Positions 1 through 64,000 of a DNA stretch of 64,000 bases are shown in pieces. The stretch is from Squalus acanthias. Lineage: Eukaryota. Location of the stretch: positions 4,900,001 through 4,964,000 of the forward strand of contig JASTWF010000033.1 in assembly GCA_030390025.1 (NCBI GenBank). Direction: 5' to 3'. The notes below the pieces were generated by a model. It was given only the letters and a program-made list of their open reading frames with translations. It had not been told where the DNA came from and searched no databases. Positions within the stretch are counted from its first letter, which is position 1. Each line of letters opens with the position of its first letter. Position numbers and translations under genes: made by a program.

Positions 1-372
1 CGATCATGGCTGATCATCCAAATGCAGTACCCTGTCCCTGCTTTCTCACACAGAATCCCCATCGAGCGTGCACCAACACATATCCCACCCTATCCCCGTA
101 ACCCCACGTATTTAATTCCCCCTAACATATCCCATCCTATCCCCGTAACCCCACATATTTAATCCCCCCCTAACACTAAGGGTCAATTTATCATAGCCAA
201 ATCAACCTAACCCGCACATTTTTGGACTGTGGGAGGAAACCGGAGTACCCGGAGGAAACCCACGTAGACACGGGGAGAATGTGCAAACTCCACACAGACA
301 GTCGCCCGAGGCCAGATTCGAACCCGGGTCCCTAGCGCTGTGAGGCACCAGTGCTAACCACTATGCCACCGT
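1..372 (-). mobile_element. tRNA-derived V-SINE (HE1-like) with CR1-derived 3' tail, running off the window start
   Basis: The minus strand begins with a tRNA-like head (GGTGGCATAGTGGTTAGCAC...GGGTTCGAAT, A/B boxes). Next come the V-SINE core (GTGGAGTTTGCACATTCTCCCCGTGTCT...GGTTTCCTCCCAC) and CR1 3'-UTR sequence. A closely similar copy lies at 14152-14578. Confidence 0.85.
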
Positions 373-1535
373 AATCCTTTTAGTAGTATACTCAATTCCA
401 TTACATACCGTCGGATTGGTCCCTTAGTGGGCCAAGATCTGATCCTCCCGTTACTATTCATTCCGGTAATTTCACAGCTCGCCCTGTCATCAGCTCATAG
501 GGGGTTAGCCCCGTAGTCCCGTTAGGGGTTGCACGCAACCTCATGAGGATGGTGGACAGCAATTCCGACCAGGATTGACCTGTCTCCTGTATAGCTTTGG
601 CCAATGATATTTTCAACGTACGATTCATCCTCTCTACCATTCCCGAACTCTGGGGGTGGGAGGGGATGTGGAACGTCTGTTTAATACCCATCATTGTACA
701 CAATTCTTTGATTACATTTCCGGTAAAGTCTGTCCCTTGATCCGAGTCAATTTGTGCAGGGATTCCCCAACGGGGAATCACATCGTCTTCCAATATTTTT
801 GGCACAGTGATGGCGGTGAAATTGCCGGTAGCAAATGTTTCCACCCACCGTGTGAACTGAACAATCATCACTGGACATTATTTCGTCCCCCGAGAGCTGA
901 GTAGTTGCCCAGTAAAATCGATCTGTAAATTCTCCCACGGGCCCCAAGGACGTGGTTGATGCGACAGTCGTATCTTCACTGCTTTCCCCGGATTATGCTG
1001 GGCACATATCACACATCGGTGACAGTACTCGGCTATCCACCGGCCACCACGAGGCCCGGACAAAACTTGTGGTAACGGCGGTTCTTCCCCGATGATCGAC
1101 TCCGTGGTGTAGCTCTATTAGCATAAGTCGTATGCATTCGGGGGCTATTACATGGCCGTCCTTTCGCCATACAGAGTTCGGACCCTGGGTCCCGCCCTTC
1201 TCTTTCCACTCTTTCTTCTCCCTATGGTTGGCATCGGCTTGCAATTTCGCAACGTCTATACTATCTTCTCCGAGGGTCAAATCTCCCACGGCCTCATCCA
1301 TGGGAGTCTGGGTCTCCGACGCACCACGTGCGGGGATGTCTGCTGCCTCATTTCCCTTCAGCACCTCGTTTTCCATCTTCTGGTGAGCCTTTAGTTTGAT
1401 GACTGCTGCTTGGGCAGGTTTACTAGCAGCATCCAATAGCAGCGTAATTCGGCCTTCATGTTTGATAGCCTCCCCTCCTGAGGTGACAAATCCTCGTCTG
1501 CCCCAGGCGGTCATGTGATCGTGTACTCCCAAAAA
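373..1535 (-). pseudogene. pol: Retroviral pol remnant (RNase H + integrase), frameshifted
   Basis: ORF-track pieces 993-1532, 878-1063 and 458-871 join through frameshifts into RNase H, the HHCC zinc finger and the DDE core. Confidence 0.85.
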
Positions 1536-1539
1536 TTGG

Positions 1540-2250
1540 TAACGGGTTGCTCAACGCCGTTTGTACTACCTGTTTAAAATCATTATAATCTGTTGTTCGA
1601 TCGGCCAGCGTGGCTCCCAGTTCCGGGACACAGGTCTGGTTCTTTATGTCATCCGCCAATGTGTTCCAGATTATTATGTATGTCGTACATTTCTTCTAAC
1701 GTTCGCCAAAAGTCGGTATTGCCGTGTCTGGGATTCAATAAGGGCAAGTCTTTCAAAATGGATTGTTTCTCGCCCGGGATGAATGCCTGATACGACAATA
1801 ACCCCCCCGGGGTGATATCTCCCTGGGAGTTCGGAGGCCGACTTCGGGCCTCAAGTGGGGCCGCAAACACAGCAGCCGACTCTAATTCTGGAGCCGTCAC
1901 CATTCCATATGGTGGCGAGTCGTCTCCGTTATCGGTATCATGTCCGGCAGACCAGGTACCGGCCCAAACCTACTAGTCTGTTGCCGTTCATTTTGATGGA
2001 ATAGTTTGAGCTCCTACAATTTTGAATGAATTTTCTTCATTAAATCAACGATATTGCCAAGTTATCAACAGTCCTGCCTTGTCACACCTTTCCTTTGATT
2101 GCGTCTGCCAACAAACCTTCTGTTTGGCGGGATCCACAGATGGGTCCCACCCATCCTTTTTCATTTTAATAATTATTTTTTATTTTTCTCCGCGAAAAAC
2201 TTAGTTCGAGACCCTTCTGGTCCCACTTTTCTTCCATAAAACTAGCCATA
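1540..2250 (-). pseudogene. Probable gag N-terminal remnant
   Basis: Lies between the leader and pol. Contains an SPPY late-domain-like motif near 1905-1920 and an open stretch at 1649-1903; stops and frameshifts are present. Confidence 0.5.
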
Positions 2251-2335
2251 TCCCCACTATGGTATTACCTTTTAAATACCCACAGTCCCACTGAGGTATT
2301 ATCATTTAAATAAATATAGATTATTTTAGTCCCCA

Positions 2336-3158
2336 ATATGGATAAATGCGAGGTTATCTACTTTGGTGGCAAAACAGGAAGACAGATTATTATCTGAACG
2401 GCAATAGATTGGGAAAAGGGGAAGTGCAACGAGATCTGGGAGTCCTTGTGCACCAGTCGCTGAAGGTAAGCATGCAGGTGCAGCTGGCAGTTAAGAAGGC
2501 AAATGGTATGTTGGCCTTTATAGCGCGAGGATTCGAGTACAGGAGCAAGGATGTCTTGCAGCAGTTGTACAGGGCCTTGGTGAGACCACACCTTGAGTAT
2601 TGTGTGCAGTTTTGATCGCTTTAGCTGAGGAAGGATGTTCTTGCCATGGAGGGAGTGCAGCGAAGATTCACCAGACTGATAACTGGGATGGCAGGAAGGA
2701 TGTGTGAAGAGAGATTGGGGTCGATTAGGCTTATATTCGCTAGTTTTTAGAAGAATGAGAGGGGATCTCATTGAAACTTATAAAATTCTAACAGGACTAG
2801 ACAGACTAGATCCAGGAAGGATGTTCCCGATGGCGGTGGAGTCCAGAACCAACGATCACAGTCTAAGGATAAGGGGTAAGCCATTTAAGACTGAGATGAG
2901 GAGGAATTTATTCACCCGGTGTGTGGTGAACCTGTGGAATTCTCTACCACAGAAGGCAGTTGAGGCCAATTAATTTAATATATTCAAGAAGGAGTTAGAT
3001 ATATTTCTTAAGGCTAAAGGGATCAAGGGATATGGGGAGAAATCAGGTACAGGGTACTGAATTTGGATGATCAGCCATGATCTCATTAAATGGCGGAACA
3101 GGCTCGAGGGGCCGAATGGCCTACTCCTGCTCCTATCTTCTATGTTTCTATGTTTCTA
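2336..3158 (+). mobile_element. 5'-truncated CR1 LINE inserted in the ERV leader
   Basis: RT C-terminal motifs (RPHLEYCVQF, RGDLIETYKI) and a (TTTCTATG)n tail. The ERV leader repeat resumes directly afterwards. Confidence 0.9.
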
Positions 3159-3460
3159 TCCTATTCCTTAGAAGCAGCTACAGTCCCACTGTGGTCTTAC
3201 CTTTCAAATGCCCACAGTCCCACTGGGGTCTTATCTTTTATATAAATAGATACTCTATTACTCCCCAATCCTCTTCCTTAGAAGCAGCCACAGTCCCGCT
3301 GGGGTCTTACCTTTTAAGATCTTTTAATTTGTCCTCAGACGTTTTACTTCATTCGAATCCCCCGGTGGAATGACACTTAACGGCACAGATTTTACAGTGG
3401 TATTTTATCGTACTCACTATGTGATGGTCCGCCTCAGTCAGTAGTTTGTCCTCCGGGTGG

Positions 3461-3478
3461 ATCCTGCTGACTACGCCA
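3461..3478 (-). promoter_or_regulatory. Primer-binding site complementary to the tRNA-Ser 3' end
   Basis: Minus strand reads TGGCGTAGTCAGCAGGAT, 2 nt after the LTR-terminal CA. It has one mismatch to the complement of the vertebrate tRNA-Ser end ATCCTGCCGACTACGCCA (recalled sequence). Confidence 0.85.
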
Positions 3479-3480
3479 AT

Positions 3481-4029
3481 TGAAGTGGAATATTTATTCA
3501 ACACTCGACACAAGTCTGCCAGGTACAAATCAAAAGTCTTTATTACACCGGTGGGGAGACAATCTCTTACTGGCGCACCAGCAGACTTCTCCGAATTGAT
3601 ACAGTAAGCGTTACATATTTATGCTTTCAAAAGTCGTGGTAACCTCTTGCATAATCCGTTGCACTATTTTAACTGGCCTAAGGCCCGTCTGCACAGTTGC
3701 TGATTGGCTAATTCCCTATCTCGCGTCACACAGCCTTCCGCCTATACTTTATTGTCACGTGACCTTTATGATTTCATCTGTTGTTATGTTTTGTAATCTT
3801 TAGTATAACCACATGTCTGCATTTCTGTCTTGCTGTGCCCCGTGTGGTTTTAATTATCTCTAGGTTCCATGGTTTGTGATTGGTGCTTCTGAGCTAATTT
3901 AATCTAATCAGGCAAAAGCATCGAGACCAATTGGTCAGCATGTCTGAACTGTCTCCGCCGGTCTCTGTCTGGTGTGCAAGCTGCATTGTTAACCCCTTAA
4001 TTTCTGAAGGGAGCCGATGCCCAACTTCA
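3481..4029 (-). repeat. 5' LTR of the ERV (about 549 bp)
   Basis: Inverted termini TGAAGT...ACTTCA (TG..CA). Minus-strand AATAAA at 3539-3544 and a CATAAATA TATA-like motif near 3615-3622. Abuts the PBS on one side and CR1 ORF1 sequence on the other. Confidence 0.75.
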
Positions 4030-4285
4030 CACCCACAGTGCCGTGAACTTGGCTCTGGCTGCATTCCCCAGATGAACCATCAGTTTCACCGTTACCCAAC
4101 ACAGAAAAACAGTTGTAAGTGAGATGCACTCTGGGGCTTTTCTGACTACCTGCCTGCCCAACTTCTTCTGACTGGTGGTCACACATTCCCTCTCTGACTG
4201 CACTTTTTTAAGCTGCGCGGAGACCACGTCTGAAAACGTGCAATCCACATAACTCTCAGCCTCGCGGATACACCGCACTGTCAGG
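4030..4285 (-). mobile_element. CR1 ORF1 fragment interrupted by the ERV
   Basis: Translations (RCIREAESYVDCTFSDVVS; YNCFSVL...SQVHGT) parallel CR1 ORF1 at 9254-10164 (RHIREGESYLDSVFQEVVT; SNRFEAL...HST). Confidence 0.65.
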
Positions 4286-4450
4286 GACAGAGGGAGATAG
4301 AGAGAGACAGGGACAAAGGGCGATAGAGAGAGAAACAGCGGGAGAGAAGGACAGAGAGAGATAGAGAGAGAGAGACAGGGACAAAGGGCGATAGAGAGAG
4401 AAACAGTGGGAGAGAAGGTCGGAGGGAGAGAGACACACAGCGAGAGAGAA
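4285..4450. repeat. Purine-rich low-complexity tandem repeat
   Basis: Repeated GACAGGGACAAAGGGCGATAGAGAGAGAAACAG blocks and (GA)n runs. Confidence 0.8.
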
Positions 4451-5397
4451 AGGTGAGGGTCCAGGCGCGAGTATTCTGTTACCGGGGACTGAGCAGCGGC
4501 CGCACTTAGGAACAACACAGGTGGAGGTGCAGCACATGTACAATGGCCGCGGGAAGGAGGTGAATTTTTTTTTTTAATTCGGAAAATTGTTTAAAGCCGG
4601 AAAAAGTACGGCAAAATGAAGTTGAATGTCCCGCGGTAAGTTCCAGTTAAATTTTGCGAGATGTTGTCCTCTATTTGAAAGAGTTTATCAGTTTTATTTA
4701 AATGATGTTATGAGAGAGAAAAAAAGATTGTGCCCCCGTTTGTACCTCTAATTCTGTGAAAAATGAAGGGAACGGCAGCAGAAATAGAGGAAACAACTTC
4801 TCCAGAACTGATCCCAATTCATCGCCAGGGCTGGGGAGAGAAAACCTTCTTAGGAAGTTTAATCACTCGATTCACTTTCTTATTTGAGCTCCGTTTGGAA
4901 TTCGAGTTTAATTTATTTATTTGTTGTATGATTAACTACAGCATTGAAGAGGGAAAGAGAAACTTGAATAACTTCTTCTTTCAAAGCTGCAACGAGACGA
5001 GGAATAATTTAATGAACTTTTTTAAATAAATGAATGTTAAAAACACTTTTATCCCCCTAAGCTTCGAATATGATTTTGGAACAAATAAGCAAAAATCAAT
5101 TTTCCCCACATCTAAACAATTTTCAACCTGGTCTTGAATTGTGAACGCTTTTAATGAGGCTCTGAATTGCTTAAAACTTTTTTAAATTGAAATTACTCAG
5201 TATTTGATGTTGAACGATCGACTGAAGTGAGTAGCTTCACACAAACATGCAACCATGCTGTTGAGAAGGGGAAGGACAGGGGAGGATTTGGGGGAGTTAC
5301 ATACTACTTCTTATTGACTTTTTAAAAATATAATTAAGACGGTTAGAAAGAGGACCAAAAAAGGGGGAAAACACAACAATTATATTTTACATAATAT

Positions 5398-5792
5398 AAA
5401 AACAGAAAATTCTGGAAACACTCAGCAGGTCAGGCAGCATCTGTGGAGAGAGAGAGAGAGTTAACGTTTCAGGTCTGTGACCTTTCGTCAGAACTGGACA
5501 AAGTTAGAGATGTAACAGATTTTAACCAGCTGCAGAGGAAGGGAAAGGCGGGATTGGAGGATCGGACAAAAGGGATGGTCTGTGATATGGTGGCAGGCAG
5601 GAGTGGTTAAATCCGGCCTCTGCACCTGGTTAAAATCTGTTACATCTCTAACATTTTCCAGTTCGGACGAAAGGTCACAGACCTGAAACGTTAACTCTCT
5701 TTCTCTCTCTCTCCACAGATGCTGCCTGGCCTGCTGAATATTCCCGCATTTTCTGTTTATATTTCAGGTTCCAGCATCTGCTGTATTTTGCT
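5398..5792. repeat. Long inverted repeat made of two Penelope-type terminal repeats
   Basis: 5398-5538 is the approximate reverse complement of 5617-5759. The same sequence forms the 3' end of the Penelope element at 57684-57903. Paralogous inverted repeat at about 58496-58900. Confidence 0.8.
5459..5495 (-). ncRNA. Putative minimal hammerhead ribozyme (Penelope-associated)
   Basis: Minus strand AGTT-CTGACGA-A-AGGTC-ACA-GACCT-GAAA-CGTT-AACT: intact CUGANGA and GAAA cores, 5-bp stem II, palindromic ACGT stem III, AGTT/AACT stem I. Confidence 0.6.
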
Positions 5793-6263
5793 ACTGTGAA
5801 CGATATCAGGAAGATATCAATAAATTGGTCAGGTGGGCAGAACAGTGGCAAATGGAATTCAATCCGGAGAAGTGTGAGGTAATGCATTTGGGGAGGTTTA
5901 ACAAGTAAAGGGAATACACATTAAATGGTAGGATATTGAGTAGTGTAGAGGAACAAAGGGACGTTGGAGTGCATGTCCACAGATCCCTGAAGGTAGCAGG
6001 CCAGGTAGATAAGGTGGTTAAGAACATAAGAACATAAGAACATAAGAAATAGGAGCAGGAGTAGGCCAATCGGCCCCTCGAGCCTGCTCCGCCATTCAAT
6101 AAGATCATGGCTGATCTGATCCTAACCGCCAATCTACTATCTATCACAGAACCATCTCCTGCATCTTACAGAAATACACACACGAAATAGGAGCAGAATC
6201 AGGCTACACAGTCCCTGGGCCCGCTCCACTACCCACAGGGCCATGACCGATCCGAACCTAGAC

Positions 6264-9215
6264 TCATGTCCAAATTCCTGCCCGCTCCCCGTAACCCTTA
6301 ATGCCCTTTACTTCTAGGAAACTGTCTATTTCTGTTTTAAATTTAATTAATGTTGTAGCTTCTACAGCTTTTTGTGGCAGCATATTCCATGGACCTACCA
6401 CCCTCTGAGTGAAGTAGTTCCTCCTCATCTCAGTTTTGAAAGAGCAGCCCCTTATTCTAAGACTATGTCCCCTAGTTCTCGTCTCACCCGTCATCGGGAA
6501 CATCCTCCCCGCATCCACCCGATCCAACCCCTTCACAATCTTATATGTTTCAATAAGATCGCCTCTCATTCTTCTGAACTCCAATGAGTAGAGTCCCAAT
6601 CTACCCAACCTCTCCTCATATGACCACCCCCTCATCCCCGGGATTAACCGAGTGAACCTTTTTTGCACTGCCTCGAGAGCAAGGATGTCTTTCCTTAAGT
6701 AAGGACACCAAAACTGTATGCAGTATTCCAGGTGCGGTCTCACCAATACCTTGTACAACTGAAGCAATACCTCCCTATTTTTATATTCTATCCCCCTAGC
6801 AATGAAAGCCAACATTCCATTTGCCTTCTTAATCACTTGCTGCACCTGCATACTAACCTTTTGAGTTTCGTGCACCAGGACCCCCAGATCCCTTTGCACT
6901 TCAGTACTCTCCAGTTTCTTGCCATTAAGATAATAAATTGCTCTAGGATTTTTCCTGCCAAAGTGCATCACCTCACACTTTCCAGTGTTGTATTCCATCT
7001 GCCAAATCTCTGCCCACTTACTTAGCCTGTCTATGTCCCCTTGCAGGTTTTTTATGTCCTCCTCACTCACTACTTTCCCTCCCATCTTTGTATCATCTGC
7101 AAATTTTGATATGTTACACTTGGTCCCTTCCTCCAAATCGTTAATATAGATTGTGAAGAGTTGGGGACCCAGCACTGACCCCTGTGGAACACCACTAGTT
7201 ACTGATTGCCAGTCTGAGAATGAACCATTTATCCCAACTCTTTGCTTTCTGTTAGATAGCCAATCCTCTATCCATGCCAGAATATTACCCCCAATCCCGT
7301 GATTTTTTACCTTAAGCAATAATCTTTTGTGTGGCACCTTGTCAAATGCCTTTTGGAAGTCTAAATACACTACGTCCACTGGTTCCCCTTTATCCACTCT
7401 ATATGTTACTTCCTCAAAGAACTCCAGCAAATTTGTCAAACATGACTTCCCCTTCGTAAAACCATGCTGACTTTGTCCTATTAAATTATGATTATCCAAA
7501 TGTCCTGTTACTGTTTCCTTAATAATGGACTCCAAAATTTTACCTACCACCGATGTTAGGCTAACCGGTCTATAGTTACCAGCCTTCTGTCTACTGCCCT
7601 TTTTAAATAAGGGTGTTACATTAGCAGTTTTCCAGTCTGCCGGGACCTTAGCGGAATCCAGGGAGTTTTGAAAAATTATTACCAATGCATCTACAATCCC
7701 TACCGCCACTTCCTTCAAGACTCTAGGATGTAAGCCATCAGGTCCAGGTGATTTATCCGCCTTGAGTCCCATTATTTTACCGAGTACCACTTCCTTAGTC
7801 ATTTTGATCGTGTTTAGCTCCTCTCCCCCTATAGCCCCCTGTTTGTCCAGTGTTGGGATATTCTTAGTGTCCTCTACTGTAAAGACTGATACAAATTATT
7901 CATTCAGTGTTTTTGCCATCTCCATATTTCCCACCATTAATTTCCCGGTCTCGTCCTCTAAGGGACCAACATTTACTTTAGCCACCCTTTTTCTTTTTAT
8001 ATAACTATAAAAACTCTTACTATCTGTTTTTATATTTTTTGCTAATTTACTTTCATAATCTATCTTCCCTTTCTTAATCAATCTTTTTGTTATTTTTTGC
8101 TGCCTTTTAAAGTTTTCCCAATCCTCTGTCCTCCCACTAGATTTCGCTACCTTATATGCCCTTGTTTTTAGTCGAATACTATCCTTAATTTCTTTACTTA
8201 GCCACGGATGACTGTCCTTTCTTTTACACCCTTTTCTTTTCAGTGGAATATATTTTTTTTGGAAGTTGTAAAATAACTCCTTGAATGTACACCACTGATC
8301 ATGTGTCGTCTTACCCTTTAATCTATTTTCCCAATCCACTCTACTCAATTCCGCTCGCATACCTTCATAGTCTCCTTTATTCAAGCTTAGCACGCTTGTT
8401 TGAGATCCAACCTTCTCACCCTCTAATTGAATATGGAATTCAACCATGTTATGGTCACTCATTCCAAGGGGATCCTTTACTAGGACATTTTTAATTAATC
8501 CTGTCTCGTTACACAGGACCAGATCTAAGGTTGCTTGCCCCCTGGTCGGTTCAGTTACATACTGCTCAAGAAACCCATCCCTAATACACTCAATGAACTC
8601 ATCCTCAAGGCAGCCCTGCCCCATTTGATTTGTCCAATTAATATGATAGTTAAAATCCCCCATAATTATATATGTTCCCTTATTACATGCCTCAACTATT
8701 TCCTGATTGATACTCCGTCCAATAGAGTTGCAACTGTTCGGAGGCCTATAGACTACGCCCACTAATGTTTTTTTCCCCTTATTATTCCTTATCTCCACCC
8801 AAACTGTTTCATTATCATGATTTTTTGACCCAATATCATTACTCTGTATTACAGTGATTCCTTCCTTTATTAACATAGCCACCCCACCTCCCCTTCCTTC
8901 CTGCCTGTCCTTCCTGATCGTTAAATAACCTGGTATGTTTAATTCCCAGGCATTGTCACCCTGCAGCCATGTTTCTGTAATGGCCACAATATCATAACCA
9001 TATGTAGTTATTTGTGCCATTAACTCGTCTATTTTGTTACGAATGCTACGTGCATTCAGATAGAGAACTTTCAAATATGCTTTGTGGCACTTAGTTCCTG
9101 CTTTTTCACTTTTTACCAGTTTACCTTTTACTCCACACACTCTGTCCCTTCCTGCCACGCTCTGATTTGTGATTCCCCTACTGCTACCTATGTCTATGAC
9201 CCTCTCTGTTGTCAT
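6264..9215 (-). pseudogene. CR1 ORF2 (APE endonuclease + reverse transcriptase) with a single in-frame stop at 7896-7898
   Basis: ORFs 7896-9215 (YLNARS, ITETWL, MGDFN, SDH) and 6264-7802 ([14 protein letters not shown]) are in the same frame. The sister copy has TAT where this one has TAA. Confidence 0.9.
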
Positions 9216-9253
9216 TTTTATTTTTTGCTCTCTTGAAACCTCCCCCCCACTAA

Positions 9254-10164
9254 TTAGTTTAAAGCCCTCTCCACAGCCCTAGTTATTCGATTCGCCAGGA
9301 CACTAGTCCCAGCACTGGCCAAGTGAAGTCCGTCCCAACGGAACAGCTCTCTCCTGCCCCAGTACTGGTGCCAGTGTCCCAAGAAGCAAAATCCATTTTT
9401 CCCACACCAGTCTTTGAGCCACGTATTCAACTCCCTGATTTTATTTACCCTAGCCAAATTTGCTCGTGGCTCAGGTAGTAATCCAGAGATTATTACCCTC
9501 GAGGTTCTGCTTTTTAATTTGGCCCCTAGCTGCTCAAACTCCCTCAGCAGAACCTCTTTCCTTGTCCTATCTATGTCATTGGTACCAACATGGACCACGA
9601 CAACTGGATCCTCCCCCTCCCACTCCAAGTTTCTCTCCAGCCCAGAGGAGATGTCCTTAACCCTGGCACCGGGCAGGCAACACAGCCTTCGGGACTCTCG
9701 CTCTTGGCTGCAAAGAACCCTATCTATCCCCCTAATGATACTATCCCCTACCACTACAACATTTCTTTTTACTCCCCCCACTTGAATGGCCCCCCTTACC
9801 ACGGTGCTGTGGCCAGGTTGCTCATCCTCCCTGCAGTCCCCGCTCCTATCCACACAGGGAGTAAGAGCCTCGAACCTGTTGGACAAGAGCAAGGGCTGCG
9901 GCTCCTCCAACACTACCTCCTGGATCCCTGTACCTGCCTCACTCGTAGTCACACCTTCCTGTCCCTGACCACGGGCTACTTCTGAATTAGTTACTCTAAT
10001 TGGTGTGACTACCTCCTGAAACACGGAGTCCAGGTAACTCTCCCCCTCCCTGATGTGTCGCAGTGTTTGAAGCTCGGACTCCAGCTCATCAACACGGAGC
10101 CGGAGTTCCTCGAGCAGCCAACACTTACTGCAAATGTGTTCACCGTGAACATCAATGGTGTCCA
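9254..10164 (-). CDS. CR1 ORF1p (zinc knuckle/coiled coil + SGNH/GDSL esterase domain), slightly 5'-truncated
   Basis: CSKC followed by heptad leucines; VVGDS, VHVGTND and DGLHL esterase blocks. Confidence 0.85.
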
Positions 10165-12312
10165 TTAAGAGAGCATACGGAATGCTTGCCTTTATTAGCC
10201 GTGGTATAGAATACAAGAGCAGTGGGGTTATGCGTCAACTGTATAAAACACTAGTTAGGCCTCAGCTGGAGTACTGCGTGCAGTTCTAGTCACCACATTA
10301 CAGGAAAGATTTGATTGCACTAGAGAGGGTACAGAGCAGATTTACAAGGATGTTGCCGGGTAGAGAATCTTAGTTATGAGGAAAGACTGGATAGGCTGGC
10401 TCTGTTTTCCTTAGAACAGAGGAGGCTGAGGGGAGACCATATTGACGTGTATAACATAATGAGGGGCCGAGATAAAGTGTATAGAAATACCTATTTCCCT
10501 TAGCGGAGGTGTCATAAACGAGGGGGCACAGATTTAAAGTAATTGTTGGAAGATTAGAGGGGGTTTGACGGGAAATCTCATCACCCAGATGGTTGTTCAG
10601 GTGTGAGAACTCACTGCCTGAAAGGGTGGCAGAGTCAGGAACACTAACCACATTTAAAAAGTTCTTGGATGTGCACTTGGGATGCTCTAACCTGCAGTGC
10701 TATGGACCAAGAGCTGAGATGTCGGATTAGGTTGGATAGCTCTTTGTTGGCCGGCGCGGACATGATGGGCTGAAATGGCCTCCTTCCGTGCTGTGTCGTT
10801 CTATGAGTCTATGATTCTATTTGTCTGTCGTTCTATAGTCTGAACAAGCCCCAGAAATATAGATTTCCTCTTAAAAGTTTAGTGGAGTGTTAGTAGAAAC
10901 AAGAACTCTAAACTGATGTATGAAAATGTAGGAAGCTACTTTAGGAGAAACCATTATTTGTATATTGAGAAAGACGAACAAAATACTTTGATTAAACTGA
11001 TAATGTACAATTTAGAATTAGTTTAAATGTTTGAATAAGAAGATTAAAAATTGAGAGCACAGTGAAGTTTGTTTCCAGCTATTTAATTGGGAAGTACCTA
11101 AAATAATTCAACACTTTTCGTGATAAGAGCAGGGATTAATATTGTGGAGAATGTTTGAGAGAAAAAACATTGGAAGCAAAATTTGTAAATTTACATGTTT
11201 ACGTCAACATATTAGTAAATCCTTCCAAGTCAGTCTGATTGTTCTCTTGTCCAGGCAGAATGATGAATATTTATTTGTGTTAAATCATAGCTTTTCCTGC
11301 TGTTTGTTTTTAATTCAGTGTGTTTTTCTGCACGTGTTACATGGGGGGTGTGTGCTGTTTCAACAAGACCACATTTATTAATGGAAGTGATTGATGTTGG
11401 AAATACGTTCAATTTGTTCAATTATTTTCAATACTGTGAACTAAAGAACTACAACACTTTATATTTGTTGGTTGTCTTGGTGCATTGTGATTAATATTCT
11501 AATGACATAGCTGGACGTAAAGCACGTCAGCGCCATAGGAAAAGCCGCTGCTCCTGCTGCTTGTGCAGCCATTTCTATAGTGACATGAGGGATGGGCTAA
11601 TACGTTGAAAACCTTAAAATTAATACAAATTGCACGAATAGATCTGCCTCATTCAGATCACCTTGGGCTTTTGGATTGTTTGTCGATGTGTAACTGAGTG
11701 ACGTTTCTGAATGTTAATTCATTATTCTGCAGTTCTTATTTATCCCAGTAATTTCTGACAAGGATGTATTTAAATAGAGTTTGTACATGACCAACTGAAA
11801 GCTTTTAATTAATTCTACCATAAACAAACTTGCAGAATGGGCTGCAAATGACAAATTAATTTCAATATGGGTTAGTGTGAGGTGATGCATTTTGGTGGCA
11901 AGAATAAGGACTCCAGCTACTCCTTGGAAAATAAGTGTCTAAATGGGGCAGAGGTGCAAGGGATCTAGGGGTATAGATTCACAAATCATCAGAAGTAGCA
12001 ACTAAGGTTAAAAAGCCATAAAAGTGCAAATAAAGCACGGGGTAATTTATAGAGGAACGTATTTCAAAAGCAGGGAAGTAATGTTAAACATGCAGAACCT
12101 TGTATGATTGTCTCATGATTTGAGACGGTGGGGTGACAATATCTTATTACTGTATATATGATTTTAACTGGTTGCTGTTGCTGCCGTTGTTGTAAAAGTT
12201 GCTTTTCTAAAAGTTGTTCCAAAATTTGTTGTTGTAAAACTTGCCCGCGGACGAAAATGTCGCTCAAAGGAGTTCGTGGCAGCTCAGAACAAAAACATTC
12301 GGGGGAACAGTG

Positions 12313-12702
12313 GTGGGGAGGAGCTGAGGATATTAGGTGGGGTGGGGATGAGCTGAGGATATTAGGTGGGTTCAGGAGGAGCTGAGGATATTAGGTGGGG
12401 TGGGGAGGAGCTGAGGATATTAGGTGGGGTGGGGAGGAGCTGAGGATATTAGGTGGGGTGGGGAAGGGGCTGAGGATATTAGGTGGGTTGGGGAGGAGCT
12501 GAGGATATTAGGTGGGGTGGGGAGGAGCTGAGGATATTAGGTGGGGTGGGGAGGAGCTGAGGATATTAGTTGAGGTGAGTTGGAGCTGAGGATATTAGAT
12601 GTGGTGTGGAGGACTGAGGATATTAGGGGGTGTGGGTAGGAGCTGAGGATATTAGGTGGGGTGGGGAGAAGCTGAAGATATTAGGTAGGGTGGGGAGGAG
12701 TT
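12313..12702. repeat. 29-bp G-rich minisatellite
   Basis: Unit GAGGAGCTGAGGATATTAGGTGGGGTGGG, about 13 copies; paralog at 60469-60822. Confidence 0.9.
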
Positions 12703-14151
12703 TAGAATGTTCGATGCATAAATAGATATCGAAAGTCTCAAAGTGAGGCTGAAGCAAACAGGAGAGCAGTTCTGTTACTTGAAATAAATGATATCCTAAC
12801 CAACTTCTTCGAAAAGCAATTGTACAAAGTGACAAGCCAGGAGTTTACTCTGCAATACATACTTAGATTTTCTGATAAAATTCCAAAACCACAAACAGTT
12901 TTAGATGGCTTCCTTTATTAATTATTATTCTTTTTTGTTCAATACACTGATGAGTTCCATCAAATATTGAAGAGACATTTCTCTACATCACATCTCACAA
13001 TAGACATTAGAGAATCTGCAGACAGCGCATTTAAGTGGCAAATGAAGTTTAACATCGATGAATGCGAGGTGATGCACTTTGGTAGGAAAATAGCAACGTC
13101 ATGAGGGTAGTGCGGTTGATGTTGTGTTTATGGACTTTCAAAAGGCGTTTGACAAAAACCACATGATATACGTGATCATAATATTGTAGCCCATGGGATT
13201 ATTGGGACAGGGCAGCATGGATACCAAATTGGCTGAGGGTCAGAAAGCAGAGAGTAGTGGTGACGGGTTGTTTTTCACACTGGAGTGAAGTATACAGAGG
13301 TGTTCCTCAGGGGTCGCAATTCGGACCAGTGCTCTCTTTGATATATTTTAACGACCCAGAGTTGTGTATGCAGGGCATCGAAACTCGGAAATGTAGTACA
13401 CAATAAGGAGGATAGTAAAAGATTTGAGGAGGACGTAGACTGACTGGTCAAGAAGAGATCATAAGATATAAGAGCAGGGGTTGGCCATTCGGCCCTTCGA
13501 TCCTGCTCCACCATTCAATACGATCATGACTGACCTTCGGTTAAATGTCATTCATACAACACCTTCCAACTGACCCTCATTCCTGCCTATAAAGTTATCT
13601 CCTTACTCAGTTTATTGGCACATTTTGCATTAAAACAATAAAATATCATTGGAGCGGAAAGGAAGACCCTAAATGCCAAAATAATTTGGCTGTGTCTTTA
13701 CTCTTATAAACTGTTCCTCAGGCTGGAGGGTCTGAGAGCTTCATAGAAGTCCCTGACATGATCCTACACTTCTCTGATGGCGTTGCTTTCCGAATCCAGT
13801 TCATTTGCTGACAGCATAACCCGAACTCTGATTCAATTCGGAAGACACTTCACAGATTCCATTTAACACAGAGAATTGTGAAGTGAAAAATGAGAAGGGG
13901 CAATGTGAACTAAATGGTACCATTTGAAAGGAAGTGAAGAACAGAGGGACCAATGCATGTATGTACCCTAATCGTTGAAGACGGCTGGGTAATTTGAGAA
14001 GTATGTTAATAAAGCATACGGGATCCTTCGCTTTATTAATAAGCAGCAGAGTACACAAGCAAGGAAGTTATGTGAAAACTTTATAAAGCACTGATTAGGC
14101 TGCAGGTCGAGTACTGTGTCCAATTCTGGGCACCACACTTTAGGAAAATGT

Positions 14152-14578
14152 TAACATAGAATCTAGGAGCAGGAGTAGGCCATTCGGCCCGTCGAGCCTG
14201 CTCCACCATTCAATACGATCATGGCTGATCATTCAAATCCAGTACCCTGTCCCTGCTTTAATCCCCACAGTACACATATCCCACCCTACCCCCGTAACCC
14301 CACGTATTTAATTCCCCCTAACATATCCCATCCTATCCCCATAACCCCACATCTTTATTCCCCCCCTAACACTAAGGGTCAATTTATCATAGCCAAATCA
14401 ACCTAACCCGCACATTTTTGGACTGTGGGAGGAAACCGGAGCACCCGGAGGAAACCCACGCAGACACGGGGAGAATGTGCAAACTCCACACAGACAGTCA
14501 CCCGAGGTCAGATTCGAACCTGGGTCACTGGCGCTGTGAGGCACCAGTACTAACCACTATGCCACCGTGTTGCCACCG
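14152..14578 (-). mobile_element. HE1-like V-SINE with CR1 tail
   Basis: Same structure as 1-372. Absent from the paralogous site at about 62268, where GGAAAATGTCAAAGCC is uninterrupted. Confidence 0.85.
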
Positions 14579-14610
14579 TCAAAGCCTTGGAGTGTGTGCA
14601 GAAGAGATTT

Positions 14611-17108
14611 GGCAGTCATCATGGGTGACTTTAATCTACATATAGATTGGGCTAACAAAATTAGAAACAATACTGTGGAGGAGGAATTCCTGGAGTGTTT
14701 ACGGGATGGTTTCCTGGAGCAATATGTCGAACAACCAACCAGAGAGCAGGCAATCTTAGACTGGGTATTATGTAATGAGAAAGAATTAAGTTGCAATCTT
14801 GTTGTGCGAGGTCTCTTGTGTCGGAGCGATCATAATATGATAGAATTCTTCATTAAGATGGAGAGTGAAGTAGCTGACTGAGACACCAGAGCCCTGAATT
14901 TAAATAAAGGAAACTACGATGGTATGAGGTGCGAGTTGGGTAGGATTGTTTGGGGAATGTCACTCAAAGGGTTGACGGTGGATAGGCAATGGCAAACATT
15001 CAAAGATCGCATGGATAAACTACAGAATTTGTTCATCCCAGTTTGGCACAAGAATAAAACAAAAAAGGTGACTCAACCGTGGCTAACAAGGGAAATTAGG
15101 GAAAGCATAAGATCCAAGGAGAGGACATATAAATTGGCCAGAGAAAGCAGTAAACCTGAGGATTGAGAGCAGTTTAGGATTCAACAAAGGAGGACAAAGG
15201 GATTAATTAAGAAGGGGAAAATAGAATATGAGAGGAAGCTTACAGGGAACATAAAAACTGACTGTAAAAGCTTTTATATATATGTGAAGAGAAAAAGATT
15301 GGTGAAGTCAAGCATAGGTCCCTTGCAGTCAGAATCAGGGGAACTTATAATGGGAAACAAAGAAAGAATACATATTTTGGTTCTATCTTCACAAAGGAGG
15401 ACACAAATAACCTCCCAGAGATGTCGGGGAAAATAGAGTCTGATGAAAGGGAGGAACTGAAAGAAATCAGTATTTGTAGGGAAATGGTGTTCCGGAAATT
15501 GGCGGGATTGAAGGCCGATAAATCCCCAGGGCCTGATAATCTACATCCTAGGGTACTTAAGAAAGTGGCCCTAGAAATAGTAGATGCATTGCTGATCATC
15601 TTCCAACATTCGATGGAATCTGGAACAATACCCATGGATTGGAGGGTAGCTATTTTACCCCACAATTCAAAAAAGGTGGTAGAGAAAAAACGGGGAATTA
15701 TCGACCGGTAAGCCTGACATCGATAGTGGTGGAAATGCTAGACTCCATTATAAAAGATGAAAAAGCAGAGCACTTGGAAAACAGTGACAGGATCGGGAAA
15801 GTCAACATGGATTTACAAAAGTTAAATCGTGCTTGACTAATCTACTGGAATTTTTTGAGAATGTAACTGGTAAAATAGATAAGGGAGAACCAGTGGATGT
15901 GGTGTATTTGGACTTTCAAAAGGCTATCGATAAGGTCCCGCATAAGAGATTAGCCTGTAAATTTAAGGCACATGGGATTAGGGGCAAGGTATTGACTTGG
16001 ATAGAGAACTGGCTGGCAGACATTAAGCAAAGAGTTGGAATAAACGGGTCTTTTTCCGAGTGGCAGGCTGTGACTCGTGGGGTACCGCAGGGATGGGTCC
16101 TTGGACCCCAGCTATTCACAATATATATTAATGATCTAGACAAGGGAACTAGATGTAATATCTCCAAGATTGCAGACGACACAAAGATGTGTTGGCGTGT
16201 GTGCTGTGAGGAGGATGCCGAGAAATCCAGGATGATTTGGATAGGTTGGGTGATTAGGCAGAAGCATGGCAGATGCAATATAACGTGGATAAATGCGAGG
16301 TTATTCACTTTGGTGTCAAAAACAGGAAGGCAGATTATTATCTGAATGGCAATAGATTGGCAGGAGGGGAAGTGCAACGAGACCTGGTTGTCATTGTGCA
16401 CAAGTCGCTGAAAGTAAGCATGCAGGTGCAGCAGGCGTTTAAGAAGGCAAATGGCATGTTGGCCTTCGTAGCGAGAGGGTTTGAGTACAAGAACAAAGAT
16501 GTCTTGCTGCAGTTGTACAGGGCCTTGGTGAGACCACATCTTGAGTATTGTGTGCAGTTTTGGTGGCCTTATCTGAGGAAGGATGTTCTTGCCATAGAGG
16601 GAGTTCAGCGAAGATTCACCAGAATGATACCTGGGATGGCAAGAATGACGTATGAAGAGAAATTGGGTCGATTGGGCTAATACTCGCTGGAGTTCAGAAG
16701 AATGAGAGAGGATCTCATTGAAACTTATAAAATTTTGAAAGGACTGGACAGACTAGATGCAGGAAGGATGTTTCCGATGGTCGGGGAGTCCAGAACCAGG
16801 GGTCACAGTCTAAGGATGAGTGGTAAGCCATTTAGGACATAAATGAGGAGGAATTTCTTCACCCAAAGAGTGATGAACATGTGGAACTCTGCACCACAGA
16901 CGGCAGGAAAGGCCAATTCATTAAATATATTCAAGAAGGAGTTGGATATATTTGTTAAGTCTAAAGGGATCAAGGGATATGGGGAGAAAGCAGGGACCGG
17001 GTTCTGAATTTGAATGATCATCCATGATCTCATTGAATGGTGGAGCAGGCTAGATGGGCCGAATGGCCTACTCCTGCTCCTATCTTCTATGTTTCTATGT
17101 TTCTATGT
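14611..17108 (+). mobile_element. 5'-truncated CR1 LINE (degraded ORF2) inserted in an older CR1
   Basis: EN and RT fragments (MGDFN, SDH, GVPQG, IADD, RPHLEYC) and a (TTTCTATG)n tail. The older CR1 resumes at 17109; the empty site is near 62297. Confidence 0.88.
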
Positions 17109-18890
17109 ATTTACTAGAATGGTACCAAGGATAAGCAACTTCAGTTATGTGGAGAGACTGGAGAAGCTGGGGTTGTTCTGATTAGAGCAGCGAAGGTTAA
17201 GAGGAGATTTGATAGAGGTGTTCAAAAGCCTAAATAGATTTAATACAGTAATTAAGGAGCAAATGTTCCCAGTGGCAGTGGGGTTGGTAACCAGAGGACA
17301 CAGATTTAATGTGATTGGCAAAAGAACCAGAGACAACATGAGGAGGATTTCGTTTTACACAGCGAGTTGTGATCTGGAATGCATTGCCTGAAAGGGTGGT
17401 GGAACCTCGTTCAATAGTAACTTTCAACGGGGATTTGGGAAAAAATACTTCAAGTAAAAACATACAGGGGAAAGTGCAGAGGAGTGGAATTAATTGGATA
17501 GCTCCACCAAAGAGCCGGCACAGGTACGGTGGGCCGAATGGCCTCCTTCTGTGCTGTATCATTCCATGATTCTATAATCACCGAGACCTTAGAAAATAAG
17601 AAACTGAACGTGGCAGAAGAGCAAAGGGTTTTAGGGCTACAGGTGACAAAATAATTAAAAGCAGTATCACAGGAGAGCAAAGCAAATAAAATGCTAACAG
17701 GGAATTGGGGTTTATTTCTAAGGCGATACAGTTCAAAAGAAGTGAAGTTGGCCAATGGTGGAAAGGGGCGTTTCACAAGGATCGGCGCTGGGAACACTTT
17801 TGTTCACCATTTACTTAAATAATGAAGACTCAGGAATCAGAAGTGCAATTTCAAACATTATGGATGCCACCCAAATGGAGGTTTATACTTAATACAGAGG
17901 CGGACTGCGACAAAATACAGGAAGACGTGATTAAACTGGCAAAATGGGCGTGTAACTGGCAAATGAACCTCATATAGAGAAATGTAGGTAGTGCATTTTA
18001 AGAGGAAGAACACGGGGGTCACATACTCCTTGGAAAATAAGTTCTAAACGGGGTTGAGGGACAGAGGGATGTGAGGATTTGGTTACATAAATCACTAAAA
18101 GTTGCAATGCAGGTTGATAAGGCCATAAAAACAAAGAAAGCACTGGGGTTCATTTCTAGAGGGATGGAGTTGTAAAGCACAGAAGTTATGTTAAACTTGT
18201 ATGGAAATTTGGTCAGACCACACTTGGAGTACTGTGAACATGGTAGCAATCTTATAAAAAGGACATAGAGGGACTGGTGAAGGTACAAATAGTATTTACT
18301 AGAATGATACAAGAACTGAGACGTTATACCTGTCAGGAAAGACTGAACAGGTTGGGGCTCTTTTCTTTAGAAAAGAGAAGATTGACTGATGATCAGTTAG
18401 AGTTGATTACGATTTTCAAAGTGTTCGATAGGGTAGATTAGAGAATATGTTTCCACTTTCAGGAGAGATCCAGAACTCCGTGCCATAGATTTAAGATATT
18501 CATTAATAAATCTAATAGGGAATTCAGGAGAAATCTTTTTGCCAAATCAGTTGTCAGGATGTGGAACTCGCTACCACAAGGAGCAGTCGATGCGAATAGC
18601 ATAGACACATTTTAAGAAGAGCGAGATAAGCACATGAGGGGCAAAGGAATATAACGTTATATTGACTGGGCTAGGAGAAGGAGGGTGGGTGAAGCCTCGT
18701 TTGCTGCATGGACACCAACATGGACATTTTGGGTCGAACGATCTGTCTCTGTGCTGTAAATAATTTGTAAATTGTATTCAACTTGTATAGGACCGGGGTA
18801 AGGTCACACTTAGAGAACTGTGCAGAGTTATGGTCTCCATAAAATAAAAAGGACATAGAAGTACTGGAGAAAGTGCAAAAAAATACTTAC
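17109..18890 (+). mobile_element. Several old, degraded CR1 3' fragments
   Basis: Recurrent decayed RT C-terminal and 3'-UTR motifs (CCACACTTGGAGTACTGTG, GGGCCGAATGGCCT). Confidence 0.7.
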
Positions 18891-18894
18891 AACA

Positions 18895-19675
18895 TCAACT
18901 TCTTGTATTTATATAGCGCCTTTAACATAGTAAAATGACCCAAGCAATTCACAGGAGCGTTACTGAACAAAACCTGACTTCGAGCCACATAGTATCAGGA
19001 AAGATGACGAAAAGCTTCGTCAAATATGTAAATTTTAAGCAGCATCTTGAAGGAGGAGGGAGATTTAGAGAAGCAGAGAGGTTTAGGGAGGGGATTCCAG
19101 AGCTTAGGGACCAGACAGCTGAAAGCACAGCCGTCCATGGCTGAGCGGTTAAAATCGGGGATGTGCAAGAGGCCAGAATTTGAGTAACACAGAGAACTCG
19201 GGATTGTTGAGGGGCTGGTGGAGCTTGCAGAGGTAGGGATTTGAAACAAAGGATGATTATGTTAAAATGGAGGCATTGCCGGAAGGGGAGTAACTCTAGG
19301 TCAGCGAACACAGGGTTGGTGGTTTACCGGGATTTGGTGTTGGTTAGGTTACGGGCAGCAGAGCTTTGGATGAGCTCAAGTTATGGAGGGTGGGAGATGG
19401 GAAGCCGGCCAGGAGAGAGTTGGTGTTATCAAGTCTAGAGCTACCAAAGCCATGGATGATGGTTTGAGAATCAGATGAGCTGAGGCAGGGGCGAAGTTCG
19501 GCGATGTTACGGAGGTGGAAGTAAGCCGTCCTGGTGATGGAGTGAATATCCGGTCGGAAGATCATCCCGTGGTTAAATACGACACCAAGGTTGCAAACAG
19601 CAAACTGGTGCTAAGGAGAGGGATGGAGTCGGCGGCTTGGCAACGGAGTTTGTGAAGGGGGCCAATAGCTTCGGT
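18895..19675 (-). mobile_element. L2-clade LINE 3' fragment
   Basis: AYFHLRNIA..RPCL, SRLDN.NSLLAG and LWNPLP motifs; 3' end GGCGCTATATAAATACAAG. Confidence 0.75.
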
Positions 19676-20424
19676 CTCACACATATTTAGTTGGATGGCA
19701 CCAGAATTGAAAGATTGCAGCTATCGAGAAAGATTGAAGAGGTTGGGCCTTTCTGCTAGAGAAGAGAGAGGACTGTGATGAGGGCTGATAGAGATCTTGA
19801 AAATTATTAATGGGTTGGACAGGGTAGATGTGGAGAGAATGTTTACACTTGTGGGTGAATGCAACACTTGGCGTCATAAATACAAGATATTTACTAATAA
19901 ATTCAATTGGGAAATAAGGAGCAATTTCTTCACTCAGAGAGTGGTTAGAATGTGGACCTCACTACCACAGGAAGTGGTTGTGGAAAATAGCTTAGATTCT
20001 TTCAGAATGCAACTAGACGAGTAAATGAGAGAAAAGGGAATAGAAAGATATTCTGAGAGCTGAGATGAGGTAGATGCAATGAGAGGAGACTGGTGTGGAG
20101 CAAAAACGCCAGCACAGACTGATTGGGCCGAATGGCCTGTTTGTGTGCTGTATATTCCATGTGATATAATCCTCTGAACTGCAGCTCCGCTCTGTCTGCC
20201 CACCTATTGACGAGGCTCTTAATCTGGAAGCGACGAATGAATTGCTGCCCTCAATCCCTGAAGGGACTCTATACAGAAGAGCTCAGAGTGAAAGCAGCAA
20301 ACTAGTGGTCCTGTCCCGAAAGACAATGTGGGAAATGTCAGTCAGAAACAGTGCCGAGTCCTAAACACAGTGCTCGCCCCGCCGCTGGCTGTATGTTCAG
20401 ATCTCCAGCAATTGCTGGTGTAAT

Positions 20425-21410
20425 TCAGTGGGTGGCAGTCTGGGGCTGAATATTACATACCGTGGCTGGAAACACTGGGAGCCGCCTCTGGGCTGCGCTC
20501 AGTTGTTTCTGATTATTAATGAATTGAATAATTGCGGTAAGTGGATATTTCACCGCCCTCTTCACCTGCTCTCTGAACTTGGACTGGGTCACCCCATAAA
20601 TAAATGTGTTTGTGCAGCAACTTAAATTCACCAGCATAAATCCGACTCGTTGAAAGATAAATAAAGAACCAGTGTAATATTTGGGATTTGTTCCTGCAAT
20701 GTTATAATATAAGAAATTTATAACATAGACCAGCCACAGCAGTATGAAGCTGCCGGATATGGTGAAGAGTAAAATCACAGACTTCCTTCTGCTCTCCATC
20801 TCTGGGTCTCTGCCATTCTCTCCCTTGCTCTCACCCCTCAGTCCCTTACGGACCCGACTGGCCACTAAAATGTGTCTGACTGTCAGAGCGTTGAGCAACA
20901 GAATTAAAGCGAATGGGAGCAATGGGGTTAAAACCGAATCAAACCAGTCAAATCCCACCCAGCCGGGCTCAGTATAATAGTTTGGGATTGTGACACAGAA
21001 CCACGGCACATTGTCGATTATCCTCCTGGGTTGAAATGTAAAGTAGAAGGGAACGTTTCTTAAAAAGAGCAGAATGCCGGTTGTTGCCAGAACCACAGCC
21101 GCAGTTTTCTTGGTGCAATATTTAGTTTTCAGCTTCTGGCAACAAATGGCCACAAATCGATCAAAGGTGAAAGTGACGGTGAACCAGACAGAACAGTCTG
21201 TGGCTGCAGCGGTCAGGACAAAGATCACACTACACACAGGGGTGATGTGCAGGAAAGACCATGGGAAATAATGCCATCTCATCCTCCGCAGTATGACCTC
21301 AGTGACAATGAACAGGAGATCCGCCGCTGCCATGGCCACCAGGTAGCGAGTGGTGCAGGTGGAGAGCCCGCACTTTCCCCGGGACAGGATCACAATTGCC
21401 AGCAAATTCA
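20425..21410 (-). CDS. Exon 2 of a class A orphan GPCR, GPR139/GPR142-like
   Basis: Open 986 bp with TM motifs NLLAIVIL, LVAMAAADLL, TFDRF, PLLPF..ILLLN, FILLW and NTFIY. Preceded by a strong acceptor TCTCTTTTCCCTTCTGTGTTTTACAG. Confidence 0.92.
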
Positions 21411-21486
21411 CTGTAAAACACAGAAGGGAAAAGAGACTGGAAATTACTGATCACACATTCGCCGTGTCTGATCCCAGACAGTAAGG

Positions 21487-21915
21487 GCTGGATTTTAACA
21501 CCCCAAAAAACCGGCGGGTTGGGGTCGGGTCGGAGGTGAAAATTTTAAAGACTTTCACGACACTAACCCGCCTCCAACCCGCCCGCTTCCGAGTTTAACC
21601 CCCGGGACCGGTCAAACCCCAGAGTCCGTGACCGGACACACCGCGGGATCAGACGCCCCATCCAACCTAGTTTCTTCTATTGGACCGACCTGGTTCTGCT
21701 CCGGAGTCTCCCCACCCCATCCGACTGGAAGCCCGACTCTCCATTAGGCTGAATTCCGGGGTGGGGAACCAGTCAAGGACAAAGGACGTACGCTGTGGAG
21801 TTAAGACCCTCCAACGTCCGGGAATACCTGGACTTCCTGTTATCCTGTCTGATATTACGCATCCACCCCGTACGCTCCGGCCATCTTACATGACCCGCCT
21901 TTGTTAATATCCAGG
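21487..21915. mobile_element. Possible MITE (non-autonomous DNA transposon)
   Basis: CpG-rich island bounded by imperfect inverted termini CTGGATTTTAAC / GTTAATATCCAG; TSD not clear. Confidence 0.45.
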
Positions 21916-21957
21916 AAGTATATGAAACAATCCAAAATACTGAGACTGCTGTAAATC

Positions 21958-23975
21958 AGATAAGAACATAAGAAATAGGAGCAGGAGAAGGCCATTCGGC
22001 CCATCGAGCCTGCTCCGCCATTCAATGAGATCATGGCTGATCTTCTGCCTCAACTCCATTCACCGGCCATATCGCCATATCCCTTGATTCCCCTACTTGT
22101 CAGAAATCTATCGACTTCTGTTTTGAATAAAAAACATTGACTGAACGTCCACAGTCCTCTGGGGTAGAGAATTCTAAAGATTCACCACCCTCTGTGTGAA
22201 GAAATTTCTTCTCAACCCATTTCTGAATGACCTACCCTTTATCCTAAGGCTGTGGCCCCTGGTTCTAGACTCCCCAGCCAAGGGAAACATTCTCCTAGCA
22301 TCCACCCTATCAAGCCCTGTAATAATTTTGTATGCTTCAATGAAATCCCATCTCATTCTTCTGAATTCAAGAAAATACAGGCCTAGTTTCCTCGATCTCT
22401 TCTCATACGACAGTTCCGCCATCCCAGGAATCAATTTCGTGAACCTTCGTTGCACTCCCTCTATTGCAAGTATATCCTTCCTTATGTAAGGAGACCACAA
22501 TTGTACACAGTACTCCAGGTGTGGTCTCACCAAGACCCTATATAATTGGAGGAAGACTTCTTTACTCCTGTACTCAAATCCTCTTGTAATGAAGGCCAGC
22601 ATACCATTTGCCTTCCTAATGGCTTTCTGCACCTGGACATTGACTTTCAGTGACACATGTACAAGGACACCGAGGTCCCTTTGAGCATCTGCATTCCCCA
22701 ATCTTTCACCATTTAGGAAATAGTCTGCCTTTCTGTGTTTTCTATCAAAGTGGATTACTTCACATTTATCCACATTTTATTCCATCTGCCATGTTCTCGC
22801 CCACTCACTGAGCCTGTAGAGATGCACTTGTAGCCTCTTCACATCAACTGACACTGCCACCTAGCTTTGTGTCGTCAGTATATTTGGAAATGTTACATTT
22901 AATTCCCTCATCCAAATCATTGATATAGATTGTGAATAGCTGGGGCCCAATCACCGATCCTTGGGGTACCCCATTAGTCACAGCCTGCCAATCTGAAAAA
23001 GACTAGTTTATCTCTCCTATTTGTTTTCTGTCTATTAACCAATTCTCAATCCATGCTAGTATATTACCCCTAATTCCCTGTGCCCTAATTTTGTTCAACA
23101 ACCTCTTGTGTGGGACCTTATCGAAGGCCTGCTGAAAATCGAAATACAGCACATCTACAGGTTCCCCTTTGTCTACTCCACTCGTTACATCCTCAAAGAA
23201 CTCCAATATGTTTGTCAAACAGGACTTCCCTTTCACAAATCAATGTTGACTCTGCCCAATCTTAATATTAGTTTCTAAGTGCCCAGTTATTGCATCCTTT
23301 ATAATACATTCCAGTATTTTCCCAACTACTGATGTGATGCTAACAGGTCTGTAGTTCACCGGTTTCTCTCTCCTTCCTTTTTTAAATAGCGTGGTTACAT
23401 TTTCTATCCTCCAATATGCAGGAACCGTTCCAGAATCTATAGAATTTTGGAAGATGACAATCAATGCGTCCAATATCCCAATGGCCACCTCTTTCAAAAC
23501 CCTGGGATGCAGGTCATCCAGTCCTTGAGATTTATCGACTTTTAGTCCCATTAATTTTGCTAGTACTGTTTTTTTACTAATAATAATTTATTCAAGTTCC
23601 TCATTCTCGCCACACCCTCGGTTTTCTCGTATTTCTGGGAGGTTTTTTGTGTCTTACTCCGTGAAGCCAGAAACAAAGTATTTATATAATTTTTAACCCA
23701 TTTCCTCATTCCCCATTATAAATGCTCCCGTCTCTGACTGTAAAGGACCTACATTTGCCTTCGCCAGTCTTTTCCTGTTCACATACCTATAGACGCTTTT
23801 ACAATCCGTGTTTATATTTTTTGCTAGTTGGTGCTCATATTCCATTTTCCCTTTCTTTATCAATTTCTTGGTCCCCCTTTTCTGATTTCTAAAGAGATCC
23901 CAATCCTCAGGCTGACTGTTTTTTTTCTGGCAACTTTATAAGCTTCCACTTTTGACTCAATACTAGCTTTAATTT
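21958..23975 (-). mobile_element. 5'-truncated degraded CR1 LINE
   Basis: RT ORF pieces 23240-23551, 23003-23236 and 22174-22773; tail at about 21960. Confidence 0.85.
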
Positions 23976-23984
23976 ATTAAAAAA

Positions 23985-25370
23985 GACAATTCTGAAAACA
24001 CTCAGCGGGTCAGGCAGCATCTGTGCAGAGAGAAACAGAGTTAACATTTCAGGTCGATGACTTTTCATCACAACTGGAAGATATCAGAGATTAACAGTAT
24101 TAAAGCAATGATAGAATCAGAGAAAAGTGCGGTTGCATAAGGATAGAAAAAAGAGGAATGACAAATGGGATGATGTTGCAAGGCGAATGGGACAATTAAA
24201 GATACAGAAGATGGGTCTAGAGGAGGTGTAAATGGTTACAGCAGAATAACAAGGGGGAGGGGCAGTAGGGCACATGTGGCAGAGAACGTTGGGTAGACCA
24301 CAGGTGTTTGAACAACCCGCTGGATGTGTACCGGGATCGCCAAAACAAATTCCCAACCAACACTTCCCCCACTCCCAGTGGCTCTGTTGGAGCCATCCTC
24401 CATTACCAGCACATGTCGTCCGAGAAAACGGGCGCGGAGGTTATGATCTGAAGATTTTAAAATTAGTGTTGAGTCCGAAAGTCAATAAAATGCCGGTATG
24501 AAATATACGGTACTGTTCCTCAAGAGTTTAAAAGGGGAACAGTGCAGGAGGCCGAAAACAGAGAGTTCAGAGTGGGAGTGGGATGTAGAATAAAAGTGGG
24601 AAGTGACCTGAAGCTCTGGATCACACTTGCGGACTGAACGGAGGCGTTCAGCAAAGCAATTACTCAATCTGCATTTAGTCCACCCAATGTACAGGAGACT
24701 GGATCGTGGGCAGCGAATATGATTTACTAAATAGGAAGAAGTACAAGTCAATTAGTCTTTCACGTGGATGGAATGTTTGGGGCCTTGGCTGGTGGGATGG
24801 AAAGAGGGGAAAGGGCTGCTGTTGCATCTCCTGCGCTTGCATAGGAAGGTGCCGGGGAAGGGGAGCAGATGTTAGTGGTGACGGAAGAGTGGACCAGGGT
24901 GTTGCAAGAACCGGGGGGTTGGGAGTGCAGGGGAAGATAGGTTTGTTGGTGGCCTTAGCTGGACATGCCGGAAATGGCAGAGGATGATCCGTTGAATGTG
25001 AAGGCTGGTGCAGTTGAAGCTGAGGACTAGGGGAACACTATCTGGGTTCTAGCAGGGAGGGCAATGGGTGATGGGAGCAATGCAGAATTGACACGGTCGA
25101 GGGCCGTGTCAATCACAATGGAGGTGAATACTCGGCTGAGGAAATATGAAGAGATTTCGGAAGCACTGGTGCGGAAGGTGGCGTCGTCAGAACATATGCA
25201 ACGGTGGTGGAGAAACTTTGAGAATAGAATAGAGCCCTTCCAGGAAGCCGGGTGGGAGGAAGTCTATTCAAGATTCCTGTGGGAGTTGTTGGAATTATAA
25301 TAGATATTGGTGGATGGCCTAGACCCTGAAATGAAGATCGAGAAGTCGAGGAAGGGAATGGAAGACCACT
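23985..25370 (-). mobile_element. Penelope-like element 3' fragment (GIY-YIG remnant + terminal repeat)
   Basis: IRCPRSSLLYIGWTKCRLSNCFAE resembles the GIY-YIG at 56609-56860. Terminal repeat with a decayed hammerhead core at about 24040-24075. Confidence 0.75.
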
Positions 25371-25371
25371 G

Positions 25372-28150
25372 TGGTTCACCATTTAAATGTTATTCCTGTA
25401 TTTAAAATGGAAGATAGAACAATTCCATGGATCTACAGACCAGTTAGCATAACGTCGATGGGAGGAAAGATAATGGAATCCTTACTCAAAGATTTAACAG
25501 AAAAACATCTAGAAACACAAAATATAATAACGAGTAGTCAGCAGGTAACCCAAAATGGAATCAAAGAATGGTTACAGCACAGAAGGAGGCCATTCGGCCT
25601 GTCGAGCCCGTGCTCATTCTCTGCACATGCACTGCCGCTAATCCCAATCCCCGCCCTTTCACCGTAGCCCTGCAATTCTTTTCCTTCAGGTAATTATCCC
25701 ATTTCCTTTTGAAAGCCACGATTGAATCTGCCTGCACCACCCGTTTCAAGCAGTGCATTCCAGATCATAACCCAACGCTGTCTTAAAAAGTTTTTCCTCA
25801 TGTCGCCTTTGGATCTTCAGCACATCACCTAAAACTTGTGCCCTCTGGTTCTCGACCGTTCTACCAATGGGAACAGCTTCTCTCTATCTGCTCTGTCTAC
25901 TCTGTCTAGAACCCTCACGATTTTGATCACCTCTCTCAAATCTCCTCTCAATTTTTTCTGCTCTAAGGTGAACAACCCCAACTTCATTGGTATATATACG
26001 TAACCAAAGACCCTCTTCCCTGGAACCATTCTTGTGAATCTTTTCTGCACCCTCTCTAAAGCCTTCATTCCCTTCCTGAAGTGTGGTGCCCAGAATTGGA
26101 CACAAATCTCCAGTTGTGACCGGACCAATGTTTTATAAATGTTTATCATAAATTCCTTGCTTTTGTACTCTATGCCTCTGTTTATAAAGCTCAGATTCCC
26201 GTAAGCATTTTTAACCGCTTTCTAAACATGCCCTGCCACCTTCAACGATTATTGTACATATACCCCCAGGTCACTCTGTTCCTGCACCCCCTTTAGAATG
26301 TCTTGCTTGAGTAAACTTAGTGAATTCTTTGAGTAAGTACCAGAACGACTAGATAAGGGTAATGCAGTCGATGTAATATACTTTGATTTTTTAAAACCAT
26401 TGGATAAGGTACCACATAGCAGACTGAATCACAGAGCAAGTGAAGTTAAGAGACAAGCAGCAGGATGGATTGCAAACTGGCTGCAAGAACAGAAAATAGG
26501 GAACAGTGGAAAAGCTATTAACTCAGATAGGTGGATGGTGAGAAGTAAGGTTCCACATGGATCCGCGTTGGAACTGCTGTTGTTCACCATTTTCATAAAC
26601 GATATTGATTCGGGAAGCAGAAGCACAAATTCAAAATTTGCAGATGAATTACACTTGGGAACAGAGTTAATAAAGAGGAAGAATACAAAACAACACCTGA
26701 AGACATTAATTAACTTGCAGAAAGGGCGTCTAAATGGAAAATTAATTTCAATAAAGCTAAGTGAGAGGTACTGCATTTTGGTAGGAAGAATAAGGTTCCC
26801 AAATACTCCTTGGAAAATCTGAGTGGGAATGGAGTAGAGGGGTACCGATTAACAAATCATTTAAAGTGGCAATGCATGTTAACAGGGCCATAAACATGCA
26901 AACAAAGCACTGGGGTTCATTTCGAGAAGAATAGAATGGTAAAGCAAAGAGGTTAGCTTAAACTTATATCGAACCTTGGTTATACCACACTGAGCGTACT
27001 GTGTGCAGTTCTGATCTCCATATTACATAAAGGATATTAAGGCTCAGGAGAAAGTGCAATTTTTTGACAAGGAAGACACCAGAACTGAGACATTGGCCCA
27101 GAAATTGGAGTTCGATGGTTGCCGCGGGGGTAATGATCCCCCACAATATCGCACTCCGCGCCTATCTTTATGGTTTTGACCCACACAATCTTCAGTTCCT
27201 GGGTCTCTCCCTGGTGCCGGCGCGCAGTGTGTGCGTGTCCCAGAGGCGCAGTTAATTCGATGCGACCTCTGGGATCACGTGGGCCAGTTAGAGCCAATGG
27301 CAGCACTCCATCTTTCATTCATAGCTTTGTCAGCAAGAGCTGTCAATACTATGAATACAACAAGCCCCCAAAAGAACAGCTAAACCTCAATTAAATTTAA
27401 AAAATAGCCATCACATTAATAAAATAACTATAGTTAAATAAATTAACCACTTTAAACAAAAATTTAAATTTTTGAAAGCATTTAAATTCTTTTTAAAAGT
27501 TATAAAAATAAACTTACCTTTCTTTCAAGTCTCTGAAAAAGATAAACCTGTTGAAATATTTTTTAAATAATACTTAATTAACTACTTACCTTGTTAAAAG
27601 GGGGTCTTACGCCTGCTTTCTTTATGTGTAAAATCTTAAACACTTACCTGCGCATTCAAACCTGAAAAAAAAACTAAGTGCGCTGCGTGCGCACAACCTG
27701 TAGCACGCACGCGGTTCACTTAGGAACCGCACCCTTCGCAATATCCGAAGTGCCGGTTTCCCGTGCATGCGCAGTGCATGCAGGAAACCGGCACTTCGGG
27801 ACCTAATACGCGAGAGTACACAGTGCGTAATCTCCCATATTAGGTCTAATTTTCGGGCCATTATAAACATCAGGAAAGATTGAAAAGTCTGGGGCTCCTT
27901 CCTTTACAAAAGAGAAGGCCGAGGGGTGGCCGAATAGAGGTCTTTAAATTTTGAAGGGCTAACTAAGGGTAGATGTTTATACTCGTGACGTGAGTGCAAA
28001 ATTGGAGATTATCGATAAAAGAGAGTCACTAATAAATCCAATACAGAATTGAGGAGAAATGTCTTTACTCAGAGATTGGTTAGAATGTGGAACTCCCTAC
28101 AACTTGGAGTACTTGAGGCGAATAGCAGAGATGCACTTCAGGGGAAGCGA
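25372..28150 (+). mobile_element. Old CR1 interrupted by a minus-strand CR1 (about 25555-26298) and a MITE; its 3' end resumes at about 42350-42490
   Basis: Decayed RT motifs (YRPVSITS, DKVPH, VPHGS, FADE). Sequence is continuous from GGGGAAGCGA at 28150 to GAGAAGTACACGAGG at 42352. Confidence 0.7.
27095..27859. mobile_element. Non-autonomous PIF/Harbinger-like MITE, 3-bp TSD ATT
   Basis: Termini GGCCCAGAAATTGGA / TCTAATTTTCGGGCC; ATT at 27092-27094 and 27860-27862. Flanks rejoin as CR1 sequence. Confidence 0.75.
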
Positions 28151-28163
28151 GAGTCATAGAGTC

Positions 28164-31100
28164 ATCTTCTTCTTTCTTCTCTTCCTAGGCAGTCCCTCGG
28201 AACCGAGGATGACTTGCTTCCACATTAAAAATGAGTTCGCAGGTGACTGATGAGTCTAATGCGGGACCTACAGTCTCTGTCAGAGGTGGGGCAGACGGTG
28301 GCTGGAGGGGCGGGTAGGTGGGGTGCTTGGGTTGACGTGCGCTCCTTCCGCTGATTGCGCTTGGCTTCCGCTTGCTCCTGGCGAAGAGACTCGACGTATT
28401 CGAGTCCTTCCCGGATGCTTCTCCTAAACTTTGTGCGGTGTTGGGCCAGGGATTCCCAGGTGTCGGTGGGGATTTTGCACTTTTTAAAGGAGGCTTTCAG
28501 GATGTCCTTGAAGCGTTTCCTCTGCCCACCTGGGGCTCTCTTGCCGTGTCGGAGCTCCGAGTAGAGCGCTTGTTTTGGGAGTCTCGTATCGGGCATACGG
28601 ACAATTTGACCCGTCCATCGGAGCTGATCGAGCGTGGCCAAAGCTTCGATGCTCGGAATTTTGGCCTGAGCGAGAACACTGACGTTGGTGCGCCTACCCT
28701 GCCAATGGATTTGCAGAATCTTGTGTAGGCAGCGTTGGTGGTACCTCTCCAGTGCTTTGAGGTGCCTACTGTACATGGTCCATGACTCTGAGGCTTACAG
28801 GAGGGCGGGTATCACTACTGCTCTGTAGACCATGAGCTTAGTGCCGGGTTTGAGATCCTGGTTTTCAAACACTCTCTTCCTCAGGCGACCGAAGGCTGCA
28901 CTGGCACACTGAAGGCGATGTTGGACTTCGTCATCAACGTCTGCCCTTGTTGACAGTAGGCTCCCGAGGTAGGGAAAGTGGTGCACGTTGTCCAAGGCCT
29001 TGTCGTGGATTTTTATAATCGGCGCAGTACTGTGTGGCGGGCTCAGGTTGGTAGAGGACCTTTGTCTTACGGATGTTTAGTGTAAGGCCCATGCTCTCGT
29101 ATGCTTCCATGAAGCTGTTAACGAAGGTTTGGAGTTTGACCTCCGAGTGAGTGCAGACGCAAGCGTCGTCAGCATACTGTAATTCGACGACAGAGGATGG
29201 GACGACCTTGGATCTGGACTGGAGGCGACGGAAGTTGAACAGTTTCCAGTTTGTTCTGTAAATTATCTCCTCTCCAGCGGGGAGCTTTCTGAGGGTGAGA
29301 TGGAGCATTGCCGCAATGATGTTCGAGAAGGGCGTTAGTGCGATGATACAGCCTTGCTCGACCCCGGTCTGTACATGAATTGGGTCTGTGGTGGAAACGT
29401 TGGTCAGGATCACGGCTTGCATGTCATCGTGAAGCAGGCGGAGGATGGTGACAAACTTTTGAGGGCAGCCGAATTTGAGGAGGATGCTCTATAATCCATC
29501 ACGGTTAACAATGGCACAGGCCTTGTGAGGTCAAAGAATGCCATGTACAGCGGTTGGTGCTGTTCCTTGCATTTCTCTTGTAGTTGACGTGCGGTAAAGA
29601 TCATGTCCATTGTGCCGCTTAGTGGGCGGAATCCGCATTGCGACTTTGGGAGGAGCTCTTCAGCAACTGGAAGAAGGCGATTGAAAAGGATTCTTGCGAT
29701 GATATTCAATGTGGCAGACAGCAGGGAAACTCCTCTGTAATTACCGCAATCGGACTTTTCACCTTTCTTGTAGATGGTCACAATTACGGCGTCTCTGATA
29801 TCCCCTGGCATGCACTCCTCCTTCCAGATAAGAGAAATTAGTTAATCAAATTCGCGCCAGTAGTGTTTCTCTGCAATGCTTTAGCGCCTCGGCAGAGATT
29901 CCATCTGCTCCTGAGGCTTGCTTGTTCTTCAAATGTCGGATGGTCATTTCAACCTCATGCCGGGCTGGGGTTTTGCTGAGGGGGTGGTGGGTAGCATGCT
30001 GCGGGATGGAGTTGAGGACTCTCGCGTCGGAGACAGAGTCTCGGTTAAGGAGATCATTCAAGTGCTCCTTCCAGCGGCCATGACTGTCCTTGATGAGTAC
30101 CTCTCCGTTCTTGGCCCGCAGTGGGGCAGGACCTTGGATGCTTTGGCCATAGATGGTCTTGATTGCGCTAAAGAATCCACGCACGTCGTGGTTGTCCACA
30201 AGCTGCTGGATCTCCTGCGCTTTCCCCACCCACCATCTGTTCTTTAGGTCGCGAGTTTTCTGTTGGACCTCAGAATTCAGGCGTCTGTAGAGCTGCATTG
30301 TTGCTCTCGAGTTGTGTTGCTGTTTCCAAATCAGGAATGTCTTGCGCCTACGGCTTATTACCTCCTGGATCTCCTGGTCGTTCTCGTCGAACCAGTCTTG
30401 GTGTTTCCTTGCCGAGTGACCGAGCGTCTCTTCACAGGTGCTGATTATGGAGGCCTTGAGTGCAGACCAGGCGCTGTGGACACTCTGTGTCACTGCATCA
30501 CTGGGGGTCGTCAGGTTGGTTGTGAGACGCAGGCTGAATAGAGCTTTCTTAGCAGGGTCTTTGAGTGCTCCAGCGTTGATTTTCCTGCGGCATTGTTTCT
30601 GTTGCCGCCGCTGTTTTGGGGCTACATTGATGGAGATGACAGAGTGGATTAGGCCGTGTTCTGTCCAGCAGACGTCAGCTCCTGTCATGGCACGGGTGCT
30701 GCCTATATCCTTGCGGTCCCTCGCTCGGACGATGACGTAGTCCAGCAGGTGCCAGTACTTGGAGCGAGGTTGCTGCCATGAAGCCTTGTGTTTGTCTCTC
30801 TGACGGAACAAGGTGTTGGTTATGACAAGGCCATGTTCTAAGCATTTCGTCAGGAGGAGGGTACTGTTGGATTTGAATATCCCTACCCCCTCTCTGCCGA
30901 TCACACCTCCCCAGAGGTCTGTGTCCTTTCCAACTCTGGCGTTGAAGTCGCCAAGGAGGATCAGCTTGTCACCCTTTGGGACTCGGGACAGAGATTGTTC
31001 GAGGCTGGAGTAGAATTCCTCTTTGATCTCGTCTGTGACTTCCAGTGTTGGGGCATACACACTGATGACGGTTACGCACTGGTTCCGGGCTAGGGTGAGC

Positions 31101-31524
31101 CGTAGAGTCATGAAGCGCTCGTTTATACCGCAAGGGGAGTCTCTGAGACGCCCAACTAGTTCATTTTTTATGGCGAAGCCTACCCCATGGAGGCGGCGTT
31201 CTTCTTCAGGTTTGCCTTTCCAGAATAAGGTGTAGACACCGCCTTGCTCCTTGAGCTGGCATTCCCCTGCCGACCGGGTCTCGCTTGGGGAGGCGATATC
31301 AATGTCGAAACGTCTGAGCTCACGGGCAACGATAGCAGTACGGCGTTCCGGTTTGACACTGTTGGGGGTGTCCATGAGGATCCTGACGTTCCAGGTCCCG
31401 AAGTTCATTTTAAAGAGTAGAAGATGCCTGTGCGTGAATTATTTTAACGTGGGGTGGCCGTTGCACACCAGCTGCCACATGGGCTTGACAGAGCAAGGTC
31501 TTGGCCAATGGCAAGGGGATCCAA
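28164..31524 (-). mobile_element. RTE-clade LINE, nearly full length, frameshifted
   Basis: The single ORF is in pieces: APE (GTWNVR, LGDFNARVG, LLDYVIV), RT (NYRGVSLL, QCGFR, LQYADD) and a decayed C-terminal zinc finger (ISHLRTH). GAA-rich tail. Confidence 0.9.
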
Positions 31525-34500
31525 GACATAAGGACATAAGAACATAAGAAATAGGAGCAGGAGTAGGCCAATTGGCCCCTCGAGCCTGCTCCGCCATTCA
31601 ATAAGATCATGGCTGATCTGATCCTAACCGCCAATCTACTATCACAGAACCATCTCCTGAATCTAACAGAATTGGACACACGAAATAGGAGCAGGATCAG
31701 GCTACACGGCCCCTGGGCCCGCTCCGCTACCCACAGGGCCATGACCGATCCGAACCTAGACTCATGTCCAAATTCCTGCCCACTCCCCGTAACCCTTAAT
31801 TCCCTTTACTTCTAGGAAACTGTCTATTTCTGTTTTAAATTTATGTAATGATGTAGCTTCTACAGCTTTTTGTGGCATCATATTCCATGGACCTACCACC
31901 CTCTGAGGGAAGTAGTTCCTCCTCATCTCAGTTTTGAAAGAGCAGCCCCTTATTCTAAGACTATGCCCCCTAGTTCTAGTTTCACCCATCATCAGGAACA
32001 TCCTCCCTGCCTCCACCCGATCCAACCCCTTCACAATCTTATATGTTTCAATAAGATCGCCTCTCATTCTTCTGAACTCCAATGAGTAGAGTCCCAATCT
32101 ACCCAACCTCTCCTCATATGTCCATCCCCTCATCCCCGGGATTAACCGAGTGAACCTTCTTTGTACTGACTCGAGAGCAAGGATGTCTTTTCTTAAGTAT
32201 GGACACCAAAACTACATGCAGTATTCCAGGTGCGGTCTCACCAATACCTTGTACAACTGAAGCAATACCTCCCTATTTTTATATTCTATCCCCCTGGCAA
32301 TGAAAGCCAACATTCCATTGGCCTTCTTAATCACTTTCTGCACCTGCATACTAACCTTTTGAGTTTCGTGCACCAGGACCCCCAGATCCCTTTGTACTTC
32401 AGTACTTTCCAGTTTCTTCCCATTTAGATAATAACTTGCTCTGCTATGTTTCCTGCCAAAGTGCATAACCTTACACTTTCCAGTATTGTATTCCATCTGC
32501 CAAATCTCTGCCCACTTACTTAGCCTGTCTAAGTCCCCTTGCAGGTTTTTTATGTCCTCCTGACTCACTACTTTCCCTCCCATCTTAGTATCATCTTCAA
32601 ACTTCGATATGTTACACTCGGTCACCGCCTCCAAATCGTTAATATAGATTGTAAAGAGTTGGGGACCCAGCACTGACCCCTGCGGAACACCACTAGTTAC
32701 TGATTGCCAGTCTGAGAATGAACCACTTAGCCCAACTCTCTGCCTTCTGTTAGATAGCCAATCCTCTATCCATGCCAGAATATTACCCCCAATCCCGTGA
32801 TTTTTTATCTTAAGCGTATATCTTTTGTGTGGCACCTTGTCAAATGCCGTTTGTAAGTCTAAATACACCACATCCAATGGTTCCCATTTATCCACCCTGT
32901 GTGTTACTTCCTCAAAGAACTCCAGCAAATTTGTCAAACATGACTTCCCCTTCATAAAACCATGCTGACTTTGTCCTATTAAATTATGATTATCCAAATG
33001 TCCCGTTATTGTCTCCTTAATAATGGACTCCAAAATTTTACCTACCACAGATTTTAGGCTAACCGGTCTATAGTTTCCAGCCTTCTGTCTACTGCCCTTT
33101 TTAAATAAGGGTGTTACATTAGCAGTTTTCCAGTCTGCCGGGATCTTTGCTGAGTCCAGGGAATTTTGGAAAATTATTACCAATGCATCCACAATCCCTA
33201 CCGCCACTTCCCTCAAGACCCTAGGATGTAATCCATCAGGTCCAGGTGATTTATCCGCCTTGAGTCCCATTATTTTACCGAGTACCACTTCCTTAGTGAT
33301 TTTGATCGTGTTTAGCTCCTCCACCCCCCTATAGCCCCCTGTTTGTCCAGTGTTGGGATATTCTTAGTGTCCTCTACTGTAAAGACTGATACAAAATATT
33401 TATTCAGTGTTTTTGCCATCTCCATATTTCCCACAATTAATTTCCTGGTCTCATCCTCTAAGGGACCAACATTTACTTTAGCCACCCTTTTTCTTTTTAT
33501 AGAACTATAAAAACTCTTAGTATCTGTTTTTATATTTTTTGCTAATTTACTTTCATAATCTATCTTCGCTTTCTTAATAAATCTTTTTGTTATTTTTTGC
33601 AGTCTTTTAAAGATTTCCCAATCCTCTATCCTCCCACTAGATTTGGCTACCTTATAACCACTTGTTTTTTGTCGAATACTATCCTTAATTTCTTTACTTA
33701 GCCACGGATGACTGTCTTTTCTTTTACACCCTTTTCTTCTCAGTGGAATATATATTTTTGGGAAGTTGTAAAATAACTCCTTAAATGTACACCACTGATC
33801 ATGTATCGACTTACCCTTTAATCTATTTTCCCAATCCACTCTACTCAATTCCGCTCGCATACCTTCATAGTCTCCTTTATTCAAGCTTAGCACGCTTGTT
33901 TGAGATCCAAACTTCTCACCCTCTAATTGAATATGGAATTCAACCATGTTATGGTCACTCATTTCAAGGGGATCCTTTACTAGGACATTTTTAATTAATC
34001 CTGTCTCGTTATACAGGACCAGATCTAAGGTTGCTTGCCCCCTCGTCGGTTCAGTTACATACTGCTGAAGAAACCCATCCCTAATACACTCAGTGAACTC
34101 ATCCTCAAGGCAGCCCTGCCCAATTTGATTTGTCCAATTAATATGATAGTTAAAAGCCCCCATAATTATAGATGTTCCCTTATTACAAGCCTCAACTATT
34201 TCCTGATTGATACTCCGTCCAACAGAGTTGCAACTATTCGGAGGCCTATAGACTACGCCCACTAATGTTTTTTCCCCTTATTATTCCTTATCTCCACCCA
34301 AACTGTTTCATTATCCTGATCTTTTGACCCAATATAATTTCTCTGTGTTACAGTGATTGCTTCCTTTATTAAAATCGCCACACTACCTCCCCTTCCTTCC
34401 TGCCTGTCCTTCCTGATCGTTAAATAACCTGGTATGTTTAATTCCCAGGCATTGTCACCCTGCAGCAATGTTTCTGTAATGGCCACAAGATCATACCCAT

Positions 34501-36533
34501 ATGTAGTTATTTGTGCCATTAACTCGTCTATTTTGTTACGAATGCGACGTGGATTCAGATAGAGAACTTTCCAATATGTTTTGTGACACTTAGTTCCTGT
34601 TTTTGCCCTTTTTATTACTTTACCTTTTACTCCATACCTTCTGCCCCTTTCTGACACACTCTGGTTTTTAATTTCCCCACTGCTACCTAAGTCTATGACC
34701 TTCTCTGTTGTCATTTTTATTATTTGCTCTCTAGGAACCTCCCCCTCACTAGTTAGTTTAAAGCCCTCTCTACAGCCCTAGTTATGTGATCCGCCAGGCT
34801 TCTAGTCCCAGCACTGGCCAAGTGAAGCCCGTCCCAACGGAACAGCTCCCTCCTGCCCCAGTACTGGTGCCAGTGTCCCAGGAAGCAAAACCCATTTCTC
34901 CCACACCAGTCTTTGAGCCACTCGTTTAACTCTCTAATTTTATTTGTCCTAGCCAAATTCGCTCGTGGCTCAGGCAGTAATCCAGAGATTATTACCCTTG
35001 AGGTTCTGTTTCTAATTTTACCCCAAGCTGCTCATACTCCTTTAACAGAACCGGCTTCCTTGTCCTATCTACGTCGTTTGTACCAACATGGACCACGACA
35101 ACTGGATCCACCCCGTCCCACTGCAAGTTTATTTCCAGCCCAGAGGAGATGTCCTGAACTCTGGCACCGGGCAGGCAAGACAACCTACGGGACTCTCGCT
35201 CTCGGCTGCAGAGAACCCTATCTATCCCCCTAATAATACTATCCCCTACCACTACAACATTTCTATTTACTCCCCCTCTTGAATGGCCCCCCTTTTCACG
35301 GTGCTGTGGCCAGGTTGCTCATCCTCCCTGCAGTCCCTGCTCCTGTCCCCACAGGAGTAAGAACCTCGAACCTGCTGGACAAGAGCAAGGGCTGCGGCTC
35401 CTCCAACAGTACCCCCTGGATCCCTGTACCTGCCTCACTCGTAGGCACACCGTCCTGTCCCTGACCATGTGCTACATCTGAATTAATTAACTTCATAGGT
35501 GTGACCACCTCCTGAAACACAGAGTCCAGGTACTTCTCCCACTCCCTGATGTGTCGCAGTGTCTGAAGCTCAGACTCCAGCTCATCAACACAGAGCTGGA
35601 GTTCCTGTAGCAGCAGCCACTTTTCACAGATGTAATCACCGTGAGCCTCAATGGGGTCCACCGGCTCCCACATCTCGCAACAGTAACACATCACCTGCTC
35701 CATTCTATGTAATTAATCACCTTTTTTATTGTTAGTTATGGACACTCTCTACCCGATTATAGATGCCAGTATCCCCTTTAATGAATTGGATTTAAATTCA
35801 ATCAAACACTCTAAATTACACCAGTTAAATGGTTTACCAACAGTCACTCTGCACCAGAAAGGTCTTATTAACTACAACCTTCAGAGTTAAAGTTTGAAAA
35901 GAGCACCCTACACCCGAACTCACACTTACCCAAACTCACAGCACTCTCTGCTGGCTCGCACTAGCTCTGGTCTTTTTATACTGTTTGTTTGTTTACATCC
36001 AAATGAGGCACCCGTGCTGATAGGTTAGAAAACTGGTTTCCACTGCCTGCTGTGCCAATTTACTCCTACTTCAGTGTAACCTTGTTTTACTCTTCTTCTT
36101 CTTTTATTCAAATACAATAATACCTGTACAGCTCATCAATTACATAGTAAATCCATTACATAGTAAATCCATTAGATTCATCCATCACAGTAAAAAAATA
36201 AAGCCGTAAAAACAGCCTTATAATTAATAGAAATGCAATGATTACTTTTACAAATAATCAATAATGTTTACAGTACAAATACCCTTAAACAATTCCACAC
36301 AACTTTTTAGATTTAAAATAATAAATCTCAAAGTTAACTACACATAAAACAAACCATTTCAACACCAGTGTACAGTTTTACTCTTCTTAAACCAACAGAA
36401 TCCCAAATATATTACTTTTCCCCTTCACTTTAACTGCTTAAGTACTCTTATCAAGAATGATTTAAAGAGAACTGACAATTAAGGAACTCTCACACTTGCC
36501 CAAATTCACAGCACTCTCTGCTGACTCGCACTC
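31525..36533 (-). mobile_element. Full-length CR1 LINE, same subfamily as 6024-10164, with 5' UTR; ORFs frameshifted
   Basis: ORF1 pieces 34753-35703 (CYCCEMW, GDS, GTND, DGLHL), ORF2 pieces 31762-34714, shared unusual 3' UTR, 8-bp tail. Confidence 0.9.
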
Positions 36534-37118
36534 AGTATTTTGCTATCTTATATTCTATGCTTCGGCTAATGAAGGCAAGTATCCCAGATGCCTTTTTAAA
36601 CACCTGGGGGTAAAAATTCAGTTGGTTGCGCCTCCCGTTAGCGCCTTAAATGGGCGCTAATGGGGCGTTAAGGCGCTAACGCCCGGGCGCAGCGCTGTTT
36701 GCGCCGCTCGAGAACTTAACTTGAGATTGTGCGGCAGCGCTAAAACTTACCGCTGCGACCACCTGCGCGCGCAGATTGTGACGTCAGTCCGTGGTGCAAC
36801 GCCCTTGGGGCGCCCCGGAGCGGAAATTGAGTGGCGCCCCCTGCCTTACCGCCTGGCGCTTCCAACGACCGGAAGACTGGAACGTTATCAATCGGTCTGG
36901 GGCTGGGGGGGGCGCTATTTAAAGGGGGCCTCTTCCTGTCTTTTTCTGTGGTCGACATTTATGCACCACTCGTTCTGAGAGAGAGAGAGAGATTCGGAGA
37001 GAGAGAGAGAGAGACTTCTACATTGACTCAACGCTTTGTGAGGTAGTTTTGCCTAGTTCATCCTAACTTTGCTGCTACTTTCGTTGCTGTACCTCATTAC
37101 TTTTCTGGCAAAGAGAAG

Positions 37119-38279
37119 ATGGGGGCTGCAATGATTGGGGGCGTCGTCCTGCTCCAGCTCAATCGGAGCAGAGTGAGACGCAGACAGAGAGTGGCAATGA
37201 TGGCCAGACGGAGGAGGCCCATCAGGCGCATGTACAGGAGAGCTTACCCTCCCAGGGTATATCGTGAACAGCTCTCCTACATCCACATGTCCGAGGAGCT
37301 GTGTTTGTGAAGGCTGCGATTCAGCAAGGAGGTGGTCACTGAGCTCTGCCACCTGCTGCAGCCAGATCTGCAGCCTCAGCTGAGGTCCAGGACGTCTCTG
37401 TCGGTGGCAGTGAAGGTCACAGTGGCCTTGAACTTCTACGCCACTGGCTCATTCCAAGCTGCTGTTGGGGACCTCGCCAATATCTCCCAGTTTGCGGTGC
37501 ATCGCTGCATCCGGCAGGTCACCAATGCCCTCTTCACAAGGAGACGAGACTTCATCTCCTTCCCTATGACCCCAGACAAGCAGCATGACCGTGCTATGGG
37601 CTTTGCGAGGGTAGCGGGCTTCCCCATGGTGCAGGGCGCCATTGACTGCACGCATGTGACTTTGCGTGCTCCGCGAGAGAATGCAGAGGAGTTCCGGAAC
37701 AGAAAGGGGTTCCATTCCTTGAATATGCAGTTGGTCTGTGACCACAGACAGGTGATTCTCGCTGTCAATGCCCACTATCCGGGCAGCTGCCACGATGCTT
37801 TCATCCTGCGCCAGAGTGCTGTGGCAGAAATTTTCGAGGCACCGCATCAGCCAGTCGGTTGGCTTCTGGGGGACAAGGGGTACGCATTGAGCACCTGGCT
37901 GATGACACCGCTCCGTGCGCCAAACACCCCTGCTGAGCTGCGGTACCAGGAAAGCCAACAAGCAACGAGGAACATTATTGAGCGCACAATCGGCGTGCTC
38001 AAACAACGATTCCGCTGTCTGGACCATTCCGGAGGAGCCCTGCAGTACTCGCCTGAGCAAGTTTCCAAATTCGTAGTGGTGTGCTGCATGTTGCACAACA
38101 TGGCAATCCTCAGGACGCAGCCAATGCCACCAGGCCTTGCAGCACCACAAGAGGAGGAGGAGGAAGAGGAGGAACAGGCCGAGGACGATGATCAGCAGCA
38201 GCACCAAGGCAGGAGGGCGGCCCACAATGGTGAAACTGCAAGGGCCGTCCGTCAACGACTAATAGCAAGCCGCTTCTAG
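37119..38279 (+). pseudogene. Harbinger/HARBI1-like DDE transposase with one in-frame TGA (37308-37310)
   Basis: ORFs 37119-37310 and 37332-38279 are in one frame (ELCL*RLRF). Motifs GAIDCTH, NRKGFHSLN, PGSCHD, LLGDKGY, IERTIGVLKQRFRCL and CCMLHN. Confidence 0.9.
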
Positions 38280-38573
38280 GGCCCCTGCCAGTGCTACAAA
38301 CACGAATCAACCCAGCACGCAACCCCTAAGCCGGCCAAGGCACCAATAATTCCAACCACCAGCCATGTATATTTTGAATACAGAAACTTATTTATTGTAC
38401 AAACTCTGTGTGTGTCAATTCCTCATGACAAACTCATAGAAATAAACACAAAAAAACAGTCAATAATATAACTGGTTCTCACAACCTGGAGATAATGTCC
38501 AAAACACTAAACAAAAGTTGGGCCATGAACCTCGGCCTTTAATAAAAAAATGACCAGCATTTTGGCACACCTC

Positions 38574-40449
38574 CTACTTTTTGCCCTTCGAGGGTGATCT
38601 CCTTCCCTTGCGCACTTCCCCCCTTCTAACCCTACTGCTCCTCCGTAATGGGACCTCAGTGGCTGCAGCAAGGCTGGTGGAAGGCTGCTGCTTGTCAGAC
38701 CCTGACACTGCAGATGCCCCTGAAGGCCGGCCTCGACCACTTCTGGGCCTGGAGGGCCCGGCTGCAGACTGCACCAACTCTGCATGGGCGGCAGCAGTCT
38801 GTCCTACAGGCGGTGGCAAGTGCAGTGGAGAAGTGACAGTGTTGGCAGCAGGAATGCTGTCATCGTGAGAGAGGACAGCAACTCCCTGCTCGCCCGACAC
38901 ACTGGCACTCCCACGGGGCAGCACTTCAGCATCCGGAGCAATTTGCCTGAGAACAGATTGCTGGCCTGCTGCGGCGCGGTGACAGCCCCGGGGACATGTG
39001 CACGAACCATCGAGGATGGCAGCAGTCAGTGCTCGCGTGGCCTCAATCTGAGTCTGCATGAGAGCAGGCTCAGATGGGTTCCTGGCAGCCAGTGACTGAA
39101 TTGCAGCAGTAAGCTTTAGTGTGGCATCCGCCTGTGCTACAGCGAAGTGCTCCACACTCCTTGCCAGTGCCTCAATGCATTCGGGCACCCTTCCCACTGC
39201 ACCCATGAGCTCAGTGTGCATGACCACCGCCTGGCTGTTCATTTCTGCAATCATCCGCTCCTCCTCTGCGTCCATTGCATTAGGAGTGTCTGGCATACTC
39301 TCCCTCTGGGGAGAAGGCTCCCGTTCTTCCCTCCCCCCCCCCCATGGCGTTGCTGCAGCCCGCTGGGTCCTGGAACTTCACCATCATCAGCCCCTTCCCC
39401 CCTGCTCCCCTCCGGGGAAGGCGTGTTCCCAGTGTGGCCATGGGCTTCCTCGGGAGAGGGTGGCACTGATGCTCCGGCTTCCTCCTCCTCAGCTGCAGCA
39501 TCACTCCCAGTGGCAGCTTCAGGGACCATCTCCTCAGCTGGTGAATCACCATCTGAAAGCAGGGAGGTACAAGAGTGGCTTTAGCGTGAGGACAGGGTGG
39601 CAGTAAGGGAGGAATAAGTGCAGCGAGTTAGCAAGTTGGATTGAAAGTGTCAAAGGCTGGTATTGTGAGGGACAAGTGGAAGGACAGAGGACAAAAAGGT
39701 GATGACCTTACCATTGCTGTCCACAACGGGGTCGGCGTCCCCAGTGGCGACGGGACCGATCACCCGGCTTGCCACAATCCTGTGGACGCGCTCCTCCAGA
39801 TCGCTGAGGGGTTGCAGCTGAAGCCGCCCTCCACCCGTCCGTTGCTGCTGTCTCCGATTATGAGCCAGCTTAGCCTGCAAGAAAAAGGACAGCATCTGAG
39901 TCAATATACAGCCATGGTCTTGCCTGATGTGCCTCCCATAGGTGAATAGCCCTTACAATATGCAGCCATGGTCTTGCCTGATGTGCCTCCCATAGGTGAA
40001 TAGCCCTTACAATATGCAGCCATGGTCTTGCCTGATGTGCCTCCCATAGGTGAATAGCCCTTACTGTATGCAAAGTGTGGAATGTGTGTGTGTGTTTGAT
40101 GAAAGGGCCATAGGTGTTGGATGAGTGTTGTGCATTGGGGTTTTAAGACCCTCTGGCCATAGAGTGAGGTTGAGATGGAGGGATGGAGAGGTATTGAGAA
40201 AAAGCCACTCACCCTGACGACCCGAGTGAGGTCGTTGAACTTTTTGCGGCACTGGACATGGGTCCTGGGCACCATGCTCCTGGAGGAGACGCTCTGAGCC
40301 ACCTCCCTCCACACTCTTCTGAACTCGCGTGGCAAAGGCCTCCTGCCACTCTCTGGGAACAGCATGCATCGTCTGCGCTCCACTGCGTCAACCAGAGCAT
40401 CCAAGGCCCGCTCGGTGAAGCGATGAGCGCGTTCTCTCACCCTCTCCAT
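38574..40449 (-). CDS. Harbinger Myb/SANT-like (trihelix) DNA-binding protein; predicted exons 40213-40449, 39712-39874, 38574-39552; one frameshift in a poly-G run near 39333-39342
   Basis: RAHRFTERALDALV..WREVA..QCRKKFNDL followed by AKLAHNRR..RTGGG. Canonical GT-AG sites (AGG|GTGAGT, TTGCAG|, G|GTAAGG, TTTCAG|) keep the frame. Basic NLS-like C-terminus. Confidence 0.8.
39903..40064. repeat. 54-bp tandem repeat x3 in Myb-gene intron 1
   Basis: Unit AATATGCAGCCATGGTCTTGCCTGATGTGCCTCCCATAGGTGAATAGCCCTTAC. Confidence 0.9.
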
Positions 40450-43112
40450 TCTTGGCAGCAAAATGGATTACAGGTCTCTCCAGGCTGAGATTCAAGGCTG
40501 CAATGAGCAGGGTGTGGCTGGGGAGCAAGTGCCCCCCCCCCGCTTTAAGAAGTGTCCGGCGCCAGTGTGTCTGTGTTACCGCGCTAACTGGCAGCAGCTG
40601 CGCTGCGCTCGTGCGCTGAGTTAGCGCCTCACTCCTAGGCCTTTGCGCCTTAAGAGAGGTGTGCAGCGCCTAATTTAGCGCTCCACTCACCTCCCGGGGC
40701 GGTAAAAGTGAAGTTTCCTGTCAGTGCCGATAATTAGCGCCAGGCGCTAATATTTGCGCGCGGACGATATTTGCGCCCCAAATGGGGCGCGACCTAATTT
40801 CTACCCCCTTATCTACCTGTCCTGCTGCCTTCATGGATCTATGTACATGGATACCAAGGTCCCTCTGATCCTCTGTCCTTCCTAGGATCATACCATTCGT
40901 TGTTTATTCCCTTGCCTTGTTTGTCCTCCCAAAATGCATCACCTCACACTTTTCAGGGTTAAATTCAATTTGCCACTGTTCTGCCCATCTGACCATTCCG
41001 TCTATATCGTCCTTTACCCTGAGGCTTCCCTCCTCGCTATTTACCACTGCACCAATTTTCGTGTCATCTTCGAACTTACTGATCATACCTCCTACATTCA
41101 TATCCAAATCATTAATGTACACGACAAACAGCAAGGGACCCAGCACCGATCCCTGCGGTACAGCACTGGATACAGGCTTCCAGTCACAGAAACAACCTTT
41201 CACCATCACCCTCTGCCTCCTGCCACTAAGCCAATTTTGGATCCAATGTGCCAAGTTGCCCTGGATCCCATGGGCTTTTACCTTCTCGATCAGTCTCCCA
41301 TGCGGGACTTTCTCAAAAGCCTTACTGAAGTCCATGTAGACTACACCAACTGCACTACCCTCATCCACACACCTAGTCACCCGCTCGAAAAATTCAATCA
41401 AATTGGTTCGACATGATCTCCCCCTGACAAAGCCAAGCTGACTATCCCTGATTAATCCCTGCCTGTCCAAGTGGAGACTAATTCTGTCCCTCAGAATTTT
41501 TTCCAATAATTTACCTACCACGGATGTTAGGCTCACTGGCCTGTAATCATCTGGTTTATCCCTACTACCCTTCTTAAACAATGGTAATACGTTAGCTGTT
41601 CTCCAGTCCTCTGGCACCTCCCCTGTTGCACGAGAGGTTCTAAAAATTTGGGTCAGAGCCCCTGCAATCTCCTCCCTAGCCTCACACAGCAGCCTGGGAT
41701 ATATCCCGTCAGGGCCTGGGGATTTATCCACTTTTAAGCCCGCTAAAACCGCTAGTACCTCCTCCCTCTCAATAATAATTTGTTCAAATATATCACAATC
41801 CCGCTGCCTGATTTCTATGCCTACGTCACCCTCTCCATATTGAACACAGATGCAAAATATTCATTTAAAACCTCACTTATATCTTACGGAGCTGCACACA
41901 GATTGCCACTTTGGTCCCTAATGGGCCCTACTCTTGCCCTGGTTATCCTCTTGCCCTTAATATACATTAAAAACACCTTGGGATTTTCCTTTATTTTGCC
42001 TGCCAATGTTTTTTCATGCCCCCTATCGCTGTCCTAATTTCTGTTTTAAGTACCCCCCCTGCACTTTCTATACTCCTCTAGGGCTTCCACTGTTTTTAGT
42101 CCTTTGTATCTGCCAAAAGATTCCCTTTTTTAACGAATCAATTGTTGTATATCCCTTGACATCCTTGGGTCCCAGGGCTTGTTGGTCTCACCCTTGACCG
42201 TTACAGGAACATGTTGGCATTGTACTCTCTCTATTTCCTTTCTGCAAGACTCCCATTGCTCTGATGTGGATTTTCCTACAAGTAGCTGATCCCAGTCCAT
42301 TTTGGCCAGATCCTGCCTTACCATTTGAAAATCGGCCTTCCCCAATTTAGAGAGAAGTACACGAGGTAGAAAGCAGTAGAAGGTTATGCTGATAGGGTGA
42401 TATGAAGCGGGGTGGGAGGAGGCTCCAGTGGAGCATAAACACTGGCATAACCTAGTGTGGCCGAATGGCCTGTTTTGTGCAGTAATTTCTAAGGAGTTCT
42501 CCGTAACTTCAATACAAATTAATCCCATTCATCAGTTAATTTAATAATTGTGGATATTGAAGTGTTTTATTTATTGAAACATTGCCCTATATATTACATT
42601 ATTATCAAGTTATTAATGCTATTATTTACTGCCCTCGGGAATCATCTGTGTATTATGAAAACCCGATATGCATGTTCTTCAGTTATACGTGTCCCTCCTC
42701 GCAGGGAATCACCTCACTGAGCTAAGGCCAGAGATCGTTGCAGATTATCTGTGTAGAGACTCTGAATCAGAGGTAAGAACTGGTTCGTCAAACCTTAATC
42801 AGTTCCAGAAGTGGAATACTCAAAAACCACAGCCCAATATTCAGCCCGTCTAACGGTAACATAATGAAATTCAGCACTTATGACCCACAGATTCTCAGGA
42901 CTGTGTTGGGGGAAGGGGATTAATCAGCACCAAAAAAATTAAAGTGTTTACAATAACTATACATAGAGTAAGAATAAGTCATTATGCAGAGGATTTGAAT
43001 ACTGTGAAACTACTGTCCTGCTGTTTACCTGTCAGTAATTAGTTAACATCTGTTTCTGTTGGTGCAGTTCAATAGGAAACAAAGCATTATCAATACATTT
43101 CACCTTATATAT

Positions 43113-43615
43113 GAACATAAGATCATAAGAAACAGGAGCAGGAGTAGGCCTTACGGCCCCTCGAGCCAGCTCCGCCATTCAATAAGATCATGGCTGATCA
43201 TCGACCTCAATAGCCCTTTCCTGCCCTATCTCCATATCCCTTGATTCCCCGAGAGTCCAAAAATCCATCTATCTCAGTCTTGAAAATACTCAAAGACTCA
43301 GCATTTACAGGCCTCTGTGGAAGAGACTTCCAAAGATTCACAAACCTCTGAGTATAGAATATCCTTCTCATTCAGTCTTACATGGCCTACCCCTTATCCT
43401 GATAATATGCCCCCTATTTCTAGACACTCCAGCCAGGAGAAACAACCTCTCAGCATCGAACCTTGGCAAATCCCTTCAGAATCTTTTATGTTTCAATGAG
43501 ATCAAATCTCATTCTTCTAAACTGCAGAGAGTATAAGCCCATTCTACACAATCTCTCATCATAGGACAGCCCTCTCATCCTAGGAATCAATCTCGTGAAC
43601 CTTCGCTGCAGCCCC
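43113..43615 (-). mobile_element. CR1 3' fragment
   Basis: Tail plus 3'-UTR stem-loop region and RT C-terminus. Confidence 0.8.
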
Positions 43616-43758
43616 TCATATGCTTATAACCAAACTTCTTCAATCAACAGCAAAAATCTTCCCCTTAGCCATTGATTACATTGTGAAAACACGAATGCAG
43701 CTCCATAAAGGGGATAGATCATTTATCTAAAACAATAATTTCAAATTGGAAACGACTT

Positions 43759-43973
43759 GTTCCACTCCGGTTAGTGACCCAGACTCAGTACAGTTCTACA
43801 GTGACAGATACTCCCAGTAATACATGGCCTTTGAGGTCAGATGTTCCACTCCAGTTAGTGACCCACACTCAGTACAGTTCTACAGTGACAGATACTCCCA
43901 GTAATACATGGCCACTGGGGTCAGGTGTTCCACTCCAGTTAGTGACCCACACTCAGTGGTTCTACAGTGACAG
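43759..43973. repeat. 84-bp tandem repeat (about 2.6 copies)
   Basis: GTTCCACTCC..TTAGTGACCCA recurs at 43759, 43843 and 43927. Confidence 0.85.
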
Positions 43974-44290
43974 TCCCTTCCACTAATACCTTCTCTCAGA
44001 GAGTTACTTACACTTAGGTCTGATTCAACAGTACACACTATTACACTGAAGGCAATAATTTCATAAAACAGCGAGCCCGTGAGTAACAAACAGAATTTTA
44101 CTTTCAGTTGAGGCAATTGAATAAAACCTCAGATAATTCAGGACATTTGACTGAACGAAATGATATCATTGATCAGTTGTCTGTATAACGGTGACCACTA
44201 GATCAGAATGTAACATTATCAGTCACAGAGCAAAACCAGAGACCAGCTGACACACAGATTTACACTACTTCAATGGTTATACTCACTCAC

Positions 44291-44357
44291 CTGGAACACC
44301 AATGACGGCAATGATCATGTAGTATATTTTCTCCAGATGTTGATTTGGCAGATTCAT
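44291..44357 (-). CDS. Exon 1 of the GPR139-like GPCR (MNLPNQHLEKIYYMIIAVIGVP, phase 1)
   Basis: AAAATG start, 22 codons + G, donor CAG|GTGAGT. It splices in frame to exon 2 (G|TG = Val) to complete TM1: IYYMIIAVIGVPVNLLAIVIL. Confidence 0.88.
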
Positions 44358-44442
44358 TTTCTGTGTGAAGCGATGTGTCCCTTCGTGCTGCAGGCAATCT
44401 CTCTGAATTAAACTCTGAGGCGGGACATTCCCAGAGCCTTTC

Positions 44443-44449
44443 ATTTATA
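44443..44449 (-). promoter_or_regulatory. TATA box of the GPCR gene
   Basis: GGGTATAAATG on the minus strand, about 85 bp upstream of the ATG. Confidence 0.6.
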
Positions 44450-44861
44450 CCCTGCGGGATCTCCACGAGGACATTGAGGTTGCAACATCGCTGAAAATAC
44501 TACTTTAAAAAAACATTTGAAAAAACAGATGACGACAGCCGAGTTAATTCCCTGTTGTGATGGAATATATTTAGTGCTGAGATTGAAATTGAAAACCCCA
44601 AAGACCGGAGAATTCTGATCACATGAATTAACAAATGGAAATTGCCAGCTGTATTCTCCCAACAATGGGGTTGTTGTTGCAAACACCAGCAGACCCATCT
44701 CTAGACCTCATATTGTTTCGGTGATGACCTTCACTCTGCTGTGGCCATTCAGTAATTAAATTCCAAATGTTAGATTGTCTGCTGCACTCTGGGATGGGGC
44801 TGTCCACCTTAACTGTGGGTATTTAGTTAAACAATTAAAGTGGGGAATTTGTGTCGATAGA

Positions 44862-46821
44862 TCCTCAAACGAATACACACACTCAAATTAATACAACTCC
44901 TCAAACTGATACAACCCCTCAAACTAATACAGCCCCTCAAACTAATACTGCCCCTCAAACTAATACAGCCCCTCAATCTAATACACCCCCTCAAACTAAT
45001 ACAGCCCCTCAAACTAATACTGCCCCTCAAACTAATACAGCCCCTCAATCTAATACACCCCCTCAAACTAATACAGCCCCTCAAACTAATACAGCCCCTC
45101 AATCTAATACACCCCCTCAAACTAATACTGCCCCTCAAACTAATACATCCCCTCAAACTAATACAGTACCTCAGTCTAATACAGCCCCTCAAACTAATGC
45201 AGTACCTCAAACTTATACACCCCCTCAAACTAATACAGAACCTGAAACTAATACAGACCTTCAAACTAATACAGACCCTCAAACTAATACAGCCCCTCAA
45301 ACTAATACAGAACCTGAAACTAATACAGACCTTCAAACTAATACAGACCCTCAAACTAATACAGCCCCTCAAACTAATGCAGTACCTCAAACTAATACAG
45401 CCCCTCAAACTAATGCAGTACCTCAAACTAATACAGCCCCTCAAACTAATGCAGTACCTCAAACTAATACAGCCCCTCAAACTAATACAGCCCCTCAAAC
45501 TAATACAGCCCCTCAAACTAATGCAGTACCTCAAACTTATACACCCCCTCAAACTAATACAGCCACTCAAACTAATACAGCCCCTCAATCTAATACAGAC
45601 CCTAAAACTAATACAGTACCTCTAACTAATAGAGTACCTCAAACTAATACAGACCCTCAAACTAATACAGACCCTCAAACTAATACCGTACCTCAAACTA
45701 ATACAGAACTTCAAACTAATACAGCCCCTCTATCTAATACAGCAACTCAAACGATTACAGCCCCTCAAACTAATACAGACCCTCAAACTAATACAGTACC
45801 TCAAACTAATACAGACCCTCAAACTAATACAGCCCCTCTATCTAATACAGCCCCTCAAACTATTACAGCCCCTCAAACTAATGCAGACCCTCAAACTAAT
45901 ACAACCCCTCAAACTAATACAGCCCCTCAAACTAATACAGCTCCTCAAACTATTACAGCCCCTCAAACTAATGCAGAACCTCAAACTGATACAACCCCTC
46001 AAACTAATACAGACCCTCAATCTAATACAGTACCTCAAACTAATACAGCCCCTCAAACTAATGCAGTACCTCAAACTAATACACCCCCTCAAACGAATAC
46101 ACCCCCTCAAACTAATACAGACCCACAAACGAATACAGCCCCTGAAACAATTACAGCCCCTCAAACTAATACAGCCCATCAAACTAATACAGTCCCTCAA
46201 TCTAATACAGCACCTCAAACTATTACAGCCCCTCAAACTAATACAGCCCCTCAAACTAATACAGCCCCTGAAACAAATACAGCCCCTCAAACTAATACAG
46301 ACCCTCAAACTAATACAGCCCCTCAATCTAATACAGCACCTCAAACAATTACAGCCCCTCAAACTAATACAGCACCTCAAAACATTACAGCCCCTCAAAC
46401 TAATACAGCCCCTCAAACTAATACAGATCCTCAAACTAATACAGTACCTCAAACTAATACAGCCCCTCAATCTAATACATCCCCTCAAACTAATACAGTA
46501 GCACAAACTAATACAGCCTCTCAATCTAATACAGTACCTCAAACTAATGCAGCCCCTCAATCTAATACATCCCCTCAAACTAATACAGCAGCACAAACTA
46601 ATACAGCCCCTCAATCTAATACAGTACCTCAAACTAATATTTTCCCTCAATGTAATACATCCCCTCAAACTAATACAGCCTCTAAAACTAATACAGTACC
46701 TCAAACTAATACAGCCCCTCAAACTAATACAGTACCTCATACTAATACAGCACCTCAGCCTAATACGGTACCTCAAACTAATACAGCCCCTCAATCTAAT
46801 ACATCCCCTCAAACTAATACA
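44862..46821. repeat. 18-bp minisatellite (about 2 kb)
   Basis: Unit CCTCAAACTAATACAGCC with variants, more than 100 copies; followed by a T/C-rich low-complexity tract to 46995. Confidence 0.95.
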
Positions 46822-46995
46822 TCTTTTAATCCTTTTGTCTTTTATTCCCATTTTTTTTTCCTCTTGTCTTTTATTAACCTTGTCTTTTATTGCTGTTGTC
46901 TTTTATTCCACTTGTCTTTTATTCATCTTGTCTTTTATTCCTCTTGTCTTTCACTCTCATTGTCTTTTATTCCTTTTGTGTTTTATTACTCTTGT

Positions 46996-47495
46996 NNNNN
47001 NNNNNNNNNNNNNNNNNNNNNNNNNNNNNNNNNNNNNNNNNNNNNNNNNNNNNNNNNNNNNNNNNNNNNNNNNNNNNNNNNNNNNNNNNNNNNNNNNNNN
47101 NNNNNNNNNNNNNNNNNNNNNNNNNNNNNNNNNNNNNNNNNNNNNNNNNNNNNNNNNNNNNNNNNNNNNNNNNNNNNNNNNNNNNNNNNNNNNNNNNNNN
47201 NNNNNNNNNNNNNNNNNNNNNNNNNNNNNNNNNNNNNNNNNNNNNNNNNNNNNNNNNNNNNNNNNNNNNNNNNNNNNNNNNNNNNNNNNNNNNNNNNNNN
47301 NNNNNNNNNNNNNNNNNNNNNNNNNNNNNNNNNNNNNNNNNNNNNNNNNNNNNNNNNNNNNNNNNNNNNNNNNNNNNNNNNNNNNNNNNNNNNNNNNNNN
47401 NNNNNNNNNNNNNNNNNNNNNNNNNNNNNNNNNNNNNNNNNNNNNNNNNNNNNNNNNNNNNNNNNNNNNNNNNNNNNNNNNNNNNNNNNNNNNNN
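46996..47495. other. Assembly gap (500 N)
   Basis: Run of N. Confidence 1.
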
Positions 47496-49490
47496 TATAA
47501 CCTCCCTACTTTTGTATTCAATTCCCCTCGCAATAAACGATAGCATTGTATTAGCTTTCCTAATTACTTGCTGTACCTGTATAGTAACCTTTTGCGATTC
47601 ATGCACTAGGACACCCAGATCCCTCTACATCTCAGAGCTCTGCAATCTCTCACCATTTAGATAATATGCTTCTTTTTTATTCTCCCTGCCAAAATGGACA
47701 ACTTCACATTTTCCCACATTATACTCCATTTGGCAGATCTTTGCCCACACACTTAACCTATCTGTATCCCTTTGAAGTCTCCTTATGCCCTCTTCATAGT
47801 TTACTTTCCTACCTATCTTTGTGTCATCAGCAGAATTAGCAACTGTACCTTCGGTCCCTTCATCCAAGTCATTCATTTAAATAGTAAAATGTTGAGGCCC
47901 CAGCACTGATCTCTGCGGCACTCCATTCGTTACATCTTGCCAATCAGAAAATGACCCATTTATGCCGACTCTCTGTTTCCTGTTAGCTAGCCAATCTTCT
48001 ATCCATGCCAATATGTTACCCCCTACACCATGATCTTTTATTTTCCGCAATAACCTTTGATGTGGCACCTTATCAAATGCCTTCTGGAAATCTAAGTACA
48101 GTACATCCACCGTTTTCCCTTTATCCACAGCACATGTTACTTCCTCAAAGAACTCCAATAAATTGGTTAAACATGATTTCCCTTCACAAAACCATGTTGA
48201 CTCTGCCTGATTACTTTGAACTTTTCTAAGTGCCCTGCTATAATGTCTTTAATAATAGCACTTATCATCTTTCCTGGGACAGATGTTAAGCCAACTGCTC
48301 TGTAGTTTCCTGCTTTCTGTCTCCCTCCCTTTTAGAATAAAGGAGTTACATTCGCCATTTTCCAATCAAATGGAACCTTCCCCGAACCTCGGGAATTCTG
48401 GAAAATTAAAGCCAACGCATCAACTATCTCACTAGCCACTTCTTTTAAGATCCGAGGATGAAGTCCATCAGGACCCGAGGACTTGTCAGCCGTAGTTCCA
48501 ACAATTTGCTCAGTATCACGTCCCTGGTGATAATAATTTTCTTGAGTTCCTCCCTCCCTTTCATTTCCTGATTTACAGCTGTTTCTGGGATATTACTTGT
48601 ATCTTCTACAGTGAAGACTGATGCAAACTACCTGTTAAATTCAACTGCCATATCCTTATTTTCCACTATTAACTCCACAGACTCACTTTTTATAGGACCA
48701 ACGATCACTTTGTTAATTCTTTTCTTTTTTAATTATCTATAGAAACTCTTACTATCTGTTTTCATATTTCTAGCTAGCTTTCTCTGGTAATCTAATTTTT
48801 CGCTCCTTATAAATCTTTTAGTCATTCTTTGCTGTTTTTTATATTCTGTCCAATCTTCTGACCTGCCACCCATCTTTGAACAATTATATGCTTTTTTTTG
48901 AGTTTAATAATATCTTAAACTTTTTTAGTTAACCACGGATGGTGGGTCCTCCCCTTGGAATTTTTCTTTCTTGTTGGAATGTATATATTCTGTGTATTTT
49001 GAAATATTCCCGTAAATGTCTGCCACTGCAACTCTATTGACCAATCCCCTTAACCTAATTTGCCAGTTCACTTTAGCTAGCTCTACTTTCATCCCCCATA
49101 ATTGGCCTTATTTATGTTTAAAATACTAGTTTTGGACCCACACTTCTCTCTCTCAAACTGAATGTAAAATTCAATCATATTATGATCACTGCTACCGAGG
49201 GACGCCTTCACTATGAGATAATTAATTAATCCTATCTCGTTGCACAATACCAGGTCCAGTATATCCTGCTCTCTGGTTGGCTCCAGACCGTGCTGCTTTA
49301 AGAAAGTATCCCGACAACTTTCCATGAACTCCTCATCTAGGCTACCTTTGCCCATCTGATTTTTCCAGTCTATATGCAGATTACAATCCCCCATGATTAT
49401 TGGCGTAACCTTCTGACAAGCTCCCATTATTTCTTCCTTTATGTTCCATCCTACCATTTGCTTCTCTACTTGCTTGCTGTACCTGTATGT
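47496..49490 (-). mobile_element. Degraded CR1 ORF2 fragment
   Basis: EN (MGDCN, SDHN) and RT (DFQKAFDKVPH, SADD) pieces. Confidence 0.85.
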
Positions 49491-49492
49491 TA

Positions 49493-52400
49493 GAAACATA
49501 GAAACATAGAAAAATAGCAGCATGAGTAGGCCATTCGGCCCTTCGGGCCTGCTGCACCATTCAATATGATCATGGCTGGTCATCTATTTCAATACCATAT
49601 TCCCGCTCTCTCCCCATACCCGTTGATGCGTTTTGTGTCTAGAAATCTATCTATCTCCTTCTTAAAATATTCAGTGATTGGGCGTCCACAGCCTTCTGTG
49701 GTAGAGAATTCAACATGTTCAACACCTTCTGAGTGAAGAAATTTATCCTCATCGCAGTCCTAAATTTCATACTCCGCATCTTGAGACTGTGACCCCTCGT
49801 TTTAAAACCCCCAGCCAGGGGAAAAAATCCTCCCTCCATCCAGTCTATTAGCCCTGTCAGAATTTTCTAAGTTACTATGAGATCCCCTCTCATTCTTTTA
49901 AACTCTAGTGAATACAAGCCTAGTCGACCAAATCTCTCCTCATACGAAAGTCCTGCCATCCCAGGAATCAGTCTGGTGTACCTTCGCTGCACTCTCTCTG
50001 TGGCAAGTATATATTTTTCTTTGTAAGGAGAGCAAAACGGCACACAGTACTCCAGGTATGGTCTCACCAAGGCCCTGTAAAACGGTAGGAAGGCATCCTA
50101 GCACGTGTAGTCAAATCCACTTGCAAATGAATAACAACATACCATTTGCCTTCCTAACTGCTTGCTGCACCTACATGTTTGCTTTCAGTGACTGGTGTAC
50201 AAGGACATCAACATTTCCCAATCTATCACCATTTAAATAATACTCTGTGTTTCTGTTTTTTCTACCGAAGTGGGTATTATGTAACGAGAAAGGATTAATT
50301 ATCAATCTTGTTGTACGAGGCCCCTTGGGTCAGAGTGATCGTAATATGATAGAATGGAGAGTGAAATAGTTGAATCAGAGACTAGGGTCCTGAATTTAAA
50401 TAAAGGAAACTACGATGATATGAGGCGCGAATTGGGAAGGATTGATTGGGGAATGTCACTCAAAGGATTGACGGTGGATAGGCAATGGCAAACATTCAAA
50501 GACCGCATGGATGAACGACAGAATTTGTTCATCCCAGTGTGGCATAAGAATAAAACAAAAAGGGTGACTCAACCGTGGCTAACAAGGGAAATTAGGGATA
50601 GCATAAAATCCAAGGAGAGGCCATATAAATTGGCCAGAAAAAGCGCTAACCCTGAGGATTGGGAGCAGTTTAGTATTCAACAAAGGAGGACAAAGGGATT
50701 AATTAAGAAGGGGAAAATAGAATATGAAAGTAAGCTTTCAGGGAACATAAAAACTAACTGTAAGAGCTTTTATAGATATGTGAAGAGAAAAAGATTAGTG
50801 AAATCATGTGTTGGTCCCTTGCAGTCAGAAGCGGGGGAAGTTGTAATGGGGAACAAAGAAATGGCGAATTTTGGTTATGTCTTCACAAAGGAGGACACAG
50901 ATAACCTCCCAGAGATGTCGGAGAACATACGGTCTGATGAAAGGGGGAACTGAAAGAAATCATTATATGCAGGGAAATGGTGTTAAGGAAATTGACGGGA
51001 TTGAATGCCGATAAATCCCCAGGGCCTGATAATTTACATCCTAGGGTACTTAAGGAAGTGTCCCTAGAAATAGTAGATGCATTGCTGATCATCTTCCAAC
51101 ATTCGATGGAATCTGGAACTGTACCAATGGATTGGAGGGTAGCTAATATTAATCCACTATTCATTTAGGGTGATAGAGAGAAAGCAGGAAATTACAGACG
51201 GGTGAGCCTGACATCGTAGTGGGGAAAATGCTAGCGTCCATTATAAAGGATGTAATAGCTGAGCACTTGAAAAACAGTGACAGGATCGGACAAAATCAAC
51301 ATGGATTTACAAAAGGTAAATCGTGCTTGACTAATCTACTGGAATTTTTTGAAGATGTAACTGGGAAAATAGATAAGGGAGAACGAGTAGATGTGGTGTA
51401 TTTGGACTTTCAAAAGGCTTTCGATAAGGTCCCGCATAAGAGATTAGCGTGTAAATTTAAGGCACATGGGATTGGGGGCAAGGTATTAACTTGGATAGAG
51501 AACTGCTTGGCGGACAGAAAGCAGAGAGTAGGAATTAATGGGTCTTCTTCCGAGTGGCAGGCAGTGACAAGTGGGGTACCGCAGGGATCGGTCCTTGGAC
51601 CCCAGCTATTCACAATATACATTAATGATCTATATAATGGAACTAAATGTAATATCTCCAAGTTTGCAGATGACACAACGCTGGGTGGGCGTGTGTGCTG
51701 CGAGGAGGATAACGAGAAACTCCAGGATGATTTGGACAGATTGGGTGAGTGGAAAGAAGCGTGGCAGATGCAATATAACTTGGATAAATGCGAGGTAATC
51801 CACTTTGGTGTCAAAAACAGAAAGGTAGACTATTAACTGAATTGCAATGGATTGGGAGAAGGGGAATTGCAACGAGACCTGGGTGTCCTTGTGCACCAGT
51901 CGCTGAAGGTAAGCATGCAGGTGCAGCAGGCGGTGAAGAAGGCAAATGGTATGTTGGCCTTCATAGCGAAAGGGTTTGAGTACAGGAACAGGGATGTCCT
52001 GCTGCAGTTGTACAGTGCCTGGGTGAGACCACATCTTGAGTACTGTGTGCAGTTTTGGTTGCCTTACCTGAGGAAGGATGTTCTTGCCATGGACGGAGTT
52101 CAGCGAAGATTCACAAGGCTGATAACTGGGATGGCAGGAATGACATGTGAGGAGAGATTGGGTCGGTTGGGCTTATTCTCGCTGGAGTATAGAAGAATCA
52201 GAGGGGATCTCATCGAAACATATAAAATTCTGACAGGTCTGGACAAACTAGATGCAGGAAGAATGTTCCCGATGTTCGGAGATTCCAGAACCAGGGGTAA
52301 TAATCTAAGGATAAGGGGTAAGCCATTTAGGACAGAAATGAGGAAGAATTTCTTCACCCAGAGAGTGGTGAACCTGTGGAATTCTCTACCACAGGAGGCA

Positions 52401-54025
52401 GTTGAGGCCAAGTCATTAAATATATTCAAGTATGAGTTAGATATATTTCTTAAAGCTAAAGGTATCAAGGGATATGGGGAGAAAGCAGGGACAGGGTACT
52501 GAATTTGGATGATCAGCCATTATGTTATCGAATGGCGGAGCAGGCTTAAGGGGCCGAATGGCCTACTCCTGCTCCTATCTTTTTTGTTTCTATGTTTCTA
52601 TACTGCATCTGCCATGTATTTGCCCACTCACTCAACTTGTCTAAATCGCCTTGAAGCCTCTTTGCATCCTCCTCACAAACCACAATCCCACCTAGTTTCA
52701 TGTCATCAGCAAACTTGAAATATTACATTTGATTCCCTCATCCAAATCATTGATATATATTGTGAATAACTGGGGGCCAAGCACTGATCCTTGCGGTACC
52801 CCACTAGTCACCGCCTGCCACCCTGAAAAGGACCCATTTATTCCTACTCTCTGTTTCCAGTCTGGTAACCCATTTTCAATCCATGCAAGTATATCACTCC
52901 CAATCCGATGTGCTTTAAGTTTTGCACACTATCTTCTATTTTGGACTTTATCAATGGCCTTTTGAAAATCCAAATACACCACATCCACTGGTTCTCCCTT
53001 ATCTATTCTACCAGTTACATCCTCAAACGACTCCAGTAGGTTTGTCAAACACGATTTCCCTTACATAAATCCATGCTGACTTTGTCTAATCCCGTTGATA
53101 TATTCTCAGTGTCCTGTTATCACATCCTTTATAATAGGCTCCATCATTTTCCTTACTACTGATCTTAGGCTAACCGTTCTGTAGTTCACTGTTTTCTCTC
53201 TCCCTCCTTTTTTAAATAGTGGGGTTACATTTGTCACTCTTCAATCTGCAGGAACTGTTTCATAATATGTAGAATTTTGGAAGCTGACAACTAATGGATC
53301 CAGTATTTCAATGGCTACCTCTTTTAGTACTCTGGGATGCAGATTGTCAGGCACTGGGGATTTACATGCTTTCAGTATTATTAATTTATCCAGCACTATT
53401 TTATTTACTAATACTAATTTCCTTTAATTCCTCCTTCTCACTAGACCCTTGGTTCCCTAGCATTTCTGGGAAGTTATTTGTGTCCTCTTCCGTGAAGACA
53501 GAACCAAAGTATTTGTTTAATTGGTCTGTCATATCCTTGTTCTCCATTATAAATCTCCCGTATCTGACTGTAAGGGACCTACATTTGTCTTATTTGTTTT
53601 ATTTTTACATATTTATAGAAGCTTTTACTGTCCGCTTTTATGTTCATTTCAAGTTTACTCTCATACTCTATTTTTCCTCTCTTAATCAATCTTTTTGTCC
53701 TTTTTTGCTGAATTCTAAACTGCTACCAATCCTCAGGCTTGCTGCTTTTTCTGGCAACTTTATATGACTCCTCTTTGGATCTGATGCCCAAGCATTGATC
53801 TATGCAGTAACCCACTAGTTGCAGCATGCCAACCCGAAATTGACCCGTTTATTCCTACTCTCTGTTTTCTGTCTGTTAAAAAATCCGCAAACCATGCTAA
53901 TATATTACCCCGAATCCCATGAGATCTAATTTTGTTTAACAACCTTTTGTTTGGCACGTTATCGAATGCATTCTGATAATCCTAACACACCACCTCCACT
54001 GTTTCCCCCGTATCTATCCTGGTAG
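49493..54025 (-). mobile_element. Minus-strand CR1 (49493-50272 + 52601-about 53770, with a further fragment to 54025) split by a plus-strand CR1
   Basis: Tail at 49493; RT sequence continues across the insert. Confidence 0.75.
50273..52600 (+). mobile_element. 5'-truncated CR1 LINE, same subfamily as 14611-17108
   Basis: ORF2 pieces 50354-52502; tail TGTTTCTATGTTTCTA. Confidence 0.88.
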
Positions 54026-54299
54026 ATCAGCCGCTGTCCTTTCCCAGGCTACTTAATGATTTTCTTCTTGCTGCTCCTGGAATGTTGCGGTTGTTACTCT
54101 TCAAACCTTAATTATTCTCCATCTTTGACCTCTTCAATTATTTTATTTTAATTTATCTCTGTCACCAGGACTACCCTTCAGATGGTGCATTTCCTGACGG
54201 CCCGTTTGCAGGACTGCACAAGAGACACGAGAGTGACACCAAAGTGGTTGGACATGCTTCGAAAAATTAAGCAGCTGGTAGATAGGCTAAAGAGCGGTA

Positions 54300-54622
54300 A
54301 AGTGATGGGCCCCTCGTAAGATATGGAGGAATGTTTTGGATGCATGGAGGCAGGGGCAAGTCAGTGGGTGGGTGGTCCAAATGTCCAGGGTGCAGGGGTT
54401 TGATGAACGTCTGCCGATGGTGGAAAAGAAGGAGCGGTGAATGAGGAGTGATCTGATGCCAAATGCAGGGAGAGAGGAATGGAGTTGGTGCAGAACGATG
54501 TATGGCTGGAGGAGATCGCTGAGAGAGGGAGCTAATCAGGCACGAAGTGTTTGGAACAGAGGACAAGGATCTTAAACTCTATTCACTGGAGCACAGGGAG
54601 CCAGTGGAAGTTAGCGAGGATG
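54300..54622 (-). mobile_element. Probable L2 3' fragment
   Basis: Minus-strand translation FHWLPVLQ*IEFKILVL matches the L2 motif HWLPV..RI.FK. Confidence 0.55.
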
Positions 54623-54624
54623 AA

Positions 54625-57600
54625 GAGAAATGTGATTTTGTCTTCGCAAGCTTCAACAACTCTTGCACACTAACGCCCCTCCGGAACCTTCTTCCCCTTC
54701 ACTTTCCTCTGAACCCCCTTCTCTCAATCTCACCCCCTGCCGCGTTTTCACTATCCCCTCTGACCTTCCCCTCTCTGACTCCGAACGATCAGTCCTCAGC
54801 AAAGGCCTGAGCTTCATCCCCTTACGCCCCCACCTCAATGAATTTCGAGCTCGGCATGATGCTGAGCTCTTTTTCCGCCGCCTCTGTCTCCGTGCCCACT
54901 TCTCTGGCCAGGAGTCTTCCCCCCGCACGGCTGACCCTTTCTCCCACTTTCAGAATTCTCGTTCAACCTGGACCCCTCCCTCTGGCCTCTTACCCTCACT
55001 AGATCTTTTCATTGCTAACTGCCACCGTGACATCGGCCATCTCAATTTCTCTGCTCCCCTCACTCACTCCAACCTACCTCCCTCTGAACTTGCAGCACTC
55101 CATTCTCTCCGATCCAACCCCGACATTGTCATTAAACCTGCTGACAAGGGTGGTGCTGTTGTAGTTTGGCGAATCGACCTCTACCTAGCAGAAGCTGAAC
55201 GCCAACTCTCCGACACCTCCTCCTACCTCCACCTGGACCATGACCCCACTACCGAACATCAAGCTACCGTTTCCAAGACTGTCACTGACCTCATCTCCTC
55301 TGGGGATCTTCCCCCCATGGCCGCCAACCTCATAGTTCCCCAACCCCGCACAGCCTGCTTCTACCTCCAGCCCAAGATCCACAAACAGGACTGCCCTGGT
55401 AGACCCATCTTTTCAGCCTGTTCTTGCCCCATGGAACTTATCTCTTTCTATCTCGACTCTATTTTTTCTCCCCTTGTCCAGTCTCTTCCCACTTACATCC
55501 GCAATTCCTCTGACACCCTCCGCCACTTTAACAGTTTCCAGGTTCCTGGCCCCAACCGCCTCCTTTTCACCATGGATGTACAATCGCTCTACACCTCCAT
55601 CCCCCACCAGGATGGCCTGAGGGCGCTCCGTTTCTTCCTTGAAAAAAGGCACAACCAGTCCCCATCCACCGCCACCCTCCTCCACCTGGCTGAACTTGTT
55701 CTCACATTGAACAACTTCTCCTTTGATCCACTCTTTTCCTCCAAATCAAAGGTGTTGCTATGGGTACCCGCATGGGTCCTAGCTATGCCTACCTTTTCTG
55801 GGATATGTGGAACATTCTTTGTTCCAGTCCTACTCAGTTCCCCTCCCTCACCTCTTTTTCCGGTGCATTGATGACTGTATCGGTGCTAGTTCCTGCTCTC
55901 GCCCTGAACTAGAAAATTTCATACACTTTGCTTCCAATTTCCACCCTTCCCTCACCTTCACATGGTCCATCTCTGACTCTTCCCTTCCCTTCCCTTCCTC
56001 AACTTCTCTGTCTCCATTTCTGGCGTTCGGCTATCGACAAACATCCAATACAAGCCCACTGACTCTCACAGCTACCTGGACTATACTTCCTCCCACCCCG
56101 CTTCCTGTAAGGACTCTATTCCATTCTCCCAGTTTCTCTGTCTCCGCCGCATCTGCTCTGACGATGCAATGTTCCATACCAGTGCTTCCGACATGTCTTC
56201 CTTTTTCCTCAACCGAGGATTCCCCTCTACTGCAGTTGGCATGGACCTTGACCGTGTCTGTTCCATTTCCCGCATTTCTGCTGTCTCCCCTACTCTTCCT
56301 CCCGGAACCACGATAGGATTCCCCTTGTCCTCACCTTCCACCCCACCAGCCTCCACATTCAACGGATCATCCACCGCCTTTTCCGCCACCACCAGCGTGA
56401 TCCCACCACCAAGCACTTCTTCCCCTCACCTCCCCTTTCAGCATTCCGAAGGGACCGCTCCCTCCGCGACACCCTGGTCAACTCCTCTATCACCCCCAAC
56501 ACCCCTTCCCCTTCGCCCAGCACCTTCCTGTGCAAGCGCAAGAGATGCAACACATGCCCTTTTACCTCCTCCCTTCCCTCTGTCCGGGGCCCCAAACTCT
56601 CCTTCCAGGTGAAACAGCGATTTACTTGTACTTCTTGCAATTTAGTATACTTTATTCGCTGCTCACGATGTGGTCTTCTCTACATTGGGAAGACCAAACG
56701 CAGATTGTGTGATCGCTTTGCGGAACACCTCCGTTCAGTCCATAAGTGTAACCCCGAGCTTCCTTTCGCCTGTCCCTTTAATTCTCTGCTCCACTCCCAC
56801 TCTGACCTCTCCATCCATGGCCTCTTACACTGTTCCAATGAAGCTCAACGTAAGCTCTAGGAACAGCACCTCATCTTTCGATTAGGCACTTTACAGTCTT
56901 CTGGGCTCAACATAGAGTTCAACCATTTCAGACTATAACCCCTGCTCCTATTTTTTCAGGTGGCTGTTGTTGATGATTCTGCCATTCCCATTTGCAACAT
57001 TTAATCTGTCCTGCCTTCAATCATAATAACATAAGAACATAAGTAATAGGAGCAGGTGTAGGCCATTCGGCCCATCGAGCCTGCTCCGCCATTCAATGAG
57101 ATCATGGTTCATTCACCAGCCATTCACCAGCCCTATCGCCATATCCATTGATGCACTTACTAGACAGAAATCTAGCGGCTTCTGTTTTGAATATACCAAA
57201 TGACTGAGCCTCCACAACCCTCTGGGGTAGAGAGTTCCAAAGATTCACCACCCTCTGTGTGAAGAAATGTCTTGTCATCTCAGTCCTGAATGACCGACCC
57301 TTTATCCTGAGGCTGTGGCCCCTGGTTCTAGACTCCCCAACCAAGGGAAACATTCTTCCAGCATCCACCCTATAAAGCCCTGTAATAATTTTGTATGCTT
57401 CAATGAGATCACCTCTCATTCTTCTGAATTCAAGAGAATACAGGCCGAGTCTACTCAATCTCTTCTCATACGACAGTCCCGCCTTCCCAGGAATCAATCT
57501 CGTGAACCTTCGTTGCACTCCCTCTATGGCAAGTATATCATTCCCTATGTAAGGAGAGCACAATAGTATACAGTACTCCAGGTGTGGTCTCACCAAGGCC

Positions 57601-57903
57601 CTATATAATTGGAGTAAGGCTTCTTTACTCCTGTACTCAAATCCTCTTGTAATGAAGGCCAGCATACCATTTGCCTTCCTAATCCTAGCACAGACTGTCC
57701 CTTTAGTTCCTTCCTCCCCTCCACCCACTTTCCCTGCCTCTGCACCTGCTTAAAACCGGTTACTTTTACCAGTTCTGATGAAGGGTCACAGAACTGAAAC
57801 TTTAACTCTGTTTCTCTCTCCACGGATGCTGCCTGGCCTGCTGAGTATTTCCAGCATTTTCTGTTGTTATTTCAGATTTCGAGCATCCGCAGTATTTTGC
57901 TCT
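54625..57903 (+). mobile_element. Penelope-like retroelement (RT + GIY-YIG endonuclease + terminal repeat), frameshifted, interrupted by a minus-strand CR1 at about 57023-57683
   Basis: VLSKGLSFIP, IKPADKGGAVVV, PKIHK..PGRPI, MDVQSLYTSIPH, RCIDD, NLVYFIRC..C.LLYIGKTKR. Terminal repeat with a CTGATGA..GAAA core at about 57771-57808. Confidence 0.9.
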
Positions 57904-57906
57904 TGT

Positions 57907-60900
57907 ACTGGGGAGAGATAACCAAACCGCCATCTTAGGAAGTTTAATCACTTTATACACTTTCTTATTTGAGCTCCGTTTGGAGTTAGAGATTATTTTA
58001 TTTTATTGTTGCATATTTAACGGCAGCATTGAAGATGGAAAGAGAAACTTAGATCAACTTCTTCTGTCAAAGCTGCAATGAGACTAGAAAGAATTTAAAG
58101 ATTTTTAATGAACTTTTCACAAAAAGTGAACGTGAAAAACACTTTTTTCACCCTAAGTTTCTGGTACGATTTTGGAAGAAACAACAAGGGAAAATCAATT
58201 TTGCCCTCATCTAAATAAGTTTCAAGCAGATCTTGAAGTCCAAACACTTTTAAGGAGCCTCTGAATTGCTTAAAACATTTTAAAACTTACATTTCTCAAT
58301 ATTTGATTTTGAACAATCGACTGAAGTGAGTAGCTGCACACAAAGATTCAATCATGCTGTTGAGGAGAGGGAGGGCAGGGAAGGATTTGGAGGAGTTACT
58401 TGTTACTTTTTATTGCCTTTTTAAATTACATTAACACGTTTAGAAAGAGAACCAAAAAGGAGGAAAACACAAACCGTTTTATTTTACATAATTTGAAAAC
58501 AGAAAATGCTGGAAATTCTCAGCAGGTCAGGCTGCATCTGTGGGGGAGAGAGAGAGAAAAACATATCTAACGGTTCAGGTCTGGGACCTTTCGTCAGAAC
58601 TGGAAAATGTTAGAGTTGTAACAGATTTTAACCAGGTGCAGAGGCAGGGAAAGGCGGGAGGGGAGGAAGGAACACAAGGGATGGTCTGTGATATGGTGGA
58701 AGGCAGGAGTGGTTAAATCCGCCCTCTGCACCTGGTTAAAATCTGTTACATCTCTAACTTTTTCCAGTTCGGACGAAAGGTCTCAGACCTGAAACGTTAA
58801 CTCTGTTTCTCTCTCGCTCTCCACAGATGCTGCCTGACCTGCTGAGTATTTCCAGCATTTTCTGTTTATATTTCAGCTTCCAGCATCCGCTGTATTTTGC
58901 TATTGTGACAGATTTTATTTTGTCTGTCGTTCTAGTCTGAACAAGTCCCAGGAACAATGTAACTATAGATTTCTTCTTAAATGTTTAGTGGAGCGTTAAT
59001 AGGAACAAGAACACTGTGCTGATGTATGTAAAATGAAGGAAGCTACTTTAGAAGAAACCATTGTTTGTTTATTGAGAAAGACACACAAAATACTTTGATT
59101 AAACTGATAATGTACAATTTCGATTTGGTATAAATGTTCGAATTAGGAGATTGAAAATTGAGAGCAAAATGAAGTTTATTTCCTGCTGTTTAATTGGGAA
59201 GTACCTAAAATAATTCAACACTTTTCGTGACAAGAGCAGGGATTAATATTGTGGAGAATGTTTGACAGAAAATATATTGGAAGCGAAATTTCTAAATTAA
59301 CATCTTTACATCAACATATTAGTAAACATTTCCAAGTCAGTCTGATTGGTTCTCTTGTCCAGGAAGAATGATGAATATTTATTTGTGCTAAATCGTAGTT
59401 TTTCCTGCTTTTTGATTTAATTCAGTGACGGAAATTGTGTGTGTGTTTTTCTGCACTTGTGAATAAGTGCTGCATTTCTGACATGTTACATGGAGGGTGT
59501 TCTGGTTCAATAAGACCACGGTTATTAATGGAAGTGACTGAAGTTGGAAATACGGATACCCGTTTTGGTTCAATTCTTTTTAATACTGTGAACTAAAGAA
59601 CTACAGCACTTTATAGTTGTTGATTGTCTGGTTGCATTGTGATTAATATTCTGATTACATATCTGGACGTACAGCACGTCAGCGCCATAGGAAAGCTGCT
59701 GCTCCTGCTGCTTGAGCTGCCATTGCTACAGTGACATGAGGGATTTTCTAATACGTTGAAAACTTTAAAATTAATACAAATTGCACGAATAGATCTGCCT
59801 CATTCAGCTCAACTTGGGCTTTTGGATTATGTGTCGATGTGTAACTGAGTGACGTTTCTGAAGTGTTAATTTATTATTCTGCAGTTCTTTTATATCCTAT
59901 TCATTTCTCACAAGGATTTATTTAAATAGAGTTTGTACATGACGAACTAAAAGCTTTTAATTAATTCTACCGTAATCAAACTTGCAGAATGGGCATGTAA
60001 ATGACAAATGAATTTCAATAAGGGTACGTGTGAGGTGGTGCATTTTGTTGGCAGGAAAAAGGACCCCAGCTACTCCTTGGAACATAAGAGTCTAAATGGG
60101 GTAGAGGTGCAAAGGGATCTCGGGGTATAGATTCATGAATCATCAGAAGTAGCAACGCCGGTTAAAATGCCATAAAAGTGGAAATAAAGCACGGGTTCAT
60201 TTCTAGAGGAATAGATTTCAAAAGAAGGGAAGTTATCTTAAACTTGCAGAATCTTGTCTGATTGTCCATTGATTTGAGACGGTGGGGTGACAATACCTCA
60301 TTACTGTGTATATGCTTTTAACTGGTTGTTGTTGCTGGCGCTGTTGTAAAAGTTGCTTTTCTAAAACTTGTTCTAAAATTTGTTGTTGTAAAATTTGCCC
60401 ACGGACGAAAAGGTCGCTCAAAGGAGTTCATGGCCGCTCAGTGCCAAAAAATTCGAGAAAACATTGGTGAGGAGGAGCTGAGGATATTAGGTGGGGTGGG
60501 GAGGAGCTGAGGATATTAGTTTGTGTGGGGGTGAGGAGGTGAGGATATTAGGTGGGGTGGGGAGGAGCTGAGGATATTAGATGGGGTGGGGAGGAGCTGA
60601 GGATATTAGATGGGGTGGGGAGGAGCTGAGGATATCAGGTGGGTTCAGGAGGAGCTAAGGATATTAGGTGGGGTGGGGAGGAGCTGAGGATATTAGGTGG
60701 GGAGGAGCTGAGGATATTAGGTGGGGTGGGGAGGAGCTGAGGATATTAGGTGGGGTTGGGAGGAGCTGAGGATATTAGGTGGGGTGGAGAGGAGCTGAGG
60801 ATATTAGTTGGGGTGGGGAGGAATTTACGATGTTCGATGCATATATCGAAAGTCACAAAGGGAGCCTGAAGCAAACAGGAGAGCAGTCCTGTTATTTGAA

Positions 60901-62774
60901 ATAAATTATATCTTCACCAACTTCTTCGAAAAGCAGTGGTGCAATGTGAGAAGCCAAGAGTTTACTTTGCAATAAATCCTCAGATTTTCTGATAAAATTC
61001 CAAAACCACTCACAGTTTTAGATGGCTGCCTTTATTAATTATTATTGTTTTTTATTCAATACACTGATGCTTTGCTTCAAATATTGAAAAGACATTCTCT
61101 ACATGACATCTCACAATACACATTAGAAAACATACAGACTGCGCAGTTAAGTGACAAGTGACCATTAACAGAGATGAACGCGAGGTGATGCACTTTGGTA
61201 GGAAAATATAACATCATGAGGGTAGTGCGGTTGATGTTGTGTATATGGACTTTCAAAAGGCTTTTGACAAAGTACCACATGACATAACTGTTCATAAAAT
61301 TGTAGTCCATGCGATTAATAGGACAGGGCAGCATGGATACCAAATTGGCTAAGGGTCAGAAAGCAGAGAGTAGTGGTGGCCGGTTGTTTTTCAGTCTGGA
61401 GGGAATTATACAGAGGTGTTCCCCAGGGGTCGCTATTAGGACCAGTGCTCTCTTTGATATATTTTAATGACCTAGAGTTGGGTATACAGGGCATCAAAAC
61501 TCGGAAATGTAGCACACAATGAGGAGGATAGTAACAGACTTCAGGAGGACGGAGACTGACTGGTCAACAAGAGAACATAAGCAATAGGAGCAGTAGTTGG
61601 CCATTCGGCCCTTCAAGCCTACTCCACCATTCAATACGCTCCTGGCTGACCTTCGGTTTAAAAGTCATTCATGCAACACCTTCTAACTGACCCTCATTCC
61701 TGCATATAAAGTTATCTCATTACTCAGTTTACTGGCATATTTTCCATTATCAGAATAAAATATAATTGGAGCCGAAATCAAGACACTAAATGCCAAGAAC
61801 ATTTGGCTGGGTCTTTACCCTTATAAACTGTTCCTCAGACTGGAGGGTCTGAGAGCTTCAGAGACGTCCCTGACATGATCCTACACTTCTCTGATGGCGT
61901 TTCTTTCGGAATCCAATCCCTTTGCTTACAGCATAACCCGAACTCTGATTCAATTAGGCAGACACTTCACAGATTCTATTGAACACAGAAAATTGTGAAG
62001 TGAAAAATGAGAAGAGGCAATGTGAAATCAATGGTGTAACTATAAAGGGAGTGCAGGAACAGAGGGACCTAGGCATGTATGTACACTAATCTTTGAATGC
62101 GGCCGGACAATTTGAGAAGTATGTTAATAAAGCATACGGGATCATTCGCTTTATTAATAAGCAGTGGAGTACAAAAGCAATGAAGTTATGCGGAAACATT
62201 AGAAAGCAATGATTAGGCTTCAGCTGGAGCATTGTGTCCAATTCTGGACACCACACTTTAGGAAAATGTCAAAGCCTTGGAGCGTGTGCAGAATAGATTT
62301 ACTAGAATGGTACCAGAGACAAGGGACTTCAGTTATGTGGAGAGACTGGAGAAGCTGGGGTTGTTCTGATTAGAGCAGAGAAGGTTAAGAGGAGATTTGA
62401 TAGAGGTGTTCTAAAGACTACATAGATTTAATAGAGTACTTGAAGAGCAACTGTTTCCAGTGGAAGTGGGGTCGGTAACCAGATGACACAGATTTAATGT
62501 GATTGGCAAAAGAACCCGAGACAACATGAGGAAGCTTTTGTTTTACACAGCGAGTTAGTGTGATCTGGAATGCGATGCCTGAAAGGGCGGTGGAAGCAGA
62601 TTCAATAGAAACTTTCAAGGGGGATTTGGAAAAAATACTTGAGATAAAATAAAATACTGTGGAAAGAGCAGAGGAGTGGAATTAATTGGACAGCTGTACC
62701 AAAGAGCCGGCACAGGTAAGGTGGGCCGAATGGCCTCCTTCTGTGCTGTATCATTCCATGATTCTATAATCACC
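57907..62774 (+). repeat. Older segmental duplicate of 4830-5797 + 10820-14151 + 14579-14610 + 17109-17590
   Basis: Colinear similarity of non-TE sequence (e.g. CTTAGGAAGTTTAATCAC, TTGTCTGTCGTTCTA, GCACGTCAGCGCCATAGGAAA), shared inverted repeat and minisatellite, and empty sites for three insertions. Confidence 0.92.
60469..60822. repeat. 29-bp G-rich minisatellite (paralog of 12313-12702)
   Basis: Same unit. Confidence 0.9.
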
Positions 62775-64000
62775 GATACCTGGGATGGCAGGAATGACAT
62801 ATGAGGAGAGATTGGGTCGATTGGGCTTATACTCGCTGGAGTATAGAAGAATGAGAGGGGATCTCATCGAAACATATAAAATTCTGACAGGTCTGGACAA
62901 ACTAGATGCAGGAAGAATGTTCCCGATGGTCGGAGATTCCAGAACCAGGGGTCATAATCTAAGGATAACGGGTAAGCCAATTAGGACAGAAATGAGGAAG
63001 ACTTTCTTCACCCAGAGAGTGGTGAACCTGTGGAATTCTCTACCACAGAAGGTAGTTGAGGCCAAGTCATTAAATATATTCAAGAATGAGTTAGATATAT
63101 TTCTTAAAGCTAAAGGTATCAAGGGATATGGGGAGAAAGCAGGGACAGGGTACTGAATTTGGATGATCAGCCATTATGTTATCGAATGGCGGAGCAGGCT
63201 TGAGGGGCCGAATGGCCTACTCCTGCTCCTATCTTTTTTGTTTCTATGTTTCTATACTGCATCTGCCATGTATTTGCCCACTCACTCAACTTGTCTAAAT
63301 CGCCTTGAAGCCTCTTTGCATCCTCCTCACAAACCACAATCCCACCTAGTTTCATGTCATCAGCAAACTTGAAATATTACATTTGATTCCCTCATCCAAA
63401 TCATTGATATATATTGTGAATAACTGGGGGCCAAGCACTGATCCTTGCGGTACCCCACTAGTCACCGCCTGCCACCCTGAAAAGGACCCATTTATTCCTA
63501 CTCTCTGTTTCCAGTCTGGTAACCCATTTTCAATCCATGCAAGTATATCACTCCCAATCCGATGTGCTTTAAGTTTTGCACACTATCTTCTATTTTGGAC
63601 TTTATCAATGGCCTTTTGAAAATCCAAATACACCACATCCACTGGTTCTCCCTTATCTATTCTACCAGTTACATCCTCAAACGACTCCAGTAGGTTTGTC
63701 AAACACGATTTCCCTTACATAAATCCATGCTGACTTTGTCTAATCCCGTTGATATATTCTCAGTGTCCTGTTATCACATCCTTTATAATAGGCTCCATCA
63801 TTTTCCTTACTACTGATCTTAGGCTAACCGTTCTGTAGTTCACTGTTTTCTCTCTCCCTCCTTTTTTAAATAGTGGGGTTACATTTGTCACTCTTCAATC
63901 TGCAGGAACTGTTTCATAATATGTAGAATTTTGGAAGCTGACAACTAATGGATCCAGTATTTCAATGGCTACCTCTTTTAGTACTCTGGGATGCAGATTG
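62775..64000 (+). repeat. Near-identical direct copy of 52121-53346 (offset 10,654 bp), continuing past the window end
   Basis: Shares the unique CR1(+) tail / CR1(-) junction TTTCTATACTGCATCTGCC. ORF-track entries 52729-52965 and 63383-63619 are identical. Confidence 0.92.

Follow-up and report, generated by a model that had tools for sequence, protein, structure and literature searches.

An intact two-exon GPR139-like receptor gene of Squalus acanthias belongs to a large cartilaginous-fish family with variable predicted ligand pockets

The 64,000-nucleotide stretch of Squalus acanthias DNA analyzed here, referred to as the window, carries an intact two-exon gene for a G protein-coupled receptor (GPCR) of class A. 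It belongs to a very large, unstudied family in sharks and rays, and since the predicted ligand pockets of this family differ from member to member, it likely works as a chemical-sensing repertoire. The window gene is an ordinary member, and the interest lies in the family as a whole. The features of the locus are as follows.

20425..20506, minus strand: tail extension of 25 residues, with one extra base near 20506 compared with paralogs
20425..21410, minus strand: coding exon 2, remainder of TM1 through the stop codon (Pfam 7tm_1, E 6.6e-22; AlphaFold pLDDT 87.7)
21411..21449, minus strand: acceptor region with a branch-like site, a polypyrimidine tract and CAG
21411..44290, minus strand: intron of 22,880 nt, transposon or repeat for at least 68 to 74% of its length, with CR1, RTE-like and Penelope-like pieces and one Harbinger element
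44285..44290, minus strand: splice donor GTGAGT, phase 1
44291..44357, minus strand: coding exon 1 (67 nt), an N terminus of about 10 residues and the first half of TM1
44358..44438, minus strand: core promoter and 5' leader, showing conservation in a horn-shark paralog
44444..44449, minus strand: TATA box (TATAAA, beginning at 44449), 92 nt ahead of the ATG
44863..46821, no strand assigned: satellite array in which an 18-bp unit recurs about 109 times; 414 nt separate its end from the TATA box, which lies downstream

Exon 1 opens with an ATG, and the spliced frame runs for 350 amino acids plus a stop across a GT-AG intron in phase 1, the acceptor of which is 83% pyrimidine over the final 30 nt before its CAG end. 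An earlier note on this DNA had claimed this first exon with its donor and TATA box, a phase 1 splice giving a 350-residue seven-transmembrane protein, and a transposon-filled intron of about 22.9 kb, all of which are borne out. When the window was scanned in six frames with a matrix made from the N-terminal segments of 102 database paralogs, the window itself being left out, exon 1 scored 47.4 bits, compared with 4.3 bits for the runner-up site. A different first exon would have spoken against the model, and neither an alternative exon 1 nor a second exon 2 was found in the 64-kb window. The receptor gene copy stands alone in its 64 kb, no other host genes were recognized among the window open reading frames, and the only run of Ns (46996-47495) lies outside the gene; no AATAAA was seen within 2.7 kb of the stop. 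The same note had called the gene intact, which holds for the open frame but not for the C-terminal tail, which exceeds the usual length by 25 residues. Between the K-Y-P motif and the C terminus lie 41 residues, compared with 16 in 69 of the 85 motif-bearing paralogs, and the tail is longer because a one-base shift puts the usual family stop, at 20501-20499, into another frame. A pseudogene reading was rejected on the open frame and on the retention of 158 of 159 family-conserved columns (the paralog median is 5 misses).

The window's own transposon proteins or matches to them account for 15,645 of the 22,880 intron bases (68%), and with other repeats added, the cover reaches 16,938 bases (74%). 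Pfam domains in the intron are CR1-type, RTE-type endonuclease and Harbinger; the names CR1, RTE and Penelope are ones that we presume to fit these elements, and the Harbinger element had no clearly defined terminal inverted repeats. Upstream of the ATG, 26 of 28 in-frame residues of the leader, the ATG counted, match a horn-shark paralog whose database model reads through the leader.

The protein is a class A (rhodopsin-like) GPCR. It matches Pfam 7tm_1 with 78.7 bits (curated cutoff, 30.5), with no other Pfam match at an E value of ≤0.001, and it has the class A anchors N1.50, D2.50, D-R at 3.49-3.50, P5.50, W6.48 and C3.25. The DRF, LWLV and NTFIY motifs named in the earlier note were located at residues 106, 247 and 290, and GVP/VN was located at the exon junction. 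The AlphaFold model covers exon 2, and its Foldseek matches are all class A (TM about 0.6-0.7), with GPR139 not set apart from neurotensin or ghrelin receptors; by hydropathy alone, six of the seven helices exceed 1.6. Membership in the canonical shark chemoreceptors (OR, TAAR, ORA/V1R, V2R and T2R) was considered and rejected, as only 7tm_1 was matched and the nearest kin are GPR139-like.

A family search returned 2,688 clusters at an E value of ≤1e-10 among 6,204 candidates. Among the best 120 clusters, 119 were named shark or ray (60 horn shark and 30 sawshark), at least 74 clusters had a horn-shark representative, and members were found in 21 shark and ray species and a chimaera. For 25 of the 60 listed horn-shark clusters, the contig had the same size of 74.5 Mb, and 3,565 contigs from the DNA run of one relative aligned at ≥80% to 1.3 kb of the window (20300-21600). 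These counts point to a lineage-specific expansion in genomic clusters. The expansion that had been proposed for this gene is large in cartilaginous fishes, but the lineage is not confined to sharks, as amphibians, sturgeon and reedfish have an apparently single-copy sister gene. In two quick trees, which carry SH-aLRT support only and leave out true GPR139 and GPR142, deep subfamilies were common to sharks and rays, and the window copy was nested in the cartilaginous-fish radiation. Grouping with sawshark paralogs received 97% in one tree and was not repeated in the other, and therefore we would place the window copy among sharks and rays and name no narrower species group.

Sequencing data matched the locus in part: 20 of 22 rows carried some of the stretch, none of them half or more, with no RNA among those listed, and four runs aligned to 20300-21600 contained relatives only. 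A metagenome locus scan gave 329 pattern matches, none of which was confirmed. In three runs guessed to be RNA, the cover falls past the acceptor while that of a DNA run continues, and at 21408 the 9-letter loose end of one X19 contig resembles the end of an exon 1. These are weak hints, and they concern splicing in paralogs rather than the junction of the window gene.

The strongest pattern in the family lies in the predicted pocket. At 25 pocket positions, numbered by counting from anchors and not from a ligand-bound model, the 92 shark paralogs had an entropy of 1.60 bits, compared with 0.66 bits at other helix positions (p = 1.6e-6); when overall divergence was similar to that of the amphibian orthologs, the values were 1.41 and 0.50 bits. 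The 22 amphibian orthologs show the reverse, with 0.08 bits in the pocket and about 0.49 to 0.50 bits elsewhere in the helices, although the mean identity is similar in the two sets (73% for shark paralogs and 76% for amphibian orthologs). The hypervariability of the pocket held in all 200 of 200 subsamples of 22. Six-residue pocket combinations numbered 43 in 45 horn-shark proteins and 25 in 28 sawshark proteins, compared with a single one across the 22 amphibians. Entropy in the shark paralogs was 1.23 bits in the outer half and 0.38 bits in the inner half, with inner helix halves being near-invariant (0.25 to 0.45 bits). A variable predicted pocket together with a conserved G-protein face is the pattern of a repertoire with many ligands and one transducer, and the family appears to have it, though it is absent among the youngest duplicates. 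In clusters of >90% identity, pocket changes were not enriched (3/25 versus 12/150, p = 0.36; in a second comparison, 2/25 versus 13/150, p = 0.67), and for this reason, recent copies look redundant.

We favor, at somewhat less than even confidence, the reading that this cartilaginous-fish radiation with hypervariable pockets serves as a chemosensory repertoire in sensory cells. An ancestral jawed-vertebrate gene of GPR139/142 kin would have been duplicated many times in cartilaginous fishes, its ligand probably being an aromatic amino acid or a small peptide, as the amphibian pocket suggests. The copies would have kept one intracellular face, and so drive one G protein, as well as a conserved core promoter, and so share one cell type, while divergence between subgroups at residues 3.29, 3.32, 3.33, 6.51, 7.35 and 7.39 would confer different ligand preferences. 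Expression would most likely be in olfactory, taste, solitary chemosensory or somatosensory cells, with small molecules or peptides soluble in water as ligands. The window copy would detect one class of these, and recognition of Trp/Phe in the manner of GPR139 is improbable for it.

The catshark chemoreceptor set, in the accessible part of the report describing it, comprises 2 OR, 6 OR-like, 3 ORA, 3 TAAR, 2 TARL and 32 V2R genes (PMC11979771), and since these canonical sets are small, a large extra chemoreceptor family is plausible. The 50 most specific genes of the catshark brain-plus-olfactory library, as given in the same part, include no GPCR (PMC11979771), which speaks only weakly against a chemosensory role, as V2Rs are missing from them too. 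The wider clade offers two precedents. A snail osphradium has a high level of a "probable GPR139," according to the portion available (PMC10638732), and a nematode Srw chemoreceptor cluster scores 0.96 by features and is a lead only. It is conceivable, though doubtful, that sharks and rays have an overlooked main chemoreceptor family that arose from the amino acid sensor branch of GPR139/142 and is larger than the V2R set. If true, vertebrates would have a further receptor family for smell or taste that originated independently, and this would overturn the view of a shark nose run by a few dozen V2Rs.

Among the alternatives, an immune or barrier-cell repertoire fares best, although we consider it unlikely. 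The receptors would then sit on leukocytes or epithelial sentinel cells and, like formyl-peptide receptors or mammalian MRGPRs, detect microbial or damage-derived peptides and metabolites, and the expansion and the pocket pattern fit this too. The conserved leader contains a kB-like palindromic 11-mer at 44422-44432 (expected number, 0.03 to 0.10), one of nine motifs for which the core promoter was scanned post hoc. The scan found no O/E site, and these two results point to immune rather than chemosensory use. However, the motif was picked out after the fact in the window sequence, and its location, past the TATA box but ahead of the expected start site, is an odd one for an activator motif. 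The nearest kin, moreover, are neural or endocrine amino acid sensors and not chemoattractant receptors. On the other side, MAS1 and its relatives are absent from cartilaginous fishes as far as the accessible text goes (PMC8455134), and most catshark OR genes, in the part of that report available, peak outside the nose, for instance, in the spleen (PMC11979771).

Less probable still is a mostly passive amplification, in which segmental duplication and unequal crossing-over copy small exons where repeats abound. Redundancy or weak expression would then apply to most copies, and the variety of pockets would reflect relaxed constraint. Near-identical proteins form clusters of 13 and of 9 within single species, without pocket enrichment, many gene models of the family are partial or fused, and the window copy itself has an upstream satellite array, a transposon-filled intron and a frameshifted tail. 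Against this stand the open frames, the near-invariant inner face and the conserved columns noted above, the deep subfamilies that sharks and rays have in common, and a buried pocket whose variation equals or exceeds that of the outer loops (1.60 versus 0.91 to 1.66 bits). We give only a slim chance to an expanded GPR142/GPR139 role, in which gut, endocrine or osmoregulatory cells would sense nutrients or metabolites inside the body. It would agree with kinship to Trp/Phe receptors and with a sister gene keeping most pocket residues, but each species has dozens of pocket types, whereas a small number of conserved receptors usually suffices for the few internal ligands. Finally, that the gene is the shark GPR139 ortholog is very remote and was rejected, in agreement with the earlier note, which a single-copy gene would have contradicted: the "probable GPR139" label given to the family automatically by the database, the two exons and the top profile match are outweighed by nesting among many paralogs, by 23% identity to human GPR139, compared with 70% for the zebrafish protein (PMC7318219, accessible part), and by the retention of one of five ligand residues (F3.33, H5.43, W6.48, R6.51 and N7.38/39 being A, D, W, Y and F here).

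Our literature search, with most subscription papers outside its reach, found no paper on this cartilaginous-fish expansion, and the supplements of the skate genome paper (3 files) and the whale shark paper (12 of 24 files) gave 0 matches. The accessible parts of two papers describe small numbers of chemoreceptor genes, and of GPCRs in general, for sharks (PMC11979771, PMC8455134). In contrast, the present family has at least 74 distinct clusters in a single species, hidden under the automatic label, and it varies in the pattern of a repertoire diversified for ligands. Existing tissue RNA-seq can decide whether the role lies in smell, in taste, in skin sensing or in immunity.

Among solved human receptors, GPR139 comes nearest by profile, being the top PDB match of both the family profile (106.5 versus 90.3 bits) and the amphibian profile (62.2 versus 46.9 bits); in profile A1, 6 of 38 rows are non-shark. 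The window protein alone gave a tie between the ghrelin receptor (39.7 bits) and GPR139 (38.3 bits). GPR139 (human; PDB 7vug and 9m42) and GPR142 have the same class A fold, and GPR139 also shares GxP-x-N in TM1, W6.48 and two exons (PMC7318219, accessible part, for the human gene), as well as a TM7 motif without proline, which is therefore not special to the window copy. The intron site after GxP is common to the shark paralogs, being seen in the DNA of a relative, and we infer from a read-through gene model that a coelacanth relative shares it. Human GPR139 may have its phase 1 intron in TM1 as well. GPR139 is a single conserved gene, whereas the shark members form a large family. The window copy is unlikely to have a ligand of the Trp/Phe type, since it has other residues at four of the five key GPR139 positions; P6.50 is also lost, and C3.25, which pairs with a loop 2 cysteine in the window protein, has no counterpart in GPR139 by alignment.

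Among bony vertebrates, the closest relative is a gene that amphibians, sturgeon and reedfish apparently have in single copy (e.g., Xenopus tropicalis XP_031757816.1), also labeled "probable GPR139" automatically, with one cluster found per species. It forms one clade with the shark radiation (99 to 100% SH-aLRT), with 31% identity and a common D-P-E..RR motif before TM6. Unlike the window copy, it keeps P6.50 in amphibians, and its pocket is invariant and GPR139-like; the amphibian gene has F3.33, W6.48, N7.39 and a basic residue at 6.51, positions that in GPR139 are linked to binding of, or activation by, Trp/Phe (PMC5430874, accessible part). Through the single-copy Xenopus gene, the ancestral ligand can be approached in the laboratory. 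Just outside this clade fall the coelacanth and teleost matches P0237, P0248 and P0258, which are probably GPR210A/B or "Orphan 139-like," nonmammalian orphans placed beside GPR139/142 and found in coelacanth, gar and teleosts (PMC6504862, PMC5207463; accessible parts). The accessible part of the GPR210 survey (Rinne et al. 2019, PMC6504862) is without shark data and does not name a member from amphibians.

The expanded repertoires of TAARs, ORA/V1R, MRGPRs, formyl-peptide receptors and nematode Srw receptors are clustered, arose by lineage-specific birth and death, and combine a variable pocket with a conserved inner face. They have an origin separate from the GPR139/142 branch, and the likeness of the shark and ray family to them is one of how such systems work.

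The gene described here is a two-exon class A receptor on the minus strand, and its coding exons are as follows.

44291-44357, minus strand: coding exon 1, 67 nt, with a GTGAGT donor at its end
20425-21410, minus strand: coding exon 2, 986 nt, preceded by a pyrimidine-rich CAG acceptor

Spliced in phase 1 at the sequence-predicted junction across an intron of 22,880 nt, they encode 350 residues, and the two-exon GPCR structure proposed in the earlier note is thereby borne out. Exon 1 scores 47.4 bits with a matrix made from 102 N-terminal segments of database paralogs, compared with 4.3 bits for the runner-up site in the window, and tblastn found no second exon 2 in the window; the pairing is therefore unique. 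Pfam assigned 7tm_1 only to the protein, and AlphaFold confidently predicts exon 2 as a bundle of helices (pLDDT 87.7) that matches class A receptors. Of the 159 columns conserved across 90% or more of 92 close paralogs, the protein retains 158 (the median paralog misses 5), so the gene is not decaying. Near 20506 it has one base more than its paralogs, which takes the stop that the family normally uses out of the reading frame and lengthens the tail by 25 residues. Contigs of paralogs were found in three runs presumed to be RNA; among the sequencing runs screened for the gene stretch, none on record as RNA carries it.

A TATA box starts 92 nt upstream of the ATG. The stretch between the two is conserved, with 26 of 28 in-frame residues matching a horn-shark gene model that reads through it. 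A kB-like palindrome (44422-44432) sits downstream of the TATA box and ahead of the expected start site, within the leader conserved with the horn-shark paralog. The repeats of the window are listed here.

458-1550: LTR/retroviral element fragments, with an integrase core (Pfam rve) and a frame that we take to be RNase H-like
6024-10164 and 31526-35660: two near-full-length CR1-type LINE copies with a GDSL-esterase ORF1
12312-12700 and 60466-60822: two arrays of a G-rich 29-bp repeat, each with the same 27-bp-period sequence ahead of it
about 36600-40800: Harbinger/PIF-type DNA transposon, inside the intron
37311-38276, plus strand: its DDE_Tnp_4 frame, facing the Myb/SANT frame
38577-39377, minus strand: its additional open frame
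39904-40467, minus strand: its Myb/SANT frame
44863-46821: 18-bp satellite array of ~109 units, 414 nt upstream of the TATA box

Beyond the satellite come a repeat of 16-bp period and a gap of 500 N, and the long plus-strand open frame of six-residue repeats across it is probably meaningless. The paired 29-bp arrays are probably a piece of a dispersed repeat. Of the intron, at least 68% codes for transposon proteins and 74% is repetitive, fractions that partly reflect query ORFs matching their own sequence. The two LINE copies, one of them intronic, are 93% identical over 4.1 kb. Retroelement protein matches within 21411-44290 cover 12,129 nt on the gene's strand versus 1,119 nt on the opposite strand, with few independent insertions; mammalian introns usually show the opposite, an antisense bias.

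The gene is real and an ordinary member of its family, and it is the family that is notable. Of 6,204 candidates in a protein search, 2,688 clusters reached E<=1e-10. The best 120 of these comprise 119 named shark or ray proteins and 1 unnamed; 60 are from horn shark and 30 from sawshark, and nearly all are labelled "probable GPR139." Horn-shark proteins head at least 74 clusters at 90% identity (60 + 3 + 11), and the matches listed come from at least 21 named species of sharks and rays and from one chimaera. This supports the lineage-specific expansion suspected in the earlier note, here a large one in cartilaginous fishes. One cluster contains 13 sawshark proteins and another 9 horn-shark proteins, indicating both old and recent duplication. 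On the 1.3-kb stretch around exon 2 (20300-21600), 3,565 contigs from the DNA run of one relative align, which is not a copy number but shows a large family. In four database family models (P0349, P0001, P0002, and P0314), a member is fused with either C2H2 zinc fingers or an adjacent paralog, which suggests tandem arrays with zinc-finger neighbours in other sharks.

A profile-free search among representatives showed a gap that opens below about 36% identity and separates off a few bony-vertebrate proteins. Following these up led to 21 clusters from amphibians and one each from sturgeon and reedfish, one per species among the matches listed; the remaining 71 of 94 matches were 69 from cartilaginous fishes and 2 unnamed. 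Protein searches did not find this gene in amniotes or teleosts. It is apparently single-copy and unnamed, with an invariant GPR139-like pocket. Quick trees of 78 and 42 rows united it with the shark radiation (100% and 99% SH-aLRT), leaving GPR139-like proteins of coelacanth, teleost, and amphioxus outside. It is sister to the sharks in one tree, and the other leaves its order relative to two basal shark rows open; the chimaera protein falls, weakly supported, inside the radiation. The trees cover GPR139-like proteins but not true GPR139 or GPR142, and closeness to those two receptors comes from profiles, where GPR139 is the top PDB match of both the family profile (106.5 versus 90.3 bits) and the amphibian-sturgeon alignment (62.2 versus 46.9 bits).

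Paralogs from sharks and rays (92, the 295- to 350-aa subset of the best 120) were set against 22 amphibian orthologs; the two sets have a similar mean identity, 73% and 76%. The comparison used 25 pocket positions, whose numbers were counted off from anchor residues. There, entropy in sharks was 1.60 bits, versus 0.66 at other helix positions, and in amphibians 0.08 versus 0.49. The outer helix halves vary in sharks and the inner halves are fixed (1.23 versus 0.38; amphibians, 0.37 versus 0.60). The pocket contrast persisted when the paralogs were subsampled to 22, with a difference of 0.75 bits or more in each of 200 draws. Its p values overstate independence, as paralogs share kinship. The contrast is also present within a single species: 45 horn-shark proteins have 43 six-residue pocket combinations, versus one in 22/22 amphibians. 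The youngest duplicates showed no pocket enrichment for change (3/25 versus 12/150; 2/25 versus 13/150), so new copies seem to begin redundant; this speaks against a simple story, and positive selection is no more than a candidate.

From these alignments we infer that the family may be a repertoire of many ligands and one transducer, in which pocket residues at 3.29, 3.32, 3.33, 6.51, 7.35, and 7.39 would have diverged between subgroups. We tentatively favour sensory cells as its place of use, where it would act as a chemical-sensing repertoire, because its kin are amino-acid sensors, the canonical catshark chemoreceptor set is reported to be small (PMC11979771), and chemosensory branches occur in the wider clade, in a snail (PMC10638732) and, as a lead only, in nematodes. 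That the members are specifically olfactory or taste receptors is more doubtful. Immune sensing by the family is somewhat less probable again, passive amplification of the family is unlikely, and internal metabolite sensing is the least plausible.

Databases already contain these proteins, misleadingly labelled. A survey that includes no sharks gave the names GPR210A/B to non-mammalian orphans close to GPR139 (PMC6504862), and such orphans are tabulated elsewhere as "Orphan 139-like" (PMC5207463); a whale-shark paper describes cartilaginous fishes as having a paucity of GPCRs (PMC8455134). We found no description of the shark expansion in the literature searched, whose coverage was incomplete. 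As far as that literature goes, this is an expanded GPCR repertoire from a branch without a known vertebrate expansion. The window protein is 23% identical to GPR139, compared with 70% reported for zebrafish GPR139 (PMC7318219), and of the ligand residues F3.33, H5.43, W6.48, R6.51, and N7.38/39 (PMC5430874) it retains W alone; GPR139 orthology is therefore excluded, as the earlier note had held. The amphibian gene shares F, W, and N with GPR139 and has lysine in place of R. GPR139, amphibians, and some basal shark members carry the TM6 proline, which was therefore lost within the shark radiation.
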